Source of the DNA: Deinococcales bacterium
GTDB lineage: Bacteria; Deinococcota; Deinococci; Deinococcales; JAAFIG01
NCBI GenBank assembly: GCA_025359505.1
Contig: JANYHH010000005.1
Span: 14,376 to 78,375, forward strand
DNA: 64,000 nt
Direction of reading: 5' to 3'
In this document: positions 1-64,000 of the stretch, piece after piece
Numbering within the stretch: position 1 is the first letter of the stretch
Layout of the letters: each line of letters starts with the position of its first letter
Notes under the pieces: model-generated
The model's input: the letters and a program-made list of their open reading frames with translations, nothing else
Database searches by the model: none
Told to the model about the DNA's origin: nothing
Translations under genes and position numbers: made by a program

Positions 1-524
1 GGGCGGCGGTGGTGCTGCCCGACAACGTGTTATTTGAGGGCGGGGCGGGCGAAACGATCCGGCGGCGCTTGTTACAGCAGTACGACCTGCACACGATTCT
101 GCGCTTGCCAACCGGCATTTTCTACGCGGGCGGCGTCAAAGCCAACGTGTTGTTTTTTGATCGCAAACCCGCGCAGGAGGGTTGGTGGACGCAGGGGACG
201 TGGGTCTATGACCTGCGTACCAATCAGAATTTCACGATGAAAACCAATCCCTTGCGGCTCTCGCACTTGGAGGAGTTCATTCGGTGCTACGCCACCGCTG
301 ACCGCAGCCAGCGCACGGAATCCGAGCGCTTCAAACGGTTCTCGCTCGAGGAGTTGCTGGCACGCGATAAGGTCAATTTGGACATCACGTGGCTGCAAGA
401 CAACGCCTTGGAGGACGCGGCTTCTCTGCCCGCGCCAAACGTGCTGGCGCTCGAGATCACCGAGCAGTTGCGGTTTGCATTGGAGCAGTTCGCGGCGATT
501 GGTGACGAGCTGAGCGAGGTTTGA
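1..524 (+). CDS. hsdM: Type I restriction-modification DNA methyltransferase subunit (HsdM-like), C-terminal part; the 5' end lies outside the window
   Basis: The ORF is open to the window edge. The translation VLPDNVLFEGGAGETIRRRLL..LHTILRLPTGIFYAGGVKANVLFFDRK resembles the conserved C-terminal core of N-6 adenine DNA methylases of type I systems. Confidence 0.8.
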   Translation, partial: AAVVLPDNVLFEGGAGETIRRRLLQQYDLHTILRLPTGIFYAGGVKANVLFFDRKPAQEGWWTQGTWVYDLRTNQNFTMKTNPLRLSHLEEFIRCYATADRSQRTESERFKRFSLEELLARDKVNLDITWLQDNALEDAASLPAPNVLALEITEQLRFALEQFAAIGDELSEV

Positions 525-539
525 GCAATCACGGTTTGT

Positions 540-953
540 TCACTGCTTGACGCCGTTGGCCCAGACTTCCCACAACTCCGCTTTCTGAATTGCATCGCCC
601 GGAATGCGAGCCGTGATGTACGTCACCGATGCCGCGTAGCACGGGTAAATCACGGACAGGCTAAACCAATCGCTCGAGCGCAAACCCTTGACCGTACTGC
701 CCAGCGCCGTGGCAATCGATTTGATCTGCGCGAGTTGACCCGGCCAGTCTTTGCCGTATGTGCCGCAACCTTGAGCGACGTAACTCAAACCATAGCCTGA
801 GATGTACGTGACGCTAAAATTCAGTCCCGTCGCGGCTTGAATCGCGGCCATCATCGGCTTGGCGGTGTTCATCGCTGTGGGAATGTCAAACGGCACGGTC
901 TGCGCGTGGACGACGGTCAGCAGAGTCAGCAACAAAATGGCGAGGCGTTTCAC
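540..953 (-). CDS. Secreted hypothetical protein (N-terminal signal peptide)
   Basis: 137-aa ORF. The N-terminus MKRLAILLLTLLTVVHAQ looks like a signal peptide with an AxA-type cleavage site. No recognisable family. Confidence 0.55.
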   Translation of the reverse strand: MKRLAILLLTLLTVVHAQTVPFDIPTAMNTAKPMMAAIQAATGLNFSVTYISGYGLSYVAQGCGTYGKDWPGQLAQIKSIATALGSTVKGLRSSDWFSLSVIYPCYAASVTYITARIPGDAIQKAELWEVWANGVKQ

Positions 954-1128
954 CCCTTGAGCTTATCGCCCTGAGCGGAAGATCAATGCCCGATACGAAC
1001 ATGGTTTTACTCGAGGATCTGCTCAGGCCCGAGTCACGCGGTTGTGATACCCAACAGAACCCGGATTTAAATTGATATTGCAAAGTGAGTGACAGGCAGC
1101 ACGGTGATTGTCTGTGAAGATAACGCAG

Positions 1129-1827
1129 ATGCCCGCCTACCCGCTGCCGCCAATCTCGAGTTTCGCGGCGAACGCACTGAAACTCCTCGCGCTCGCGCTG
1201 ATGCTCAGCGATCACATCCACTACGTCTTCTTCAACCGCCAGCTCGAGTGGCTCTACTGGCTCTCGAGGCTCGTGTTCCCACTGTTCGCCCTGATCGCCG
1301 CGCAGAATTTGCAGCATCATCGCGCCAATCCGCAACGCTACATCTCGAGGTTACTGCTGTACGGCGTGATCGCGCAACCGTTCTACAACTGGAGTTTTGG
1401 GTTCGCGCAACTCAACGTGCTGTTCACGCTCGCCGTCAGCGTTGGCGCATGGTGGTGGCTCGAGACTGCCCGCGCTCGAGGCGTGGACATCGTTTCGCGC
1501 TACGCTCCCGTGCTGCTCGTAGCGATCAGCGCGGTGCTGCTCGAGTTCAACTGGGCAGGCGTGCTGGCTGTGCCGGTCTACGCGGCACTGATGCGGCGCG
1601 TCGCGTGGTGGGATTGGCTGGCGGCGTTCGCCTTGAGCTTCGGGATCGTGCGCTTCACCGAACCGTGGATCATGCCGATGATCGCGCTTGCGTTGTGGCT
1701 GCTCGCCTCGAGATTTTCAACCAGTTTGAGTCAGACACGGAAACCGCAGCGCTGGGTGCAACAAGCTGCGTATGCGTTCTACCCCTTGCATCTGGCAATT
1801 ATCGCGCTCGTTGCTGCACTGACTTGA
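1129..1827 (+). CDS. TraX-family membrane protein (F-pilin acetylase family)
   Basis: Polytopic hydrophobic ORF with LKLLALALMLSDHI near the N-terminus and a C-terminal AYAFYPLHLAIIA, typical of the TraX family. I chose the first ATG (1129); the ORF track starts at a TTG at 1108. Confidence 0.65.
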   Translation: MPAYPLPPISSFAANALKLLALALMLSDHIHYVFFNRQLEWLYWLSRLVFPLFALIAAQNLQHHRANPQRYISRLLLYGVIAQPFYNWSFGFAQLNVLFTLAVSVGAWWWLETARARGVDIVSRYAPVLLVAISAVLLEFNWAGVLAVPVYAALMRRVAWWDWLAAFALSFGIVRFTEPWIMPMIALALWLLASRFSTSLSQTRKPQRWVQQAAYAFYPLHLAIIALVAALT

Positions 1828-1876
1828 CGCATTTGAACTTCGGGCGCATCATGTTTTTTGCACGCGGAGGTCGCCG

Positions 1877-2209
1877 ATGCAAAAGCACCCAGCGAATGAG
1901 CTGAACGAAGACCTGAGCGCGGATCGCTTGTATGGCGAACGCAGTTGGAACCCGCTTGGGCAGGAGCCAATCGCGGCGCATGACCTCGAGCGGCGCGGGC
2001 AGATGTTGCCGCTCGAGTTGCCGTGGCTTCGTGATCGGGGTGGACATACGAGCAGCGCTTCGAGCCTGCGTGGGGCGATGGGTGGGTTCTGGTGGACAGC
2101 ACTTGGGATTGCTTTCGGTGCAATCGTCGGTATGCGACTCGCGGGAGTCGTTGGGCTGATGGTCGGCGGCTTTTTCGGCGCATGGCTCACCGCACGCATC
2201 ACCCGTTAA
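1877..2209 (+). CDS. Small membrane protein, hypothetical
   Basis: GGAGG lies 6 nt upstream of the ATG. The C-terminal half (FWWTALGIAFGAIVGMRLAGVVGLMVGGFFGAWL) is predicted to be two TM helices. Confidence 0.5.
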   Translation: MQKHPANELNEDLSADRLYGERSWNPLGQEPIAAHDLERRGQMLPLELPWLRDRGGHTSSASSLRGAMGGFWWTALGIAFGAIVGMRLAGVVGLMVGGFFGAWLTARITR

Positions 2210-2212
2210 AAG

Positions 2213-2584
2213 TCAACGAAGCAATACTGGCGTGATTTTCCACTCGGGCGGCACGGTCACGCCACGCTCGCCGAGCATGACCTCGAGTCCACGCGCTCGA
2301 GCCAAGGCCACCGTAAAGGCAACCTCGAGTTTGACACTGGATTGCACAAGCCGCGCCGCATCCACAGCGCAGCCGGAGTCGATGGGCGCGATCTCGAGAT
2401 TGAGGCGGGCGAGGTCTTCGGCCACAGTGCGCGGCGATGGTCCGATAAGCGCGACCAGCAGAGCAGTAAAGCTGACTGCACTGATGCACCCCGGCAGCTC
2501 GAGTGCTCGAGCGACGCGATCCGCACCGTGTTCACCGCGCAGAAAAATCAGCAGTGCCGCCGAGTCAAACACCACGAGACTCAC
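2213..2584 (-). CDS. vapC: PIN-domain toxin (VapC-like)
   Basis: The N-terminus VVFDSAALLIFLRGE is typical of PIN/VapC. It overlaps the upstream AbrB-type antitoxin gene by 20 nt. Confidence 0.65.
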   Translation of the reverse strand: MSLVVFDSAALLIFLRGEHGADRVARALELPGCISAVSFTALLVALIGPSPRTVAEDLARLNLEIAPIDSGCAVDAARLVQSSVKLEVAFTVALARARGLEVMLGERGVTVPPEWKITPVLLR

Positions 2585-2816
2585 CGCCCTCGAGTGCTAA
2601 GGGTTTGGCTGGAAAGGCGGGTGTCGGATTGGGTGCGGCATACTTTCCAAGCAGGTTGACAATCACGGTTTTGCGCCGCTCGAGAATTAACCTTGCACCG
2701 TCGAGTTGCACGGTCACCACATCGCCAGCCTCGAGCTTGAGGGCTTCGCGCAGAGCATTGGGAATCACGAATTGACCCTTCGCGCCGAGTTTCGCCAGTT
2801 GCATTTTCGCGTTCAT
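2565..2816 (-). CDS. vapB: AbrB/MazE/SpoVT-family antitoxin (VapB-like)
   Basis: AKLGAKGQFVIPNALREALKLEAGDVVTVQLDG is a SpoVT/AbrB swapped-hairpin motif. It sits directly upstream of the PIN gene and overlaps it. Confidence 0.7.
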   Translation of the reverse strand: MNAKMQLAKLGAKGQFVIPNALREALKLEAGDVVTVQLDGARLILERRKTVIVNLLGKYAAPNPTPAFPAKPLALEGGESRGV

Positions 2817-3096
2817 CGCTCACCTCGAGCCGATCATGCCGACCGACTGGGTTGGAAGTGGTGCGTTGGCGTTGCTGGAAAATCACTCGAGTTCACGTCC
2901 AGCGCAAAAGCGCCAACATCCCCAACCGAGTCCGAACCCCGCTAAAATGCCGCATTCGAGCGGAGTATCGTTCTTCACGACGTTACGCTACTGTTCACAA
3001 CAGGTTTCAAGCGAGTGAAAACTCGAGCGAAAATCACTTTCCTGCCCACCAGCGGAGTTTTCAGCGTACTGACGTGTAACACGCCTTACAACTAAG

Positions 3097-3498
3097 TTGG
3101 GCGGCGGAAAACCAGTGCCACTCGAACAGCGATGCACCTCGGTCGGCGATCAGGCTCGAGGGGTGAATCACCGTTTAATTGAACTGTCCTTGTTGCTGAT
3201 TTGCCCGTTTGATGAAGCTCGGGCGTGGGTGCGTGCTCTCGAGCATTTGGAACCGGTAACGCGGGATGCACGGGGCGCTCGCACGGTCACCACGGCTCAA
3301 CTCGAGCGCATCGCGGTCGCGCGGCTGGTCGCGGCGAACCGTCACATCTCGAGGGTTCAAGCGCTGAAATTCGTGGCGCAACTCGGGGCAGCGCACGATG
3401 CCCTCACGTGGCTGAACTCGAGCCGTGCCATCCTCGGATTAACCGCGCTTGAGGCTCGCGTCGCGTTGCTCGAAGCGAAATCGGAAGGACAGCGATGA
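3097..3498 (+). CDS. Hypothetical protein, first gene of the long island operon
   Basis: 133-aa ORF with an uncertain start (TTG at 3097). Its stop overlaps the next start as ATGA at 3495-3498. Confidence 0.4.
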   Translation: MGGGKPVPLEQRCTSVGDQARGVNHRLIELSLLLICPFDEARAWVRALEHLEPVTRDARGARTVTTAQLERIAVARLVAANRHISRVQALKFVAQLGAAHDALTWLNSSRAILGLTALEARVALLEAKSEGQR

Positions 3499-3908
3499 CT
3501 GAGTTTCTCGTGCAAATCGAGGGGCAATCGCGCTATGTTCGCGTGATCGCATACACGGTACTCGAGGTCGTGGCGATACTCGGGATTGACGCAAAATTCA
3601 CCGTGTTCTCGAGTCTCGGCGCAGCGTATCGGCTCGAGGGGGATCAAGCGCCGTACTCCATTCCAGCGCGGTTGCCGCTCATTGTCCGGCTCGCATGGTG
3701 GGGCGCACGGCATCCTCGGGTGCGTCTGGCGTTTCAAATCGTGTGTTGGCTGGGTCTCGCGGTTTCCTTCGTGCAGATGGTTACTCGAGTGCCGGGATGG
3801 CCGATGTCGCTGCTGATCGCGGGACTCGCCAATACCCTCGCGTGGTGGTGGTTCGAGTCTGAGCGCGGGCGCATTGACCCTGAAGTGCTCGTCGCCCGAG
3901 ACCCCTGA
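3495..3908 (+). CDS. Hypothetical membrane protein
   Basis: ATGA coupling to the upstream ORF. Trp-rich hydrophobic segments (LAFQIVCWLGLAVSFV, MSLLIAGLANTLAWWWF). Confidence 0.5.
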   Translation: MTEFLVQIEGQSRYVRVIAYTVLEVVAILGIDAKFTVFSSLGAAYRLEGDQAPYSIPARLPLIVRLAWWGARHPRVRLAFQIVCWLGLAVSFVQMVTRVPGWPMSLLIAGLANTLAWWWFESERGRIDPEVLVARDP

Positions 3909-3997
3909 GCGCACTCGTCGCTACGAAAGTCAAGGCACACATCAGCCTTGACTTTCTGCGCTCCTCGCACGACGCGGCATCGTGAAAGGAGTCAACG

Positions 3998-4171
3998 ATG
4001 TCTGATGAACGTTCAATCCGCCCGCCCGTGCCGACCGAAGAGGTGGAGGTTTCAGACCCGCCCATCCCAACGCCAGAGGCTCACCCGCAACAGCGCCGTC
4101 GAGTTCGCAGCCGCCAAGTCTCGAGACGAACCGTCAAACGCCTCATCGTCCTCACCCTGAAGCGGCGGTGA
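3998..4171 (+). CDS. Small Pro- and Arg-rich hypothetical protein (57 aa, below the ORF-track cutoff)
   Basis: AAAGGAG lies 7 nt upstream of the ATG at 3998. My translation is MSDERSIRPPVPTEEVEVSDPPIPTPEAHPQQRRRVRSRQVSRRTVKRLIVLTLKRR. Its stop overlaps the GTG start of the next ORF (GTGA at 4168-4171). Confidence 0.4.
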   Translation: MSDERSIRPPVPTEEVEVSDPPIPTPEAHPQQRRRVRSRQVSRRTVKRLIVLTLKRR

Positions 4172-4812
4172 GTAGCGTGTTGTGGATTCAAGCACTCGAG
4201 TCCCAACCACCGTCGGAGGTCACGCATCTCGAGATAGAAATGGATCAATCCTTGTTCGCGTGCCTGCATTTGGCGCGAGCGTGGTTTGCCGCAAGTCCAG
4301 AACCGCGTCTCGAGAAGCAAAGTTTTCGCGCTGAGCTGACGCTGCTCGATCAAATCGGAGGCATGGGTGTGGCGAGTGGGTTTCGCAGCGAGCGCCCGCC
4401 GAACCTCGAGCCGTCGTTCGAGGTCGTGCGCGAAGCCTACCTGCACGTATCCCGCGAATCCGCTTGGTTCGAGGTTCGCACGATGCGCGGTGCAGTGTTC
4501 GACACGCGAGCCACACCGTTTGAGCCGTCGCCGACACTTGAACAATCAGACGCAGCGATCAGCAGCGAGGAGCGGGTCACGCAGGTGACACTCGCGCTCG
4601 AGATCAGGATTCTGCACGAAGGCGAATTTGGGGAGGCGGCGCTCGAGGAGTTGCTGCACAACCTCGACTTCGCCCTCGAGCAGCAGCGCGGTTCCGCCAG
4701 TCTCGCGCCCGAAAGCGTGGATGGCGTGACCGAAAATTTCTTGTTTCATTTGCTCGATGTGCGTTCGGCGTTTGCCGCACCACCGGCAGCACCGCAGGAG
4801 GTGATCGCATGA
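4168..4812 (+). CDS. Hypothetical acidic protein
   Basis: 214-aa ORF coupled at both ends (GTGA upstream, ATGA downstream at 4809-4812). No recognisable domain. Confidence 0.5.
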   Translation: MSSVLWIQALESQPPSEVTHLEIEMDQSLFACLHLARAWFAASPEPRLEKQSFRAELTLLDQIGGMGVASGFRSERPPNLEPSFEVVREAYLHVSRESAWFEVRTMRGAVFDTRATPFEPSPTLEQSDAAISSEERVTQVTLALEIRILHEGEFGEAALEELLHNLDFALEQQRGSASLAPESVDGVTENFLFHLLDVRSAFAAPPAAPQEVIA

Positions 4813-7800
4813 CGGCGATACGAAAACCAGAAGCCGCTCCTTTCGAGGGGGCGGTTTCATTCGGCGCGAATGCGCTCGAGCGGCACGGGGCAAGGGGACG
4901 TGAGACGGCAAATGCAGATGCCTGCCAACTTGCCCAGCGGCTCGAGACCGAGGGACGCGATCCGACCAGCGATGAACGCCAAGTATTACTGGCATACAGC
5001 GGCGTTGGTGGCACGACCTCGAGCGGGTCAGATCACGCAGACGGCAACACGCTCGGATTGCTAAACGAGTATTACACCCCAATCAAAGTGGCTCGAGCGG
5101 TTTGGCGTTTGCTGGAACGCCTCGGGTTTGCGGGCGGTCAGGCGCTCGAGCCAGCGGCAGGGACGGGCATCTTCCTCGAGACCGCGCCGGAGGCTGTGCG
5201 TTTCACAGCGGTCGAACTCAATCCCGATGCGGCCCGCATCAACCGACTGTTACATCCGCGTGCCGAGGTTCGCAGCTCGAGCTTTGAAGCGGACTGCCAT
5301 CACAGCGACGAACTCGAGTTTGAATTGGTGATCGGCAATCCGCCGTTCGGGCCGCGCGGTTTGAACGCGCTCGAGGGCAAGCCGCAGTGGAAGAGCTACG
5401 CGCCGTACTTCGTGGACGCGGCGCTGGATCGCTTGCGCGACGGTGGCTTACTGGCGTTCGTGCTGCCGAGCGGGTTGGTGACTTCAAATCAGCACCTTGC
5501 GTTTCGCGCCCACCTGCTGGCTCGAGCCAGATTGCGGGCCCTCGTGCGCCTGCCGGTTAGCACTTTCGCAGCGTCGGGCGCTCGAGCCGCCACGGACGTG
5601 ATTGTCCTTGAGAAGCGCCCGTGGGTGGTTGGCGACACGCTCGCCGAGTTGATCGGGCGCTTCGGGCCGCGGGCGCTAGCGAGTGCTGCTGTGCTTGACG
5701 CGGCGGCTCGAGATTTTTTGCAGGGTCAGTTTTACGACTCGAGACCGGGTTACGTGCTGGGCGAAATGGTGCGAGACGCCCGCTGGGGTGGGCTGATTTG
5801 CGATGGGGTTTTAGATGCACCAACCCTCGAGCGGCTGGCGAACGCGCCGCTGCTCGAGTCGCCCGTCGGCGCAAGTTCACTGGGTCGGTTGCTGAAGCTG
5901 CTCGAGTCGAGCGGCGCGTTCACAGTGCTGGCGCGAGCGAAGAACACCGATGTTCGTGGGGCGCTCGAGAGCGCTTGGGCATCCGCACGGTCAACGGGTT
6001 ACCCACACCGCGAGGGTCTCGAGCGTGCCGACGGGTACGTGTTCAAATTCGTCAAGGACGGTAGTCGCTGGACTCGAGGCTGGCAGCAGGCGCACACGGC
6101 ACTTCATCCCGCCGTCGCAAGTGCGCTCGAAGTCGCGGGGAAACTGCGGGCGTTTCACGAGGCTCGAGGATCGCGGGGGGATGACCCCGAGGCTCTGCGC
6201 GTCGCGGCGCTCGAGGCGCTGCAAATGCACATCGCCGCGCATGGCAACCCGCACGCGAGTTTGCTGCTGACGGCCGCCGCTCGAGTCAAACCCGCGTTGT
6301 ACCGTTTGCTCGGGGCGCTGCGTGCTGATGGACAAATCGCCCCAGTCCTGCTCGAGCCGCACAGCCCACAGCTCGAGCGCAGCCCAGACTTTGAAACCGT
6401 CTGCGGACAGCTCGACCGCGCCCGGCAGCTCACGCTCGCAACCCTGCTCGAGCATTGGGAAGGCGGCACGAGGTTAGCAGCTCGAGCGGCGCTGATTGAA
6501 TCCGACGCTTGGATGGTCACGCCAGACGGCCGTTTTACAGCGAGCCAAGGCTACGCGGTGGGAAATGTTCTCGAGAAAGCCGCGCTGTCGCGGGCGCAGG
6601 CGGAGAACGAACCAGATTTCGAGTTGCATCAGAAATTGCTGCGTCAAGCGGAACAACTCGAGGCGTTAAAACCCTGCCGCACGCTCGAGGAGATCGGTTT
6701 GACGGGGACGGAGGGTTGGATTCCTGCCGCCATTTTGCAGGCTTGGCTCGAAGAGGCGTACCCGTTTCTCGAATACCTGCGCGATGAAACCAATGGGCGC
6801 GTGACGATCACGCTTGACCCAGAGCGTCTGCGCGAAGCGAGGGTTACGCGGGGGCAGGCTGATGACGACGCAAAGAGGCTTTCGCGCTTCTTCAATTTGG
6901 AACACACCGCCAAAATGGTGACCGATGCTCAGCAACTCTCGAGCGAGCAGTACGCGGCCGCCCGCAAAGCCCGCATTGAGCAAGCCCAGCAGGGCGAGCG
7001 GGCGCTGAGCCTGAAATTTCTGCACTTCGTCGCGGGCGACCTCGAGTTACGGGGGCTGCTCGAGGAGCGTTACAATGCGCTGTTCAATGGCTTCTTCGCG
7101 GGTGAGGACGACACCCGACCGCTGGCACTAGCGGGCTGGGCAGAGCCGACCCTGCACAGCTATCAAAACCACGGCGTGCGTTTTGCCGAGGGTCGTGCCA
7201 ACGGCTTAATTGCCTTTGATACAGGCTTGGGCAAAACCCTTGTCGGTACGGCGATCACCGAGTCATGGCTCGAGTCGGGTCGAGCGAGCCGCACGATGAT
7301 CGTCGTCCCAAAAGGGCTGCTGGTCAACTGGGCCCGCACATTGGATCGCGCCATCCCGTTTCGCCGGGTCGTCACGGTCGGGATCAGCGCTCGAGCCGAT
7401 GGCACTCAATTAGAGGATGAGGTCGCCGTTGTCCTCGAGAAATTGCACGAGTTCGCGCTCGGCGCGTATGACGTGGCGCTCGTGTCCCGCGAGTGGTTCC
7501 GGCGCTTGCGACTGCGCCCCGATACCCTGCGCGAAATGATTGCTCGAGAAGCGGCACTGCTGGCGGTCGACGACGTGGAAATCGAAGACGAGGACGACCA
7601 ACCGACCGCTCGAGCGCAGACGCTGACCCTCGCGGAGCGCCAATCGCTGCTGGCTTTGCGGGTTGCACAGGGCAATGCGTTGCCGCAGATTCATTTCGAG
7701 GATTTGGGCATTGATGCGTTGATCGTGGATGAGGCGGGTAGCCTGAAGAACCTCTACACCGCGCCGACGTATTTTGGGAAGAAACCCAAGTTCATGGGCG

Positions 7801-9446
7801 CGAGCCTCGAGAGTGACCGCGCCTTGGATATGCTGTTCAAGGTCAGCAGCCTGCACAAAACGACTGGTTCGAGGAACGTGACGTTTCTGACCGCGACGCC
7901 GACCAAAAACTCGCCGCTCGAGCTGTTCAATATCCTCAAGCCGCTGGCGGGCGAGACGTTCACTCGGCTCGGCATCTTCGGGCCCGCGCAATTTGTGGAA
8001 CGCTATTGCCAGATCGAGACCGTGCTGCACCCGAACGCCGCTGGCACGCTCGAGGCGGTTCCGGGCGTTGTCGGTTTCAAGAACCTGACCGAGTTGCGCG
8101 GGTTGATGGCGCAGTTCATTTTGCACCGCACGGCTGAGGATGTCGGTTTGCAGATTCCCGATCTCGAGACGGTCGAACACGTTTTTGAGCTGAGCGCCCA
8201 CCAGCGGGCGGTGTATGTGCAGCTCAGGGAACAGGCGCAAATCGCCCTGAGCGACCCGCACGGCGAACACGGTATTCACCTCTTCAGCGTCTACGCGCAG
8301 ATGCGGCTGTTGACCCTCGAGCCAAGCCTGTACTCGAGCAGTTTGGATGTCAACCCGAGGTTTGAAAGAGCAGCACAAATCGCGGTGGACAGCATTCGGC
8401 GCGGTGGCAAGCTCGTGTGTTTCATGGATGTCGGCAATGCCAGCGAGGAGGACGAGGCTGGCTCGAGGCGCAAGCGATCGGGGCCAGACACCTTCGCCTT
8501 GCTGAAAAACGCTTTCGTTCACGCGGGCGTACCCGCCGAGTGGATCGCCATCGTCACTGCCGAGCGCGTGAAGGGTGCAAAGCGGCAGGCAATCGCGGAC
8601 GAGTACAACCTCGGGAAGCTGCGCGTGATCCTCGGCAGTACGGGGACGATTGGCGAGGGCTTCGACTTACAGGTCGGCACGACAGACCTGATTCACCTCG
8701 ACATCCCGTGGGATCCCGGCACGTTTCACCAGCGCGTCGGACGCGGGCATCGCCAAGGCAACGACGCGCCGCAATTGCGAAACCACATCCTGCTGGCTCG
8801 AGGGAGCTTCGACGGCTTGACCTACGCGACGATGCGCGGCAAGCGCGGTTGGCAACAGCAACTCTGGCACTCGAGCGAGGATCGCGTGCGAAACAGCGCG
8901 GTGCTGGGCTACGACGAGATGCTGGCGGCGTTGTCCGACGATCCAGACGCGGCCCGTTTGGAGATCGAACGCAAGCGGGCGGACATCGAAACCGCTCGCC
9001 TCGAGCAGCGGCGTGCGCTCGGGCTGGCGCAATTTCGTTTGTACATCGAAACGCTCGATCATCAGACCCTCGCGTGGCGTAAGGCGCTCGGGCGCAAAAA
9101 GGGCGCGACTGCCAACGACTCGCGGCTGCGCGAAAACTTCGAGCGGCAACTCGAGCGTTACCGTGAGGCATTGCGGGGCGATTCTAGCTTCGAGCATGGC
9201 GCTTTGCTAGACGGCAGACCGTGCCATCTAACGACGGGCGGCGTACCGCTTGGGGCGGGTTTAACCTTCGCGCTCAAGCTTCAGGGTGAGACGCAGACTT
9301 TTAGCGTTGAAGAGGTCGGTTTCCAACCCAACGACGACGGCAAATGGGTTCGCGCTGTAACGCTCAAGGGTGGAGCGCTGCGCGTGTTGAACGAGCGCGA
9401 CCTCGAAACCGCCCAGCTAGTTTCTCGTGCAGCAGTGCAAACCTAA
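4809..9446 (+). CDS. Fusion of an N6-adenine DNA methyltransferase and an SNF2-family helicase (1545 aa)
   Basis: The N-terminal part has the SAM motif I ALEPAAGTGIFLE and the catalytic motif IV GNPPFG. The C-terminal half has helicase motifs DTGLGKT (I), VDEAGSLKN (II), LTATPTKNSPLELFN (III) and GEGFDLQ...HQRVGRGHRQGN (V/VI). Confidence 0.85.
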   Translation: MTAIRKPEAAPFEGAVSFGANALERHGARGRETANADACQLAQRLETEGRDPTSDERQVLLAYSGVGGTTSSGSDHADGNTLGLLNEYYTPIKVARAVWRLLERLGFAGGQALEPAAGTGIFLETAPEAVRFTAVELNPDAARINRLLHPRAEVRSSSFEADCHHSDELEFELVIGNPPFGPRGLNALEGKPQWKSYAPYFVDAALDRLRDGGLLAFVLPSGLVTSNQHLAFRAHLLARARLRALVRLPVSTFAASGARAATDVIVLEKRPWVVGDTLAELIGRFGPRALASAAVLDAAARDFLQGQFYDSRPGYVLGEMVRDARWGGLICDGVLDAPTLERLANAPLLESPVGASSLGRLLKLLESSGAFTVLARAKNTDVRGALESAWASARSTGYPHREGLERADGYVFKFVKDGSRWTRGWQQAHTALHPAVASALEVAGKLRAFHEARGSRGDDPEALRVAALEALQMHIAAHGNPHASLLLTAAARVKPALYRLLGALRADGQIAPVLLEPHSPQLERSPDFETVCGQLDRARQLTLATLLEHWEGGTRLAARAALIESDAWMVTPDGRFTASQGYAVGNVLEKAALSRAQAENEPDFELHQKLLRQAEQLEALKPCRTLEEIGLTGTEGWIPAAILQAWLEEAYPFLEYLRDETNGRVTITLDPERLREARVTRGQADDDAKRLSRFFNLEHTAKMVTDAQQLSSEQYAAARKARIEQAQQGERALSLKFLHFVAGDLELRGLLEERYNALFNGFFAGEDDTRPLALAGWAEPTLHSYQNHGVRFAEGRANGLIAFDTGLGKTLVGTAITESWLESGRASRTMIVVPKGLLVNWARTLDRAIPFRRVVTVGISARADGTQLEDEVAVVLEKLHEFALGAYDVALVSREWFRRLRLRPDTLREMIAREAALLAVDDVEIEDEDDQPTARAQTLTLAERQSLLALRVAQGNALPQIHFEDLGIDALIVDEAGSLKNLYTAPTYFGKKPKFMGASLESDRALDMLFKVSSLHKTTGSRNVTFLTATPTKNSPLELFNILKPLAGETFTRLGIFGPAQFVERYCQIETVLHPNAAGTLEAVPGVVGFKNLTELRGLMAQFILHRTAEDVGLQIPDLETVEHVFELSAHQRAVYVQLREQAQIALSDPHGEHGIHLFSVYAQMRLLTLEPSLYSSSLDVNPRFERAAQIAVDSIRRGGKLVCFMDVGNASEEDEAGSRRKRSGPDTFALLKNAFVHAGVPAEWIAIVTAERVKGAKRQAIADEYNLGKLRVILGSTGTIGEGFDLQVGTTDLIHLDIPWDPGTFHQRVGRGHRQGNDAPQLRNHILLARGSFDGLTYATMRGKRGWQQQLWHSSEDRVRNSAVLGYDEMLAALSDDPDAARLEIERKRADIETARLEQRRALGLAQFRLYIETLDHQTLAWRKALGRKKGATANDSRLRENFERQLERYREALRGDSSFEHGALLDGRPCHLTTGGVPLGAGLTFALKLQGETQTFSVEEVGFQPNDDGKWVRAVTLKGGALRVLNERDLETAQLVSRAAVQT

Positions 9447-9540
9447 ATCGCTTGCTCGCTCGGGATTGTCCAGACACAAATCAGTCTGGACAATCCCTCC
9501 CTCACGCGCTGACTTGAGGACAGCGAAAGGAGGTGAAGCG

Positions 9541-9897
9541 ATGCAAATAAGCGCACCAAACCGCCGTCCGCTCGAGCCAGCGATCCTCGAGCGATTCCGC
9601 GCACAGGGTATTAAAGTGGCGCAATTCGCCTATTTCGAGAACCACGACGAGTGGCAACTCGAGGACATCCGCGTCGCGTATCAGAACGGCGCAGTCATCG
9701 AAGAGCCGTACAGCGACGCGCTCGAGCCTGATCTTTGCGCGTTGCTCGAGGAAGTCGGTTTCGATGGCGGCTATGTGCTCATCGAAGTTGACGTGGGGAC
9801 AGCCACGCAACTCGACCAAGCCTTCTTGCTCGAGCTGCGTTGGTGGCAGCTCGACGAGGCGACGCAACGGGCACTCGAGGACGCTGGAGCGGTGTAA
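9541..9897 (+). CDS. Hypothetical protein
   Basis: AAAGGAGGTG lies 5 nt upstream of the ATG at 9541. The ORF-track start at 9427 has no RBS. Confidence 0.55.
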   Translation: MQISAPNRRPLEPAILERFRAQGIKVAQFAYFENHDEWQLEDIRVAYQNGAVIEEPYSDALEPDLCALLEEVGFDGGYVLIEVDVGTATQLDQAFLLELRWWQLDEATQRALEDAGAV

Positions 9898-9932
9898 ATC
9901 GCCCGCTGGGACGGTGAAAGGAGGTCAAGCCA

Positions 9933-10349
9933 ATGGCACATTCGTACCATCATACGCTCTCGAGCGTTAAGCAGTGGGGCGGTAACGTAGAGGATTACAT
10001 CGCGCTGCACGCATTTTTTGATCACAGCAAAGCGCTCTATCCAGGCCCACAGCATCGGGCGCTGCTGCACCACAGCGCGGGCATTTTCCTGCTCGAGCGC
10101 TGCTTTGGTCAGACCATCACGCTCTCGAGCGGCAAAGTCATCCCGACGCGCTGGGTCGGCGAGCAGCACGTACAGGAGGACTTGGGCGGGCGCATCCCGA
10201 CGTTTCAGGATTGGCTGGTTGGCATTGCCGAAGCCGGGCTGGACGCGCACGGTCGGTTGATCGCGCAGCCGTGGATGCACCGCGAAGCGCTCGCGCTTTC
10301 CAAAACGCTCGAGCGCGAAAACACACGAACTCAGGAGGAACAACCATGA
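9933..10349 (+). CDS. Hypothetical protein (His-rich N-terminus MAHSYHHTLSSVKQWGG)
   Basis: AAAGGAGG RBS upstream of the ATG. Its stop overlaps the next start (ATGA at 10346-10349). Confidence 0.55.
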   Translation: MAHSYHHTLSSVKQWGGNVEDYIALHAFFDHSKALYPGPQHRALLHHSAGIFLLERCFGQTITLSSGKVIPTRWVGEQHVQEDLGGRIPTFQDWLVGIAEAGLDAHGRLIAQPWMHREALALSKTLERENTRTQEEQP

Positions 10350-12604
10350 GCGACCCGACCACGATGCCCACAACCCTCGAGACCGCCAGCCGCGAAGCGC
10401 TCGAGGCGTTGTTTGACGCGGGCGTCTTTGAAGAACACCTCGCGCTGACCTTCGAGGGTTTCGATGACGCTGACCTCGAAGCGGAAGTTCACGGCGTTCT
10501 GCTCGAGTACGGCGCGGTTCAGCAGAGCGAGGACACCTATCAGTTTCCCGACCTCGACCGCTTGCGCTCGTTCATGAACGCGGTGACAGATGAACTCGAG
10601 GGCGAAAGTGATGGTCTCGAACAAGCAACGGCTGATGCGGACGAATTCATTGTTTTCGATGACCTGCCGTGGCACGTGCCTGAGGTGGAGGCGTTGCCCG
10701 ACAGTGAGACGGAAACTCTGCGACTGCCCGCACGGGGCTATCAGCTTCGTAAAATCCCCTTTTCCAAAATACGCGTGACGCCCGCCAACAACCCGCGCAA
10801 GAAATCGGCTCGAGCAGGTATTGCGCGACTGGCGCACAACATCGCCCAGCGCGGCTTGCAGCAACCCGTGACCGTGCGCCCCATCGCGGAGGACGGTCTC
10901 GAGGAGGGTGACGCGTTCGAGTTGGTGTTTGGCTACCGTCGCCACGCAGCGATTGGCTACGCGATGCTTCAGGGCTGGCTGCCCGAGGACGACGATGTGA
11001 TCTGCATCGTGCGTCGCCTCAACGACTCGCAGGCGCGGCTCGCAGCGCTGACCGAGAACGAGGAGCGCGAGGAAGTGGACAAACTCGACCTCGCCGAGGG
11101 CTGGGCGCGGCTGCGCTTAACGCAGAGCGAGTCGAGCATCGCCAACGCCGCTGGGGTCACGCTGACCGAGGTGCGGCGCTGCCTGAAGGTTGCCTTCGGA
11201 GTCTGTGACGAAGCGAAGCTGCTTTATCGGGCAGGCAACCTATCGTGGGCAGCCCTGATTAACCTGACTTACGGCGCGCAGGAGGTGCAGCGCCAGTATC
11301 TCGAGGGCGCGGCGGGCGCAGCGTGGCAGCTCTCGCCGGAGTACGTGCGGCAGGGCATGACGGCGACTGATTTCAAACTCGCCCACGCCCGCTTTACGCT
11401 CGAGGAGTACGAGGCGGCGGGCGGTCAGCTCGAAACCGACCTGTGGAGTTCACGCGAGGGCACGCGGCTACTCAGTCAGCCGGTGATCGAGCGCTTGCAG
11501 CGGGCTTGGGCAGAAAATCACGTCAAAGCCTTGCGGGATCAGGGCTTCGCGTTCGTCGAGTTGCGCTCAGGTGAGTGGACGTGGTGGTCGGAGTTCAATC
11601 AGGTCGCTCGGGCTACCGAAAGCGCGGGGGCGGTCGTTCACCTGCGCCCAGACTGGTCAGTGGACGTGATCGAGAATATTGTGCCGAGCGCGGCAATCAC
11701 GGGCAATCGCACAGCGCTAGCAGCGGGCAATTCAGACGGCTCGAGTACCGCCAGTGCCGAGCCGAAATCCGCCTACAGCGAAGCGGGCGTGACACTCGCC
11801 CGACGGCTTCGCACGGCCGCGCTGCAAAGCGCGATCCTCGAGAACCACGACCGGAAGTTGCCGCTGGCGCTGGCAGTCATGGGTTTCCTCGGAGAGCGCG
11901 AGTTGCGGATGTCCGTCAAACTGCTCGGTGAAACCGACGCGATCAGCTCAGCATCGGTACTGGCTGAACTCGAGCGCTTCGCTCAACTCCTGCCGCACCT
12001 GCGCTTCAGCCCCTCGAGCGGCTTGAGTCTGGGCAGCGTTTACCAGCATGGCTCAGCGCGGCTCGAGACTTTGCAAGCGCTGCTGAACCTGCCGCAGTCC
12101 GACCTCGAGCGGCTGCATCGCCTGCTGGTCGCCACCCTGATCGGTGATTTCAGTGCCGCCACCGATGGCAACCTTCAGGGGCGCAAGCGCTCGTTGAAGG
12201 TGGACGGGCTGATCGCCGCGCTGGCCGCGCATCTCGAGGTCAAGGGTGGCGAAGCGCTCGAGGTCACGGAGGCGTACCTGAAAGCGATCAGTTTTCGCAA
12301 GGCGAAGCTGCGCCCGTACCTCGCGCACGCTTTCGGCGAGCAGATCGCCACGGCGCTGCTCGAGAGTCCAAAGGCGAAGATCATCGCCGAGTTGATGACG
12401 CACAAGGACAAGCTGAACGGTTTCACGCCGCCTGAACTGGATTTCGCCGCCAACGCTGGTCAGACTGCCAAGCTCGAAGTCAATGGTAGCGCGTTCGACG
12501 ATTGGGACGATGCTGATTCGCTCGAGACCGACTCGAACCTCGTATCAGAGGACGATCTGGACTCACTCGAGCCAGAACCGGAGGCGCTCGCAGCGGATGA
12601 CTAA
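10346..12604 (+). CDS. ParB/Srx-like nuclease-domain protein with a long C-terminal extension and an acidic tail
   Basis: The ParB N-terminal domain is seen as IRVTPANNPRK...LAHNIAQRGLQQPVTVRP...LVFGYRRHAA. AGGAGG lies upstream of the ATG at 10346. Followed by the hairpin at 12613-12643. Confidence 0.8.
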   Translation: MSDPTTMPTTLETASREALEALFDAGVFEEHLALTFEGFDDADLEAEVHGVLLEYGAVQQSEDTYQFPDLDRLRSFMNAVTDELEGESDGLEQATADADEFIVFDDLPWHVPEVEALPDSETETLRLPARGYQLRKIPFSKIRVTPANNPRKKSARAGIARLAHNIAQRGLQQPVTVRPIAEDGLEEGDAFELVFGYRRHAAIGYAMLQGWLPEDDDVICIVRRLNDSQARLAALTENEEREEVDKLDLAEGWARLRLTQSESSIANAAGVTLTEVRRCLKVAFGVCDEAKLLYRAGNLSWAALINLTYGAQEVQRQYLEGAAGAAWQLSPEYVRQGMTATDFKLAHARFTLEEYEAAGGQLETDLWSSREGTRLLSQPVIERLQRAWAENHVKALRDQGFAFVELRSGEWTWWSEFNQVARATESAGAVVHLRPDWSVDVIENIVPSAAITGNRTALAAGNSDGSSTASAEPKSAYSEAGVTLARRLRTAALQSAILENHDRKLPLALAVMGFLGERELRMSVKLLGETDAISSASVLAELERFAQLLPHLRFSPSSGLSLGSVYQHGSARLETLQALLNLPQSDLERLHRLLVATLIGDFSAATDGNLQGRKRSLKVDGLIAALAAHLEVKGGEALEVTEAYLKAISFRKAKLRPYLAHAFGEQIATALLESPKAKIIAELMTHKDKLNGFTPPELDFAANAGQTAKLEVNGSAFDDWDDADSLETDSNLVSEDDLDSLEPEPEALAADD

Positions 12605-12612
12605 AAACCACC

Positions 12613-12643
12613 GGGAGCGAAACGCACAATGCGTTTCGCTCCC
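12613..12643. terminator. Bidirectional hairpin between convergent genes
   Basis: GGGAGCGAAACGCA-caa-TGCGTTTCGCTCCC, a 14-bp perfect stem. Confidence 0.55.
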
Positions 12644-12659
12644 AGCCTGACGCGGGAAC

Positions 12660-13802
12660 TCAGTTCACAACGCGGCCAGCGTTTTTAGCCTGCCGAGCGA
12701 GCACGGTACGCATCTGCACTGCCATGACCTCACGGTCTGCCGTGCCGCGCAGCCACAGCTCGCCGTCTCGAGTCCCGCGCCCGTACAGCCGTTCACTGCG
12801 CTGACCGACACTACCGTTGCAGAGTTCGATCACCCGCGCCTGATTCGGCAGCAGCACTGGCGTACCACGCGGCTTTCCGACCACCCGAATCGTGCCACCG
12901 CGAATGCGGTCGCGCTGCGGGTCAACGAATGGTTCAGCTTCGTCCGCGCACCAGCAGCGCACGCGGGCAACCTCTTCACCATCAATCACCACCCGCGCAT
13001 AGCCCGTTTCGCGGCTCGAAGCCTCGAAATGTGCCGTTTCGCCGATCTCGAGGATTTCGGGAATGACCTCGACACCGGGCAATGGCACGGCTCTGGCTGG
13101 CTCGAGCGTCTGCACAACGTCGAGAACGGGCGGTGCGGTCAGCCTCGGGCAGCGCTGCGCCAGCGTTCTCGCCTCGAGCAGCATCTTTCGCGCCAACAAT
13201 TGAGCTTGCGGATGCGTCGCACGCCATTCGAGCCGTTCGCCCTGAATCACCTGCGCCGCGATGGCCGCCACGTAGCGCCTCGAAAACCCGCGCCTTTTTC
13301 CCACATCCTCGAGCGTCGCCTCGAGCCGATCTGCCCGCACGCTCAATCGCGCGGTCTCCCGTCCATTTGCCGTGAAAGTCACGACAAATGGAAAGCGGGG
13401 ATAGAGGTCATCGCGGGTCGCCCAACCACCCGCACCGCTGTACCCCGCCCGCCAACGTTTGCGCGTTTCGGCGTTCGGGAATTGCTGGCGGGCGTCGTGA
13501 TAGACCCTATAGCTCGAGACCACTTCGGGCTGACTTTCCCTGAGTCGATCCGCGAGCTTCATTACCGCGTACAGCACCGCTTGCGCCGCGTTGCGCTCCA
13601 CGGGCAGCGCTTCTACCAACACACGCTGCCCCTTGACCTGTGCTCGAGCGGCCAGCTCGAGATCGCGCCGCACTTGCTGGCATTGCGGCGATTGGCCCGC
13701 GTACTGTTCGCGCAAGTAAGCCAGAAACGCTTCCTTGCTAGCGAGCAGTGCGCCCTGAGACTCGAGGTCGAGCTGCGAGACGAACTGGTGAACAGAGAGC
13801 AT
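12660..13802 (-). CDS. Hypothetical protein (380 aa)
   Basis: ORF with a GGAGACAGGAG-type RBS upstream of the internal ATG (MLSVHQF...). The longer ORF-track start at 13928 lacks an RBS. No family recognised. Confidence 0.5.
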   Translation of the reverse strand: MLSVHQFVSQLDLESQGALLASKEAFLAYLREQYAGQSPQCQQVRRDLELAARAQVKGQRVLVEALPVERNAAQAVLYAVMKLADRLRESQPEVVSSYRVYHDARQQFPNAETRKRWRAGYSGAGGWATRDDLYPRFPFVVTFTANGRETARLSVRADRLEATLEDVGKRRGFSRRYVAAIAAQVIQGERLEWRATHPQAQLLARKMLLEARTLAQRCPRLTAPPVLDVVQTLEPARAVPLPGVEVIPEILEIGETAHFEASSRETGYARVVIDGEEVARVRCWCADEAEPFVDPQRDRIRGGTIRVVGKPRGTPVLLPNQARVIELCNGSVGQRSERLYGRGTRDGELWLRGTADREVMAVQMRTVLARQAKNAGRVVN

Positions 13803-14120
13803 AAAACTCCTGTCTCCAGCGGCATTGAAACCCGTTCGCTTCACCCGAGGGTGCGCGAATGTAATTTCGCGCCACTGGGATGTAAATGAAGGGCTTCGCC
13901 GCGCTGCCACGCGACCCGCTCGAGCCAAAACACTGACTTGACCTGTGAACCTCCTTCCCTGTCAATGAACCCGATGCCCCGGTCGAGAGACGCGGCTCTG
14001 CATCGCCCCGAGTGTCGTCACCGGCCGAGGTCAGCGCCCTCGAGCTGCGCGATATCAAGGAGGGCGCTTGACATCGCTCAACGCTCGGGCCGACACAGCC
14101 CCGTTGAAAGGAGATCAGGT

Positions 14121-14336
14121 ATGGCCATTGGAACAGGTGATCAATCGAATTTCGAGACGATTCTCAAAGCCGCCGAGCGCGGCGATCTCGCCTTGCTCGA
14201 GTGCGAGGACACGGTTTCGGGCACAACGCTGCGCGTGGTCTGCGCGATTAACCGACGCGGCAAAGAGTTCGAGTTCGTGCCGCTGGCGAAGCTCTTCGCG
14301 GGCGACCCGTACAGCGAGGTGAAACCACCGATGTAA
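14121..14336 (+). CDS. Small hypothetical protein (71 aa)
   Basis: AAAGGAG RBS lies 7 nt upstream of the ATG at 14121. Confidence 0.5.
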   Translation: MAIGTGDQSNFETILKAAERGDLALLECEDTVSGTTLRVVCAINRRGKEFEFVPLAKLFAGDPYSEVKPPM

Positions 14337-14414
14337 CCGCAGAAGTTTACATCGATTCGAGCGAAGTCACCGCTCGAGGGTTTGCCTCGAGCGGGTATTG
14401 ATCTGGAGGATTTT

Positions 14415-15179
14415 ATGAACGCAATGCAGCCCGTGAACCTCGCCGCAGTTCCGAGCATTTACGCCACGCATCCCAGCGCTAAAGTCAGCGAGCGCTACGG
14501 CTTCATCCCGACCAGCGCCATCGTTCACGCGCTCGAGGGAGCGGGCTTCGTTGCAGTCAGGGCACAAGCAGCGAGAGCCAGCGCCGAACGTGTCGCCTTC
14601 GCCAAGCACCTGATTCGCTTTCGTCACCGCGATCACCTGACCACGCAAGTCGGCGATTGGCTGCCCGAGGTTGTGCTGGTCAATTCACACGATGGCAGCT
14701 CGAGTTACCGCGTGATGGCGGGCGTGTTCAGGCTGGTGTGTTTGAATGGCTTGGTGATTGGCAACTCCGTCTCTGAAGCTAGAGTGCGGCACACCAAGAA
14801 TGCGCCTGACGAGATCGTGGACGCGAGTTTTCGCGTGATCGAGTCGCTACCGGGGATTGCGGACAGCGTGAATACCATGCGTTCACAGCGGCTCGAGCCG
14901 TTCGAGCGCGAGGCGTTTGCGACCGCCGCGCTGACCCTGCGCTACCCAGACGACGCCCCGATTCGCTCGAGCCAATTGTTGTCCACAAGGCGGGCTGTGG
15001 ACAATGCCCCAGACTTGTGGAGAACGTTCAATGTCGTGCAGGAAAACCTACTGCGCGGTGGGCAGCGGCGCATGGACTCGAGGCGGCGTACGCGGGGCAT
15101 CTCGAGCGTGGGCGAGGACGTGCGGCTGAACCGGGCCCTGTGGACGTTGGCGGAGGAACTGAAAAAATTGAGGGCGTGA
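14415..15179 (+). CDS. DUF932 (phage/plasmid-like) family protein
   Basis: LVNSHDGSSSYRVMAGVFRLVCLNGLV is the signature region of DUF932/DUF945. GGAGG RBS upstream of the ATG at 14415. Confidence 0.75.
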   Translation: MNAMQPVNLAAVPSIYATHPSAKVSERYGFIPTSAIVHALEGAGFVAVRAQAARASAERVAFAKHLIRFRHRDHLTTQVGDWLPEVVLVNSHDGSSSYRVMAGVFRLVCLNGLVIGNSVSEARVRHTKNAPDEIVDASFRVIESLPGIADSVNTMRSQRLEPFEREAFATAALTLRYPDDAPIRSSQLLSTRRAVDNAPDLWRTFNVVQENLLRGGQRRMDSRRRTRGISSVGEDVRLNRALWTLAEELKKLRA

Positions 15180-15212
15180 CAGACGAGCGGTTAAACAGGT
15201 AATCTGCCATTG

Positions 15213-16489
15213 CTACCGTACTGCATCAAATTGTTTCAGTGCGGTGGCAATGGCATTGTCTGTTGTAGGCAACGAATTCTTGAAGGCGTTGTCTACAGTG
15301 ATGTCTGGGGTGACGCGACCCGGAAACCGCATACCGTCAAGCTGCTCATAGCGCCGATCTCCGTAATACAGCACATCCTCGCCACCATTCAGTCTCTCTG
15401 TGGTCGCGCTCGAGTCCAAACCGCCCGCCGTGGGCTGACCAATGACGACGGCCCGATTGGTCTGTTGCAAGATGTAGGCGAGGTGTTCACCCGCGCTGTA
15501 AGTGCGACTCGAGGTCAACACGATGAGCTTGCCCCTGAATTGGCTGGGGCGCTCGAGTTTACCCTCGAAGACACCGCGTTCGGATTCGTTGGCTGCGTTG
15601 CGCCATTCAACCTGGCCACTCACGTACTTGAACAGATACTTCGTTCCTGCTTTGTCGATCAGGGCGCGTTGCGGCGGCTCAGTAAAAGCGGCGGCAATTT
15701 TCATGCTGGTAATGCTTGTTCCACCGTCGTTATGACGTAAGTCGAGGATCAGGTTTTTCGCGCTAGACGCGTTGACTTGCTCGATCAGACGATGGGTCAG
15801 TGTATCCACGTAAAACTGCCCCAGTTCGTAAAGCCGGATGCGCATTGTGTCGGCTCTGATTCGATCAAGCTGCGGCTCGAGCGTGCGGTTAAAGGTTGCT
15901 CGAATGGTCACCGTAAACTTTTTACCGTTACGCATCAAATCAATTTTCGTTTCGGAAAACGAAAATTGATTTGATGCAGTGAGCGCTGCAAGGTGCTCGG
16001 CTCAGCAGATTTACCATTGACTGCGGTGATCGTGTCACCGACGAGGATATCTGCACGGCTGGCTGGGGAGTCGGGGTAGACATCGTTGACGTAAAGCGCC
16101 TTCATATCGTCGGTGAGAAATATGCCAAACCGCCCCGAAACATTGGGGTCACCAACCAAGGACTGCCGCTCAAGAAGATCGTTGTACAGAACCAGATGGG
16201 CGTCATCAAACGACGCCAGCATCTGTTGAATGACCATGCGGCCTTTGTCTACCTGACAGGCAGTCACCTGGGGGCAGACTCGTTTCAGATCAGCGCGATA
16301 GGTGGCAATGATGCTGGGAATATCGGCGGCTCGAGGGTTGATGTACTGCTGCTCAAGGATTGCTGCCACCGCATCGAATAGTTGAATCCCATTGAAGCTT
16401 TGTGCAGCGAGCGGGTGTGCTGTCAAGAACAAAACAACAATGGCGAGTATTCCTCTCGCCATTGTCAACGGTTTCTTGTTTATCAGCAA
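15213..16489 (-). pseudogene. S41-family (tail-specific/CtpA-like) peptidase with a signal peptide and PDZ domain, split into two ORFs by a palindromic insertion
   Basis: The N-terminal ORF (16489-15935) carries the signal peptide and PDZ-like region. The C-terminal ORF (15938-15213) carries LDLRHNDGG...VLTSSRTYSAGEHLA. Deleting 47 nt (15931-15977) fuses them in frame as ...LQRSL-NGKKFTV... Confidence 0.65.
15932..15977. repeat. 46-bp AT-rich perfect palindrome (21-bp arms, 4-nt loop) inserted in the S41 peptidase gene
   Basis: GCATCAAATCAATTTTCGTTT-cgga-AAACGAAAATTGATTTGATGC. It supplies the premature stop codon. Confidence 0.85.
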
Positions 16490-16701
16490 CTGCCACCCCC
16501 GCCGCCACCATTACCGGGATTCGGGTCGGTGGGTAGTGCCGAGCCTGCCTGTCCACTATCAGTCTGGAGGGTGACTTGACCGTCGCACAGAGTCACAGCG
16601 TTATTTGATTGCGGATTGACTGATGTTTCTGGCACTGGCGTTTGATTGCAGCCGGTAATGGCCATGGCTGCGATGAGTAGGCTCGAGACGATTCTTTTCA
16701 T
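16483..16701 (-). CDS. Small lipoprotein with a Gly-rich C-terminus
   Basis: The lipobox is LLIAAMAITGC and the C-terminal tail is NPGNGGGGGGSC. ATGA overlap with the upstream 592-aa gene, and a 7-nt overlap with the S41 gene start. Confidence 0.55.
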   Translation of the reverse strand: MKRIVSSLLIAAMAITGCNQTPVPETSVNPQSNNAVTLCDGQVTLQTDSGQAGSALPTDPNPGNGGGGGGSC

Positions 16702-18476
16702 ACGTACCCTCCGTTCATTTGCACCGCTTGCCAGACGCGAGTTGCGTCTGAGTTTCCGTACAGCGCTCGAGTAATTTCGAGTTCGAGTGCTGTGAAAACC
16801 ACTGGGGTCACGACTTTCTGTAAGGCGGGCATTAATCCAAACGACCGCCCGATATCAAAAGCCCCGCGTTGACACGCCTCCCGCAACCAATCGGGCAAAG
16901 CGTCAGTGTAAGCTGCCTCGAGCAGTCCGACGACCAATCGAGCGGGCATCACCGCCTCAAACCAGTACGACACATCGCCAAATGGTCGGTACAGGCAGGA
17001 TCGCAGTCCTTCGGCTTGACCACCACCTGCTCGAGCGGTTCCAACCAGGTTCATGCCGAACGCCTCGAGGGTCAGTTCGGCGATTTGGATTGGACGCAAC
17101 CCCGCACAACCATATACGGTGGCTGGGCGCGTGTGAAGGTTAATAATGCACGCTATTCCAGCCTCAATCAGAATTTCGTCAATGCCGCCAATCGCGGCGA
17201 TGAACGCAAGAGCGTACGGCGTCAGCAATTGCAGCGAAGGCAGCAAGCGCTCGAGCGCCAAGGGTTGCAGCCGACGCAGGCACTGCTGAATCGGCAAGAC
17301 GCTGTGTTGATACAAGCTGCGCTTGCCGCCCGCAAAGGGAACCCTGAGGGCAGTCTCGAGCGTGATAAAAAGCGTTAAAACCTCGACCCACAACGGTTGC
17401 GATTGTTTACCTGTTGTGTCTGGAAGTGATCGAATCGCAATCCCGTAGTCACCTGCCCGTAGTGAGCAGAGGGTTGCAAACGCCCGCTCGAAATTGGCAG
17501 ACCACGTGGCTTGGTTGTGTGCCGTATGGGCGATTTTGTTGCGGGCTTCCCGAAACAGCGCGGGACGGGATTCTTCAACCGGCGAGCATTGCAAAGCACG
17601 TTGCAGCGCAACATAGGCTTGGACGGGCATTGAGAGACGGTTCGGAAGCCTGTCAAATTCGATGGCTCGAGGAGCGTGGCGCAAAGTCATCGCCTGCAAT
17701 CCTTTGGCAATCTCGCTGAGTTCAGACGGTTCCACACCTTCCTCCCGCCCATGCTGATCAAGCATCATCGAGACGCCGATAAAATCACCGCACCAAAACA
17801 GTGCCGTTGCGAGATCGACTCCACTTTGCATGGCGAACGCCGCGTGTTCCTGAGCCTGATTGAGTTGTTGGAATTGCCCCAGTGCAGCCAGTGAATTGCC
17901 TTGATACAGCAAGGCGCGGGCGAGCAGTGCCTTGCCACTGAACGCGAAGGTCTTTAAACCAATGCTCGGGGTGAGCGTGACCAGCTTTGACGCGTGGAGG
18001 CGCATCGCATCGAAATCCTCGCTGATATTGTAGCTCTCCGCCAGCGAGAAATGAATTCGCATCTCGAGTTCCAAACTGAGCAGGTTGTGTGGGAAATGCT
18101 CGAGCTGCGCAAGTAAATCGTGTAGGGTGTGAATCGCAGCGTCCGCGAAGATCGGCGCTTCGAGATCGTCGCGGTAGCTGCCGCGAATCACGAGAAACGC
18201 TGAAAGGTAGCGCCCAAACCAGCGCAAAACAATTTCGGGAGATTGCATCAACTGGCCCGCAAGGCGATGCGCCTCGAGCCTGTGGTTTGGTTCGGCGCTC
18301 AGTATCTGCGCTGCTCGCAGCAATGCAAAGTCGTCGCCCGTGTCTTCAAGGGTTCGTGCCAATTCCAAGCGCGTGCGTCCGGCCGCGAGAAACGCCTCGC
18401 GCCAACGCTCATACTGCGCGGGAACCGCGAAATCCGTTAGCACATCCTTTAGTAGTCGCCACTCAGTGGTGAGCAT
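16698..18476 (-). CDS. Large hypothetical protein (592 aa), helical-repeat-like
   Basis: Long ORF that is first in the minus-strand operon. No catalytic or NTPase motif recognised. Confidence 0.55.
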   Translation of the reverse strand: MLTTEWRLLKDVLTDFAVPAQYERWREAFLAAGRTRLELARTLEDTGDDFALLRAAQILSAEPNHRLEAHRLAGQLMQSPEIVLRWFGRYLSAFLVIRGSYRDDLEAPIFADAAIHTLHDLLAQLEHFPHNLLSLELEMRIHFSLAESYNISEDFDAMRLHASKLVTLTPSIGLKTFAFSGKALLARALLYQGNSLAALGQFQQLNQAQEHAAFAMQSGVDLATALFWCGDFIGVSMMLDQHGREEGVEPSELSEIAKGLQAMTLRHAPRAIEFDRLPNRLSMPVQAYVALQRALQCSPVEESRPALFREARNKIAHTAHNQATWSANFERAFATLCSLRAGDYGIAIRSLPDTTGKQSQPLWVEVLTLFITLETALRVPFAGGKRSLYQHSVLPIQQCLRRLQPLALERLLPSLQLLTPYALAFIAAIGGIDEILIEAGIACIINLHTRPATVYGCAGLRPIQIAELTLEAFGMNLVGTARAGGGQAEGLRSCLYRPFGDVSYWFEAVMPARLVVGLLEAAYTDALPDWLREACQRGAFDIGRSFGLMPALQKVVTPVVFTALELEITRALYGNSDATRVWQAVQMNGGYV

Positions 18477-18540
18477 GAGATCCTTTCGGCTGGCTCAATG
18501 CGTTCCTTGAAAAAGGCTACACGAACTCTTTTAGAGTTTT

Positions 18541-18559
18541 GCGACACTTGCGCGACACT
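18541..18559. promoter_or_regulatory. Left arm of a 19-bp perfect inverted repeat in the divergent promoter region
   Basis: GCGACACTTGCGCGACACT. Its exact reverse complement lies at 18663-18681. Confidence 0.4.
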
Positions 18560-18662
18560 TCGCTTGAGATTGTCCCATACGGCTTGAGTAGCGCAGTTGG
18601 TGCTTTTGGAAAAATGAAAATATGAGAGTGATTTCGATGTCGTGGCAGATCAGAGATGGGCG

Positions 18663-18681
18663 AGTGTCGCGCAAGTGTCGC
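18663..18681. promoter_or_regulatory. Right arm of the 19-bp perfect inverted repeat
   Basis: AGTGTCGCGCAAGTGTCGC, the reverse complement of 18541-18559, with 103 bp between the arms. Confidence 0.4.
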
Positions 18682-18762
18682 GCTAGATTGTCAAATCGCT
18701 AACTATGCTGGTTTCGATACTCGAGCGTGGAGTCCTCTTCGCCCGCGCCATTGAGGTCTTGC

Positions 18763-20916
18763 ATGACCCACGACGGTACAGCACACGCTGAAACTCGAGA
18801 TGATTCGGACGACGATCAAATCGCGCTTCTATCACGCGAGCAGGCGCTAGAGTTGATTCCCGTTTTGCTGGTTGAGGGCGCGACGCGCTCGGCGACGGAA
18901 CTAAGCCAGCTCATCAGCTCGAGAGCGGAGAGTGAGCTGTGGGACGCGTTCCCGTTGCAAGCGGCTGTTCAAGCGGGTCGTTACGCCGATGGTATCGCGT
19001 TGTTTGAGGCTCGAGACTGTAAAGTGCTCGTCAGTACCCAGGTTCATCGGATGGTCGGGCTTTGTTATGGCTTAGAAGGTGCGAGTCATATCGCCCGCCA
19101 CCACCTATTGATCGCCAAGCGGCTTGGCGTAACGCTGGCAATGCTTGACCTGATTGACCTCGAGCTACGAGAACTTCGCCCAGTCGCAGCCTTACGCTGG
19201 CTCGAGGAAGCGCGAAAAACGCCAGTTTTTGCGGAAGCGCATTCTGGTGTTTTACACCACCGCAGCGGACGTATCCACGACGCACTCGGTAATGCTGAGC
19301 AGGCGCGTTTGGATTACTGTCATGCGATTGATGAAATCGGGTCGGTCGTGTCTGAGCGGGCGTTACTGGTGAACAATCTAGTCGACTTCGCCAAGCTGGA
19401 ATATGGATTGGCTCGGTTCAATCAAGCCTATGAACTTTACGCTCGAGCGCAGCGACTGACCGCATCGTCAGACCTCCAGCGGCTGCTCAAGGTGAAACAG
19501 CAGTTGTGTCTGGCATGTGTCGGATTCGGTCTTGAAGGTGAAATACTGGTCACTGAAAAGCCTTTTACCGACGGCGAAATTCGCATTGAGGTACTGCTCG
19601 ACCTCACGTGGCTTGCCCGATTAAACAACAAGCTCGAGGATGCGAATCGCTTTCTGAGTGAGGTCATGGGCACTCGAGGTGGATCGCCTGCGTTGCGGTT
19701 CGCCATCATCACTCGCACTGTTGCCCTCTTCCCAACGATTCGAGGGCAAGTACCTCACGACGAGCTGGCATCGTTGCTCGAGCCGGGCCTGACCGGGCAA
19801 CACCTCGAGGCGCTAGGGGAACTTGTTCAACTCGCAGTGCAACTCACTCAAGGAGTTGATGTGGACACGGTTGCCTCACTGGATCACGTGATCGAATCGC
19901 TGTCCAGCCAGACGCCACCTCTTGAGATCGGGTTCGCATGGACGCTGCGGGCAGAAGCGCTGCTGGCACTCGGTCGCCTCGAGCAAGCCAGACGCGACGC
20001 TCTGCGGCTCGTCGCGTGGTGGCAGGCGCATCAACATACGCCAGTGCTGCGGATGTGGCTCGATCATGCCCCGCGCTTGAGCTTGTGGATGCGGCGGTCG
20101 GGCGATCCGAGGCTCAGACTCGTTCACGCGCACGTGCAAGTAGCTCAACCGAACACTGTCCCCTCGCTACGACTCATCACCCTGACTGCACGACCAGAGC
20201 TATTGCTCGAGGATCAGCCCTTACCGCTCGGCAATCGCCATGTCGTGCCGTTGCTGGCATATTTGCGCTCGCGGGGAGAGGATGGCGCGAGCATCTCTGA
20301 GGTTGGGCGAGATTTGTACCCAGAGTTGCGCGGCGAGCGGCTGCGAAATCGCGTTAAAAACGCCCGCATTGACTTGCAAAACGCCGTGTCGCCTGATCTC
20401 CTGACCATCGCCTCGGAGGGCGGCACGCGCTCGATGCGTTTACGTCTCGAGACTGGCACGCAATCAATACTCGAGTGGGATCTCGAGGAGCTGCACCGCG
20501 CTTTGGGCGTGGGTGGCAGCGATTGGGTGTGGCTGCTGACGGGAGTTCAAGGCACTTTTCTCGAGGGTCACGACGAAGGAAACGGCGAGGGTTGGATTGC
20601 AGCGATGCGCGACCAGTTCAGCGCTCACCTGCTCGAGCGAGCGGCGCACCTGATCGGTGTTTGGTTCGCCGCTGGGCGGCTCGAGGATGTGCGGTCGTTG
20701 GCGGCAATGTTGCTGGAACGCGGTTTGCTCGACCTCGAGCATCCGCTGGCTGAAGTCATCGCTGGCTTTGACGTGCGGGCGGCGGGAACGCTGCTTGGTA
20801 GTGAAGCGGCCCTCGCCACGTGGACAGCTCAAAAAGCCCGATTTAGAAGTGCGTACATTGCTTCACCAACGCTCGATGCGATGACACTCGATGGCTTCAG
20901 CTCGAGCAGCCTCTGA
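18763..20916 (+). CDS. Large regulator: N-terminal TPR-like repeats followed by a C-terminal OmpR-type winged helix and a BTAD-like (SARP-type) region
   Basis: A C-terminal segment (LRLITLTARPELLLEDQPLPLGNRHVVPLLAYLRS...SISEVGRDLYPE...NRVKNARIDLQ) resembles SARP/OmpR DNA-binding domains. GAGG lies 6 nt upstream of the ATG at 18763. Confidence 0.55.
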   Translation: MTHDGTAHAETRDDSDDDQIALLSREQALELIPVLLVEGATRSATELSQLISSRAESELWDAFPLQAAVQAGRYADGIALFEARDCKVLVSTQVHRMVGLCYGLEGASHIARHHLLIAKRLGVTLAMLDLIDLELRELRPVAALRWLEEARKTPVFAEAHSGVLHHRSGRIHDALGNAEQARLDYCHAIDEIGSVVSERALLVNNLVDFAKLEYGLARFNQAYELYARAQRLTASSDLQRLLKVKQQLCLACVGFGLEGEILVTEKPFTDGEIRIEVLLDLTWLARLNNKLEDANRFLSEVMGTRGGSPALRFAIITRTVALFPTIRGQVPHDELASLLEPGLTGQHLEALGELVQLAVQLTQGVDVDTVASLDHVIESLSSQTPPLEIGFAWTLRAEALLALGRLEQARRDALRLVAWWQAHQHTPVLRMWLDHAPRLSLWMRRSGDPRLRLVHAHVQVAQPNTVPSLRLITLTARPELLLEDQPLPLGNRHVVPLLAYLRSRGEDGASISEVGRDLYPELRGERLRNRVKNARIDLQNAVSPDLLTIASEGGTRSMRLRLETGTQSILEWDLEELHRALGVGGSDWVWLLTGVQGTFLEGHDEGNGEGWIAAMRDQFSAHLLERAAHLIGVWFAAGRLEDVRSLAAMLLERGLLDLEHPLAEVIAGFDVRAAGTLLGSEAALATWTAQKARFRSAYIASPTLDAMTLDGFSSSSL

Positions 20917-20979
20917 CAAACTGAATCCTAACCGAATCGCTTTGTATCGTCTGAATCAGTTCTTCAAGGGGGTGCAAAC

Positions 20980-21210
20980 GTGCAAACCAGTCCCGACGCG
21001 ATGCAATCCGAAATAGTCGCCAGCAACGAAGCCTCACTGTCGCGCTTGACGCTCAATAATGAGCAACTGCAAGAACTGACGGGACTCGGACGCGACAAGA
21101 TTCTCGAGTTGCTGCGCTCGGGCAGGATTCCATCGGTGCGGGTTGGTCGGCGGTACTTGGTCACGCGAGCGCATCTCGAAGCGTTTCTCAGCGGATCGCG
21201 CTCCAAGTAA
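20980..21210 (+). CDS. xis: Excisionase-family helix-turn-helix DNA-binding protein
   Basis: LTLNNEQLQELTGLGRDKILELLRSGRIPSVRVGRRYLVTRAHLEAFL is the MerR-like excisionase HTH. Located directly upstream of the integrase. Confidence 0.7.
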   Translation: MQTSPDAMQSEIVASNEASLSRLTLNNEQLQELTGLGRDKILELLRSGRIPSVRVGRRYLVTRAHLEAFLSGSRSK

Positions 21211-21320
21211 TACGTTTCCAGCATATCTTTTTCACAATGTTTTGCTCGAGACTGAATCGCTCACTCGCTTTCCCGGAAGGTGATCTGGCGAAAGAGTTTG
21301 AGCCGTCAGGTGGGTAGGAA

Positions 21321-22586
21321 ATGGGAAAGCGTAACCACGGTGAAGGTACATTCACGAAACGGCGCGATCAAAATGGCAAGGTTATCGGCTATCGAGGCGC
21401 TGTGATCGTCGGGTTCAAGCTCGATGGCACTACGGATCGGCGCTGGATCAGTGGGCGCACGCCGGACGAGGTGCGAAGCAAGATGGAAGAACTGAAAACC
21501 GCTCGCAACAGCGGTGTGATCTGGAGCAGTGAGCGCCTGACGGTCAAGGAATTCTTGGTGCGCTGGATCAATCATAAAAAGATGGACGGCACGCGCCTGA
21601 AAACAACTTCGCGATACGAGCAGATCGTGGTCAAACAACTGATTCCCACGCTTGGCAGGATCAGTCTCGAGAAACTCGTGCCGCTCGAGGTTGAAGCGTC
21701 ACTGCAAACCATTCGCGCAGCCTCGAGCGTCAAGTCGGCGCGACGTGCAAGGACGACGCTCTCGATGGCGCTCAATCAAGCGGTGCGTTGGCGCATCGTG
21801 CCATTTAACGTTTGCCACAGCGTCAGGCCGCCCGCGATTCCCAACGACGAGGAAGCGGTGGCACGTTGCTGGTCGGCCGCCGAGGTCGTGCGCTTCCTTG
21901 AGGTGGCGCATTCGCACCGCCTATACGCGCTTTTTCATCTTGGTGTGATGACCGGGATGCGGCCATGCGAGTTGTTAGGGTTGCGCTGGAAAGATGTGGA
22001 TTTCGAGGCTGGACTAATTCGAGTCGAGCAGGACGCGGTGCTGATTGGCGGCAAAATGCACATCGGTGCAGTGAAAACCAAGACGAGCCGCCGCACCGTA
22101 ACGATTCCTGCCGATACGGTTCTCGAGTTACAAAGGCATTTTGAGCGGCAGCAACTCGAGCGCGAACGGTTGGAGCATCCCAGCGCCGACGCACTAAGAA
22201 TGCGCGAGCGGCGGCTGACCCCGGCACTGACTTACGACACCAGCGACTTTGTGTTTGCCAATGAATTGGGAGGCGTGACGAATTACCACAACTTGTACCG
22301 CGTACTTCAAACATTGATGGTTAAGGCAGACGTGACCCGCATTGGCTTACATGGGATGCGCCACACCCATGCGAGCATTTTGATTCAGCGCGGCGTTAAG
22401 CCAACAGTGGTTGCGGATCGGCTGGGGCACAAAGACATCGCATTCACCTTGAAGACCTACGCCCATCTCTTTGACGAGCAGCGGCGCGAGGCGGCGATGC
22501 CAATGGCGGACTTCCTCGGAACTCGAGAGACTGCTCCCGAAGTTCAACGCCCAATCATTGCGCCCGTCATCCGAGTCCTTAATTAA
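21321..22586 (+). CDS. int: Tyrosine recombinase / phage-type integrase
   Basis: The C-terminal catalytic region reads GMRPCELLGLRW...HGMRHTHASILIQRG...LGHKDIAFTLKTYAHL (R..HxxR..Y). Adjacent to the tRNA 3' end. Confidence 0.9.
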   Translation: MGKRNHGEGTFTKRRDQNGKVIGYRGAVIVGFKLDGTTDRRWISGRTPDEVRSKMEELKTARNSGVIWSSERLTVKEFLVRWINHKKMDGTRLKTTSRYEQIVVKQLIPTLGRISLEKLVPLEVEASLQTIRAASSVKSARRARTTLSMALNQAVRWRIVPFNVCHSVRPPAIPNDEEAVARCWSAAEVVRFLEVAHSHRLYALFHLGVMTGMRPCELLGLRWKDVDFEAGLIRVEQDAVLIGGKMHIGAVKTKTSRRTVTIPADTVLELQRHFERQQLERERLEHPSADALRMRERRLTPALTYDTSDFVFANELGGVTNYHNLYRVLQTLMVKADVTRIGLHGMRHTHASILIQRGVKPTVVADRLGHKDIAFTLKTYAHLFDEQRREAAMPMADFLGTRETAPEVQRPIIAPVIRVLN

Positions 22587-22634
22587 TCTCATTGTGCCAT
22601 GATTGTGCCATCTAATCGAAATCAGCGAAAAGCA

Positions 22635-22666
22635 GAGGGACGAGGTTTTAAAAAACCTCGTCCCTC
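22635..22666. terminator. Hairpin between the integrase stop and the tRNA 3' end
   Basis: GAGGGACGAGG-ttttaaaaaa-CCTCGTCCCTC, an 11-bp stem with an A/T-rich loop. Confidence 0.45.
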
Positions 22667-22679
22667 ACGCTCTACATCT

Positions 22680-22753
22680 TGGCTGGGGCACGTGGATTCG
22701 AACCACGATTAACGGATCCAAAGACCGTTGTCCTGCCATTAGACGATGCCCCA
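22680..22753 (-). tRNA. tRNA-Gln (anticodon UUG), with CCA encoded
   Basis: The reverse complement TGGGGCATCGTCTAATGGCAGGACAACGGTCTTTGGATCCGTTAATCGTGGTTCGAATCCACGTGCCCCAGCCA folds by hand into a cloverleaf. It has a 7-bp acceptor stem, D and T arms (TTCGAAT loop), the anticodon loop CTTTGGA, and the discriminator G plus CCA typical of tRNA-Gln. Confidence 0.9.
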
Positions 22754-23036
22754 GCGCGGGCTGTCAACAAGGACAACGGGCAGTAGTGTAATGAATTATC
22801 GCGGGCAGGTCAAGAAATGGTTTTCCGGCCACAGGGCAAACGACTCACTCGAGTCAATCTCTGAGAGTCTGATTCCTGAGAGGCTTGCCTCGAAGTCGCA
22901 ACGCTCGAGTGATATGACGAACCAGACTGGTCGCTCGAGAAGATTGAAAGCCGTTGATCCCTCGAAATTCTTGATTTGCTCAGGGTTTTTCAACGGGCTT
23001 TCAAACGCTCAGCTTCAATGCGAGAATGTCCCCAGA

Positions 23037-23477
23037 ATGGAGATACAGCTTCAGCTCAATATCACGGTGCTCGGGGCGTTCCGCGTGACCCTGCCGGGCG
23101 GTTTCGAGGTGCGTTTCGATTCCAAGCTCAGCCGCGCACTGCCGGCGTATTTGAGCGTGCACCCGCGCACGGTGTTCTCCCGCGATGCACTGGCGAACAC
23201 ACTGTGGGCGGACGACGAACCAGAGGACGGGCGACGCAAACTCAGCCAAACCTTGTGGAAATTGCGGCGCTCCCTGAACGGCAACCTGCCGCTGCGTTTC
23301 GAGCGTGACACCGTGCAACTGGATACGGCGCGGGTCAAGCTGGATTTATTGACGGCTTGGAGCTTACTCGGGGAGGACAGCCCACCGATGGAAACCGCGC
23401 TCGAGCCAGCCCACACCACGCAACTCACCGCACTGGTGACAACAGTGCTTTTGGAGGGTATCAGCGCTGAACGGTAA
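23037..23477 (+). CDS. Short SARP/OmpR-type winged-helix protein, possibly a truncated SARP-like regulator
   Basis: LNITVLGAFRVTLPGG...RALPAYLSVHP...SRDALANTLWADDEPEDGRRKLSQTLWKLRRSL. It ends soon after the start of a BTAD-like segment. The ORF-track start at 22746 overlaps the tRNA, so it was rejected. Confidence 0.45.
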   Translation: MEIQLQLNITVLGAFRVTLPGGFEVRFDSKLSRALPAYLSVHPRTVFSRDALANTLWADDEPEDGRRKLSQTLWKLRRSLNGNLPLRFERDTVQLDTARVKLDLLTAWSLLGEDSPPMETALEPAHTTQLTALVTTVLLEGISAER

Positions 23478-23503
23478 CTCAGAGTAAACCAGAGCTTTTA
23501 GGC

Positions 23504-23540
23504 ACAAATGCACCGCTTGAAACTCGAGCGGTGCATTTGT
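23504..23540 (+). terminator. Hairpin downstream of the SARP-like ORF
   Basis: ACAAATGCACCGC-ttgaaactcga-GCGGTGCATTTGT, a 13-bp stem with no clear T-tract. Confidence 0.35.
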
Positions 23541-23733
23541 TGATGCTCGAGCGTTGCTCCGTGTTGGGCAGGCGAGAACATAGCGCTGATCGGCGCTGCC
23601 GCACACTGGTGACAGGTGGTACGATCCTCAGTCCAGACGCACTCGAGGCGCGATAGTAACTGGGGAAAACTCTAGGTGTAGCGTTTTTTGAATTGCTCGA
23701 GGATCACAAGCAGACATGCTTGAGCCATACTCT

Positions 23734-23886
23734 TCAGCCGATCATGGCGCGGCTGGCAACGCGGTGACGGCGCAACATATCCTCCAAATTTAGCGTTATC
23801 AACTGCCCGTTTTGTACGATCACGCGCCCGTTGACCATGCTCCAATCCCGGCTCGAGGCGCGTCGCATTTGTTCAAGACAGTTCGG
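23734..23886 (-). pseudogene. Possible remnant of the C-terminus of an amidohydrolase-superfamily (deaminase-like) gene
   Basis: The short ORF ...SRDWSMVNGRVIVQNGQLITLNLEDMLRRHRVASRAMIG* resembles, from memory, the extreme C-terminus of amidohydrolases. There is no upstream continuation because an in-frame stop precedes it. Confidence 0.3.
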
Positions 23887-23917
23887 TCAGCAGCGCGTAG
23901 ACTCGAGCGGTACTCCT

Positions 23918-24778
23918 ATGGACTACCGTGAGCATCAACCCCACCTAAGCTTGCGCGACAGCGTGCGCTGCTACTGGTCGCTTTCGTCCCTGCACACTTC
24001 AGCGACCGAGCAGCACTGGTTCTGTCCCGAGAGCGTGGTGCGCTTGGTGTTTTACAGCGGCGAGGCGTACATGGACGATACGGCCGGGCGACTGAGGCCG
24101 CTCGAGGCGGTCTACGTGCTGGGCTTGCGCGATGCGGCGATGACCATGGTTTCAAAGGGCATGACCCACGCGCTGGGCGTGGAACTTTACCCTTGGGGCG
24201 CGTTGCGCTTGCTGGGGTTGCAACGCGGCTCACTGAACGTCTTCGAGCGCGACTTGGGGCAACGTTGTCGCAGCCTCGCCAAAGCTATCGGGGGACTGCT
24301 CGAAACTGGCGATCTACCCGAAGCACTGGGGCTGCTCGAGGCTTGGTTGCTTGGCTTGGCGGGTCAGACGGCGCAGGAACCAACCGCTGCGATTGAAGCG
24401 GCGACGCTGCTGTACGCCAGTCACGGCAGCGTCAGGATTCTCGAGATCGCCGAGAGACTTCAAATCGGCGTGCGGCAACTCGAGCGCGGTTTCGCCGAGG
24501 ACATCGGGATGCCCCCGAAAGCGCTGGCTCGGGTGATTCGCTTCGAGCGAGCGTATCAGCAGCTTTGGCGAGCGCCGACCCAGAATTTGTCGCAACTCGC
24601 ATTTGAACTGGGTTACGCGGATCAAGCGCACCTGACCCGCGACTTTCAGGGCTTCGCGCTGACCACGCCTGCGGCGTTTGTGAAAATGGCGCAGGCTAGA
24701 TTGCGGCGGGCCCACATGACGGCTGAAGCCGCGATCACGCCCGCACCCGTCTTTGAGACTCGAGCGCTAAGTTGGTAA
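23918..24778 (+). CDS. AraC/XylS-family transcriptional regulator
   Basis: The C-terminal HTH reads ILEIAERLQIGVRQLERGF...LSQLAFELGYADQAHLTRDFQ. I chose the ATG at 23918 (MDYREHQP...). Confidence 0.8.
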   Translation: MDYREHQPHLSLRDSVRCYWSLSSLHTSATEQHWFCPESVVRLVFYSGEAYMDDTAGRLRPLEAVYVLGLRDAAMTMVSKGMTHALGVELYPWGALRLLGLQRGSLNVFERDLGQRCRSLAKAIGGLLETGDLPEALGLLEAWLLGLAGQTAQEPTAAIEAATLLYASHGSVRILEIAERLQIGVRQLERGFAEDIGMPPKALARVIRFERAYQQLWRAPTQNLSQLAFELGYADQAHLTRDFQGFALTTPAAFVKMAQARLRRAHMTAEAAITPAPVFETRALSW

Positions 24779-24830
24779 CGTGTCGCCTTTGTTCAAGCCA
24801 GATCGCTCGAGTCGTTGATACCTTAGCGGC

Positions 24831-26096
24831 GTGAATAACGTTTCCGAAAACAGCGTCCCTGAGAACATCCCCGCACCCCCACCCCGAGCCAGACTAGTCT
24901 TCATTCTGGCCAGCGCTTTTTTAAGCGCGATGGGATTCGGGTTGGTCGGCCCCGTACTGCCGTACTTGGTCGGGCGCTGGGTCAGCGATGCGGGCCAACT
25001 GGCGCTGACGGTCAGTTTGCTGAGCGTCTCGTATGCGGGATGCGCCTTTATCGCCTCGCCGCTGCTGGGGGCACTCAGTGACCGCTACGGCCGCCGTCCC
25101 GTGCTGTTACTCAGTCTGCTTGGCTCGGCGCTTGGCTACGCGCTGTTTGGGATTGGCGGCGCGTTGTGGATGCTGTTCGTCGGGCGGATCATCGATGGCT
25201 TGACCGCTGGAAATTTCAGCGCGATCTTCGGAATGCTCAGTGACTCCACTGCCTCTAAGGAGCGCGGCAAATATTTCGGCTGGATTGGCGCGGCGGTCGG
25301 TGGTGGCTTTATTCTGGGGCCGGCCATCGGCGGTCTCGCCTCCAAAATCAGCCTCGAGACGCCGTTCTTCATCGCGGCCAGCTTAACCCTGATCAACTTG
25401 TTGTGGGGCTACTTCTTCGTCCCAGAGAGCCTAGAGCCGCAAAATCGCAGTTTTGAGCTAAAATGGACGCAACTCAATCCCTTCACGCAAATCGCGGGGC
25501 TGTTCCAGATCACGGCGCTGCGCTGGTTGCTGGTGGCGGGAGTGCTGTTCATGATTCCGTTTGCGATCATGCAAACCACGCTCGGCGTGCTGCTCAAAGA
25601 CAGCCTAGGCTGGGGCGCGGATCAGACCAGCCTCGTCTTCATTGTCGTCGGCATCAGCGATATTGCCGTGCAGGGCTTGCTGCTCGCTTTACTGCTGAAA
25701 ACCTTTGGTGAGCGGCGCGTCGCCATTGGCGCATTGCTCATTGCAGTTTGCGGCTTGGTCGGCATGGCACTGCTGCCCAGCATCCCCAATGCTGTTCTGG
25801 TCTTCTCGAGCGTGATCGCTTTCGCGGTCGGCGAGGGTGTCTTCACCGCGACGCTGGGGAGCTTATTGTCTCAAATGGCGGGCCCGACGATGCAAGGGCG
25901 CGTGCAAGGCGGGAATCAAGCATTGCAATCGCTGACGCAGGTCGGCGGGCCGCTGATCGGCGGGTCGCTGTACAGCCGGGTCTCGAGCGGCGCTCCTTTC
26001 TGGGCGGGCGCAGCGATGGTGCTGATCGGTGCGGTCACGCTGCTGACGGGCGGCGTAAGCTCAACATCAGCACCAGACTCGCTCGAGGCGCTTTGA
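24831..26096 (+). CDS. MFS transporter (Tet/TCR-like drug:H+ antiporter type)
   Basis: About 12 predicted TM segments, with the MFS motif A GALSDRYGRRPVLL. Confidence 0.85.
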   Translation: MNNVSENSVPENIPAPPPRARLVFILASAFLSAMGFGLVGPVLPYLVGRWVSDAGQLALTVSLLSVSYAGCAFIASPLLGALSDRYGRRPVLLLSLLGSALGYALFGIGGALWMLFVGRIIDGLTAGNFSAIFGMLSDSTASKERGKYFGWIGAAVGGGFILGPAIGGLASKISLETPFFIAASLTLINLLWGYFFVPESLEPQNRSFELKWTQLNPFTQIAGLFQITALRWLLVAGVLFMIPFAIMQTTLGVLLKDSLGWGADQTSLVFIVVGISDIAVQGLLLALLLKTFGERRVAIGALLIAVCGLVGMALLPSIPNAVLVFSSVIAFAVGEGVFTATLGSLLSQMAGPTMQGRVQGGNQALQSLTQVGGPLIGGSLYSRVSSGAPFWAGAAMVLIGAVTLLTGGVSSTSAPDSLEAL

Positions 26097-26137
26097 GGGC
26101 TGGCTCGAGTGCTCCGTCAAAACCGTTAAACTCGCCC

Positions 26138-27292
26138 ATGCAATCAGAGTTTGATGTGATCGTGATCGGCGCGGGCGGTGCGGGCAGCAGCGCGGCTTTG
26201 GAGCTGACCAAACGTGGTCAAAAAGTGCTGCTTTTGGAGCAATTCCAGATCGGTCACGACCGGGGCAGTTCGCACGGTCACTCGAGGATTTTCAGGTTTG
26301 CGTATGACGAGGCGCAGTACGCGAGGATGGCGATGACGGCGCTCGGCGCGTGGCGCGACCTCGAGCGGATCAGCGGGGAAACGCTGCTGACGATGACCGG
26401 CGGGCTTGATCTGGGCAGAGCGGGCAACCCCAGCTTGGAGCGCACGGCAGCGGGCATGACCGCCGCTGGCGCAAATTTTGAGCGTTTGGACGCCAGTGAA
26501 CTGATGCGGCGCTTCCCGCAGTGGCGCGTGCCAGACGACTGGGTGGCGCTGTACAGCCCGGACGCGGGGATCGTCAATCCTACACAAACCGTGGAAATTA
26601 TGGCGGCGCTGGCCCTCGCTGCGGGTGCGACCGTCCTCGAGATGACGCCCGTGACCGATTTGAACCTCGAGACGCTGTGCGTCACTACATCACGCGGCAC
26701 GTTCAGCGCAAACAAAATAGTGATTGCCGCTGGCGCATGGCTGCCGCGACTCGTGCCGGAATTGGCGCTACCGCTGACGGTCACGTTAGAGAGCAGTGTG
26801 TACTTTGCGCCGACGGACTTGGCTGCGTTCAACCCCGAGCGTTTCCCTGTTTTCATCTCGCACGAATCGCTCGAGTACGGCTTCGGCGCGTTCGGCTTAC
26901 CGGGCGTCAAAGTCGGTTGGCATCAGAGCGGCGCTGAAATTGACCCCGAGACTCGAGGGTTTGATGTCGCGCCCGAGACCATCACGCAGATTCGCGGCTT
27001 CTTGGAGGCGCGATTGCCGAATCAAGACTGGCGTTTGCTGGCGGCCAAAACCTGTCTGTACACCAATACCCCGAGCCACGATTTTATTCTGGACGCGCAC
27101 CCCGCTCACCCCGCTGTGCTGCTGGTCTCGCCGTGCAGCGGGCACGGCTTCAAATTCGCGCCGCTGATCGGCTCGCTCGTCGCGGATAAACTGGCGGGTG
27201 TGAAAAACGCGCATGACCTCGAGCGCTTCGAGCTGGGGAACGCGCTGCGGCACGGCGAGGGCAAGCTGTTGTCCAGAGCCAGCGTGAGTTGA
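26138..27292 (+). CDS. solA: FAD-dependent N-methyl amino acid oxidase (monomeric sarcosine oxidase / N-methyltryptophan oxidase family)
   Basis: The N-terminal dinucleotide fold is FDVIVIGAGGAGSSAA, and the covalent-FAD Cys context is SPCSGHGFKF. The ORF-track N-terminal extension overlaps the MFS gene, so it was rejected. Confidence 0.8.
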   Translation: MQSEFDVIVIGAGGAGSSAALELTKRGQKVLLLEQFQIGHDRGSSHGHSRIFRFAYDEAQYARMAMTALGAWRDLERISGETLLTMTGGLDLGRAGNPSLERTAAGMTAAGANFERLDASELMRRFPQWRVPDDWVALYSPDAGIVNPTQTVEIMAALALAAGATVLEMTPVTDLNLETLCVTTSRGTFSANKIVIAAGAWLPRLVPELALPLTVTLESSVYFAPTDLAAFNPERFPVFISHESLEYGFGAFGLPGVKVGWHQSGAEIDPETRGFDVAPETITQIRGFLEARLPNQDWRLLAAKTCLYTNTPSHDFILDAHPAHPAVLLVSPCSGHGFKFAPLIGSLVADKLAGVKNAHDLERFELGNALRHGEGKLLSRASVS

Positions 27293-27513
27293 AACCTCGA
27301 GCGGTGAAGTTTTTGACTGTTCGAGATTCCGGTGGTTCACTCGAGACCACGTTCGCGCAGGCGCGAACATCACGCCGTTTCGCGCATGTGTGCAAGAGCA
27401 CAACGCACGACGTATTCACCCCCGCAACACGCGAACGCAAACTCGAGACCTCGAGATTCATCAAACACCCCCGAGACTTGTGTCACCGTGCGGCCCAGAG
27501 TGATCGGCGTAGA

Positions 27514-28872
27514 ATGCAGGGCATGAAACGTGAGTACCTGATCGGCGCGGTCGTTGGCGTGGTTGCGGCTGGCGCAATCGGTTTCGCGCAGCTCCGCAGC
27601 GTCGCCGCTCCGAACGGCGATGCCCTCTGGCAATCCCCCAACGGCAAGGCTTTCTTGGAGACCTACGGTGCACTCAAAAACGAGTACCTGCGCCCGGTCA
27701 ATGACGCCAAGCTGCTCGAGGGGGCGCTGTCGGGGATGTTGGTGGCGCTGGATGACGAGTTCACGTATTACATTCCGCCCGCGCAAGCCAACACCGGGCG
27801 CGAGGATTTGAACGGCGAGTTTTTTGGCATCGGCATCGGCATTCTGCCCGCCAACAAGAACGGCACGGGCGTGCAGGTCGAAACTGTTTACAGCGGCTCG
27901 CCTGCTGCTGAAGCGGGCTTGGTGGCGGGTGACATCATCCTTAAGGCGGGCGACAAAGAACTGGGGGCGCTCCCACTGGATGAGGCTGTGCGTTACGTGC
28001 GCGGGCCGTCTGGATCGCAAGTTAAACTACTGATTTTCAGGGATGGGGCGCGGTTGACGCTGACGGCGACGCGCCGCAAAATCACCAAAGTCAACGTCGA
28101 AACCACGGTGCTGCCCGCGCCAGCCGGACAAACGGGGCAGATTGGTTACGTGGCGATCAGTGATTTCGCCAATTGGAAACTGGCTGACCAGTTGCAGACC
28201 GCGCTGGCGGACATGAAAAAGCGCGGCGTCAAAGGCTTGGTACTGGATCTGCGCGGCAACCCGGGCGGTCTGGTGGCTGAAGCCGAAGCCGTCGCGGACG
28301 CGTTCCTCAGTAAAGGCGATGTTTACATCACCCGCGACCGCAACAAGGTCGTCAAAGTCGAATTCGCTGCGACTCCCAGCGGGTCGGATTTCACCGCGCC
28401 GCTCATTGTACTGGTCAACTCCTCGAGCGCCAGCGCCTCGGAGATCGTCACGGCCGCGCTGCAAGAAAACGGTCGCGCCAAGATCGTTGGCGAAAAAACC
28501 TACGGCAAAGGTGTGGCGAACTCCCCAGAGAAACTCTCCAACGAGGGACAACTGAACGTCACCGTGATCGAGTGGCTGACGCCCAAGCGCAACAGCATCT
28601 TCAAGAAAGGCATCACGCCGGATTACTCGGTAGCGGACACGCGTTTTGAGAAACTGCTGGCGTTCGAGGGCGTCAACGCCAAGCCCGGCTCGAAGCTCGA
28701 GGTCAAAGTCAACGGTCAGACCTTGCAGCTTGTGGCCGATAAAGATGGTCGCTTCCAGTACCAGCAATCCCCAACGCGCTTGAAGTCCTCGGCTACGCAG
28801 GGGCAAGCGACCGTCGACCTTGCCAAAGACGCGCAGCTCAGAAAAGCGCTCGAGCTGCTGGGCGCGAAGTAA
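27514..28872 (+). CDS. ctpA: Carboxy-terminal processing peptidase, S41 family, with a PDZ domain
   Basis: FFGIGIGI..., PDZ region SPAAEAGLVAGDIILKAGD, LDLRGNPGGL, and VLVNSSSASASEIVTAALQENGRAKIVGEKTYGKG. The start is either 27514 or 27523. Confidence 0.85.
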   Translation: MQGMKREYLIGAVVGVVAAGAIGFAQLRSVAAPNGDALWQSPNGKAFLETYGALKNEYLRPVNDAKLLEGALSGMLVALDDEFTYYIPPAQANTGREDLNGEFFGIGIGILPANKNGTGVQVETVYSGSPAAEAGLVAGDIILKAGDKELGALPLDEAVRYVRGPSGSQVKLLIFRDGARLTLTATRRKITKVNVETTVLPAPAGQTGQIGYVAISDFANWKLADQLQTALADMKKRGVKGLVLDLRGNPGGLVAEAEAVADAFLSKGDVYITRDRNKVVKVEFAATPSGSDFTAPLIVLVNSSSASASEIVTAALQENGRAKIVGEKTYGKGVANSPEKLSNEGQLNVTVIEWLTPKRNSIFKKGITPDYSVADTRFEKLLAFEGVNAKPGSKLEVKVNGQTLQLVADKDGRFQYQQSPTRLKSSATQGQATVDLAKDAQLRKALELLGAK

Positions 28873-29085
28873 ACCCGAGTCGCGCTGGACGTGTATGCGC
28901 TGCACAGTCACCGCTCGAGTGACAAGGACTGAAATGCTGTGAAGCACGGTGTTTTGGTCACTACGGCTGAGCTATCCTCGAGTAAAGCTGCTCTCAAATC
29001 AAATGCGACAGACTGCGTTTAGCGCTCAAAGACCCCCCTGAATTGGGGGGCGCAGAATGTGAAACGATGCGCTATTGTGTGAAGC

Positions 29086-30165
29086 ATGGGTGACTGGACA
29101 GATCAACTGCAACGCACGGCGGGCGCAACGCGGGTGCTGGCGCTCGTCGAAGCGACCGACGCGGGTTTGATTTGCACCGAGAACGAAGTACTGTTTTTGA
29201 ATGCGGGGGGGCTGCAACGCGCACCTTTGAGTGAAATCACCAAGGTCAGCCGCGACGGCCCCGACTTGGTGCTGGCGGGCGCGAATCAAACCTTCGTGCG
29301 CGGCTCGATAAGCGTCGACAAGTTGACGCTGGCTAATTTTTTCAGTGAAGTCAAACAAGCCGTTGCGGTCGCCAGAGCCAAGCGCGAGGTGCTGCTGGAC
29401 ACCAGCGTCCCCACGGGCAATCCGACGCAGAGCGTGGCCATCTCGAGCGCCGAGATGGATGAACCGTCACTGGGGCGCAGCCAAGTCGCGCCCATGTTCG
29501 CGCCGATGCCAACCATGCCGCTTCTCGCAGAGCCGCTGCCGGATCGGTCGGTGGCCAGCCTGCCGCGCCTGTCCGAAGCGCCGCGTTTGAGTGCCGCTCG
29601 AGAGCAAGTTCAGTTCGTGCCCGCGAGTTTCTGGTGGCGGACACTGGCGTGGCTGATCGATACGGTTTTGCTGAGCGTGGTCGGGATTGTGCTGCTGCTG
29701 ATGTTCGGAGGATCGTCGTTGCTGGCGATCCTCTCGGCGGCGAACGGCGAGAATTCGACGACGCAACTCGGCGCGGCACTGATTGGTTTGTTCGGTGCGT
29801 ATCTGCTGTGGGCATTGGTCGTCACCATCGCAAGCTGGCTGTACTACGCACTGCTGGAGAGCGGCGAGCGGCAAGGCACGCTCGGCAAGATGGCGTGCGG
29901 CTTGTTCGTCAGTAATTTGAGCGGCGAGCGCATCAGCTTTGGGCAAGCCAGTGGACGCTACTGGAGCAAAGTCGGTGTTGCCATTGCCATTGGCGTTGTT
30001 TTTGGCATCATCATCTCGCCGTTTGGTACTGAATCAGCCATTGGAAGACTGCTCAATTTCGCCTCGAGCCTCGCGGTGATCTACACCTACGCGATGGTCT
30101 TTTTCACGCCGCGCAAGCAAACGCTTTACGATCAGATCACCAGCACGCTCGTCTGGAAGCGCTAA
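29086..30165 (+). CDS. RDD-family membrane protein with an N-terminal soluble domain
   Basis: The C-terminal RDD domain reads FWWRTLAWLIDTVLL...GTLGKMACGLFV...SFGQASGRYWSK. Confidence 0.7.
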   Translation: MGDWTDQLQRTAGATRVLALVEATDAGLICTENEVLFLNAGGLQRAPLSEITKVSRDGPDLVLAGANQTFVRGSISVDKLTLANFFSEVKQAVAVARAKREVLLDTSVPTGNPTQSVAISSAEMDEPSLGRSQVAPMFAPMPTMPLLAEPLPDRSVASLPRLSEAPRLSAAREQVQFVPASFWWRTLAWLIDTVLLSVVGIVLLLMFGGSSLLAILSAANGENSTTQLGAALIGLFGAYLLWALVVTIASWLYYALLESGERQGTLGKMACGLFVSNLSGERISFGQASGRYWSKVGVAIAIGVVFGIIISPFGTESAIGRLLNFASSLAVIYTYAMVFFTPRKQTLYDQITSTLVWKR

Positions 30166-30215
30166 TGCAGGTTTTTAACATCTATAAACCCAAGATCGGT
30201 ATGTACTAAAAGACC

Positions 30216-31838
30216 ATGAACCTCGAGCCAATTCGCAAATCTTTGTCCACCGAGCCGCTGCTGGCGCTCAGTGCGGGTGAGGCGACGCTGGCTTGCGACG
30301 CCACACAACTCGTGTTCGCGGACGCGCTCGGCATCCAGCGCTTGACGCTGCGCGACATTCGCAAAGTCACGCACGTCGAAGGCCACTTGGTCGTGACCTC
30401 GAGCGATCAGTCGATTCGCGGTGTGCTGAACGTGGAGAGCGCTGAGTTGAAAGCGTTTTTCGCGGATCTGCAAACCCTGCGAAAGCAGCGCGATGCTGGT
30501 CTGGCGCAAGTCCTCGAGTCGCGTTTCAACCCTGCATCACTCGAGACGCCGGGCACTGCATCACTCGAGACGCCGGGCATTGCGTCACTCGAGACGCCGA
30601 TTCCAGCCCAGCCCGTGATTCCGGGGTTCAGCATCGGGTTGAGCAATGCTCCCGCAGAAGTCCTCCCGCCTCGAGTCGAGCCGATCCCCGCAACCAATCC
30701 AGCGCCCCCATCAGAGCCGCCTCTGGTTGAACCGCCCCCAACGCTTGCGCCCATTGAAGATTTGTTGCAGTACCAGCCTCGCCCCGCCAAGCCCAATCCA
30801 AGAGCCAATTTGCATGCCCAGCGCGAGGAATTGCCACCATCCAAGCCGAACCCTCGAGCGGCTGTTCAGCAAATCACAGCGCCCACAGCCCCGGGTGTCC
30901 CAGCGCCGCCGTTTGAAACCAGCCAAGCGCCCGTCAACGTCCCACCGCCTGAACCTCGAGCCATTGCGCTCGAGATGCCACGCGTCACAGAGCAACCGAA
31001 AGACCGCCCTGCCGCGCTCGAGATGCCACGCGCTGCCCCGCTCGAGAAGACGGGTTTACCACCGCTCGAGAAACCGCGCAGCGCAGCACCCAATCAGCCA
31101 CGCACCGCTGCCCTCACTCAGCCGCGCCGCGTCGCGCCAGCGCTGCCGAGCGTCAAACTCGAGCTGCCCAAGCTTGACCTAAACGCTGTCGGGCAACATC
31201 TGAGGGGTCGCTTGGAGCGGCAAACCCCAGCCCTGCGTTTCAACCTGCGCCGCATTGCCGCCAGCGCGATCGACGCGGCGCTGAGCCTCGCGCTGATGTG
31301 GGGAGCGACGCGGATCATCGGCGGGCGCGAACTCGAGACATTGCTGCGTTTGCCCAATGACACCCGTGCCGATCTGAGCATGCTCGAGTCGCTTAAAGAC
31401 CTGCTGCCGCTGTTCATCGCCGGAGCGCTCAGCGGCGTGCTGGCGGCGCTGGCGGCTGGTTTACTGTACGCGGGAATCTCAGAACTCAGCCCGTTGCGCG
31501 GCACGCCCGGCAGACACTTCTTGGGCTTGCGTCTAATTCTGCTGAGCGGCGCTCGAGTCAGTCCAGCCGTCGTCGCCGGGCGTTACCTCGTGGGGGTCAT
31601 GCTGCTGCTCGTGCCAAGCGTGCTCGGTCTGCTGCCGACGCTGCTGGCACTGAACGGCCCGGCGATTGCACTCAGAAGCAGCTTGCAATTGTTCGGGTAC
31701 GCCAATTTCGCTGGGCTGATCGCCTTACTGATCGGGCAACTGCCGATTTACGGCGCGACTCGCGTCCAGACGCTCGCCGATTACCTGACGGACTGCATCG
31801 TGCGCGACGCCCCCAAAGCCGCGAAGCTCGAAACTTAG
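30216..31838 (+). CDS. RDD-family membrane protein, paralog of the upstream gene, with a long Pro-rich repetitive linker
   Basis: It has the same N-terminal module as 29086-30165 (..LACDATQLVFADALGIQRLTLRDIRKV..) and a C-terminal RDD domain (RRIAASAIDAAL...GTPGRHFLGLRL). Confidence 0.7.
   Translation: MNLEPIRKSLSTEPLLALSAGEATLACDATQLVFADALGIQRLTLRDIRKVTHVEGHLVVTSSDQSIRGVLNVESAELKAFFADLQTLRKQRDAGLAQVLESRFNPASLETPGTASLETPGIASLETPIPAQPVIPGFSIGLSNAPAEVLPPRVEPIPATNPAPPSEPPLVEPPPTLAPIEDLLQYQPRPAKPNPRANLHAQREELPPSKPNPRAAVQQITAPTAPGVPAPPFETSQAPVNVPPPEPRAIALEMPRVTEQPKDRPAALEMPRAAPLEKTGLPPLEKPRSAAPNQPRTAALTQPRRVAPALPSVKLELPKLDLNAVGQHLRGRLERQTPALRFNLRRIAASAIDAALSLALMWGATRIIGGRELETLLRLPNDTRADLSMLESLKDLLPLFIAGALSGVLAALAAGLLYAGISELSPLRGTPGRHFLGLRLILLSGARVSPAVVAGRYLVGVMLLLVPSVLGLLPTLLALNGPAIALRSSLQLFGYANFAGLIALLIGQLPIYGATRVQTLADYLTDCIVRDAPKAAKLET
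30534..30599 (+). repeat. In-frame 24-bp tandem repeat (2.75 copies) encoding ASLETPG(T/I)
   Basis: The copies are GCATCACTCGAGACGCCGGGCACT, GCATCACTCGAGACGCCGGGCATT and GCGTCACTCGAGACGCCG. Confidence 0.85.
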
Positions 31839-31848
31839 GGCGGTTTGC

Positions 31849-31882
31849 AGCACCGCAAGTCAGCGCTCGAGCGGTGCTGACC
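31849..31882 (+). terminator. Hairpin downstream of the RDD paralog
   Basis: CAGCACCGC...GCGGTGCTG, a 9-bp stem around a 16-nt loop. Weak because there is no T-tract. Confidence 0.3.
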
Positions 31883-32103
31883 CGTATGTCCATGTCTCGA
31901 GCAGCGCAGAAGCTGACTCTGACGAATTGGCTCGAGGGGCATCGGTTTTGGCGAATCGTTACCAATATCTGCACAACTGAACACTTTTTGACGGGCGTTT
32001 GACCAAAAATTTGAGTTTTTGCTGACGACTGTGCTATTTTTGCAATCGCTTGAACGGTTTCTTACTGACAAGACACCGCTTCGCATGTCCTTGGAGGTCA
32101 CTT

Positions 32104-33525
32104 ATGAGCCTGCGCGATTTTCTGGAAATTCCCTACGAGCAACTCGAGCAACTGAACTTGGCCGCCAAAGCCGACCGCTTGTCGCGCAAGGATGTCGGCA
32201 AGATCAGGGACGAGCGCATGCAGTATTTGGCCGACGAAAAAGGCATCAAAGCCGTCACGGTCTGCTTCTCGGATCTCGAGGGTCGGCTGCACATGCTCGA
32301 TTACGACAAGAAGTTCTTGCTAAAAAGTGCCGACAACCTGACCTTCGACGGCTCATCGATTCGCGGCTTCACCGCGCAGTCCGAGTCCGACTTGCGCTTG
32401 GCGATCGACTGGCCCGCGTTTTACTGGCTGCCGTCGGATATCTTCGGGCCCGGCAAGGTGCTGGTGTTCAGCGAAGTGCGCGAGAAAGACGGCAGCGCCT
32501 ACGGCGCGGACATGCGGGCCCGCCTGAAAGAATTCACCGCGAACCTCTACAAAAAAGACGGCATCACCGCCAACGTCGCCACCGAAATCGAAGGTTTCCT
32601 GTTTAAGGGCCGCGATGCCGAGCGCCATTACTCGAGCTTGGGCGAGTTTGAATACGCCTCCGAGGGCGGGTACTACAACTCGCTGCCCGGCGATATCCTG
32701 CGTTTGTACATCGACGCCGCAGCCGAAGTCCAACGCGCGATGGGCTTTGAAAACGAGAAAGACCACCCAGAGGTCGCCCCCAGCCAGTTTGAAATGAATT
32801 TTAGCTACACCGAAGCCTTGGTGGCCGCCGATCAAGTTCAGCTTTACAAGCTGCTGTCGCGCCAAGTCGCCGCGACGATGAGCCTAACCGCCAGCTTCCT
32901 CCCCAAGCCCGTGATCGGCGTCAACGGCAGCGGTATGCACACCAACATGAGCCTGTCTAAAAAAGGCAAGAACATGATGTATGACGCCAAAGGCCGCGAG
33001 GGCCTGAGCGAGTTCGGCTGGGAGTTCATCAACCGCATCCTGACCAGTGCGCTGGACTTGTGCCTTGTACTGAACTCCTCGGTCAATTCGTACCGCCGCT
33101 TAGACCCGCACTTTGAAGCGCCCAACCAAATCAAAGCCTCAGCCGTGGATCGCGGCAGCATGGTGCGCGTGCCCATCGGCAACGAGAAGAGCGCTCGAGT
33201 CGAGGTTCGCAGCGTCGCGCCAGACTCCAACCCGTACCTGACGTTCTACAGCTTGTTCAACACCGGTCTGTCCGGCCCGCTCGACGAGCGCAAAGCCACC
33301 AGCAAATCGCGCTTCCTGCCCGACAACATTTACAGCGCCATTGACTCGTTCGAGCGCAGCAAATACATCGCCAGCTTCCTTGGCGGCGACGTGCAACAGA
33401 AATTCGCGGATCTGAAAATCATGCAAGCTGACCGTTGCGCCAAGAGTCTGGGCAGCATCATCAAAGTTCCAGAGATTCAGTTCCACCACGAAGTCACGAA
33501 CCAACTGCTGTGGAGCAAGTTCTAA
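32104..33525 (+). CDS. glnA: Glutamine synthetase family protein (glutamate-ammonia ligase)
   Basis: HPEVAPSQFEMNFSY and KPVIGVNGSGMHTNMSL are GS catalytic-domain signatures. GGAGG RBS upstream of the ATG at 32104. Confidence 0.85.
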   Translation: MSLRDFLEIPYEQLEQLNLAAKADRLSRKDVGKIRDERMQYLADEKGIKAVTVCFSDLEGRLHMLDYDKKFLLKSADNLTFDGSSIRGFTAQSESDLRLAIDWPAFYWLPSDIFGPGKVLVFSEVREKDGSAYGADMRARLKEFTANLYKKDGITANVATEIEGFLFKGRDAERHYSSLGEFEYASEGGYYNSLPGDILRLYIDAAAEVQRAMGFENEKDHPEVAPSQFEMNFSYTEALVAADQVQLYKLLSRQVAATMSLTASFLPKPVIGVNGSGMHTNMSLSKKGKNMMYDAKGREGLSEFGWEFINRILTSALDLCLVLNSSVNSYRRLDPHFEAPNQIKASAVDRGSMVRVPIGNEKSARVEVRSVAPDSNPYLTFYSLFNTGLSGPLDERKATSKSRFLPDNIYSAIDSFERSKYIASFLGGDVQQKFADLKIMQADRCAKSLGSIIKVPEIQFHHEVTNQLLWSKF

Positions 33526-33548
33526 GCGATCTCGAGGTTCGCGTCAGG

Positions 33549-33572
33549 GGGCGTCCAATTGGACGCCCTTTT
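33549..33572 (+). terminator. Rho-independent terminator of glnA
   Basis: GGGCGTCCA-at-TGGACGCCC followed by TTTT. Confidence 0.7.
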
Positions 33573-33609
33573 GCTTGCGGTGGGAATACGCTCGAGCGAG
33601 TGGCAAGGT

Positions 33610-33728
33610 CAAGGGCAACTCGCTGCGCTTCGCCTCCCTCACCCGCCCCTGCGGGGCGGCCTCTCCCGCAGCGCCCCAAGCCCGTGAGGTGCTGTAGTCA
33701 GGGGCAAGAAGGGAGAGGCGAAAGGGCG
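33610..33728 (+). repeat. GC-rich REP-like element, copy A (with a 39-nt internal insertion)
   Basis: CAAGGGCAACTCGCTGCGCTTCGCCTCCCTCACCCGCCCCTGCGGGGCGGCCTCTCCCGCAG...GGGAGAGGCGAAAGG. About 90% identical to the reverse complement of 34651-34724. Confidence 0.75.
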
Positions 33729-34058
33729 TTACAGCGTCTCGAGCCACTGGAGGGCGTCGGACTCGAGCGCGAAGAAGCGAATTAACTTGTGCTGTGCGTG
33801 TTCCCTCGCCAGTTCGGTGAAGCGTTCACCGTGCGCGGCTGGGTCTGGCACGACGAGCGCGAGTCGCAGGCGGTAATTCGTGCATTTCTGGAACAACTCG
33901 CCCGCAATGCCGGAATGCAAATCAAAAAACGCGCCGCCCAAATCCCCCTCGAGCAGCAGCACGCCGTCTGCATCGTAGGCGGTCTCGAGCAGCGTTTGAA
34001 TGTCGGGCATCGAGTCAACGCGCAAATTGTGGTCAGCAGCTACGATCACGCTCGGCAT
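33729..34058 (-). CDS. DUF4180-like small protein
   Basis: GVLLLEGDLGGAFFDLHSGIAGELFQKCTNYRLRLALVVPD matches my recollection of the DUF4180 family layout. Confidence 0.55.
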   Translation of the reverse strand: MPSVIVAADHNLRVDSMPDIQTLLETAYDADGVLLLEGDLGGAFFDLHSGIAGELFQKCTNYRLRLALVVPDPAAHGERFTELAREHAQHKLIRFFALESDALQWLETL

Positions 34059-34060
34059 GG

Positions 34061-34600
34061 TCAGTCCTCGAGCAATCTCGTGGGTTTACCGTCAATTGAC
34101 ACGAGGTTCTTGCGCGTCCAGTAGCCCTCGAGATCCGTGTTTTTGCGCCAATGATCGCTTAAATCTTCGCGCTGCATCTGAAAATCCATCAACGGCACGG
34201 CCATGCCGCACGAGCTTTGCACCAAGTCCACGCTGAGGTCAAAAATATTGCGTGCGCCGACCACTTCGGGCAATAAGCTTTTCAGCTTGAGCCAATCGGC
34301 GTCTCTTGGATGCACGGCCCTTGCATTACCGTACAAACGCAGGATCAGTGGCTTGCCTTCAAACGCGCAGAACATGATCGTCATGCGCGGCTGCTCGAGC
34401 AGATGCGCGGCTGTTTCATTGCCGCTGCCCGTGCCATTCAGCCAAATCACGCGGTTTGGCTCGAGGACACGCAGAGAATCCATACCTTTCGGAGAGACGT
34501 TGACGCGACCGTCGGGTGCAGCGGTCGCTACGAAATACATTGGCTGGCGCTCGATAAAAGCGCGATGTTCGGGATTAATAGCGGGGTAGCGGCTGCCCAT
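34061..34600 (-). CDS. Pyridoxamine 5'-phosphate oxidase-family (FMN-binding split barrel) protein
   Basis: HRAFIERQPMYFVATAAPDGRVNVSPKG is the typical N-terminal region. I chose the start at MGSRYPA because the longer ORF-track N-terminus runs through the REP-like repeat. Confidence 0.7.
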   Translation of the reverse strand: MGSRYPAINPEHRAFIERQPMYFVATAAPDGRVNVSPKGMDSLRVLEPNRVIWLNGTGSGNETAAHLLEQPRMTIMFCAFEGKPLILRLYGNARAVHPRDADWLKLKSLLPEVVGARNIFDLSVDLVQSSCGMAVPLMDFQMQREDLSDHWRKNTDLEGYWTRKNLVSIDGKPTRLLED

Positions 34601-34650
34601 GCGGATCAGTCTAGACCAACTCCGATCACTCAAGAAGCTTGGTGCAGTGT

Positions 34651-34724
34651 CCTTTCGCCTCTCCCTGCGGGAGAGGCCGCCCCGCAGGGGCGGGTGAAGG
34701 GGCGAGCGCAGCGAGTTGCCCTTG
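34651..34724 (-). repeat. GC-rich REP-like element, copy B (compact form, two nested hairpins)
   Basis: The + strand reads CCTTTCGCCTCTCCCTGCGGGAGAGGCCGCCCCGCAGGGGCGGGTGAAGGGGCGAGCGCAGCGAGTTGCCCTTG. The hairpins are GCCTCTCCC/GGGAGAGGC and CCGCCCC/GGGGCGG. Confidence 0.75.
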
Positions 34725-34778
34725 AACTTAAACGTCAACGCTTACCGCTGCCGCCTCGAGTTACACTCTGCACCGCCC

Positions 34779-37211
34779 ATGCTGCCCGTCCTCGAGTCCC
34801 TGCCCGCGCTGCGTAGCGCATTGGCGGCTCGGGGCATAGCGATTCTGACCGCGCCACCCGGTGCGGGCAAAAGTACGGTCGTGCCGCTCGAGTTGCTGAA
34901 CGAAGCTTGGCTGGCTGGGCAGGGCATTATTGTGCTGCAACCGCGTCGCTTGGCGGCCAAGGCCGTCGCGGCTCGCATGGCGGCGGGCTTGGGTGAGGCG
35001 GTCGGGCAGACGGTTGGGTACGCGGTGCGCTTGGAGCGCCGAGTCTCCGCGCAAACGCGCATTGAGGTCGTGACCGAGGGCATTCTGACGCGGCGCTTGC
35101 AATCTGACCCGGCGCTCATGGGGATCGGCTTAGTGATTTTCGACGAGTTCCACGAGCGCAGCTTGAACGCGGACACCGCGTTGGCGCTGATGCTCGAGGT
35201 CAGGGCGAATTTGCGCGACGATCTGCGCGTGCTGCTGATGAGTGCGACGCTAGAGACGACGGAGTTGGCAAAAATCTTAGGCGACGCGACGGTGATCTCG
35301 AGCGCGGGCAGGGCGTTTCCAGTCGAGGTCTTCTACGCGCCTCGAGAACCGACTGATGTGCTGCGCGGTGTGGTCAGTACGGTGCAGAACGCGCTCGAGG
35401 TTCACGAGGGCGATGCGCTGGTTTTTCTGCCCGGCGAAGCGGAAATTAAGCGCGTGATGAATGCGCTGGATGACGTGGACGCCGAGGTGCTGCCGCTGTA
35501 CGGCAACCTCAGTTTGGAAGCCCAGCAAGCCGCGATTGCCCCCGCCAACCATCGGCGGGTGGTATTGGCTACCAACATTGCCGAGACCAGCCTAACGATT
35601 CCGAACGTGCGGATCGTCGTGGACAGCGGCTTGATGAGAGTCTCACGCTTCGAGGCGGGGCTGGGTTTATCGCGCCTGAGCTTGACGCCCATCACCCGCG
35701 ACAGCGCCGATCAACGCGCTGGTCGCGCCGGACGGGTCGCGCCCGGTGTCTGCTACCGCCTCTGGACGAGTGCGGCACACAATAACTTCCTCAACGCTCG
35801 AGTCCCCGAAATTCTGGAAGCCGACCTCGCACCGCTGGCGCTCGAGCTGGCGGTCTGGGGCACGCATGAGGACGATTTGACGTGGGTCACACGCCCGCCC
35901 GTCGGGGCAATGGCGCAGGGACGGGCGCTGCTGGGGAGCTTAGGAGCTTTGAGCGCTGGGCGCGTGACGGCGCACGGACGCAACATGCACGCGCTGGGCA
36001 CGCACCCGCGCCTCGCGCATCTGCTGCTCGAGGGGGCGCGATTGGGTTTCGTGGCCACTGCCTGCGACCTCGCGGCGCTCTTAGAGGAGCGCGACCCGCT
36101 GCCGCGTGACGCTGGCGCTGACGCCACGTTGCGGCTCGAGGCACTGCGGGTTGAGCGTGGCGGCGCGTGGCAGCGAATCCGGCAACTGTCCATTGCGTAC
36201 AGAGCGAGACTCGATGATGTCGCGCCGTCTCGAGTCGCAACGGTCACGCCAAGCGATGTCGGGCGCTTGATCGCGCTGGCGTACCCGGAGCGGGTCGCGC
36301 AGCGCCGCACACCGTCGCGGGAGCGTTACAAGCTCAGCGGCGGGCGCGGTGTGACGCTGCCAGCGGGTGATGCGCTCTCGAGCGAGGATTACTTGGCGGT
36401 CGCGCATCTGGACGCGGGCAGCGTCGACGAGGGGCGCATTCACCTCGCCGCACCGCTCGACCCTCGAGACTTAGCTTCGGAGACTCGGGAAACCGTGGTC
36501 TGGGACGCCAGAAACGGCGTGCTGCAAGCGACCACGGAGCGCGTGTACGGTGCGCTGACACTCGAGACCCGCGCCCTGAACAGCATCCCTGACCCCCTAC
36601 GCACGTCAGCGCTGTGCGACGCGGTGCGGCTCGAGGGGCTGGAGATTCTGAAACCCTCGGACGCCGCCCGGCAATGGCTGGCTCGAGTAGAGAGTCTGCG
36701 CGTGTGGCGCGGTGACAGTGACCTGCCTGACTCGGGTGATGCGGCGCTGCTAGACACGCTCGAGACTTGGCTCGCCCCTCACCTGACCAGCGTGCGAAAG
36801 CGCGAGGACTTCGCCCGCATTGACCTGCTGAAGGCCCTGCGTGCGCGGCTCGGTTACGCCCAAAACCAGCTCCTCGAGACTCTTGCCCCCAGTAAAATGG
36901 CCGTTCCCAGCGGCTCGAGCATCCGCCTCGAGTACAGCGCGGACGGTAGCGCCCCAGTCTTGGCGGTGCGCCTGCAAGAGGTCTTTGGCTGGCTCGAGAC
37001 GCCCACCGTCAACGCTGGGCGCACGCCCGTGTTGATGCACCTGCTGTCGCCCGCGTACCGACCCGTGCAGGTCACGCAGGATTTACGGAGCTTCTGGGCA
37101 AGCGCGTACATCGCGGTGCGGCGCGAGTTGAAGATTCGCTACCCAAAGCACTCGTGGCCCGAAGATCCGCTGACGGCAACGGCGGTGCGCGGTGCTCAAA
37201 AACGACGCTGA
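34779..37211 (+). CDS. hrpB: ATP-dependent RNA helicase HrpB (DEAH-box)
   Basis: TAPPGAGKST (motif I), DEFHERS (motif II), and the HrpB C-terminal domain ...RLQEVFGWLETP...LLSPAYRPVQVTQDLRSFW... Confidence 0.9.
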   Translation: MLPVLESLPALRSALAARGIAILTAPPGAGKSTVVPLELLNEAWLAGQGIIVLQPRRLAAKAVAARMAAGLGEAVGQTVGYAVRLERRVSAQTRIEVVTEGILTRRLQSDPALMGIGLVIFDEFHERSLNADTALALMLEVRANLRDDLRVLLMSATLETTELAKILGDATVISSAGRAFPVEVFYAPREPTDVLRGVVSTVQNALEVHEGDALVFLPGEAEIKRVMNALDDVDAEVLPLYGNLSLEAQQAAIAPANHRRVVLATNIAETSLTIPNVRIVVDSGLMRVSRFEAGLGLSRLSLTPITRDSADQRAGRAGRVAPGVCYRLWTSAAHNNFLNARVPEILEADLAPLALELAVWGTHEDDLTWVTRPPVGAMAQGRALLGSLGALSAGRVTAHGRNMHALGTHPRLAHLLLEGARLGFVATACDLAALLEERDPLPRDAGADATLRLEALRVERGGAWQRIRQLSIAYRARLDDVAPSRVATVTPSDVGRLIALAYPERVAQRRTPSRERYKLSGGRGVTLPAGDALSSEDYLAVAHLDAGSVDEGRIHLAAPLDPRDLASETRETVVWDARNGVLQATTERVYGALTLETRALNSIPDPLRTSALCDAVRLEGLEILKPSDAARQWLARVESLRVWRGDSDLPDSGDAALLDTLETWLAPHLTSVRKREDFARIDLLKALRARLGYAQNQLLETLAPSKMAVPSGSSIRLEYSADGSAPVLAVRLQEVFGWLETPTVNAGRTPVLMHLLSPAYRPVQVTQDLRSFWASAYIAVRRELKIRYPKHSWPEDPLTATAVRGAQKRR

Positions 37212-37241
37212 CCCAAAGCACAAACCGCTATACTGGCGCAA

Positions 37242-37685
37242 ATGATCGAATACGTCGTTCTGTGCGTCGAGCCGCAACCCGTGGGTCTGACCGCTGTGCG
37301 CGAGCTGCTGACCAGTGACGCGTACCGCGAGGTCGGCATGGAAACCGTGGCTGACGAGAACCCAGCGATTCGTCGCGCCCTGCGTACCTTCACCGATCTG
37401 CGCGGTTTGGAGCTGATCCTAACCGTGGGCGGCAGCGGTGTCGGTCTGCGCGAGCGCGTGCCGGAAGTCACGCAGGAACTGATCGAGCGTCCGATTCTGG
37501 GACTGGCTGAACTGATGCGCCTCGCTGGAATTCAGACCTCGAGACGGGCTGCACTGTGGCGCGGTCTGAGCGGGCAGCGCGGCAAAACCCTGATCGTCAA
37601 CCTGCCAAGCGATGATACCCGCGTCGCGCTCGAGGCGATCCTGCCCGTGCTGCCGTTGACGGTCAGCAGCATCAAAGGCATGTAG
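37242..37685 (+). CDS. MoaB/MogA-like molybdenum cofactor biosynthesis domain protein
   Basis: LILTVGGSGVGLRERVPEVT corresponds to the MoCF_biosynth TTGGTG..D.T motif region. Confidence 0.65.
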   Translation: MIEYVVLCVEPQPVGLTAVRELLTSDAYREVGMETVADENPAIRRALRTFTDLRGLELILTVGGSGVGLRERVPEVTQELIERPILGLAELMRLAGIQTSRRAALWRGLSGQRGKTLIVNLPSDDTRVALEAILPVLPLTVSSIKGM

Positions 37686-37698
37686 CGGCTCGAGCTAT

Positions 37699-37727
37699 AA
37701 AAAGACGCCCATTCAGGGCGTCTTTTC
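37699..37727. terminator. Bidirectional rho-independent terminator between the MoaB-like gene and rpsT
   Basis: AAAAAGACGCCC-attca-GGGCGTCTTTT. Confidence 0.75.
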
Positions 37728-37741
37728 TACAACTTTGAAAT

Positions 37742-38077
37742 TTAAGCTTGAACGGCTTTGGCGGCGTTGATCTTGTTGATCGCCTTCGCCAAGCGGCTCT
37801 TCTTGCGAGCAGCGGCGCGTTTGTGCAGCGCACTGCCCTTGGCGGCCTTGTCGATCAGGCTCTCGGCGCGTTGCGTCAATGCCACGGCTTCGCTCGCACC
37901 CTCGGTCACGGCGACCACGGCTTTCTTGACGAAGGTCTTGATCGTGCTTTTGACAGCGCGGTTGCGGGTACGGGCTTTCAAGCTCTGACGGTGACGCTTT
38001 TGCTGCGCCATACCGCGACGCTTAGCGCGGATTGTTTTACGTTCTTTACGGGTTTTCGGTTTCGCTGCGACGGCCAT
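37742..38077 (-). CDS. rpsT: 30S ribosomal protein S20
   Basis: [29 protein letters not shown] is the S20 signature. An alternative internal start is at 38011 ([10 protein letters not shown]...). Confidence 0.85.
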
Positions 38078-38533
38078 GTTGACTGCTTTCTCGTTCCATC
38101 GTGGGAACGGCGGACGCCGCTTGAGGCTGCGCCCGATGCGACAGACAAGAAATTCTTATCTGCGCGACACACCCAAACTGCTGGATGTGCGCGACACTGA
38201 AAATGATTCAATGCCGCAAACGGCTATGAAGGGTAGCACGGCAAAGCGCACACTGTCCAATCGCAAACGGCTCGCTGCGGTTTTTATCTCGAGGTTAGCC
38301 GATTCTTACCGACTCGAGCGCAGTCCCTGACAACCCCTCGAGCAATTCAAATCCGCACGTTTTGGATTCAATGCGAACGCATGAAATGTCGTTCTATGCA
38401 ATCAACCCATGAACAATATCGTCGCGGACAATATCAACGCGCTTCAGAACACCATGATTCTTTGAGACATTTTGTGATGGTTTTTATTTTCTCACTTGAC
38501 AAAAGAAAACACTATGTATTAGCGTTATCACTG

Positions 38534-39007
38534 ATGAATATCAAAACGCTGGAAGAAATCGTCAACGAGCAAACCTCGTACAAGCCCTCGAGCCTCTACA
38601 ATGCCATTTTTAAAGCCATTAAAAGCGGCGCTTTGGCAGGCAAGGCCATTCCCTTGAACCGCAACGATGCCAACGCGAAGTTTCAAATCGTCAAAGCCTC
38701 GTCGCGTGATGGCAAGAGCGCCACGAAACCCGTGACGAACTTCATCATCATTGATATGGACGGTTTCAACGTCTGGTTTGACAGCGCTAAAAAAGGTATT
38801 CGCACAACCATGACCATCAACCGCGCTCAGATGACCATGCCAAACCTCGCTGACGTGAAAAGTGGGCGCTTCACCGACGATCAACTGACCGCCTTCGCGC
38901 AGCACGTCGCCAACAAGCGTTATGGCTCTCACCGCGCAGGCAAGAAGTCAACCGGCCCGAAAGCACCCGGCACGGGCAAGCCCGGCCGGCCGAAGAAGAA
39001 CAAGTAA
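38534..39007 (+). CDS. Hypothetical protein with a C-terminal AT-hook-like tail (PGRPKKNK), in a low-GC islet
   Basis: ORF whose G+C is visibly lower than the surroundings. The start is set at MNIKTLEE because the ORF-track extension runs through an AT-rich promoter-like region containing TTGACA. No obvious RBS. Confidence 0.45.
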   Translation: MNIKTLEEIVNEQTSYKPSSLYNAIFKAIKSGALAGKAIPLNRNDANAKFQIVKASSRDGKSATKPVTNFIIIDMDGFNVWFDSAKKGIRTTMTINRAQMTMPNLADVKSGRFTDDQLTAFAQHVANKRYGSHRAGKKSTGPKAPGTGKPGRPKKNK

Positions 39008-39128
39008 AAGTAAGCGGTTAACGTAGGCACAGTGCGGAGGGCAAAGAGCGCAAGCTCGAGATGCCCTCCGCTTTTTGGCACTCGGCTCTCTGCACTTTTC
39101 TTTCAGCGCTCTGCGCTACACTAATCCC

Positions 39129-40121
39129 ATGACCCACACCGCTTTCGATCCGTTCGCGCTCGAGCTTCACGCCTCGGAGCGCAATCCGGGACAAAAACTG
39201 GATTTGGATTGGGTGCGTTCTACCCGCATTAACAAGAGCGCTGTGGAGCGCCGCGCCGCGACGATTGGCACGCGCCGCACCGTCAAAAAAGAGTGGCAGG
39301 CGGCGTGGCTGCTGCGTGCCATCACCTTGATCGACTTGACCACACTGATGGGCGACGACACAGACACGAACGTCAAGCGCTTGTGCAGCAAAGCCATGCA
39401 CCCCGTGCGCCCAGATTTGCTCGAGGCGCTGGGGGCGAGCGAGTTGGGGATCACGACGGGAGCGGTCTGCGTGTACAACCCGTTCGTCAAAACGGCCGTG
39501 CGGGCGCTTGAAGGCAGCAGCGTGCCGGTCGCTGCCGTGTCCACCGCGTTTCCGGCCGGACTCGCGCCGATGAAGATTCGGCTCGAGGAGGTCAGAAACA
39601 GCGTGTCTGACGGTGCGAGTGAGATTGATATGGTGATTACGCGGGGGCTGGCGCTCGGGAATCACTGGGAAGCGCTGTACGACGAGGTACGGGCGGTGCG
39701 CGAGGCTTGCGGTGACTCGAGGCTGAAAGTCATTCTCGGCACGGGCGAGCTGGCGACGATGACGACGATTGCGCGGGCCAGTCTGGTGGCGATGATGGCG
39801 GGCGCGGATTTTGTGAAGACCAGCACCGGCAAGGAAAGCGTCAACGCCACACTGCCGATCAGTCTGGTGATGGTGCGCCAAGTCAGGGCGTACTTGGAAG
39901 CGACCGGCTACCGCGTCGGTTACAAGCCCGCTGGCGGGATTCGCAGCGCCAAGAACGCCTTGGAGTACCTGTTCATGATGCGTGACGAACTGGGCATGCC
40001 GTGGCTCGAGCCGTATTTATTTCGGTTTGGCGCGTCTGGATTGCTGACCGACATCGAGCGGCAGTTGGAGCATTTCGTGACCGGCGCGTACTCGAGTACG
40101 TACCGCCACCCGATGGTCTGA
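39129..40121 (+). CDS. deoC: Deoxyribose-phosphate aldolase (long, DERA-like form)
   Basis: LIDLTTL...GAVCVYNPFV...EIDMVI...ADFVKTSTGKE (Schiff-base Lys context). Confidence 0.85.
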   Translation: MTHTAFDPFALELHASERNPGQKLDLDWVRSTRINKSAVERRAATIGTRRTVKKEWQAAWLLRAITLIDLTTLMGDDTDTNVKRLCSKAMHPVRPDLLEALGASELGITTGAVCVYNPFVKTAVRALEGSSVPVAAVSTAFPAGLAPMKIRLEEVRNSVSDGASEIDMVITRGLALGNHWEALYDEVRAVREACGDSRLKVILGTGELATMTTIARASLVAMMAGADFVKTSTGKESVNATLPISLVMVRQVRAYLEATGYRVGYKPAGGIRSAKNALEYLFMMRDELGMPWLEPYLFRFGASGLLTDIERQLEHFVTGAYSSTYRHPMV

Positions 40122-40329
40122 AGTGGGTGCAAGCTCGAGCCGGGCATGATCGCTTGAATGGGCTAGGCAACGCCTTTGAATTTCAAGTGCCAAAAGGTTG
40201 AAAATACTTGGGTTGATCTCGCCTCGAGAGCCGTTGGCGAGCGGGTATTTGCGCTGCACATTTTCAAATGTCTAACCCAGCAGTCATGGATGCTCGAGCA
40301 GTGAAGAAAGCGCAGTGCGCTACCAGCCG

Positions 40330-40351
40330 CACTGCTCGAGCAGTGATTTTT
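40330..40351 (+). terminator. Terminator-like 16-bp perfect palindrome plus a T-run in the cdaA leader
   Basis: CACTGCTCGAGCAGTG followed by ATTTTT. It overlaps alternative pairings (see findings). Confidence 0.35.
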
Positions 40352-40445
40352 AAGAAACGATTAAGCCAATTGCGCGAGGCACGTGGCCGCATTTAGGTTT
40401 AGAGTGGGCGTACACGTCGTTTGTGTTCTCCCAGAGAGGAAATCT

Positions 40446-41321
40446 GTGTTCACGTTCTTCGATGCGCTCGATATCGCGCTGGTGACGATCCTGATCTATC
40501 AGGCGTACCGCCTCGTGGTCAACTCGAGGACGCTGAACTTGCTGCGCGGACTGCTGGTTTTCGGGCTGCTGCTGTACGTGTCGCGCCTGCTGGGGCTGGC
40601 GACGATCAATTTCATTTTGTCGCAATTGGCGACAGTCGGTTTGTTCGCGCTGATCGTCGTCTTCCAGCCGGAACTGCGCTCATTGCTCGAGCGCGTCGGA
40701 CGGCCCACGCAGCGCGAAGACGCGCCGCAGGTGCTGGCGCTGAACGAGATTGCGAGGGCAGTAGAGCGCCTCGCGGAGCGCAAAATCGGGGCGCTGATTG
40801 CCTTGGAGCGCCAAACACCGCTGGGCGATTACGCGGGCAATGGCGTGACCCTAGACGCGAGCGTCACCAGCTTGATGCTCGAGACGATCTTCGCCCGCAA
40901 CACGCCGCTGCACGATGGCGGAGTGATCGTGCAACACGGGCGGATTCAAGCGGCCGGGTGCTTGTTCCCGCTGCAACAAGAAGCCAGTGGCGTCAGGCGC
41001 TTGTACGGCACGCGCCACCGCGCCGCGCTGGGGTTATCGGAGCTGAGCGACGCGCTGATCGTCGTCGTCTCGGAGGAGCGCGGCAGCATTCGCGTGGCGC
41101 TGGCGGGGCAACTCTCGCCAGACCTGAGCATCGGTGAGCTGCGCGAACGCTTGCGCGAAGCGGCCGTGACCGCGCCGCCGATCACATTCAACCCAATCAA
41201 ACTGTTGCAGCGCGATAAACCTATTTCTAAAACTGCCGCACCCAAAGCGAACAAGCCGCTCGAGGGCAATGCGAAGCTCGAGGACAGTATTCATCTGATG
41301 GACAAAGCCAATGCAGACTGA
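40446..41321 (+). CDS. cdaA: Diadenylate cyclase CdaA (DisA_N domain, three N-terminal TM helices)
   Basis: DIALVTILIYQAYRL..., GALIALERQTPLGDY, TPLHDGGVIV and YGTRHRAALGLSE...VVVSEERG. The GTG start at 40446 has a GAGAGGAAA RBS. Confidence 0.85.
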   Translation: MFTFFDALDIALVTILIYQAYRLVVNSRTLNLLRGLLVFGLLLYVSRLLGLATINFILSQLATVGLFALIVVFQPELRSLLERVGRPTQREDAPQVLALNEIARAVERLAERKIGALIALERQTPLGDYAGNGVTLDASVTSLMLETIFARNTPLHDGGVIVQHGRIQAAGCLFPLQQEASGVRRLYGTRHRAALGLSELSDALIVVVSEERGSIRVALAGQLSPDLSIGELRERLREAAVTAPPITFNPIKLLQRDKPISKTAAPKANKPLEGNAKLEDSIHLMDKANAD

Positions 41322-41976
41322 TCGCGCCCCGATGCTGAGCTGGTGGCAGCGCCTCACCAGCGATTTACCGCTGAAGATTGGTGCGGTGCTGCTGGCGGGA
41401 TTGTTGTGGTACGCCGCGACCGAGGATCGCCGGGCGACCGTGACCCGCACACTGGAGCTACCGCTGGTCGTGCAGGGCTTATCGGCCCAGCGGGCGGTCA
41501 GCGACCTGCCGCAAAGCGTCAAAGCGACCGTGCGCGGGCCACGCGCCACCTTGGAAACGCTCGAGATCAAAGACTTAGAGGCAACGATCGATGTCACCCG
41601 CACCGCCGAAGGTTATTTCAGCGAGGACGTGCGGCTGACCGCGCCGGAAGGCTTGAGCAAAATCGCCCTGCAACCCAATCGCGTCAGCGGATCGCTGGAA
41701 TTGCTGGTCACGCGGGGCGTCGCGGTGCGCGTCGCCAGTCTGGAATCGCGCCTGCCCGGATCGCTGGATTTGACTCCCGTGCGTTTAGAGCCGCGCAACG
41801 TCAAAGCCAGCGGGCGGCGCGTGTCGGTGGAACGCGTGATGTTCGCACTCGGCGTGGCCACGCGACTGCCCGCCAAAGGCGCGGCGCTCGAGGTCAGGCT
41901 GACGGCCGTGGACGAGCGCGGTGAACCCGTTGAAGGCGTGACGCTCGAGCCGGGGTTGGTCAAGCTCAGTTTGTGA
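41311..41976 (+). CDS. cdaR: YbbR-domain protein (CdaR, regulator of CdaA)
   Basis: It overlaps the cdaA stop and has an N-terminal TM helix. YbbR-like repeats are present (VKATVRGPRATLETL..DLEATIDV). Confidence 0.75.
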   Translation: MQTDRAPMLSWWQRLTSDLPLKIGAVLLAGLLWYAATEDRRATVTRTLELPLVVQGLSAQRAVSDLPQSVKATVRGPRATLETLEIKDLEATIDVTRTAEGYFSEDVRLTAPEGLSKIALQPNRVSGSLELLVTRGVAVRVASLESRLPGSLDLTPVRLEPRNVKASGRRVSVERVMFALGVATRLPAKGAALEVRLTAVDERGEPVEGVTLEPGLVKLSL

Positions 41977-42155
41977 CGGGGATCATCTGCGAGGAGTCAC
42001 CGTCGTCGTAAATCACGGCTCGAGGGGATTTGAGGCAGTCCATTGCAGTGAAGTGACGCAACTGTGCGTTGCGTGCAGCGTGAGCTGACCTTGGCGTAGA
42101 GGCTGCAAGCCTGCATCCCCAAATTGTCCCGCACTTTGACAGGCACAATAAAGCC

Positions 42156-42611
42156 ATGAATCACCTGTTCAAATTCGCCGCGAAACTAATGTTTGAGAAT
42201 CCCGCCCGCAACAAGTCCTTCGCGGAGCTGCGTCAGAAGCTCGAGGTGAGCGGCGCTGAAATCCTCGGGCGCTGTGTCAACGCGGGCGATTCAGCCAACA
42301 ACCGCAAGGTCTTAGCGCACATCGTCGCTATTGAACGCTGGGGCGCGAACCGCTTGGCGGTACTGCTCGGGGATAAGCCGCTCGAGCTGGACGGCAGTCG
42401 CGCCTACGCGCCGGACAGCGCGAATTGGGCTGAGTTGCAAGACGGCTTCAAGCAGACTCGAGCAGCAACGGTCAACTCAACCGCGAGGCTCGAGGCGAGC
42501 GGCTCTGTGGCGACCGTGCCGCACAATCAATTCGGTGAGGTCAGTGGGCGCGGTTGGGTGCAGTACCTGACCTCGCACGCGCATTTGGAGAGCCGCAAAA
42601 TAAAAAGCTGA
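42156..42611 (+). CDS. DinB-family (four-helix bundle) protein
   Basis: The size, the pattern LAHIVAIERW...QYLTSHAHLE, and the His positions are consistent with the DinB/YfiT-like fold. Confidence 0.55.
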   Translation: MNHLFKFAAKLMFENPARNKSFAELRQKLEVSGAEILGRCVNAGDSANNRKVLAHIVAIERWGANRLAVLLGDKPLELDGSRAYAPDSANWAELQDGFKQTRAATVNSTARLEASGSVATVPHNQFGEVSGRGWVQYLTSHAHLESRKIKS

Positions 42612-42629
42612 GGGGACATCCCCTCGAGC

Positions 42630-42665
42630 CTTTACACAGTGCTTTACACAGTGCTTTACACAGTG
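42630..42665. repeat. Perfect 12-bp tandem repeat x3 in a convergent intergenic spacer
   Basis: CTTTACACAGTG CTTTACACAGTG CTTTACACAGTG. Confidence 0.9.
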
Positions 42666-42669
42666 GTGC

Positions 42670-43083
42670 TCAGAGTTCGCCTTTGAACCACAACCCGAGT
42701 TCTCGAGCTGCGCTGTCAGCGCTGTCCGAGCCGTGAACAACGTTCTCGTCCACGGTGGTCGCAAATTCAAATCGGATCGTGCCCGGCGCACTGTCCCACG
42801 GCCGGGTCGCGCCCATCATGCGCCGCCACTCACTGACGACCTGCTCACCCTCGACGCACATCGCCACGACCGGGCCGCCGCTGAGGAAGCTGACCAGACC
42901 GCCAAAGAACGGGCGCTCGCGGTGCTCGGCGTAATGCTCACCGACCAGTTCAGGTGAGGCGGTCATCATTTTCAGGGCAATAATCTTAAAGCCCTTTTGC
43001 TCGAACCTCGAGACGATTTCTCCGACCAAACCACGGCGCACGCCGTCGGGTTTGACCATTGCGAATGTGCGTTCAATTGACAT
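42670..43083 (-). CDS. ndk: Nucleoside diphosphate kinase
   Basis: [20 protein letters not shown]...NVVHGSDS (active-site His). Confidence 0.95.
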
Positions 43084-43203
43084 ACGTTCCCTATCCTAGC
43101 AGACAACGTGCGGGGACTCGAGGCTGCCTTTCAAATCTCTCGAGCCTTGTCTATCCCACGTCAACCAATCCTTCGTGCTCAAAGGAGTAGACTCCCTAGC
43201 ACT

Positions 43204-44718
43204 GTGAGCATCGCTAAATCAGGCTCGTTCAACTTCGCTGGACAAAGCCCGACCCGTTTGAGCAGCACTGGCTCGAGCGACGCAGGTTCAGATGCGGCGC
43301 TGAGCTTACCGATCAGCGCGTCCGATGTGCTGGAAGCGCGTTACACAGGTAAGGCCGCGCTGCGCGACGAGATGCTGCACGGGAACCCCGTGCTGATGCG
43401 TACTTTGGAGGCGTTGGGGATGGTTGGGCCGTTCACGATGACCAATCCGTGGGAAATGACCGATCCGCAGGGTCACAGTACAGTCAACGCCGGGGGCTAC
43501 GCGGCGATTCCGTTTGGGGATCGCTACCCGCCGCTCGCAGAGTTCGTCAGCCGCTATGCCAGTGACGACCGCAGTCTGGGCTTGCCGCAGCAGAGCGCTT
43601 CGCCGTGGCGGGCGGCTTTGGAAACCAACCTGATCGCGCTGGTCTCACGGTTTCTACCACAGCACGCCGACAGCAAAGTTTTTTTCAGCAACTCCGGCAC
43701 GGAAGCCATTGAAGCGGCGATCAAATTTGTCAAAGCTGCCCGCCCGAAAGCCCGTCACCTGATTAACTTCTACGGCGCGTACCACGGCAAGACTTTTGGA
43801 TCGCTGGCCCTGACGCCCAACCCGGAGTACCAAGAGATGTTCAAGCCGCTGATGCCGAACATCACGACACTTCCCTTCGGGGATTCATCGGCGCTCGAGA
43901 GCGCGGTTCGTAAGCTCGGCGCGGGCAACATTGCGGCTGTGTTCTTGGAGCCGATTCAGGGTGAAGCGGGCGTGATCGTGCCGCCGCCGAATTTCCTGCG
44001 CGAGGTGAACGCGATCTGCAAACGCCACGACATCTTGATCGTCGCCGACGAAATCCAGACTGGTCTGGGACGGGCTGGCGAGTGGTTCGCCAGTGCCGCT
44101 GGTGGCTTGGAACCAGACATTATCACGCTCGCCAAGCCGCTCGGTGGGGGCATGGCGGCCATCGGTGCGACGATTGCGCCGCCCAAAATCATTGCCCGCA
44201 CGCTCGGCGGTTTTGGCAAGCGCCACAGCAATACCTTTGGCGGCAACAGTTTCAGCATGGCGGTGGGCCTGAAATCCTTGGAGATTCTGGTCAGTGAGAA
44301 TCTGCCTGCCCGCTCCAAGCGCCTTGGCGCATTGGGACTCGAGGCGTTGCAAGCGCTGCAAGCCAAGTATCCGCAAACGCTCGAGGCGGTGCGTGGATCG
44401 GGGCTGCTGATGGCGCTGCAATTCAGAACGGTGATCCCAGCCAAAGCCATTCCGGGCTTGGGTGATCTGGTCAGCGAACTGAGCGGCGGGCTGGGTTGCC
44501 GCGTGCTGTACACGGGCGGCGTGACCGCGAATTTCAGTTTGAGCGCTAAACGCGTGATTCGGTTGACCCCGGCGCTGACGATCCCCGACGAGACTTTCGA
44601 CACGATGATCAGTAGGGTCGCGGCGACGATGGAGCGCAACCCGACCGCGAATCACATGCTGCGCCATATGCCACTGGATCGTCTGGTGCGGTTGGGGCGC
44701 GTGGCGTTCGGAATGTGA
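43204..44718 (+). CDS. Class-III pyridoxal-phosphate-dependent aminotransferase
   Basis: FFSNSGTEAIEAAIKF, ADEIQTGLGRAGEWFA and TLAKPLGGG (PLP Lys). The start is uncertain: I chose the GTG at 43204 because the ORF-track start lies only 25 nt from the divergent ndk start. Confidence 0.75.
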   Translation: MSIAKSGSFNFAGQSPTRLSSTGSSDAGSDAALSLPISASDVLEARYTGKAALRDEMLHGNPVLMRTLEALGMVGPFTMTNPWEMTDPQGHSTVNAGGYAAIPFGDRYPPLAEFVSRYASDDRSLGLPQQSASPWRAALETNLIALVSRFLPQHADSKVFFSNSGTEAIEAAIKFVKAARPKARHLINFYGAYHGKTFGSLALTPNPEYQEMFKPLMPNITTLPFGDSSALESAVRKLGAGNIAAVFLEPIQGEAGVIVPPPNFLREVNAICKRHDILIVADEIQTGLGRAGEWFASAAGGLEPDIITLAKPLGGGMAAIGATIAPPKIIARTLGGFGKRHSNTFGGNSFSMAVGLKSLEILVSENLPARSKRLGALGLEALQALQAKYPQTLEAVRGSGLLMALQFRTVIPAKAIPGLGDLVSELSGGLGCRVLYTGGVTANFSLSAKRVIRLTPALTIPDETFDTMISRVAATMERNPTANHMLRHMPLDRLVRLGRVAFGM

Positions 44719-44867
44719 AGCTCGAGAGGCGGTCAACCTCTAGCCACTGCGAAATCCCGAGACAACAACAGTCCGGTTACTTCTCGAGACGACTTTCGAG
44801 ACACGACGACCCTCGAGCAATATCGTTCAGCCAGCGAACCCATGCCTCTCGAGCTACCGCTTGAGCC

Positions 44868-44895
44868 AAAAAAGAACCCGTCAATTGACGGGTTC
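44868..44895 (-). terminator. Rho-independent terminator of the lipoprotein gene
   Basis: The minus strand reads GAACCCGTCA-at-TGACGGGTTC followed by TTTTTT. Confidence 0.75.
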
Positions 44896-44914
44896 TCTGC
44901 TCGATCGGCTTAGA

Positions 44915-45517
44915 TTACGGGTATGCAATTTCAATGCCACCAAAGCCGCCAGCTTGGGTTACGGTGTCATCGTTGCGTCCGACATCAGCGGTGACGCTGC
45001 TGTTCTTGGTTGGATCACTCACGAGGTTCCAACCGATTTTGAGGACTTTACCCGTTGTCCACAAATCGTCTGTGCTCGAGTACACGAAAAAGCGCCTGCC
45101 TCCGGGCGCATTGGTAGCGATGCTGTCGGCTAAGACCGCATCTTGCGTACCAGCGGCGCTCGTGTCGTACTTGTCATCGTTGTTCTTATCGTCGTAAACA
45201 GCGACTTTGTAAAAGCGTCTGGCTTCGCCGTTGAGGTCAATGGCTGGCGAAAGGAAGCCAGAGTACGCGCCCGTACCGCCGTTGATGGCGATGCTCGTGG
45301 CGAACGCGGCGGCTTGCACAGTGTTGGGTGGCGTGGTGAAATCGGTGAAGCGCACCAGAGCCAGCTTGTAGCTCGAGGCGGTTGGGACGCCGGCTGGTGG
45401 GGTCGTGGAGACCGTTCCCGAGAAGGCTGGCCCGCCGCCGAGCGCGTTGCCGAATAAACCGCAGCTTGAAAAAACCGTTGCCAATGCACCCAAAGCGATC
45501 AGTTGTTTGATGTTCAT
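44915..45517 (-). CDS. Lipoprotein, hypothetical
   Basis: AGGAGG RBS upstream of the ATG at 45517. The lipobox is LATVFSSC. Confidence 0.6.
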   Translation of the reverse strand: MNIKQLIALGALATVFSSCGLFGNALGGGPAFSGTVSTTPPAGVPTASSYKLALVRFTDFTTPPNTVQAAAFATSIAINGGTGAYSGFLSPAIDLNGEARRFYKVAVYDDKNNDDKYDTSAAGTQDAVLADSIATNAPGGRRFFVYSSTDDLWTTGKVLKIGWNLVSDPTKNSSVTADVGRNDDTVTQAGGFGGIEIAYP

Positions 45518-45819
45518 GTTGCCTCCTAGAAAGTGAACCAGCGCCTGTAAATTTGCGCTTCGCTTACCATCACTCTGGAAGCTGTGCGTCAGCCACGATG
45601 CAACTGAGCCGCGCCTGATGCAGGGCGGGTCAAAGGAAAACCTCGAGCGCACGATTTGCAGCGGCTCGAGGCGTGCTAGAAAGTGGATTTCACTGTCCCG
45701 CGACCGTTTCGGCGCTCTCGAGGCGAGGGAGGTTTCTACAGTGCATCTCGAGTGGGATTCGCTGCTCGTTGCTTTTCACACTGTGCGACTGAGTAACGTC
45801 AGGCTTCGGCTGAGCAGCG

Positions 45820-48363
45820 TCAGGCTCGAGCAAGTTCGGGCTGTGGTGTTGAAATCGGCGCGAGGCGAATTGGTGCTTTGAAGCCGCGCAAGCGCAGTGC
45901 GTTGCCAAGCACAAAAACGCTGCTCAGCCCCATCGCTGCACCGGCCAGCACGGGGTTCAGTAACCACCCGAAGAGCGGGTAAAGCGCTCCGGCGGCCACC
46001 GGAATCAGCACGACGTTGTAGGCGAACGCCCAGAACAGGTTGAAGCGAATATTGGCAATCGTGGTTACGGACAGCGCCACGGCGTTCGGCACGCCGCGCA
46101 GATCGCCGGACATCAGGATCACATCGGCCGTCTCAATGGCCACATCCGTGCCCGTACCAATGGCGATGCCGACATCGGCTTGCGCCAGCGCGGGCGCATC
46201 GTTGATGCCATCGCCGACGAAGGCGACTTTGACGCTGCCAGATTGCAGTTTTTGAATCGCTGCCGCCTTACCGTCGGGCAGCACTTCGGCGAGCACCTCG
46301 TCAATGCCGAGTTGAGCAGCGATGGCGTGCGCGGTGCGGCGGTTGTCACCCGTAATCATCGCAATTCGCAAGCCGATTTTCTGAAGCGCCTCGAGCGCAA
46401 CTCTCGAGCCGTCTTTGATCGGGTCAGCGACGGCGATCACGGCGGCGACCTTGCCGTCCACAGCGGCGTACAGCGGCGATTTACCCTGATTGCCAAGCCG
46501 CTCACTCTGACTGGAGAAATTTGCAACGTCCATGCCAAGCTGCGTCATGTAACGATCCGCGCCGATCTGCACGAGCTTGCCTGCGACGGAAGCCGAAACG
46601 CCGTACCCGGCGACCGCCGCGAAATCCGTGATCGTCTCGAGGGTCAAACCTTGCGCTTTGGAGGCTTTGACGATGGCTTCGGCGACTGGGTGCTCGCTCG
46701 AGTTTTCCACGCTGGCGATCAGTGCCAGCAGTTCCGCGTCGCTGTACGGGCTGACGTTGACGAAATCGGTCAATTCAGGCTGCCCCTTGGTCAATGTGCC
46801 CGTCTTGTCGAGCGCAATGATTTTCACGCCCTGCAAGCCCTCGAGCGCCGCTCCCGTGCGAAACAGCACGCCTAGCTCAGCCGCTTTGCCCGTGCCGACC
46901 ATGATGCTGGTCGGTGTGGCCAGTCCCATCGCGCACGGGCAGGCGATAATCAGCACCGCGACGGTGTTGACGACGGCGAAACTCAGGGCGCTTTCGCCAC
47001 CGAAAATCATCCACAAGATAAAAGTCAGTCCAGCGATCCCTAGCACAATCGGCGTGAAAATCAGCACCACTTTGTCCGCCAAGCCCTGAATCGGCGGCTT
47101 GCTGCCCTGCGCGGTCTCGACCAATTTGATGATCTGCGCCAACACGGTGTCCGCGCCGATGGCGGTCGCTTTAAACGTCAGTGCGCCGCTCTTGTTGATC
47201 GTGCTGCCAATGACTTTCGCGTCGGCAGATTTGCTGACTGGGACTGGCTCGCCGGAGATCATGCTCTCGTCCACGTAACTCGAGCCGCTGACCACGATCC
47301 CGTCCACCGGGATTTTCTCGCCGGGGCGCACCGAAATCAGGTCGCCGATCAGCACCTCCTCAAGCGGCAGCTCGAGTGCTGATGATCCGCGCAGCACGCG
47401 GGCGGTTTTGGCTTGCAGCCCGATCAGCGTTTTCATCGCTTGGCTGGTTCTGCCTTTGGCGATTGCTTCAAGGTACTTGCCGAGCAAAATCAGCGCGATC
47501 ACCACGCCCGCCGCCTCGAAGTAGACGTGACGCCCGCTATCCGGGATCACGCCGGGGACGAAGGTCTCGAGCAGCACGACAGCCGCGCTGTACCAAAACG
47601 CGGCGCTCGTGCCGAGCATCACCAAGGTGTTCATGTCGGGGCTGCGCTGAAGGAGCGCATTCCAACCGTGCGTCAAAAAACGTCTGCCCGGAATGAAGTA
47701 AATCGGGATCGCCAGTGCCAGCATCACCCAATCCCAGACGCGCAGGGGCGCGACCCCCTCGAGCCACATCATCGCGGGCATCCAAAGCATCGGGATCATC
47801 GCCAGCAACAGCAGTGGCACGGCGAAGATTGTGGCAATCGTCAGGTCGCGCCGCAGACTGACGATTTCCGCGTCTCGAGCCTCGCGTTCACTGTCGCTGC
47901 GATCCTGCCCCGCCTGCACTTGCAGCACGTCGTAGCCCGCAGCGCGAATCGCTGTTTTGAATTGCGCTAAACTGGCATTGCTCGGCAGGTACGTGACCAC
48001 GGCGCGTTCGGTAGCGAGATTAACGCTGGCGTCCAGCACACCGTCGACTCTCTTCAGCGCCCGCTCGACCCTGCCGACACACGCGGCGCAGGTCATGCCG
48101 GTCACGCTCAACTCGAGCGTCGCCGTGCGGGATTCGTAACCGATCTCTTTGATTCGCTCGAGCAACGCGGGAATTTCAACTCGTCTGGGGTCGTACTGCA
48201 CCGTGGCGCGTTCGGTGGCGAGGTTGACATTGGCTGTCGTCACGCCCTCGAGTTTCTGCAAGCCGCGCTCGACCCGTCCGACGCAAGCGGCGCAGGTCAT
48301 GCCGCCAATGCCGATCTCGAGGGTTTTGGCTGCGTTGAGCTGAGTGTGCGGGTTGTTCACCAT
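45820..48363 (-). CDS. copA: Copper-translocating P1B-type ATPase with two N-terminal HMA domains
   Basis: [12 protein letters not shown] occurs twice. The protein also has the CPC TM motif, [15 protein letters not shown] and SGEP. Confidence 0.95.
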
Positions 48364-48382
48364 GTCGGTTCCTCTCGCTCAT

Positions 48383-48399
48383 CCCCCTAGAGGGGGTAA
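48383..48399. promoter_or_regulatory. Candidate CsoR operator proximal to copA
   Basis: CCCCCTAGAGGGGGTAA. The core CCCCCTAGAGGGGG is a perfect 14-bp palindrome and shares 15 of 17 nt with the site at 48515-48531. Confidence 0.5.
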
Positions 48400-48514
48400 C
48401 TACTTCGTTGCAGCATAGGACTGGATGCCAAGACCTCGAGTACCCGCAGATACACGGCTTTGGTGCGGTGAACGACTTGCCAATCCCAAACTCTCCGAGT
48501 AGAGTGACACCGTA

Positions 48515-48531
48515 CCCCATAGAGGGGATAA
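48515..48531. promoter_or_regulatory. Candidate CsoR operator proximal to copZ
   Basis: CCCCATAGAGGGGATAA, immediately upstream of the copZ RBS. Confidence 0.5.
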
Positions 48532-48540
48532 GGAGCGAAG

Positions 48541-48747
48541 ATGAACATTGAATTGAACGTTTCGGGCATGACCTGCGGGCATTGCAAAGCAGCCGTCGAG
48601 AGCGCCCTGAAATCCGTTGCGGGCGTCACCGCAGCCGAGGTCGATCTCGCGGGCGGCAAAGCCAAAATCAGCGGCGAAGGCGTCCAGCTCGAGCTGCTGG
48701 TTGCTGCCATCGCCGAAGAGGGCTACAGCGCGTCAGCGGCGCAGTGA
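48541..48747 (+). CDS. copZ: Copper chaperone CopZ (HMA domain)
   Basis: The MTCGHC metal-binding motif, 68 aa, AAGGAG RBS. Confidence 0.9.
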   Translation: MNIELNVSGMTCGHCKAAVESALKSVAGVTAAEVDLAGGKAKISGEGVQLELLVAAIAEEGYSASAAQ

Positions 48748-49079
48748 CCAAGGCAGCGGCGCAGAAACCCGCTCGAGCCAGCCAGCCAGCTCTCGAGCGC
48801 GATCACCTGTGCATGCCCGAGGATGCCCGCAAGCGAGCAACCCGGCGCATTGCCATTGCCAAGGGGCATTTGGAGAGCATCGCTCGGATGCTGGAAGATC
48901 CGCACATCTACTGTGTGGATGTGCTGGTGCAACTCAGAGCCGTGCAAGGCGCACTCAGCGGTGTTAGCGAGGTCGTGCTGCGCGGGCACTTAGAGGCGCA
49001 TGTCGCCACGGCCGCGACTCGAGGGGACACGGGTGAAATCGTGGACGAGCTGATGGAAGCCCTGAAGATGGCCCGCTAG
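48744..49079 (+). CDS. csoR: CsoR-family metal-sensing transcriptional repressor
   Basis: RRIAIAKGHLESIARMLEDPHIYCVDVLVQLRAVQGAL...HLEAH (C-H-C ligand pattern). The GTG start overlaps the copZ stop (GTGA); an alternative ATG is at 48813. Confidence 0.85.
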   Translation: MTKAAAQKPARASQPALERDHLCMPEDARKRATRRIAIAKGHLESIARMLEDPHIYCVDVLVQLRAVQGALSGVSEVVLRGHLEAHVATAATRGDTGEIVDELMEALKMAR

Positions 49080-49142
49080 CGGGGAGCGCGAAATTCCGCT
49101 CGAGGACGTTGACGTTCCTGAGCGTCTCTCAAAGGTGACGAA

Positions 49143-49739
49143 TCAAATCTTCTTCGTCCCGAGCCAGCGTTTGAATTGCGCGATCTCCGCGCCTTGACCT
49201 TTGACGACGCTCTGCGCGTAGACCCGCAGCTCTGGGCGCAGGGCGCGTTGGCTGGCGTCTTTACCCATATCCACGGCGTGCTGGTGATGCGGGATCATGC
49301 CGTTTAGAAAACTGCGATCCGCCGCGTGTTTCATACCCGCCATTGGACGCATGTTGCCCATCGAAGAATCCATCATCGGTTTCATATCGGCCTTCATCAG
49401 CGCCATCTGCTTCGGGTCGGGCGCGGCGCTGTACCAGCTTTTCAGCCACGCGGTCATCTGCTTGATTTCTTTGTCCTGATCGGTGACGATTTTCTGAGCA
49501 GCGCCTTTGATGTCCTTATCCACGCAGGTTTTGACGCAGAGCTGCGCCATCTCCACCGCGCCTCGGTGATGCTCGATCATTTGCGAGAGCCACGCGATGT
49601 CGTAGCTTTTGCCTTTCAAGGGCAGCAGTGCTTTTGTGCTTGAGTCCCCCATCGCGCCCATGCCGTTCATGTTCATCTGCGCGGTCGCCGTGACCGCGAG
49701 GCTGGCGACGAGGGCGCTCATCAGTAAAAATCGTTTCAT
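49143..49739 (-). CDS. DUF305-family secreted protein with a Met-rich insert
   Basis: Signal peptide, two HH motifs (MIEHHRGAVEMA, MIPHHQHAVDMG) and a Met-rich segment. Confidence 0.8.
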   Translation of the reverse strand: MKRFLLMSALVASLAVTATAQMNMNGMGAMGDSSTKALLPLKGKSYDIAWLSQMIEHHRGAVEMAQLCVKTCVDKDIKGAAQKIVTDQDKEIKQMTAWLKSWYSAAPDPKQMALMKADMKPMMDSSMGNMRPMAGMKHAADRSFLNGMIPHHQHAVDMGKDASQRALRPELRVYAQSVVKGQGAEIAQFKRWLGTKKI

Positions 49740-49836
49740 GGTCTATCCTCCGCTAATAACTCTAAATCGCGGGTGTCAACGCCGAATAAAGCTCGAGTTC
49801 ATTGCGGCATTCGTGACCGACGCAGGCTCGAGGCTT

Positions 49837-49854
49837 TGTAAAGCTCGTGTAAAG
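49837..49854 (-). promoter_or_regulatory. Two direct CTTTACA repeats with 11-bp spacing, upstream of the DUF305 gene
   Basis: The minus strand reads GGCTTTACACGAGCTTTACAAAGCC, about 100-115 nt upstream of the DUF305 start. Confidence 0.4.
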
Positions 49855-49880
49855 CCAGCGACAAGTTATCTCGAGCGGGT

Positions 49881-50276
49881 TTAGTTCATTTGCGACATGG
49901 CGCGGCACGATGCGGCGCAGGCGTTACAGGCGTCGATGCAGGCTTGCATGTGCGCGTCGTCGTTGACGCTTTGGCAGCTTTCAATGCAGGCTTCGCAGGC
50001 GGCGGCGCAGAGTTTGCAAACCTCAGCGTGCAGGCTCGAGTCCCGCGCCATGAAATCCGCGCAGGTGATGCAAAGCTGAGCGCAATCGCGCATGACGGTG
50101 ATGTGCGCGGCGGTCGCGTGCATCGCACCTTTCTCCAAACAATGCTGGATCGTGTGCTCGCAAGTCGCGTGGCACTCGAGGCAGATTTGAATAGCCGGAT
50201 CCATGTGAGCGTGGTGGCTCGAGTCGCTTTTTGTTGGGTCGCTCCGGCTTGGGTCGTTGTGCATCATGTTTGTCAC
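49881..50276 (-). CDS. Cys-rich four-helix-bundle copper-binding protein (DUF326 / Csp-like)
   Basis: Repeated CxxxC-type spacing (CLECHATCEH, CAQLCITCADF, CKLCAAACEACIESC, CIDACNACAASC). Confidence 0.75.
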   Translation of the reverse strand: MTNMMHNDPSRSDPTKSDSSHHAHMDPAIQICLECHATCEHTIQHCLEKGAMHATAAHITVMRDCAQLCITCADFMARDSSLHAEVCKLCAAACEACIESCQSVNDDAHMQACIDACNACAASCRAMSQMN

Positions 50277-50360
50277 CTCTGAGGAGTGATGTTAGGGTGC
50301 GAGTCTGCGTTCAAGCTGAGCATGGATGTACCAATCAAGGCTTTACACAGCCCGCGTATC

Positions 50361-51053
50361 ATGACGAGCGTGCCGCTGATTTTGGTGATCGACGATGAAC
50401 TCAATGTGCGCGAAATCGCCAGCGCGTATTTGGAGCGTCACGGCTTTGAAGTGCGAACCGCCAGTAACGGGCTGGACGGCTTGCGGCTGGCGCTCGAGAC
50501 GAACCCCGCGCTGGTGGTGCTGGACATCATGCTGCCAATCCTCGACGGTTTAGAGGTTTTGAAGCGTTTGCGCTTGGAGCGTCCGACTCCCGTGCTGCTG
50601 CTCTCGGCTCGAGGGGACGAGTTCGACCGCGTGCTGGGCTTGGAACTCGGCGCGGACGATTACCTGAGTAAGCCCTTCAGCCCGCGTGAACTCGTGGCGA
50701 GGGTCAAAGCGGTGCTGCGGCGCGGCGGCATGGACAGCACGGGCAGTCTGCTCCAGCACGGCGCGTTGCGGCTAGACGGAGTGACCCGCTCGGTCACGCT
50801 CGAGGGTCACTCCATCGACCTCAGCGCCCTCGAGTTTGATTTGTTGCACGCGCTGCTGCGTTCACCCGGACGGGTTTTCAAGCGCGACGAACTGATCGCT
50901 GCCGTCTGGGGCGAGGATTTCAGCGGGGTGGACAGGGTGGTGGACGTTCACGTTTCACACCTGCGCCGCAAACTCGGGGACGACGTGGATCACCCGCGCT
51001 TCGTGGCGACGGTGCGCGGTGTCGGCTATCGCCTACTCGAGGTCGCACTGTGA
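50361..51053 (+). CDS. OmpR-family response regulator
   Basis: The receiver domain reads ILVIDDE...VVLDIMLP. The winged helix reads LSALEFDLLHALL...VDVHVSHLRRKL...VRGVGYRL. Confidence 0.85.
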   Translation: MTSVPLILVIDDELNVREIASAYLERHGFEVRTASNGLDGLRLALETNPALVVLDIMLPILDGLEVLKRLRLERPTPVLLLSARGDEFDRVLGLELGADDYLSKPFSPRELVARVKAVLRRGGMDSTGSLLQHGALRLDGVTRSVTLEGHSIDLSALEFDLLHALLRSPGRVFKRDELIAAVWGEDFSGVDRVVDVHVSHLRRKLGDDVDHPRFVATVRGVGYRLLEVAL

Positions 51054-52162
51054 GCGCTTGGAGTTTGCGCTCCAAATTGATCGCCGCGTTTCTCGCGGTG
51101 ATCTTCATCGCTGGCATCGTGCTGGTCGTGATTTTAGAGCTGGTCGCTCCAGCGTTCTACCGTACCCACGCCGTTGAGATGGCTCGAGCGATGGGCAGCG
51201 GTACGGACGGCACGCAGTCCCAAGCGCTACAGAATGATCTCGAGCGCGGCTTCAACACCGCGTTGACCCAATCCCTGCTGCTGGCGGCACTGATTACCGT
51301 ACCGCTGGCGCTGGTGGTCAGCGCCGCAATTTCACGTCGGATCGTCGAGCCGGTTTCAAAGGTGTCCCTGGCGTCCGCCCGCATTGCCGCTGGACGTTAC
51401 GAGGAGCGCCTGCCCGCAGCGGGACGCGACGAACTGGGCGAGTTGACCGCGAATTTCAACCGCATGGCGGCGATACTTGAGCAAACCGAAATGCGGCGCG
51501 TAGAGCTGATCGGCACGGTCGCGCACGAACTTCGCACACCGCTCTCAGGCTTAAAGGGCTACGCCGAAGGGATGCTGGACGGTGTGTTCAGCGTGCCCCA
51601 CGCCGCCGCCGCCATCGGGCGCGAGGTGATGCGCCTCGAGCGCTTGCTGGGGGATTTGCAGCACCTCTCGCAAGTCGAAGCGGGCGCGATTGCGGTGCGC
51701 CGCGAAGCCGTGCAGCTTTCGGAATTGACCCGCGAGGTTTGTGCACAACTCGAGCCTTTGTTCGTAAAAAAGCAACTCGAGTTGCGATTGGAGCTGACAG
51801 CCGTTCGCGTGATCGGTGACGCGGATCGTTTAGAGCAAGTGCTGCACAATTTACTTTCCAACGCGCTGCGCCACACCAGCGTCGGTCAAGTCACCGTGCG
51901 CGTCACGCTCGAGCAGGGCAGCGCGTTACTCACGGTTACAGATACTGGCGAGGGAATCGATGCCTCGGATTTGCCGCACGTGTTCGAACGCTTTTACCGC
52001 GCCGACAAATCGCGCTCCAGAGCGGACGACCCGAGCCTCGGCATCGGGGTCGGTTTGACCGTTGCCAAGCACCTGCTCGAGGCGATGGGTGGGGGCATAG
52101 CAGTACAGAGTCAACGCGGAGTGGGCACGACCGCACAGGTGCGACTGCCGATATCGCCCTGA
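51050..52162 (+). CDS. Sensor histidine kinase (2 TM, HAMP, HisKA, HATPase_c)
   Basis: The H-box is VAHELRTPLSGL, with N, G1 and G2 boxes (LLSNALRHT, DTGEGI, GIGVGL). It overlaps the response regulator stop. Confidence 0.85.
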   Translation: MSAWSLRSKLIAAFLAVIFIAGIVLVVILELVAPAFYRTHAVEMARAMGSGTDGTQSQALQNDLERGFNTALTQSLLLAALITVPLALVVSAAISRRIVEPVSKVSLASARIAAGRYEERLPAAGRDELGELTANFNRMAAILEQTEMRRVELIGTVAHELRTPLSGLKGYAEGMLDGVFSVPHAAAAIGREVMRLERLLGDLQHLSQVEAGAIAVRREAVQLSELTREVCAQLEPLFVKKQLELRLELTAVRVIGDADRLEQVLHNLLSNALRHTSVGQVTVRVTLEQGSALLTVTDTGEGIDASDLPHVFERFYRADKSRSRADDPSLGIGVGLTVAKHLLEAMGGGIAVQSQRGVGTTAQVRLPISP

Positions 52163-52301
52163 GCAGCATCCCATGAAATACATCAGCTCTTCACGCACAT
52201 CGTAGGGTCGTCGGGCAAGATCGAGGTAAGAAGCTCACGCGTTGCAGCTCGAGTCCGCTGTGCGGCCAACTTGATCGGTTCAATCCTCAGACGGGAGTCA
52301 G

Positions 52302-53267
52302 ATGAAACTCGAGAAAACCCGGTTGCTGTCTGCTTTTGTCGTGCTGCTGCTCGGCTGCGATGGCGCGTCTGGATCAGGCAAACCACCAAGCCGCACGGGG
52401 ACGCTGATTTACCAAAAAGTCCAGAAGCTCTACGCGGTGGACATGGCGACCAACAAAACCCGTTTAGCGCTCAATTTGCCCGTCTCGAGCGAATCGCTGA
52501 CGGGAACTGGACTGGGCCCGAACGGCGAGATCGCACTGGCGTACAACAGTTCCACCACCGGCCCCAATTCTAGAATCACCATTTATAAGGCTGACGGAAC
52601 CGTGGAGCGCACCTCCCAGCATCAGTCCATGATCGAGACCACGCCCAGATTTTCATTCGATGGCAGCAAGTTGACTTACACGATCAGCGTTTACAGTAGT
52701 GGGGCGAACAAACGCTACTCCACGCAGGTCACCTCCAGAGACGGCACAGGCTTGTATTTCTACGCCAATTCGCGCAGCCCGAGCTGGCTTCCCGACGGGC
52801 GACTGGTCTACAAAAGCCTTAACGACAACAACTTGTACTTATCGAACGCGGATTTCACCAAGCCGTCGACATTGATCCCAAACACGTTGGGCGCAGATGC
52901 GCCGCACGTCAGCCCAGACGGAACGCGAATCGTTTTCTCCAAAATCGCCACCGCGAACGCCCCGCGTCACCTGTACATGTTGAACCTCGATGGCAGTGGG
53001 CTGCGGCAGGTCACAACCTCACAGTACGGCGAGGAGTCGCTGGCAGTGTTCTCACCCGACGGTAGGGAACTGCTGGTCAGCAGCTCCTCCTGCGTCGCCG
53101 CTGGATCGGGTGCGCCCGTTTTCAACGACAGCGATGTCCTACACATCATCCCCGCCAGCGCCACGATGCTGGACATCCCGCTCGGCACGAACAGTGGTGC
53201 ACCAAGCGAACAGCGCGACGAGTCGGGCGCGACCCGCTGCTCGATTGGCGTCCCCAGTTGGCGATAG
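52302..53267 (+). CDS. Lipoprotein with TolB-like (PD40) beta-propeller repeats
   Basis: The lipobox is VLLLGC. Repeated motifs include SPDGTRIVFS, FSPDGRELLVSS and WLPDGRLVYKS. Confidence 0.65.
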   Translation: MKLEKTRLLSAFVVLLLGCDGASGSGKPPSRTGTLIYQKVQKLYAVDMATNKTRLALNLPVSSESLTGTGLGPNGEIALAYNSSTTGPNSRITIYKADGTVERTSQHQSMIETTPRFSFDGSKLTYTISVYSSGANKRYSTQVTSRDGTGLYFYANSRSPSWLPDGRLVYKSLNDNNLYLSNADFTKPSTLIPNTLGADAPHVSPDGTRIVFSKIATANAPRHLYMLNLDGSGLRQVTTSQYGEESLAVFSPDGRELLVSSSSCVAAGSGAPVFNDSDVLHIIPASATMLDIPLGTNSGAPSEQRDESGATRCSIGVPSWR

Positions 53268-53463
53268 TAGTCCGTCAGCTTTGGTTTGCAACGGTTCTGC
53301 TCGAGGCTGACTCTGATTCAGATTGCCGAAACATCGCGCTCAAAAGCGTATGCAAAACGTCTCAAGCGAAATTCAGTCATCACTTCAAGACTTGTAGCTG
53401 CTTGCGACGCTATCGACGCTCGAGATTGCACGACCCGCTTTCAAACCCAGTGCGACAAACCAG

Positions 53464-53507
53464 TTATCCACAGACTTGGGATAACTCTGTGGATAAGCTG
53501 TGGATAA
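53464..53507. promoter_or_regulatory. Cluster of three perfect DnaA boxes (plus one degenerate box)
   Basis: TTATCCACA at 53464-53472, TGTGGATAA at 53488-53496, and TGTGGATAA at 53499-53507. The degenerate TTGGGATAA is at 53476-53484. Confidence 0.7.
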
Positions 53508-53512
53508 CCCAA

Positions 53513-53917
53513 TCAGTTGATGACTCGAGGCTGCCCGGCTTGGCTCGAGTACCCGTCTGGCACGGGTAGAGCGAATTCTGGTAGCGCGACCTCGAAGGGT
53601 TGGCCGCTGCTGTCTGAAAACGTGTAGTGCCCGCCCATGCTGCCGGGTGGTCGCTGGATCGGCACGCCGCTGTGATATTCAAAACGCTCGCCGGGTGCGA
53701 TCACGGGCTGCTCACCGACGACGCCTTCGCCGTCCACCTCGTGCGTTTCGCCGTTGCCATCGCAGATCACGAAATGCCGCCGAAGTAACCGTACTGAGCT
53801 GCTGCCCGTGTTGGTGAACGTCACGAAGTAGACGTAAAACTGACTGTTGGCACTGCTGTGACCGGGCGAATGCAGCACGCGGACGCTGACCTGCACGGAT
53901 TGGCTCGAGGGATTCAT
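53513..53917 (-). CDS. apaG: ApaG (DUF525) protein
   Basis: FYVYFVTFTNTGSSSVRLLRRHFVICDGNGETHEVDGEGVVGEQPVIAPGERFEYHSG is the ApaG beta-sandwich signature. Confidence 0.8.
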   Translation of the reverse strand: MNPSSQSVQVSVRVLHSPGHSSANSQFYVYFVTFTNTGSSSVRLLRRHFVICDGNGETHEVDGEGVVGEQPVIAPGERFEYHSGVPIQRPPGSMGGHYTFSDSSGQPFEVALPEFALPVPDGYSSQAGQPRVIN

Positions 53918-54031
53918 GCCAGCATTGTAGGGGTTTACTCTTCTGCAAACCCCGTGCGACACTCGAGGTACACGGAGCATCTCGAGCAGGTCACGGTCAT
54001 GCGAGGCGCTCAGGGCGTAGATTCAAGGAAT

Positions 54032-56608
54032 ATGTCTCGAGTGATGCGTAAACCTGAATTGATGAGTCCGGCTGGTGGCGAAGCGCAATTGTTCGCGGCC
54101 GTCGAAGCCGGTGCGGACGCGGTGTACTTTGGCTTGGAGGGGTTTAATGCTCGCGCCAAAGCGATGGCGTTCAACGCTGACAACTTGCCCGAGGTGATGA
54201 GTTACCTGCACGAGCGCGGCGTGATGGGGTTCGTGGCGGTCAACACGCTGATTTTTGACGATGAACTCTCAACCCTCGAGCGCGAGATCATCGGCATCGC
54301 CCAGAGCGGTGCGGACGCGGTGATCGTGCAGGACATCGGGGCAATAAAATTGATTCACGAGATCGCGCCGAGCTTAGCGATTCACGCCAGCACGCAGATG
54401 ACGATCACCAGCGCCGAAGGCGCGGAACTGGCACGGAGCTTGGGCGTCTCGAGAGCGGTGCTGGCCCGCGAATTGTCCCTCAAAGACATTGAACAAATCG
54501 CGCTTGCCACGACCCTCGAGCTGGAGACGTTTGTCCACGGGGCGCTGTGCGTGTCGTACTCCGGGCAGTGCTTCAGCTCTGAGGCTTGGGGCGGACGCAG
54601 CGCCAATCGCGGCGCGTGCGCTCAGGCGTGCCGAATGCCGTATGAACTGATCGTGGACGGCATGTGGCGCGACCTTGGGGAATACCGTTACCTACTCAGC
54701 CCGCAGGATCTTTACGCTTTGGAGCAAGTGCCGGAATTGACGCGCATCGGCGTGGACTGCCTGAAGATCGAGGGGCGCTACAAAGACGCCGAGTACGTCG
54801 CCGCCACGACCGCCGCCTACCGCAAGGCGATTGACAGCGCGTGGGACGCCATGCACGGGCAAGCTCGAGTTCCCAAACGCACGACGCGGGACGCTCGACT
54901 CCAGAAGCATTTCTTAGAGGGGGTCTACTCGAGGGGCTTGCAACCCGCGTTCATCAGTGGTGTGGATCATCAGAGCGTCGTGATCGGTCGCGCTCCGCGC
55001 CACCGTGGAACGAGGGTTGGCAGCGTCGTGGAGCTGAGCGAGCGGGGCGTTTGGGTGCGTTTAGAAGATGATTTCGTGGCGGGCGGCGTCGGCGTGTTGA
55101 AGCCGGGCGACGGACTCGTCTTCGATGCCGCCGCGTGGCGCAGCCCCGAGGAGCGCGAGGAGGGCGGGCAGATCTTTGAGATTTTCGCCGCCAAGGAGCA
55201 GCGCCTCGTGCGGCTCGAGGACAGTGAGGGGCAACAAGAAGTCGAGTTGCGCTTTGCGAACCGCCAGTTGCAGATGCGGCGCATCGCCCTCGGTGATTGG
55301 GTCTGGCGCAGCCGCGATCCCGAGATCGACCGCGATTTGCGCGTTTTTACGCAGGCAGGCGACGCGGTGGCCCGCAAGCCCGTGACGTGGCGGGTCAGCG
55401 GCGCGATTGGGCAACCGATGAGCGTAACGATCACCGATGAACATGGGCGCAGCGCGACCGCGCAGACGCTCGAGGTCTTGACACCAGCGCAGCGCCGCGC
55501 CCTCGACGAGCGCACCTTGGAGACTGAGTTGGGCAAACTCGGCGACACGCCATTTTATTTGGATGGTCTCGAGCTGGACATTCCCGACAACGCCTTCCTG
55601 CCTTTGAGCGCCTTGGGCAAAGCCCGCCGTGCAGCGCTCGAGGAGCTGATTGCACTGCGTCGCGCACCGCAGAGCCACGCCGCGCAGCGCGGCGTCCTCG
55701 AGCGATTGCGCCCGAGTCGCACGACCAGTCCCTCGAGCCAGCCAGAACTGAGCGTGCTGGTGCGGAAAGCCGATCAGCTCGAGGCCGCGATTGCGGCGCG
55801 ACCCGATGAGATCGTGCTGGATTATTTGGAGCTGTACGGTCTGCGCCCGAGCGTCGAGCGGATTTTGGAGAGCGGCATCAAGGCTGTGGTGGCGGGGCCG
55901 CGGATTCTCAAACCAAGTGAGGAGCGCATCCACAAATTCCTGCTCTCCCTGCCCGTCAGCGCAATTCTGGTGCGCTCGCTGGGTCTGCTGCACTCGCTGC
56001 TCGAGACCTCTGAACGACCTGCCCTGCACGGCGATTTCAGTCTGAACGCCGCGAACGGGTTAACGGCGCAGCACCTGCTGGACATGGGTTTAGCGAAGCT
56101 CGCGCCGACCCATGATCTCAACGCCGATCAGATCACTGAACTGACGCAGTTCATTGAGCCTAGTCAGCTCGAGGTGATCCTGCACCATCACCTGCCCGTC
56201 TTTCACACCGAGCACTGCGTGTTCTGCCGCTTCATGACGACCGGCACGGATCACACCAATTGCGGGCATCCGTGCGAATCCCACAGCCTCGCCCTGCGCG
56301 ACTCTCAAGGCAACGAGCATCCAGTGATGGCTGATGTCGGCTGCCGCAACACGGTTTTTGAGGCTCGAGCGCAAACGGGTGCAGCGCATCTAGAGGCTTG
56401 GCGCAAAGCGGGCATCCAGCGCTACCGTTTGGAGTTCGTGCAGGAGAGCGCCGATCAGGTCAGCGCGACTATTTCCTGCTATCGCCAAGCGCTCGAGGGT
56501 AAATTATCCTCGCGGCAACTCGAGCGCGAACTGGCGCTGCACGCGCCGCAAGGCATCACGCAGGGCAGTTTCATCGTGCCGCCCAGCGACCTACTGCCGA
56601 TGCTGTGA
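54032..56608 (+). CDS. Peptidase U32-family protein, long form
   Basis: KPELMSPAGG...AGADAVYFGL... and EGRYK are U32 signatures, with a roughly 850-aa architecture. The start is either 54032 or 54044. Confidence 0.85.
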   Translation: MSRVMRKPELMSPAGGEAQLFAAVEAGADAVYFGLEGFNARAKAMAFNADNLPEVMSYLHERGVMGFVAVNTLIFDDELSTLEREIIGIAQSGADAVIVQDIGAIKLIHEIAPSLAIHASTQMTITSAEGAELARSLGVSRAVLARELSLKDIEQIALATTLELETFVHGALCVSYSGQCFSSEAWGGRSANRGACAQACRMPYELIVDGMWRDLGEYRYLLSPQDLYALEQVPELTRIGVDCLKIEGRYKDAEYVAATTAAYRKAIDSAWDAMHGQARVPKRTTRDARLQKHFLEGVYSRGLQPAFISGVDHQSVVIGRAPRHRGTRVGSVVELSERGVWVRLEDDFVAGGVGVLKPGDGLVFDAAAWRSPEEREEGGQIFEIFAAKEQRLVRLEDSEGQQEVELRFANRQLQMRRIALGDWVWRSRDPEIDRDLRVFTQAGDAVARKPVTWRVSGAIGQPMSVTITDEHGRSATAQTLEVLTPAQRRALDERTLETELGKLGDTPFYLDGLELDIPDNAFLPLSALGKARRAALEELIALRRAPQSHAAQRGVLERLRPSRTTSPSSQPELSVLVRKADQLEAAIAARPDEIVLDYLELYGLRPSVERILESGIKAVVAGPRILKPSEERIHKFLLSLPVSAILVRSLGLLHSLLETSERPALHGDFSLNAANGLTAQHLLDMGLAKLAPTHDLNADQITELTQFIEPSQLEVILHHHLPVFHTEHCVFCRFMTTGTDHTNCGHPCESHSLALRDSQGNEHPVMADVGCRNTVFEARAQTGAAHLEAWRKAGIQRYRLEFVQESADQVSATISCYRQALEGKLSSRQLERELALHAPQGITQGSFIVPPSDLLPML

Positions 56609-56671
56609 ACCGCTCGAGGTGGAGGTAGCGTGCCTGATCGGGGATCGATTCTCTGTGGTGATTCTCATGGA

Positions 56672-57355
56672 TCACGGCTTCTTTTTAACCTCGAGAATCG
56701 GTTTAACAGCTTGAGGGGACTCGAGCCTGCCCTGTCTGCGCGGTGTGATGACGCCGTTCTCAATCGCCTTGGGTTGACGCTCGGTTGCCCGCAGCCCCGC
56801 GATCAGCGCCGCCATGCTCCGCGCCCACGGCACGCGCAGGTTGATACGCTTGTACTGCCAGTGATGCAGCACCAGCAGGTCGCCCGCGCCCAGATCGCTC
56901 AGTTCGACAAAGCGCCAGCGCAGCCCCTCGAGACGCGTGGCTTCGCTCGTCCCGCCCCGGGTCGCGTTGATGATCCCCTGCGGTTTCTTCGGGCCGCCCG
57001 CGCCGAGCATCAGTCGCACGAAGCGCTGCGTCACCAGCAGCGCCGCTGCACCGGCCGTACTGAACTCGCCGCTTGTCGACACGTCGTAGTAAACGACCCC
57101 GAGCGCGTGGGCGCACCAGTCCTCCTGCCACTCGAGCCGCCACGCTTGGCCGTAGACCGTCGGCGGTGGCGCGTCGTGGAACAAAGCGAAACCGTGCCGC
57201 TCCGGGAACGGCGCTTGACCCAGAAAATACGCCGTGATCTCCCCCGCGAGCTGTTCGTCAGCCGAACGCTGGGCACTGGACGCGGCGGGCAATTGCCTGA
57301 GGTGCATACGCGCCTTCAGTCTGGCATATCTCGAGGCGGCTCGAGCAGCGACCAC
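56672..57355 (-). CDS. Hypothetical protein
   Basis: 227-aa ORF with coding-like composition. No family recognised, and the start is uncertain (alternative at 57307). Confidence 0.45.
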   Translation of the reverse strand: MVAARAASRYARLKARMHLRQLPAASSAQRSADEQLAGEITAYFLGQAPFPERHGFALFHDAPPPTVYGQAWRLEWQEDWCAHALGVVYYDVSTSGEFSTAGAAALLVTQRFVRLMLGAGGPKKPQGIINATRGGTSEATRLEGLRWRFVELSDLGAGDLLVLHHWQYKRINLRVPWARSMAALIAGLRATERQPKAIENGVITPRRQGRLESPQAVKPILEVKKKP

Positions 57356-57405
57356 GTTTCCTTGATCCGCAGCGGATCACTGAAGGCGCGGTATGCTGGT
57401 CTGAT

Positions 57406-58590
57406 TTGAATACCTTAGCCCATCACCCGGACTGGACGCTGCCCGATTACGCGGGCGGCAGCATCCTCAACCTCGCCGCCAGCTTCGCAGATCACTTCGG
57501 GGTGAAAACATCACACCCGTTGTTGCGAAACGCGTTGCCGCTGGGGGGTGTGGAAACGGTCGTGTTGCTGATCGTCGATGGTCTGGGACAGTGGCAGTTA
57601 GACAAGCACATCAGCGACGGCGATGCGCCGAACCTCGATCACTTGATGCAAGACCACTCGCAGGTCATCACCAGCGTTTTCCCCAGCACCACCATGGCGG
57701 CCATCACCAGCATCCACACCGCTACCCCGCCCGCACAGAGCGGTTGGCTCGGGTACACGATGTGGCTCGAGGAAACCCAGACGCTGACCGAGATGATCGG
57801 CCAAGTGGACATGGCTTCTAAAAAGCCACTCGCGGATAAAAGCTTTTTATCAGCCGTGCCGAACATCTACTCGAGCTACGCGGCCACCGGCGTCAATGTC
57901 TACGCGGTGCAACCGCAAGGCTACCGTGGGTCGTGGCTCAACGAGTGGTACTGGCGCGGTGCGGCGCAGCTTGGCTACGTCAGCGCCAACACCTTGGGCA
58001 GCATCGCTTTGCCCGCGCTCGAGGTCAGTGGCAAGAAACTCGTCGTCTTATACTGGGCTGATTACGACAGCGTGTGTCACAAGCACGGCCCCTCGAGCGC
58101 GGCCGCTTCTGACGAGATCGCGGCTGTGGATCACGCGGTTGGGCGCTTGCTGGGGCGCTTACCCGGCGACGGCAAGACGGCGCTGGTCATCACGGCCGAT
58201 CATGGGCAGATTGACCTAGAGCCTGAAAAAACCGTTTATCTCGAGCGCGACCTGTGGCTTGTGGAGCGCCTGCTCAGCCCACCAGCGGGGGATCGGCTCT
58301 GCCGCACGTTTCGCGTGCAAACCAATCAACTCCAAACGGTGCGCGATCACCTGCGGCGTTACGGTGACGTGCTGGACGGCAGCGCCGCGTGGGAAGCGGG
58401 CTTATTTGGTGGAGCGCCAGCCTTTGAAACGTTTCGCTCGAGGGTCGGGGATCTGATTGTTCTGCCGCACACGGGGTCTCAGCTTTGCTGGACGTTCAGC
58501 GGTAAACAACCCTCAAAGCCGCACCGAGGTTCGCACGGTGGATTGTCGCACGCTCAGATGCGCGTACCGCTGCTGAGCAAGCGCGTATAA
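57406..58590 (+). CDS. Alkaline-phosphatase-superfamily protein (type I phosphodiesterase / nucleotide pyrophosphatase-like)
   Basis: LLIVDGLG...FPSTTMAAITSIHT...ITADHGQ...HGGLS. The ORF-track start is a TTG codon. Confidence 0.7.
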   Translation: MNTLAHHPDWTLPDYAGGSILNLAASFADHFGVKTSHPLLRNALPLGGVETVVLLIVDGLGQWQLDKHISDGDAPNLDHLMQDHSQVITSVFPSTTMAAITSIHTATPPAQSGWLGYTMWLEETQTLTEMIGQVDMASKKPLADKSFLSAVPNIYSSYAATGVNVYAVQPQGYRGSWLNEWYWRGAAQLGYVSANTLGSIALPALEVSGKKLVVLYWADYDSVCHKHGPSSAAASDEIAAVDHAVGRLLGRLPGDGKTALVITADHGQIDLEPEKTVYLERDLWLVERLLSPPAGDRLCRTFRVQTNQLQTVRDHLRRYGDVLDGSAAWEAGLFGGAPAFETFRSRVGDLIVLPHTGSQLCWTFSGKQPSKPHRGSHGGLSHAQMRVPLLSKRV

Positions 58591-58650
58591 TCTCAAGTCA
58601 GACGTGCGTACCGTTCTCTACACTATTCAACAACGCGGTGATCTCGAGCG

Positions 58651-59208
58651 ATGACCGACTCGGGCGCTCCGTCATTCAAGCGCTTTGAGGTCGAACTGCG
58701 CCCCGTGACCCAGATGTCGGTCGCGGACTGGCAGCGCTTTCATCGGTACTTCAAAGACCGCGAGATCGCCAAACTGAACGGTGCAAGCCCAATTTTCCTA
58801 CCGCTTTGGCTGTTCAAACGTATCGTGCTGGGCGAGGAAAAAAGCGGCGAGCGGATTGGTTACGCGATTTACGTCGCGCAGAGTTTCGTTGGCAGCGTCG
58901 AATTTTACGATCTCAACGAGCGGACGCGTCAAGCGGTGCTGGGGATTTTGATTGGCGAGAAAGCCCTGTGGGGCAAAGGCTACGGCACGGTCGCGGTGCG
59001 TTTAGCGCTCGAGCTGATATTTCAGATCCACAAATTTGAGCGCATTCACTTGCAAACCTTGGATCACAACGCCCGCGCAAGGAAAAGTTTCGAGCGGGTT
59101 GGGTTTCACCTGACTGGCTTGGCTGACGCGGGCAAGCAGCGCTTCGCGCATTACCAAATCACGAAGATAGAATGGTTAGCGCTAAACAATAGCCAATCGC
59201 AACCTTAA
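58651..59208 (+). CDS. GNAT-family N-acetyltransferase
   Basis: LGILIGEKALWGKGYGTVAVRLALE...N.RARKSFERVGF (acetyl-CoA binding motif A region). Confidence 0.75.
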   Translation: MTDSGAPSFKRFEVELRPVTQMSVADWQRFHRYFKDREIAKLNGASPIFLPLWLFKRIVLGEEKSGERIGYAIYVAQSFVGSVEFYDLNERTRQAVLGILIGEKALWGKGYGTVAVRLALELIFQIHKFERIHLQTLDHNARARKSFERVGFHLTGLADAGKQRFAHYQITKIEWLALNNSQSQP

Positions 59209-59545
59209 AACCAGTTCCTCGAGACCAAAAAACACCTATTGGTCACGCACAGCTCGAGCACCTTCATCGACTCGAGCTGCACCCGAAAAAGGCGATGGTA
59301 AAGGCGTTTAATTGACTTTTGAGTGATCGCGGTGATCCTCGAGATGTCGATTTTCACGCGCTGCGGCGCTCAACTAGCTTGCGCGTTTAAAAATTGTGCT
59401 ACGCTTTTTTCAGTGCCTGTCCAATTGGTGAATGCCAAACGCAGTTCTTGCCGTGTGAATCCAGTGGCGATGTCAGCCCCGGGGACGCCCCAAGAACAGC
59501 GGGATGGGTATGTGTGGAGTTCCGCCGGAAAGGGGGTGTCACCAC

Positions 59546-59890
59546 ATGGCAAAAGAAACCGCTAAGAAAGCTGCTCCAGCCGCGAAAGCCGCTGCGAAGC
59601 CAGCCGCCAAACCAGCCGCGAAAGCCGCTGCCAAGCCCGCTGCGAAAGCGGCAGTCAAGCCAGCCGCGAAAGCCGCTGTCAAGCCAGCCGCGAAACCAGC
59701 CGCAAAAGCCGCTGCCAAGCCAGCCGCGAAGAAAGCCGCTGCCAAACCAGCCGCGAAGCCTGCTGCGAAAGCTGCTGCCAAGCCAGCCGCAAAAGCCGCA
59801 GTCAAGCCTGCTGCGAAGAAAGTGGCCGCAAAACCAGCCGCGAAAGCCGCTGCCAAGCCAGCCGCCAAGAAAGCTCCAGCCAAGAAGTAA
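59546..59890 (+). CDS. Lys/Ala/Pro-rich histone H1-like repetitive protein
   Basis: MAKETAKKAAPAAKAAAKPAAKPAAKAAAKPAAK... with a GGAAAGGGGG RBS region, followed by a strong terminator. Confidence 0.7.
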   Translation: MAKETAKKAAPAAKAAAKPAAKPAAKAAAKPAAKAAVKPAAKAAVKPAAKPAAKAAAKPAAKKAAAKPAAKPAAKAAAKPAAKAAVKPAAKKVAAKPAAKAAAKPAAKKAPAKK

Positions 59891-59901
59891 GCTTTGTTTT
59901 G

Positions 59902-59932
59902 AAAAACCCCCACAAACTTGTGGGGGTTTTTT
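59902..59932 (+). terminator. Rho-independent terminator
   Basis: AAAAACCCCCACAA-ac-TTGTGGGGGTTTTTT. Confidence 0.85.
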
Positions 59933-59953
59933 ACGGCGTCACAGCAAATTTCA

Positions 59954-59987
59954 CTTTGATTGAGAATTCTTAAATTCTCAATCAAAG
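59954..59987. repeat. AT-rich palindrome (15-bp arms, 4-nt loop)
   Basis: CTTTGATTGAGAATT-ctta-AATTCTCAATCAAAG. Confidence 0.8.
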
Positions 59988-60104
59988 GCGAGCGTCGTGC
60001 CCATGCACGCAAGGCGTGACGCGAGTAGAAACAAGACAGCGGTCGAATCGCAGTTGAGAAAAAAGCCCTCTTTTTTCTCAACGAAGATGAAAACCGCTGT
60101 CAGT

Positions 60105-63100
60105 TCAATTCACGCTGCGCTGACCCTGACTCGAGCCGCCACGCTGCTCCCACGGTTTCGGAGCGGGTGCGTATTTGGCCAGCACCTTGTCTCCATCGAT
60201 GCCCAGCCCGATCTTCAACCACGCGCAGGTGATTTTCAGACGTTCCAATGTCTCGAGTGTCGCCCGCTGCGCCAACTCCCAATCCTCGTAACCGTCGGCG
60301 CTGACCACGCGCACGCGAATCGGGATGTTCTGCACGCCTTCTTGCACCTGCAACAAATCATCCAACGTTGAAAACACATCGGGACTAACGACCGCCAAAT
60401 TAACCTCGAGCGCCAAGATTTTGGGTAAGTCCTTGGCATCCTCGTACAGCACGAGTTCCTCGACGGTCACGCGCACGCCTTCGTCACCGTCGGGTTCGAT
60501 CTCGACGATCACCAGAGCGGGCGAGTCTTCTTGGAGCTTTGGATTGATCTTGTCGTATGCGCGGCTGAATGCCACCAACTCCGCCGCGCCCACATCATCG
60601 GTTAAGACAAACCGCGCCATCATCCCGCCAGATTTGGTCGGCTTGCGCTGAATCCCCGAGATCATCCCGACCAGCACCGCCCGCTTGCGTCCCTTGTAGC
60701 CGACGGGTGCGCTTGACGTGCGAAACCAGCCCTCAATTTGCGGCACGCGGCACGACGCCGCCTCGAGCATCCCGGGGTAATGCTCCAACGGATGCCCGCT
60801 AATGTACAAGCCGACCGCCTCTTTTTCAAATTGCAGAGCCTGAATCGCCCGGGCCCTCGCCTCCTCCTCGTCACGCGGCGCAGGCAGCACGCGCAACTTC
60901 GGTTCGGGCGCGACGAGTGCCATGCCGAACAAACTGTCCATGCCCTGATTGGCCATGCTCGCCTGCCCCGCCGCGTACTCGAGCGCTTCTTCCGCTGACT
61001 CGAGCACCGCTTCCCTCGCGCCGAACGCGTCAAACGCGCCAGCCTTCACCAGATTCTCGAGTGACCGCCGATTCACGCCCGCGCCGTGCATCCTCGAGCA
61101 GAAATTCGCCAAGCTCTTAAAGTTCCCGCCGCGCTCGCGCTCCTCCAAGAGTTGCAGCACCGACTCCTCGCCCAAGCCTTTGACGGCAAACAACCCAAAC
61201 AAGATCTGATCGCCCTGCACCTTGAAATCTGGATTGGATCGGTTGATGTCCGGCGGCAGCACCTGAATCAGTGCGCCACTCTCGAGCCTCGTCTGGCGGG
61301 CGTCGTTGATGTACTCCGCGACTTTCTCAGAGTTACGGCGCTCTACGGTCAGTAATGCCGCCATAAACTCGACTGGATAGTGCGCTTTAATGTATGCTGT
61401 TTGAAAAGATATGAAAGCATAAGCTGCTGAATGTGATTTATTGAACCCATAATTGGCAAACTTCTCGAGAATACCGAACAAACGCTCAGATTCATCTTTC
61501 GGTATTTTGTTCGCTTCTTTAGCACCAGAGACAAACTTAATACGCTCTTTTTCCATCTCCTCCAATTTCTTTTTTCCCATTGCTCTCCGAAGTAAATCGG
61601 ATTGCCCCAGCGAATACCCCGCGACCGCACTGGCAATCTGCATGATCTGCTCTTGATAGACAGGAATTCCATACGTTTCCTCGAGAATCGGGCGCAGCAG
61701 CGGCTCGCAGGTCGGCAGGTTGAACTCACCCGCGTCGTACCGCACCGCCTCGCGCCCGTGATGACGCTCGATGTACGCGGGAATGTTCTCCATCGGGCCC
61801 GGTCGGTACAAGGCGGAGAGCGCGTTGATGTCTTCAATGCGGCGCGGTTTTAATTTCCGCGCCGCATCGGTAATCCCTCCACCCTCGAGTTGAAAAATCC
61901 CTTTGGTTTCGCCCCTCGAGACCACTTCATAGGCTTTCTCGTCGTCCAGCGGGAAATCGTCTGGCTCGAGGCTGATACCCTTAGAATCTTTGATGATCCG
62001 CACGGCTTCCTCCAAGAAAGACAATGTGCGAAGTCCGAGGAAATCCATTTTGATCAGCCCGATGTCCTCGACGCTGTTCATGTCGTACTGGCAGACCACG
62101 CCTTCGTCGCCGCCCGCTCGCATCAGCGGCACGAGGTTGTCTAAGCGCTCGCGCCCGATAATCACGCCCGAGGCGTGGACGCTCGAGTGCCGCGTCAGCC
62201 CTTCCAGATTCTGCGCGATCTCGAAGACTTTACGGGCGTTTTTACTTTCGTCGAGCATCTTTTGAATGTCAGGCACGGTCTCGCGGGCTTTCTCGAGCGA
62301 TAAGGCGCGACCGAAAACGACCGGCACGAGCTTACTGAGCTTATCGGCTTCCTGATACGGCAACTCGAGCACCCTCGCCACATCTTTAAAGCAGGCTCTC
62401 GAAGACATCGTTCCGTAAGTGGAGATCATCGCCACTTTGTCGTCACCGTACTTGTCGCGCACGTAGTTGATGACCTCGTTGCGGCGCGTGTCGCTAAAGT
62501 CCACGTCGAAATCCGGCATCGACACGCGGTCGGGGTTCAAGAAACGCTCGAACAATAAGCCGTAACGCAGCGGGTCGAGGTTTGTGATCCGCAGCGCATA
62601 GGCGACCAAGCTGCCCGCACCTGAGCCGCGCCCCGGCCCGACGCGAATCCCCTGACCCTTCGCCCAGTTGATGAAATCCGCGACGATCAAGAAGTAATCG
62701 GGAAAGCCCATGCGAATGATCACGCCACTCTCGTACTCGGCGCGGCGCAGCACCACCAAGCCCTGCCCCAGTCGCTCGCTCGAGTCAGCCTCGAGTTGAT
62801 CCAACGCGGGGTACGGCGTGTACTTCGCGGCTGTCTCGAGACCGAGTTCGACCCATTCAGAACCCAAGAATGCCAACAGCAGGTACATTTGCTCCAAGCT
62901 CGCCTCGAGCGGGCGCACCCCGGCGCGGCGCAGCACCTCGGCGCGGCGGTCTGGCTCGAGGTGTCCCAAGCTCACAGAGGCGTACTCGCGCAGCAGCGCC
63001 AGTGTGAACACATCGCTGTACCGCGCCTGCGTGCCTCGGTAGACCTGCACGCGTAGCTCCTCCGCCATGCTGCGCCCCTCGGGAATCGGCAAGGCGGGCA

Positions 63101-64000
63101 TCTGGTACTTGCGCTTGCTGCCGATGGGAAGCTCGAGGTTGCACATCTCCGCAATCGCAAAAGTGTTGTCGTACAGCTCATCGCCCCACTCACTGCTGGG
63201 CAGCATCGCCTCGAGTTCCGCCGCGCTTTTAACGTAAAAGTCATTGCACGGGAATTTGAAGCGGTCTTCTTCGGACATCAGCGCTTTGGTCTGAATCGCC
63301 AGCAGCACCTCGTGCGCGTAGGCATCGTCGGATTTGACGTAATGTCCGTCGTTGGTGGCGACCATGCCGATGCCGTACTTCTTCGCCCACGCTTTCAAGA
63401 CTGGATTGACTTTTTGCTGCTCGGGCAAACCGTGGTTCTGGATTTCAATGAAGTAATTCTCCCGAAACGTCTCCAAGTACCAGCGCAGCCGCTCCTCGGC
63501 ATCCTCGAGTCGGTCGTTGAGAATCATGTTCGGGACTTCCGCGCCGAGGCAACCGCTCATCGCGATGATGCCCTGACGGTGAATCGCCAGCACCTCGCGG
63601 TCGATGCGCGGCTTGACGTAGAACCCCTCGAGATACGCCAGCGACGCGAGTTTGCAGAGGTTTTGATAACCCTGAAAGTCCTTGGCTAAAAGCGTGAGGT
63701 GGTAGTAGCCGCCCTCCATGCCCTTGGAGTTGTTGCGGCTGATGCGATCCAACCTCGAGCCAGCCGAGACGTAAGCTTCGTAGCCGATGATCGGCTTGAC
63801 GCCGTACTCGGTGGCGTACTTGTAAAACTGCACCGCGCCGTGCATGTTGCCGTGATCGGTCATCGCTACCGCTGGGTTATCCGAAGAGGTCTTCGCCACC
63901 CATTTCAGCAAGTCTTTAATCCGCGCCGCGCCGTCCAGCAAGCTGTACTGCGTGTGCTGATGCAAATGCGCGAAGCGACGCGGGGGCGTTAAAACGGTCT
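60105..64000 (-). CDS. dnaE: DNA polymerase III alpha subunit; the reading frame is still open at the window edge, so the true start is probably just beyond 64000
   Basis: The PHP domain is HLHQHTQYSLLDGA, followed by ...GPGRGSGAGSLVAYAL.ITN.DP, FNKSHSAAYA and an OB fold. The frame continues upstream of the ORF-track start as ..TPPRRFAHLHQ. Confidence 0.95.
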   Translation of the reverse strand, partial: TVLTPPRRFAHLHQHTQYSLLDGAARIKDLLKWVAKTSSDNPAVAMTDHGNMHGAVQFYKYATEYGVKPIIGYEAYVSAGSRLDRISRNNSKGMEGGYYHLTLLAKDFQGYQNLCKLASLAYLEGFYVKPRIDREVLAIHRQGIIAMSGCLGAEVPNMILNDRLEDAEERLRWYLETFRENYFIEIQNHGLPEQQKVNPVLKAWAKKYGIGMVATNDGHYVKSDDAYAHEVLLAIQTKALMSEEDRFKFPCNDFYVKSAAELEAMLPSSEWGDELYDNTFAIAEMCNLELPIGSKRKYQMPALPIPEGRSMAEELRVQVYRGTQARYSDVFTLALLREYASVSLGHLEPDRRAEVLRRAGVRPLEASLEQMYLLLAFLGSEWVELGLETAAKYTPYPALDQLEADSSERLGQGLVVLRRAEYESGVIIRMGFPDYFLIVADFINWAKGQGIRVGPGRGSGAGSLVAYALRITNLDPLRYGLLFERFLNPDRVSMPDFDVDFSDTRRNEVINYVRDKYGDDKVAMISTYGTMSSRACFKDVARVLELPYQEADKLSKLVPVVFGRALSLEKARETVPDIQKMLDESKNARKVFEIAQNLEGLTRHSSVHASGVIIGRERLDNLVPLMRAGGDEGVVCQYDMNSVEDIGLIKMDFLGLRTLSFLEEAVRIIKDSKGISLEPDDFPLDDEKAYEVVSRGETKGIFQLEGGGITDAARKLKPRRIEDINALSALYRPGPMENIPAYIERHHGREAVRYDAGEFNLPTCEPLLRPILEETYGIPVYQEQIMQIASAVAGYSLGQSDLLRRAMGKKKLEEMEKERIKFVSGAKEANKIPKDESERLFGILEKFANYGFNKSHSAAYAFISFQTAYIKAHYPVEFMAALLTVERRNSEKVAEYINDARQTRLESGALIQVLPPDINRSNPDFKVQGDQILFGLFAVKGLGEESVLQLLEERERGGNFKSLANFCSRMHGAGVNRRSLENLVKAGAFDAFGAREAVLESAEEALEYAAGQASMANQGMDSLFGMALVAPEPKLRVLPAPRDEEEARARAIQALQFEKEAVGLYISGHPLEHYPGMLEAASCRVPQIEGWFRTSSAPVGYKGRKRAVLVGMISGIQRKPTKSGGMMARFVLTDDVGAAELVAFSRAYDKINPKLQEDSPALVIVEIEPDGDEGVRVTVEELVLYEDAKDLPKILALEVNLAVVSPDVFSTLDDLLQVQEGVQNIPIRVRVVSADGYEDWELAQRATLETLERLKITCAWLKIGLGIDGDKVLAKYAPAPKPWEQRGGSSQGQRSVN

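Follow-up and report, generated by a model that had tools for sequence, protein, structure and literature searches.

Clade-wide excess of the palindrome CTCGAG in uncultured Deinococcota, resembling the highly iterated palindromes of cyanobacteria

The palindromic hexamer CTCGAG occurs 447 times in the 64,000-bp stretch of Deinococcales DNA analysed here (hereafter, the window), or once per 143 bp (7.0/kb). This is some 20 times the number expected by chance, and the excess is common to the window genome and its uncultured Deinococcota relatives across the clade. We consider it somewhat more probable than not that CTCGAG belongs among the HIP1-type highly iterated palindromes, kept abundant by a fixation bias that is likely tied to a factor linked to a CTCGAG-specific methyltransferase. 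No earlier description of CTCGAG hyperabundance was found in the literature searched.

At the window's GC content of 60.1 per cent, 20.8, 27.7, 44.0, and 130.9 sites are expected under models of order 0, 1, 2, and 3, respectively. An initial annotation had reported a more than tenfold excess, about 25 sites in the first 3 kb, and a similar density throughout; the first 3 kb contain exactly 25, and the 2-kb bins of the window contain 7–25 each. CTCGAG ranks first by far among hexamers, followed by GCTCGA (243) and TCGAGC (207), both of which overlap it, and 447 of the 688 TCGA tetramers lie within it. The maximal-order Markov model that the annotation had proposed as a check expects 393.8 sites (O/E 1.14, z = 11), but it is nearly blind here because ~86 per cent of each of the pentamers CTCGA (521) and TCGAG (520) is supplied by CTCGAG itself. 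The ratio near 1 is a property of the model and not counter-evidence to the enrichment. Across a background sample of 160 unrelated dnaE loci, the median O/E of CTCGAG is 0.65–0.70 and the maximum 8.6. The annotation was right that enrichment on this scale is unusual for a restriction-type palindrome and that the unit is the bare hexamer; flanking preferences are slight (G at −1 in 46 per cent of sites and C at +1 in 40 per cent) and differ in AT-rich relatives.

In a gene set that is crude, 359 sites are genic (6.7/kb) and 88 fall in non-coding or unassigned DNA (8.5/kb). As had been claimed, the sites occupy all three codon phases (237 CTC-GAG, 54 xCT-CGA-Gxx, and 68 xxC-TCG-AGx), genes of either strand at similar densities (6.9 and 6.0/kb), and both the mobile island and the core genes (Table 1). 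The bias also acts on resident mobile DNA. Pfam matches in the island comprise a partial N6 methylase, TraX, a methylase–SNF2 helicase fusion, a ParB-like protein, DUF932, and an integrase. The nearest solved structures to the methylase domain of the fusion are type I HsdM, with M.TaqI matching weakly. A Deinococcus proteolyticus plasmid region with a homologous helicase gene has no CTCGAG in 20.6 kb. The annotation had described low-GC patches and the tRNA as carrying few or no copies; this holds for the tRNA and for two low-GC genes, but a gene of ordinary GC content is also devoid of sites. The three site-poor genes are probably recent arrivals in which sites have not yet built up. The tandem repeat and the palindrome singled out by the annotation are as it described them, and distances between CTCGAG pairs peak at 24, the length of the repeat unit. 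The palindrome with its T-run looks terminator-like from its sequence. Its palindromic context is exceptional among CTCGAG sites, 361 of the 447 having non-complementary ±1 flanks.

Table 1. Features of the window and their CTCGAG content.
Feature	Position	Strand	Details
CTCGAG examples from the initial annotation	345..350, 450..455, 673..678		
Integrated mobile island, ICE-like	1..22679		Pfam; 187 CTCGAG (8.25/kb), above core
Island gene, 1545 aa, N6-methylase/Eco57I-type domain fused to SNF2 helicase	4809..9446	+	48 CTCGAG (10.3/kb)
Site-poor gene, low GC (51 per cent)	15935..16489	-	1 CTCGAG
tRNA-Gln(ttg), island attachment point	22680..22753	-	CTCGAG absent
Core chromosomal genes (glnA, hrpB, cdaA, ndk, copA, U32 peptidase, dnaE, others)	22754..64000		260 CTCGAG (6.30/kb)
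Tandem repeat, three 24-bp units in RDD-family gene (30216..31838)	30534..30599	+	One CTCGAG per unit, read from the sequence
Site-poor gene, low GC (49 per cent)	38381..39007		1 CTCGAG
16-bp perfect palindrome CACTGCTCGAGCAGTG, then T-run	40330..40345		CTCGAG central; 3' of gene 39075..40121
copA (P-type ATPase)	45820..48363	-	15 CTCGAG (5.9/kb)
Site-poor gene, ordinary GC (58 per cent)	49143..49739		0 CTCGAG
dnaE	60105..63965	-	27 CTCGAG; basis of cross-species codon alignment

That the excess is a by-product of Leu-Glu-rich proteins and a preference for the CTC-GAG codon pair is extremely improbable, even though the Leu-Glu phase holds 66 per cent of genic sites. Such a by-product is the whole story in Deinobacterium (phases 49/0/0, intergenic density 0.6/kb) and in other high-GC genomes with a CTCGAG O/E of 3–8, which the Leu-Glu phase fully explains. 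In the window, however, a synonymous-codon shuffle that kept proteins and codon usage and recounted CTCGAG by phase predicts 69 genic sites (60/1.8/6.6 by phase) against the 359 observed, which leaves the second and third phases 30-fold and 10-fold over prediction, and non-coding DNA is as dense in sites as coding DNA. Among the 340 Leu-Glu pairs, 237 (70 per cent) are spelled CTCGAG and 5 CTGGAG, even though Leu is most often encoded by CTG. The reverse dipeptide EL is unenriched (O/E 0.98). The shuffle, together with the relatives' phase counts given below, refutes the by-product explanation for the window clade.

The annotation's suggestion that a DNA-level pressure shapes protein sequence is upheld. 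Of the dipeptides that it named, LE is indeed the most over-represented (O/E 2.46), but SS is modestly so (1.39), SR is not enriched (1.07), and effects on xR are small. In the comparison with related genomes, several DnaE sites arose via amino-acid replacements: the clade has LE in place of the outgroups' ME, VE, ID/VD, RE, or TE, and HSS in place of their HAS. The outgroup majority is not LE at 53 per cent of the DnaE sites in the Leu-Glu phase. The pressure acts at the DNA level, is specific to the exact motif and independent of GC content and reading frame, overrides codon preference, and fixes amino-acid replacements. In unconstrained DNA, CTCGAG is enriched about 26-fold, equivalent to a scaled advantage (S) near 3.

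Our clade sample consists of about 64 kb plus seven stretches of 12–25 kb rather than whole genomes. In six relatives (L081–L086; DnaE 70–96 per cent identical to that of the window, GC 45–62 per cent), CTCGAG has an O/E of 11–34, is the top-ranked hexamer in each, and reaches intergenic densities of 5–10/kb. In the relative with 45 per cent GC (L084), where genes were called independently, the phase counts are 63/28/16 against 4.7/2.6/0.6 expected, and the excess holds against the local codon preference for TTA and GAA. CTCGAG is a common cloning site, but the probability of an assembly, cloning, or engineering artefact is negligible: seven independent assemblies (ENA, JGI, and NCBI) carry the excess, and the sites occupy orthologous positions, with a divergence that tracks that of the sequence, which refutes that explanation. 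Elsewhere in the phylum, the genus Deinococcus avoids the hexamer, with 3 occurrences across about 81 kb versus about 27 expected. In Thermus thermophilus pTT27, TCGA is eliminated in 15 of 16 contexts (4 versus ~121 expected) while 45 CTCGAG are retained, a pattern that recurs in another locus (L215).

Positional conservation of CTCGAG exceeds both codon and amino-acid controls. Against L081, L082, and L083, the site is kept at fractions of 0.75, 0.63, and 0.70, compared to 0.50, 0.28, and 0.32 for hexamers of the same composition. Where the amino acid is conserved, CTC is kept at 0.71 within the motif versus 0.33 outside it, and GAG at 0.78 versus 0.57 (Fisher P-value = 2e-6 against L083 and 1e-5 against L084). 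Moreover, 13 of the 16 sites changed relative to L081 differ by at least two bases, against an expectation of about a third, pointing to an all-or-none landscape.

The annotation had proposed to look for depletion of one-mismatch neighbours, and none is depleted; under an all-or-none fixation bias at equilibrium, depletion is not expected. TTCGAG/CTCGAA is instead 2.6-fold enriched and is the sole neighbour class that behaves differently in eight of eight loci, a hint that the outer C is chemically special. This singular behaviour could be read in favour of a site-autonomous repair or mutation bias, in which a cytosine methylase and a Vsr-like nuclease turn T:G mismatches in near-cognate sites into functionless CTCGAG sites. 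Dcm/Vsr raises CCWGG and lowers CTWGG in E. coli in this way, by a methylase-linked repair bias that increases methylation-site frequency, and a gene with a DUF559/Vsr-like fold adjoins a methyltransferase in L085, a weak pointer. We nevertheless regard such a process as decidedly improbable. The enrichment of T-neighbours (O/E 2.56 and 1.24) is opposite to the Vsr/Dcm signature and therefore weakens the repair or mutational bias that the annotation listed first among its possible causes. The Dcm/Vsr effect is small, requires T-neighbour depletion, and yields transition-type gains only, whereas the 20-fold excess is an order of magnitude larger and gains of CTCGAG often need transversions or several changes, with CTGGAG, TTGGAG, and ATGGAA alternating with it. 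CTGGAG also hardly ever encodes Leu-Glu, the window yielded no vsr gene, and a site-autonomous process predicts no interference between neighbouring sites.

Such interference is present. Spacing is near Poisson (CV 0.92) except for a deficit of short gaps: pairs 6–17 bp apart number 42 versus 90 expected, and, where two Leu-Glu dipeptides are separated by 2–5 codons, 18 per cent of cases have CTCGAG at both, versus 44 per cent at larger distances (P-value = 0.0012). Sites are thus disfavoured within about 18 bp of one another. This local saturation favours a protein-recognised site and suggests a protein-bound unit, although it could have another cause, e.g. the instability of close direct repeats. 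The other two causes named by the annotation, a bound protein and an uptake or recombination signal, are possible. An abundant non-enzymatic (nucleoid) DNA-binding protein, or a self-mark recognised by a nuclease of defence or repair that puts site-poor DNA at a disadvantage, would suit a palindrome bound by a dimer, a footprint-like exclusion zone of roughly 18 bp, and a mobile element that is richer than the core, as if mobile DNA must mimic self. It is rather improbable: no candidate protein emerged, nucleoid proteins seldom read an exact hexamer, and we know of no defence system that works via a 6-mer self-mark. This reading also overlaps the one that we prefer, and sequence alone cannot separate them.

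An uptake or recombination signal under molecular drive, in which the competence or recombination machinery prefers CTCGAG-bearing DNA and site-rich alleles spread by transformation, is unlikely. Deinococcus and Thermus are naturally transformable. Drive of this type has been proposed for the USS of Pasteurellaceae and the DUS of Neisseriaceae, and lately also for HIP1, which is reported in a 2024 preprint to raise transformation efficiency in Synechococcus 7002. Like USS and DUS, CTCGAG shows a family-level or clade-wide excess in all frames at a cost to the proteome, is scarce in probable recent acquisitions, and occurs once inside a terminator-like palindrome, as uptake sequences sometimes do in terminator hairpins; the resident mobile island is site-rich. 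However, USS and DUS are asymmetric 9–12-mers that occur at about 1/kb and whose uptake specificity has been demonstrated by experiment, whereas CTCGAG is a 6-bp palindrome that discriminates little and occurs at 7/kb; past 24 bp, its spacing is plain Poisson and no more even than random.

The preferred explanation is a long-lasting, DNA-level fixation bias for the exact hexamer across the uncultured clade, which would drive every tolerant position towards CTCGAG. The unit would be a site bound by a protein dimer that recognises the palindrome. The likeliest candidate for this protein is a CTCGAG-specific DNA methyltransferase passed on vertically (an orphan or a former restriction-modification enzyme) or an enzyme that recognises its mark. 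Sites could be retained because dense marking is weakly selected (for self-recognition, recombination, or strand marking in repair or replication) or because repair or recombination favours the marked allele, routes that static sequence cannot separate. The search proposed by the annotation for an XhoI-like or orphan methyltransferase or a Vsr identified no CTCGAG-specific methyltransferase, XhoI-family endonuclease, Vsr, or MutH-like gene in the window and roughly 140 kb of relatives' DNA, so the driver itself is inferred. The methylases adjoining dnaE in L081 and L082 differ between these close relatives and are therefore not the conserved factor. Circumstantially, and in other lineages, avoidance in Deinococcus and the Thermus pattern indicate that CTCGAG-specific enzymes exist around the phylum. 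These are classic cases of restriction-modification-linked avoidance (of CTCGAG and TCGA, respectively), concerning the same class of words with a sign opposite to that in the window clade. In Nocardia, a conserved orphan CTCGAG methyltransferase is documented, and its motif is found in clusters at oriC (Blow et al. 2016, PMC4752239); a vertically conserved, non-restriction methylase of the same word with a cellular role thus exists, albeit in another phylum and with no genome-wide hyperabundance reported. In hot-spring metagenomes, hosts and phages reportedly have CTCGAG methylation in common (bioRxiv 10.64898/2026.06.24.734251).

The closest analogue is HIP1 (GCGATCGC), with the alternative highly iterated palindromes of cyanobacteria (Elhai 2015, PMC4390886; Xu et al. 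2018, PMC5861425). HIP1 is likewise a short GC-rich palindrome and, with an excess of tens of fold, its genome's most over-represented word; it is present in every frame as well as in spacers, is inherited clade-wide, and has sites and codons better conserved inside the motif, as found here for CTCGAG. Some lineages have another palindrome instead, and conserved methyltransferases are suspected to be involved. CTCGAG differs in belonging to Deinococcota, in having 6 bp rather than 8 with no palindromic extension and no internal GATC or CGATCG, in exceeding the highest reported HIP1 density (one per 350 nt) about 2.5-fold, and in the short-range exclusion documented here. The window clade looks like a second, independent case of highly iterated palindromes, so far known in cyanobacteria only.

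CTCGAG occurs 447 times in the window (64,000 bp; GC content 60.1 per cent), or once per 143 bp, and every 2-kb bin contains 7–25 sites. The initial annotation, made by reading the sequence alone, had put about 25 sites in the first 3 kb; we counted exactly 25, and the positions it quoted agree. CTCGAG ranks first among hexamers both by count and by observed/expected ratio (O/E), with an almost two-fold lead in count over the next, which are its own overlaps GCTCGA and TCGAGC. Base composition predicts 20.8 sites (O/E = 21.5), and Markov models of order 1, 2, and 3 predict 27.7, 44.0, and 130.9, respectively. The hexamer test under a maximal-order Markov model, proposed in the initial annotation and run here on the window, yields an expectation of 393.8, which the observed 447 still exceeds by 11 standard deviations, even though this model absorbs the signal because approximately 86 per cent of the pentamers CTCGA and TCGAG derive from the hexamer itself. 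The excess is specific to this word: 447 of the 688 TCGA tetramers lie inside CTCGAG, and each of the other fifteen forms of NTCGAN occurs at its background frequency. For comparison, we took 160 unrelated dnaE loci from two public collections: their median order-0 O/E for CTCGAG is 0.65–0.70, and the highest value is 8.6.

The enrichment does not follow from codon usage. In a crude gene set of the window (44 genes, 53.7 kb), 359 sites are genic (6.7 per kb), and 88 fall in non-coding or unassigned DNA (8.5 per kb). By codon phase, the genic sites comprise 237 CTC|GAG (phase 0, Leu-Glu), 54 xCT|CGA|Gxx (phase 1), and 68 xxC|TCG|AGx (phase 2). As a null, we used 300 rounds of a synonymous-codon shuffle that leaves all proteins and the total codon usage unchanged; it predicts 60.3, 1.8, and 6.6 sites in the three phases (total 68.7 ± 7.6, with a maximum of 97 in 300 rounds). 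This null is conservative, because the proteins and codon usage that it preserves have already been inflated by the motif. All three phases and the non-coding DNA thus stand above shuffle or background, as had been claimed for all frames and spacers, and an explanation by codon usage is excluded by the phase counts and the dense non-coding DNA. Codon phase deduced from GC periodicity is too weak a measure at 60 per cent GC (344 of the 447 sites were unclear) and was consulted only as an approximate indication at high-GC loci. Leu-Glu is the most over-represented dipeptide in the window proteins (340 occurrences; O/E = 2.46, vs 0.98 for Glu-Leu), and it is spelled CTCGAG in 237 of the 340 cases and CTGGAG in only 5, even though Leu is most often encoded by CTG. 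The motif also holds one third of all CGA codons and one quarter of all TCG codons in the window.

The nearest named relatives of the window are Deinococcota. A protein search and contig look-ups gave a series of relatives whose DnaE is progressively less like that of the window, and we took dnaE-region DNA from seven of them: six uncultured Deinococcota (L081–L086) and the cultured outgroup Deinobacterium chartae (L087). Among the matches listed in DnaE scans of genome and metagenome contigs, identity is at most 63 and 58 per cent, respectively. A search for exact matches to the product of the window copA ORF gave no hit, probably owing to a different start codon. The six uncultured relatives, with DnaE identities to the window of 96, 90, 81, 78, 73, and 70 per cent and GC contents of 45–62 per cent, carry 3.7–8.0 CTCGAG per kb (O/E of 11–34), and the word is the first-ranked hexamer in each. 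Their assemblies come from ENA (for example, ERZ27272698 and ERZ26165054), JGI (3300035014, 3300078828, and 3300079842), and NCBI (GCA_965188805.1) and are enriched alike, which excludes an assembly artefact. With genes taken as called in the collection, L083–L086 are enriched in every phase and in intergenic DNA. Even in L084, which has a GC content of 45 per cent and prefers the codons TTA and GAA, CTCGAG spells 63 of the 112 Leu-Glu pairs, and the counts in phases 1 and 2 are 28 and 16, vs 2.6 and 0.6 expected. The trait is therefore common to seven lineages whose DnaE identity is 70 per cent or more and absent from Deinococcus: the CTCGAG excess is a trait of the clade and not of an assembly. 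Deinobacterium chartae, a candidate member on its O/E of 9.9, was rejected, as its sites are distributed 49/0/0 by phase and are almost lacking from intergenic DNA (0.6 per kb); by DnaE, it groups with Deinococcus. It shows a codon-pair effect only, as do other Deinococcota-like contigs and several high-GC genomes.

The dnaE loci also differ in gene content. The slot just upstream of dnaE holds differing putative restriction-modification modules, comprising a Dam-family methylase and a DUF7687/DUF7690 protein in L081 and an HTH controller, an N6_N4 methylase, and a 218-aa ORF in L082. An intein (Intein_splicing and LAGLIDADG domains) interrupts dnaE in L082, where it bears 7 CTCGAG, and in the Deinococcus locus L003; the window dnaE lacks it.

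Sites are conserved in position and in spelling. Orthologous CTCGAG is kept between the window and L081, L082, and L083 at frequencies of 0.75, 0.63, and 0.70, vs 0.50, 0.28, and 0.32 for hexamers of the same composition; the excess fades against L085, the most distant relative compared, and the comparison with the outgroup L087 shows none. Among codons whose amino acid is unchanged, CTC is kept in 71 per cent of cases within the motif and 33 per cent outside it, and GAG in 78 and 57 per cent. Codon retention inside vs outside the motif is 29/33 vs 27/69 between the window and L083 (P-value = 2e-6) and 22/32 vs 13/61 between the window and L084 (P-value = 1e-5). Xu et al. applied the same test to HIP1, the cyanobacterial type case of a highly iterated palindrome (HIP) (PMC5861425). 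The comparison of orthologous codons suggested in the initial annotation, carried out on dnaE, thus finds motif codons better kept inside CTCGAG. Where most clade members have CTCGAG in the dnaE codon alignment, the four outgroups often carry other residues, the changes from outgroup to clade being ME/MQ, VE, ID/VD, RE, and TE to LE, and HAS to HSS; at phase-0 sites, the outgroup majority is likewise Leu-Glu at only 47 per cent. These replacements and the Leu-Glu excess bear out the earlier suggestion that a DNA-level pressure shapes protein sequence. Thirteen of the 16 sites changed between the window and L081 differ at two or more bases, with about a third expected to do so, which fits an all-or-none landscape with short-lived one-off intermediates.

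The hexamer itself is the unit, as first proposed from its unconserved flanks: flanks are near background in the window and vary with GC content across relatives, and no palindromic extension was found at the window sites. The ±1 flanks are non-complementary at 361 of the 447 sites, an apparent deficit of complementary flanks that may arise from mixed gene orientations. Only one window site lies in a terminator-like hairpin; unlike REP or MITE dispersed repeats, CTCGAG has neither conserved flanks nor a hairpin-forming unit. Uptake or recombination drive is a live rival explanation, against whose uptake form it counts that the known uptake sequences (USS/DUS) are asymmetric words of 9–12 bp at about 1 per kb, whereas CTCGAG is a 6-bp palindrome at 7 per kb with no conserved extension.

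Depletion of one-mismatch neighbours, which had been suggested as a further check, was not seen in the window and L081–L087; the test is non-discriminating, because an advantage confined to the exact word predicts no depletion at equilibrium. Pooled over these eight loci, TTCGAG/CTCGAA has an O/E of 2.56, the sole consistent neighbour deviation and present in all eight, and CTTGAG/CTCAAG has an O/E of 1.24. If Vsr/Dcm-type repair drove the enrichment, these C-to-T neighbours would be depleted; they are enriched instead, so the signature of that system is not matched, and no vsr gene lies next to an m5C methylase gene in the window. The TTCGAG/CTCGAA excess could, speculatively, reflect a hypermutable and possibly methylated outer cytosine. 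TTCGAA is rare in the window (2 vs approximately 9 expected), whereas its single-transition counterparts TTCGAG/CTCGAA are enriched. CTGGAG/CTCCAG is low (0.73) in the same eight loci, as are CTAG-containing neighbours (0.19), a scarcity of CTAG seen in many genomes.

Beyond 24 bp, spacing is near Poisson (CV = 0.92; variance/mean of 0.9–1.2). Close pairs are scarce, with 42 at 6–17 bp vs 90 expected (pooled over the eight loci). Leu-Glu pairs 2–5 codons apart are both spelled CTCGAG in 7 of 39 cases (18 per cent), vs 44 per cent at 10–40 codons (Fisher P-value = 0.0012), and typically exactly one of the two is. Because nearby Leu-Glu pairs are rarely both CTCGAG, the short-range exclusion does not arise at the protein level, and the two results together indicate that the force saturates locally. 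Local saturation is a prediction of a footprint or a regional benefit and not of site-autonomous mutation.

Site density is highest in an ICE-like integrated island (8.25 per kb, vs 6.30 per kb in the core). No second copy of the 3′ end of the adjoining tRNA-Gln was found within the window, and the far end of the island therefore lies beyond position 1. The region homologous to the island helicase on a Deinococcus plasmid has no CTCGAG at all. Two low-GC genes have one site each, and a third gene (GC content of 58 per cent) has none. Since the island is rich and such genes are poor, sites appear to build up with residence time on any DNA in these cells. Elsewhere in the window, an ORF with an Ala-Lys-Pro repeat tail (AAKPAAKAAAKP...) reminiscent of histone H1 or AlgP, for which Pfam gives no match, overlaps one of the longest CTCGAG-free gaps; its repeat length differs in L081 and L082. 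The second of two neighbouring RDD-family membrane protein genes has three copies of a 24-bp repeat with one CTCGAG per unit.

Features of the window and of dnaE-region loci in related genomes
Feature	Location	Remark
ICE-like integrated island	window 1–22679	adjoins tRNA-Gln(ttg), which ends at 22753
Truncated N6-methylase ORF	window 9–524	window edge, island
TraX	window 1108–1827	island
Methylase-SNF2 helicase fusion	window 4809–9446	1545 aa, island
ParB-like protein	window 10211–12604	797 aa, island
DUF932	window 14382–15179	island
Low-GC gene	window 15935–16489	
Tyrosine integrase	window 21321–22586	island
RDD-family membrane protein genes	window 29086–31838	
Low-GC gene	window 38381–39007	
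Gene without CTCGAG	window 49143–49739	
CTCGAG-free gap	window 59338–60130	
Ala-Lys-Pro repeat ORF	window 59394–59963 (+)	
Slot upstream of dnaE	L081 388–2425	
Slot upstream of dnaE	L082 7707–9435	
dnaE with intein	L082 10001–15205	
dnaE with intein	L003 10001–15037	
CTCGAG sites within dnaE of Deinococcus-like MAG	L001 11513–13562	

Deinococcus avoids CTCGAG, with approximately 3 sites in 81 kb vs approximately 27 expected (L208, L002, L003, and L211): 20.6 kb from a D. proteolyticus plasmid contain none, two chromosomal loci of 24–25 kb contain 2 and 0, and 12 kb from D. radiodurans MP1 contain 1. TCGA as a whole shows no such avoidance in these loci. The avoidance bears the mark of restriction directed at CTCGAG in a neighbouring lineage of Deinococcota; the window, where the word is 20-fold over-represented, has the opposite sign. 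A Deinococcus-like MAG has 9 sites within dnaE and only 2 in the 20-kb flanks, and 4 of the 9 are common to Deinobacterium; a codon-pair effect and past recombination are both possible. In positions 1–50000 of plasmid pTT27 of Thermus thermophilus HB8, TCGA is found 49 times vs 138 expected, the 15 non-CTCGAG contexts holding 4 vs approximately 121 expected, whereas CTCGAG is found 45 times vs 17 expected, nearly always in the Leu-Glu phase. A further comparison contig (L215) behaves likewise, with CTCGAG accounting for 6 of 7 TCGA. Both patterns suggest that CTCGAG is protected apart from a TCGA restriction-modification system, and such separate protection is the simplest explanation for pTT27.

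A scan for three clustered CTCGAG returned IMG/VR contigs (L146, L206, L182, L188, L205, and L128/L198; GC contents of 64–70 per cent) that carry 4–7 sites per kb, with CTCGAG as the top hexamer. We rejected them as phages of the clade, since none is homologous to the window clade and there is thus no host link; the capsid gene of L128 and L198 is actinophage-like, and no match was found for L182. CTCGAG-rich genomes may therefore exist elsewhere, possibly among Actinobacteria with an orphan CTCGAG methylase.

Functionally and statistically, CTCGAG in this clade is a HIP. As in that class, no oligomer exceeds its expected frequency more than this short palindrome (21.5-fold over composition in the window, where the class calls for 15-fold or more); it occupies all reading frames and non-coding DNA beyond codon usage; the motif and its constituent codons are better conserved than controls; and the trait is shared within a phylogenetic clade. 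A co-occurring conserved methyltransferase that recognises the motif or its core would be a further mark of the class; neither the window nor the loci around dnaE yielded a suitable candidate. HIP1 proper is GCGATCGC in cyanobacterial genomes and differs from CTCGAG in word, length, phylum, and density. According to Xu et al., no HIPs had been observed outside cyanobacteria (PMC5861425), and our full-text literature search turned up no account of hyperabundant CTCGAG and none of HIPs beyond that phylum, Deinococcota included.

The sequence comparisons show a directional force that acts on DNA at the exact motif, independently of frame and GC content, and has long been active in one clade. The 26-fold enrichment in unconstrained DNA corresponds to a scaled strength S of roughly 3. 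In the mechanism that we envisage, a dimeric protein would recognise CTCGAG, and the sites would be kept by selection or by biased repair or conversion. The most likely driver, in which our confidence comes close to even, is a conserved CTCGAG-specific methyltransferase-linked process, because the phylum evidently has enzymes of this specificity (as the Deinococcus avoidance and the pTT27 and L215 patterns suggest), an orphan CTCGAG methylase is vertically conserved in Nocardia (PMC4752239), CTCGAG methylation is reported to be common to hosts and phages of hot-spring communities, in a group whose phylum is not given in the text (bioRxiv 10.64898/2026.06.24.734251), and HIP1-type palindromes have been linked to orphan methylases (PMC4390886). 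Pfam, NCBIfam, and PDB scans of the window genes and of the dnaE-flank methylases of relatives found no XhoI-family nuclease, no Vsr, and no methylase for which specificity for CTCGAG can be inferred. A model in which the sites are bound non-enzymatically or serve as a self-mark is a live alternative to the methyltransferase-linked process. We propose more tentatively that a HIP-like system evolved independently in uncultured Deinococcota, in which a conserved CTCGAG reader, with a footprint of approximately 18 bp, would leave hardly any resident DNA unmarked, whether chromosomal or mobile; at approximately 7 sites per kb, the marks would act as a dense signal of self, for repair, or for recombination.

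For approximately 30 years, no explanation has been found for HIP1, which was thought to be restricted to cyanobacteria (PMC5861425). A second instance, with another word, higher density, GC contents of 45–62 per cent, and sharply contrasting sister lineages, provides an independent system for comparative tests of what drives such palindromes, be it a link to methylases, biased repair, or a signal for uptake or recombination. It also demonstrates that codon usage and proteins can be measurably skewed by a DNA signal of six bases, as in the 2.5-fold Leu-Glu excess and the DnaE replacements. In practice, CTCGAG density is a sharp signature for binning the clade, spotting recent acquisitions, and assigning mobile elements and phages to hosts. 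If our proposal is correct, hyper-dense palindromic marking of genomes would be a convergent strategy and not a cyanobacterial oddity, and the contrast with Deinococcus, which avoids CTCGAG, and Thermus, in which it is exempt, would trace the domestication of a restriction-type specificity within one phylum.
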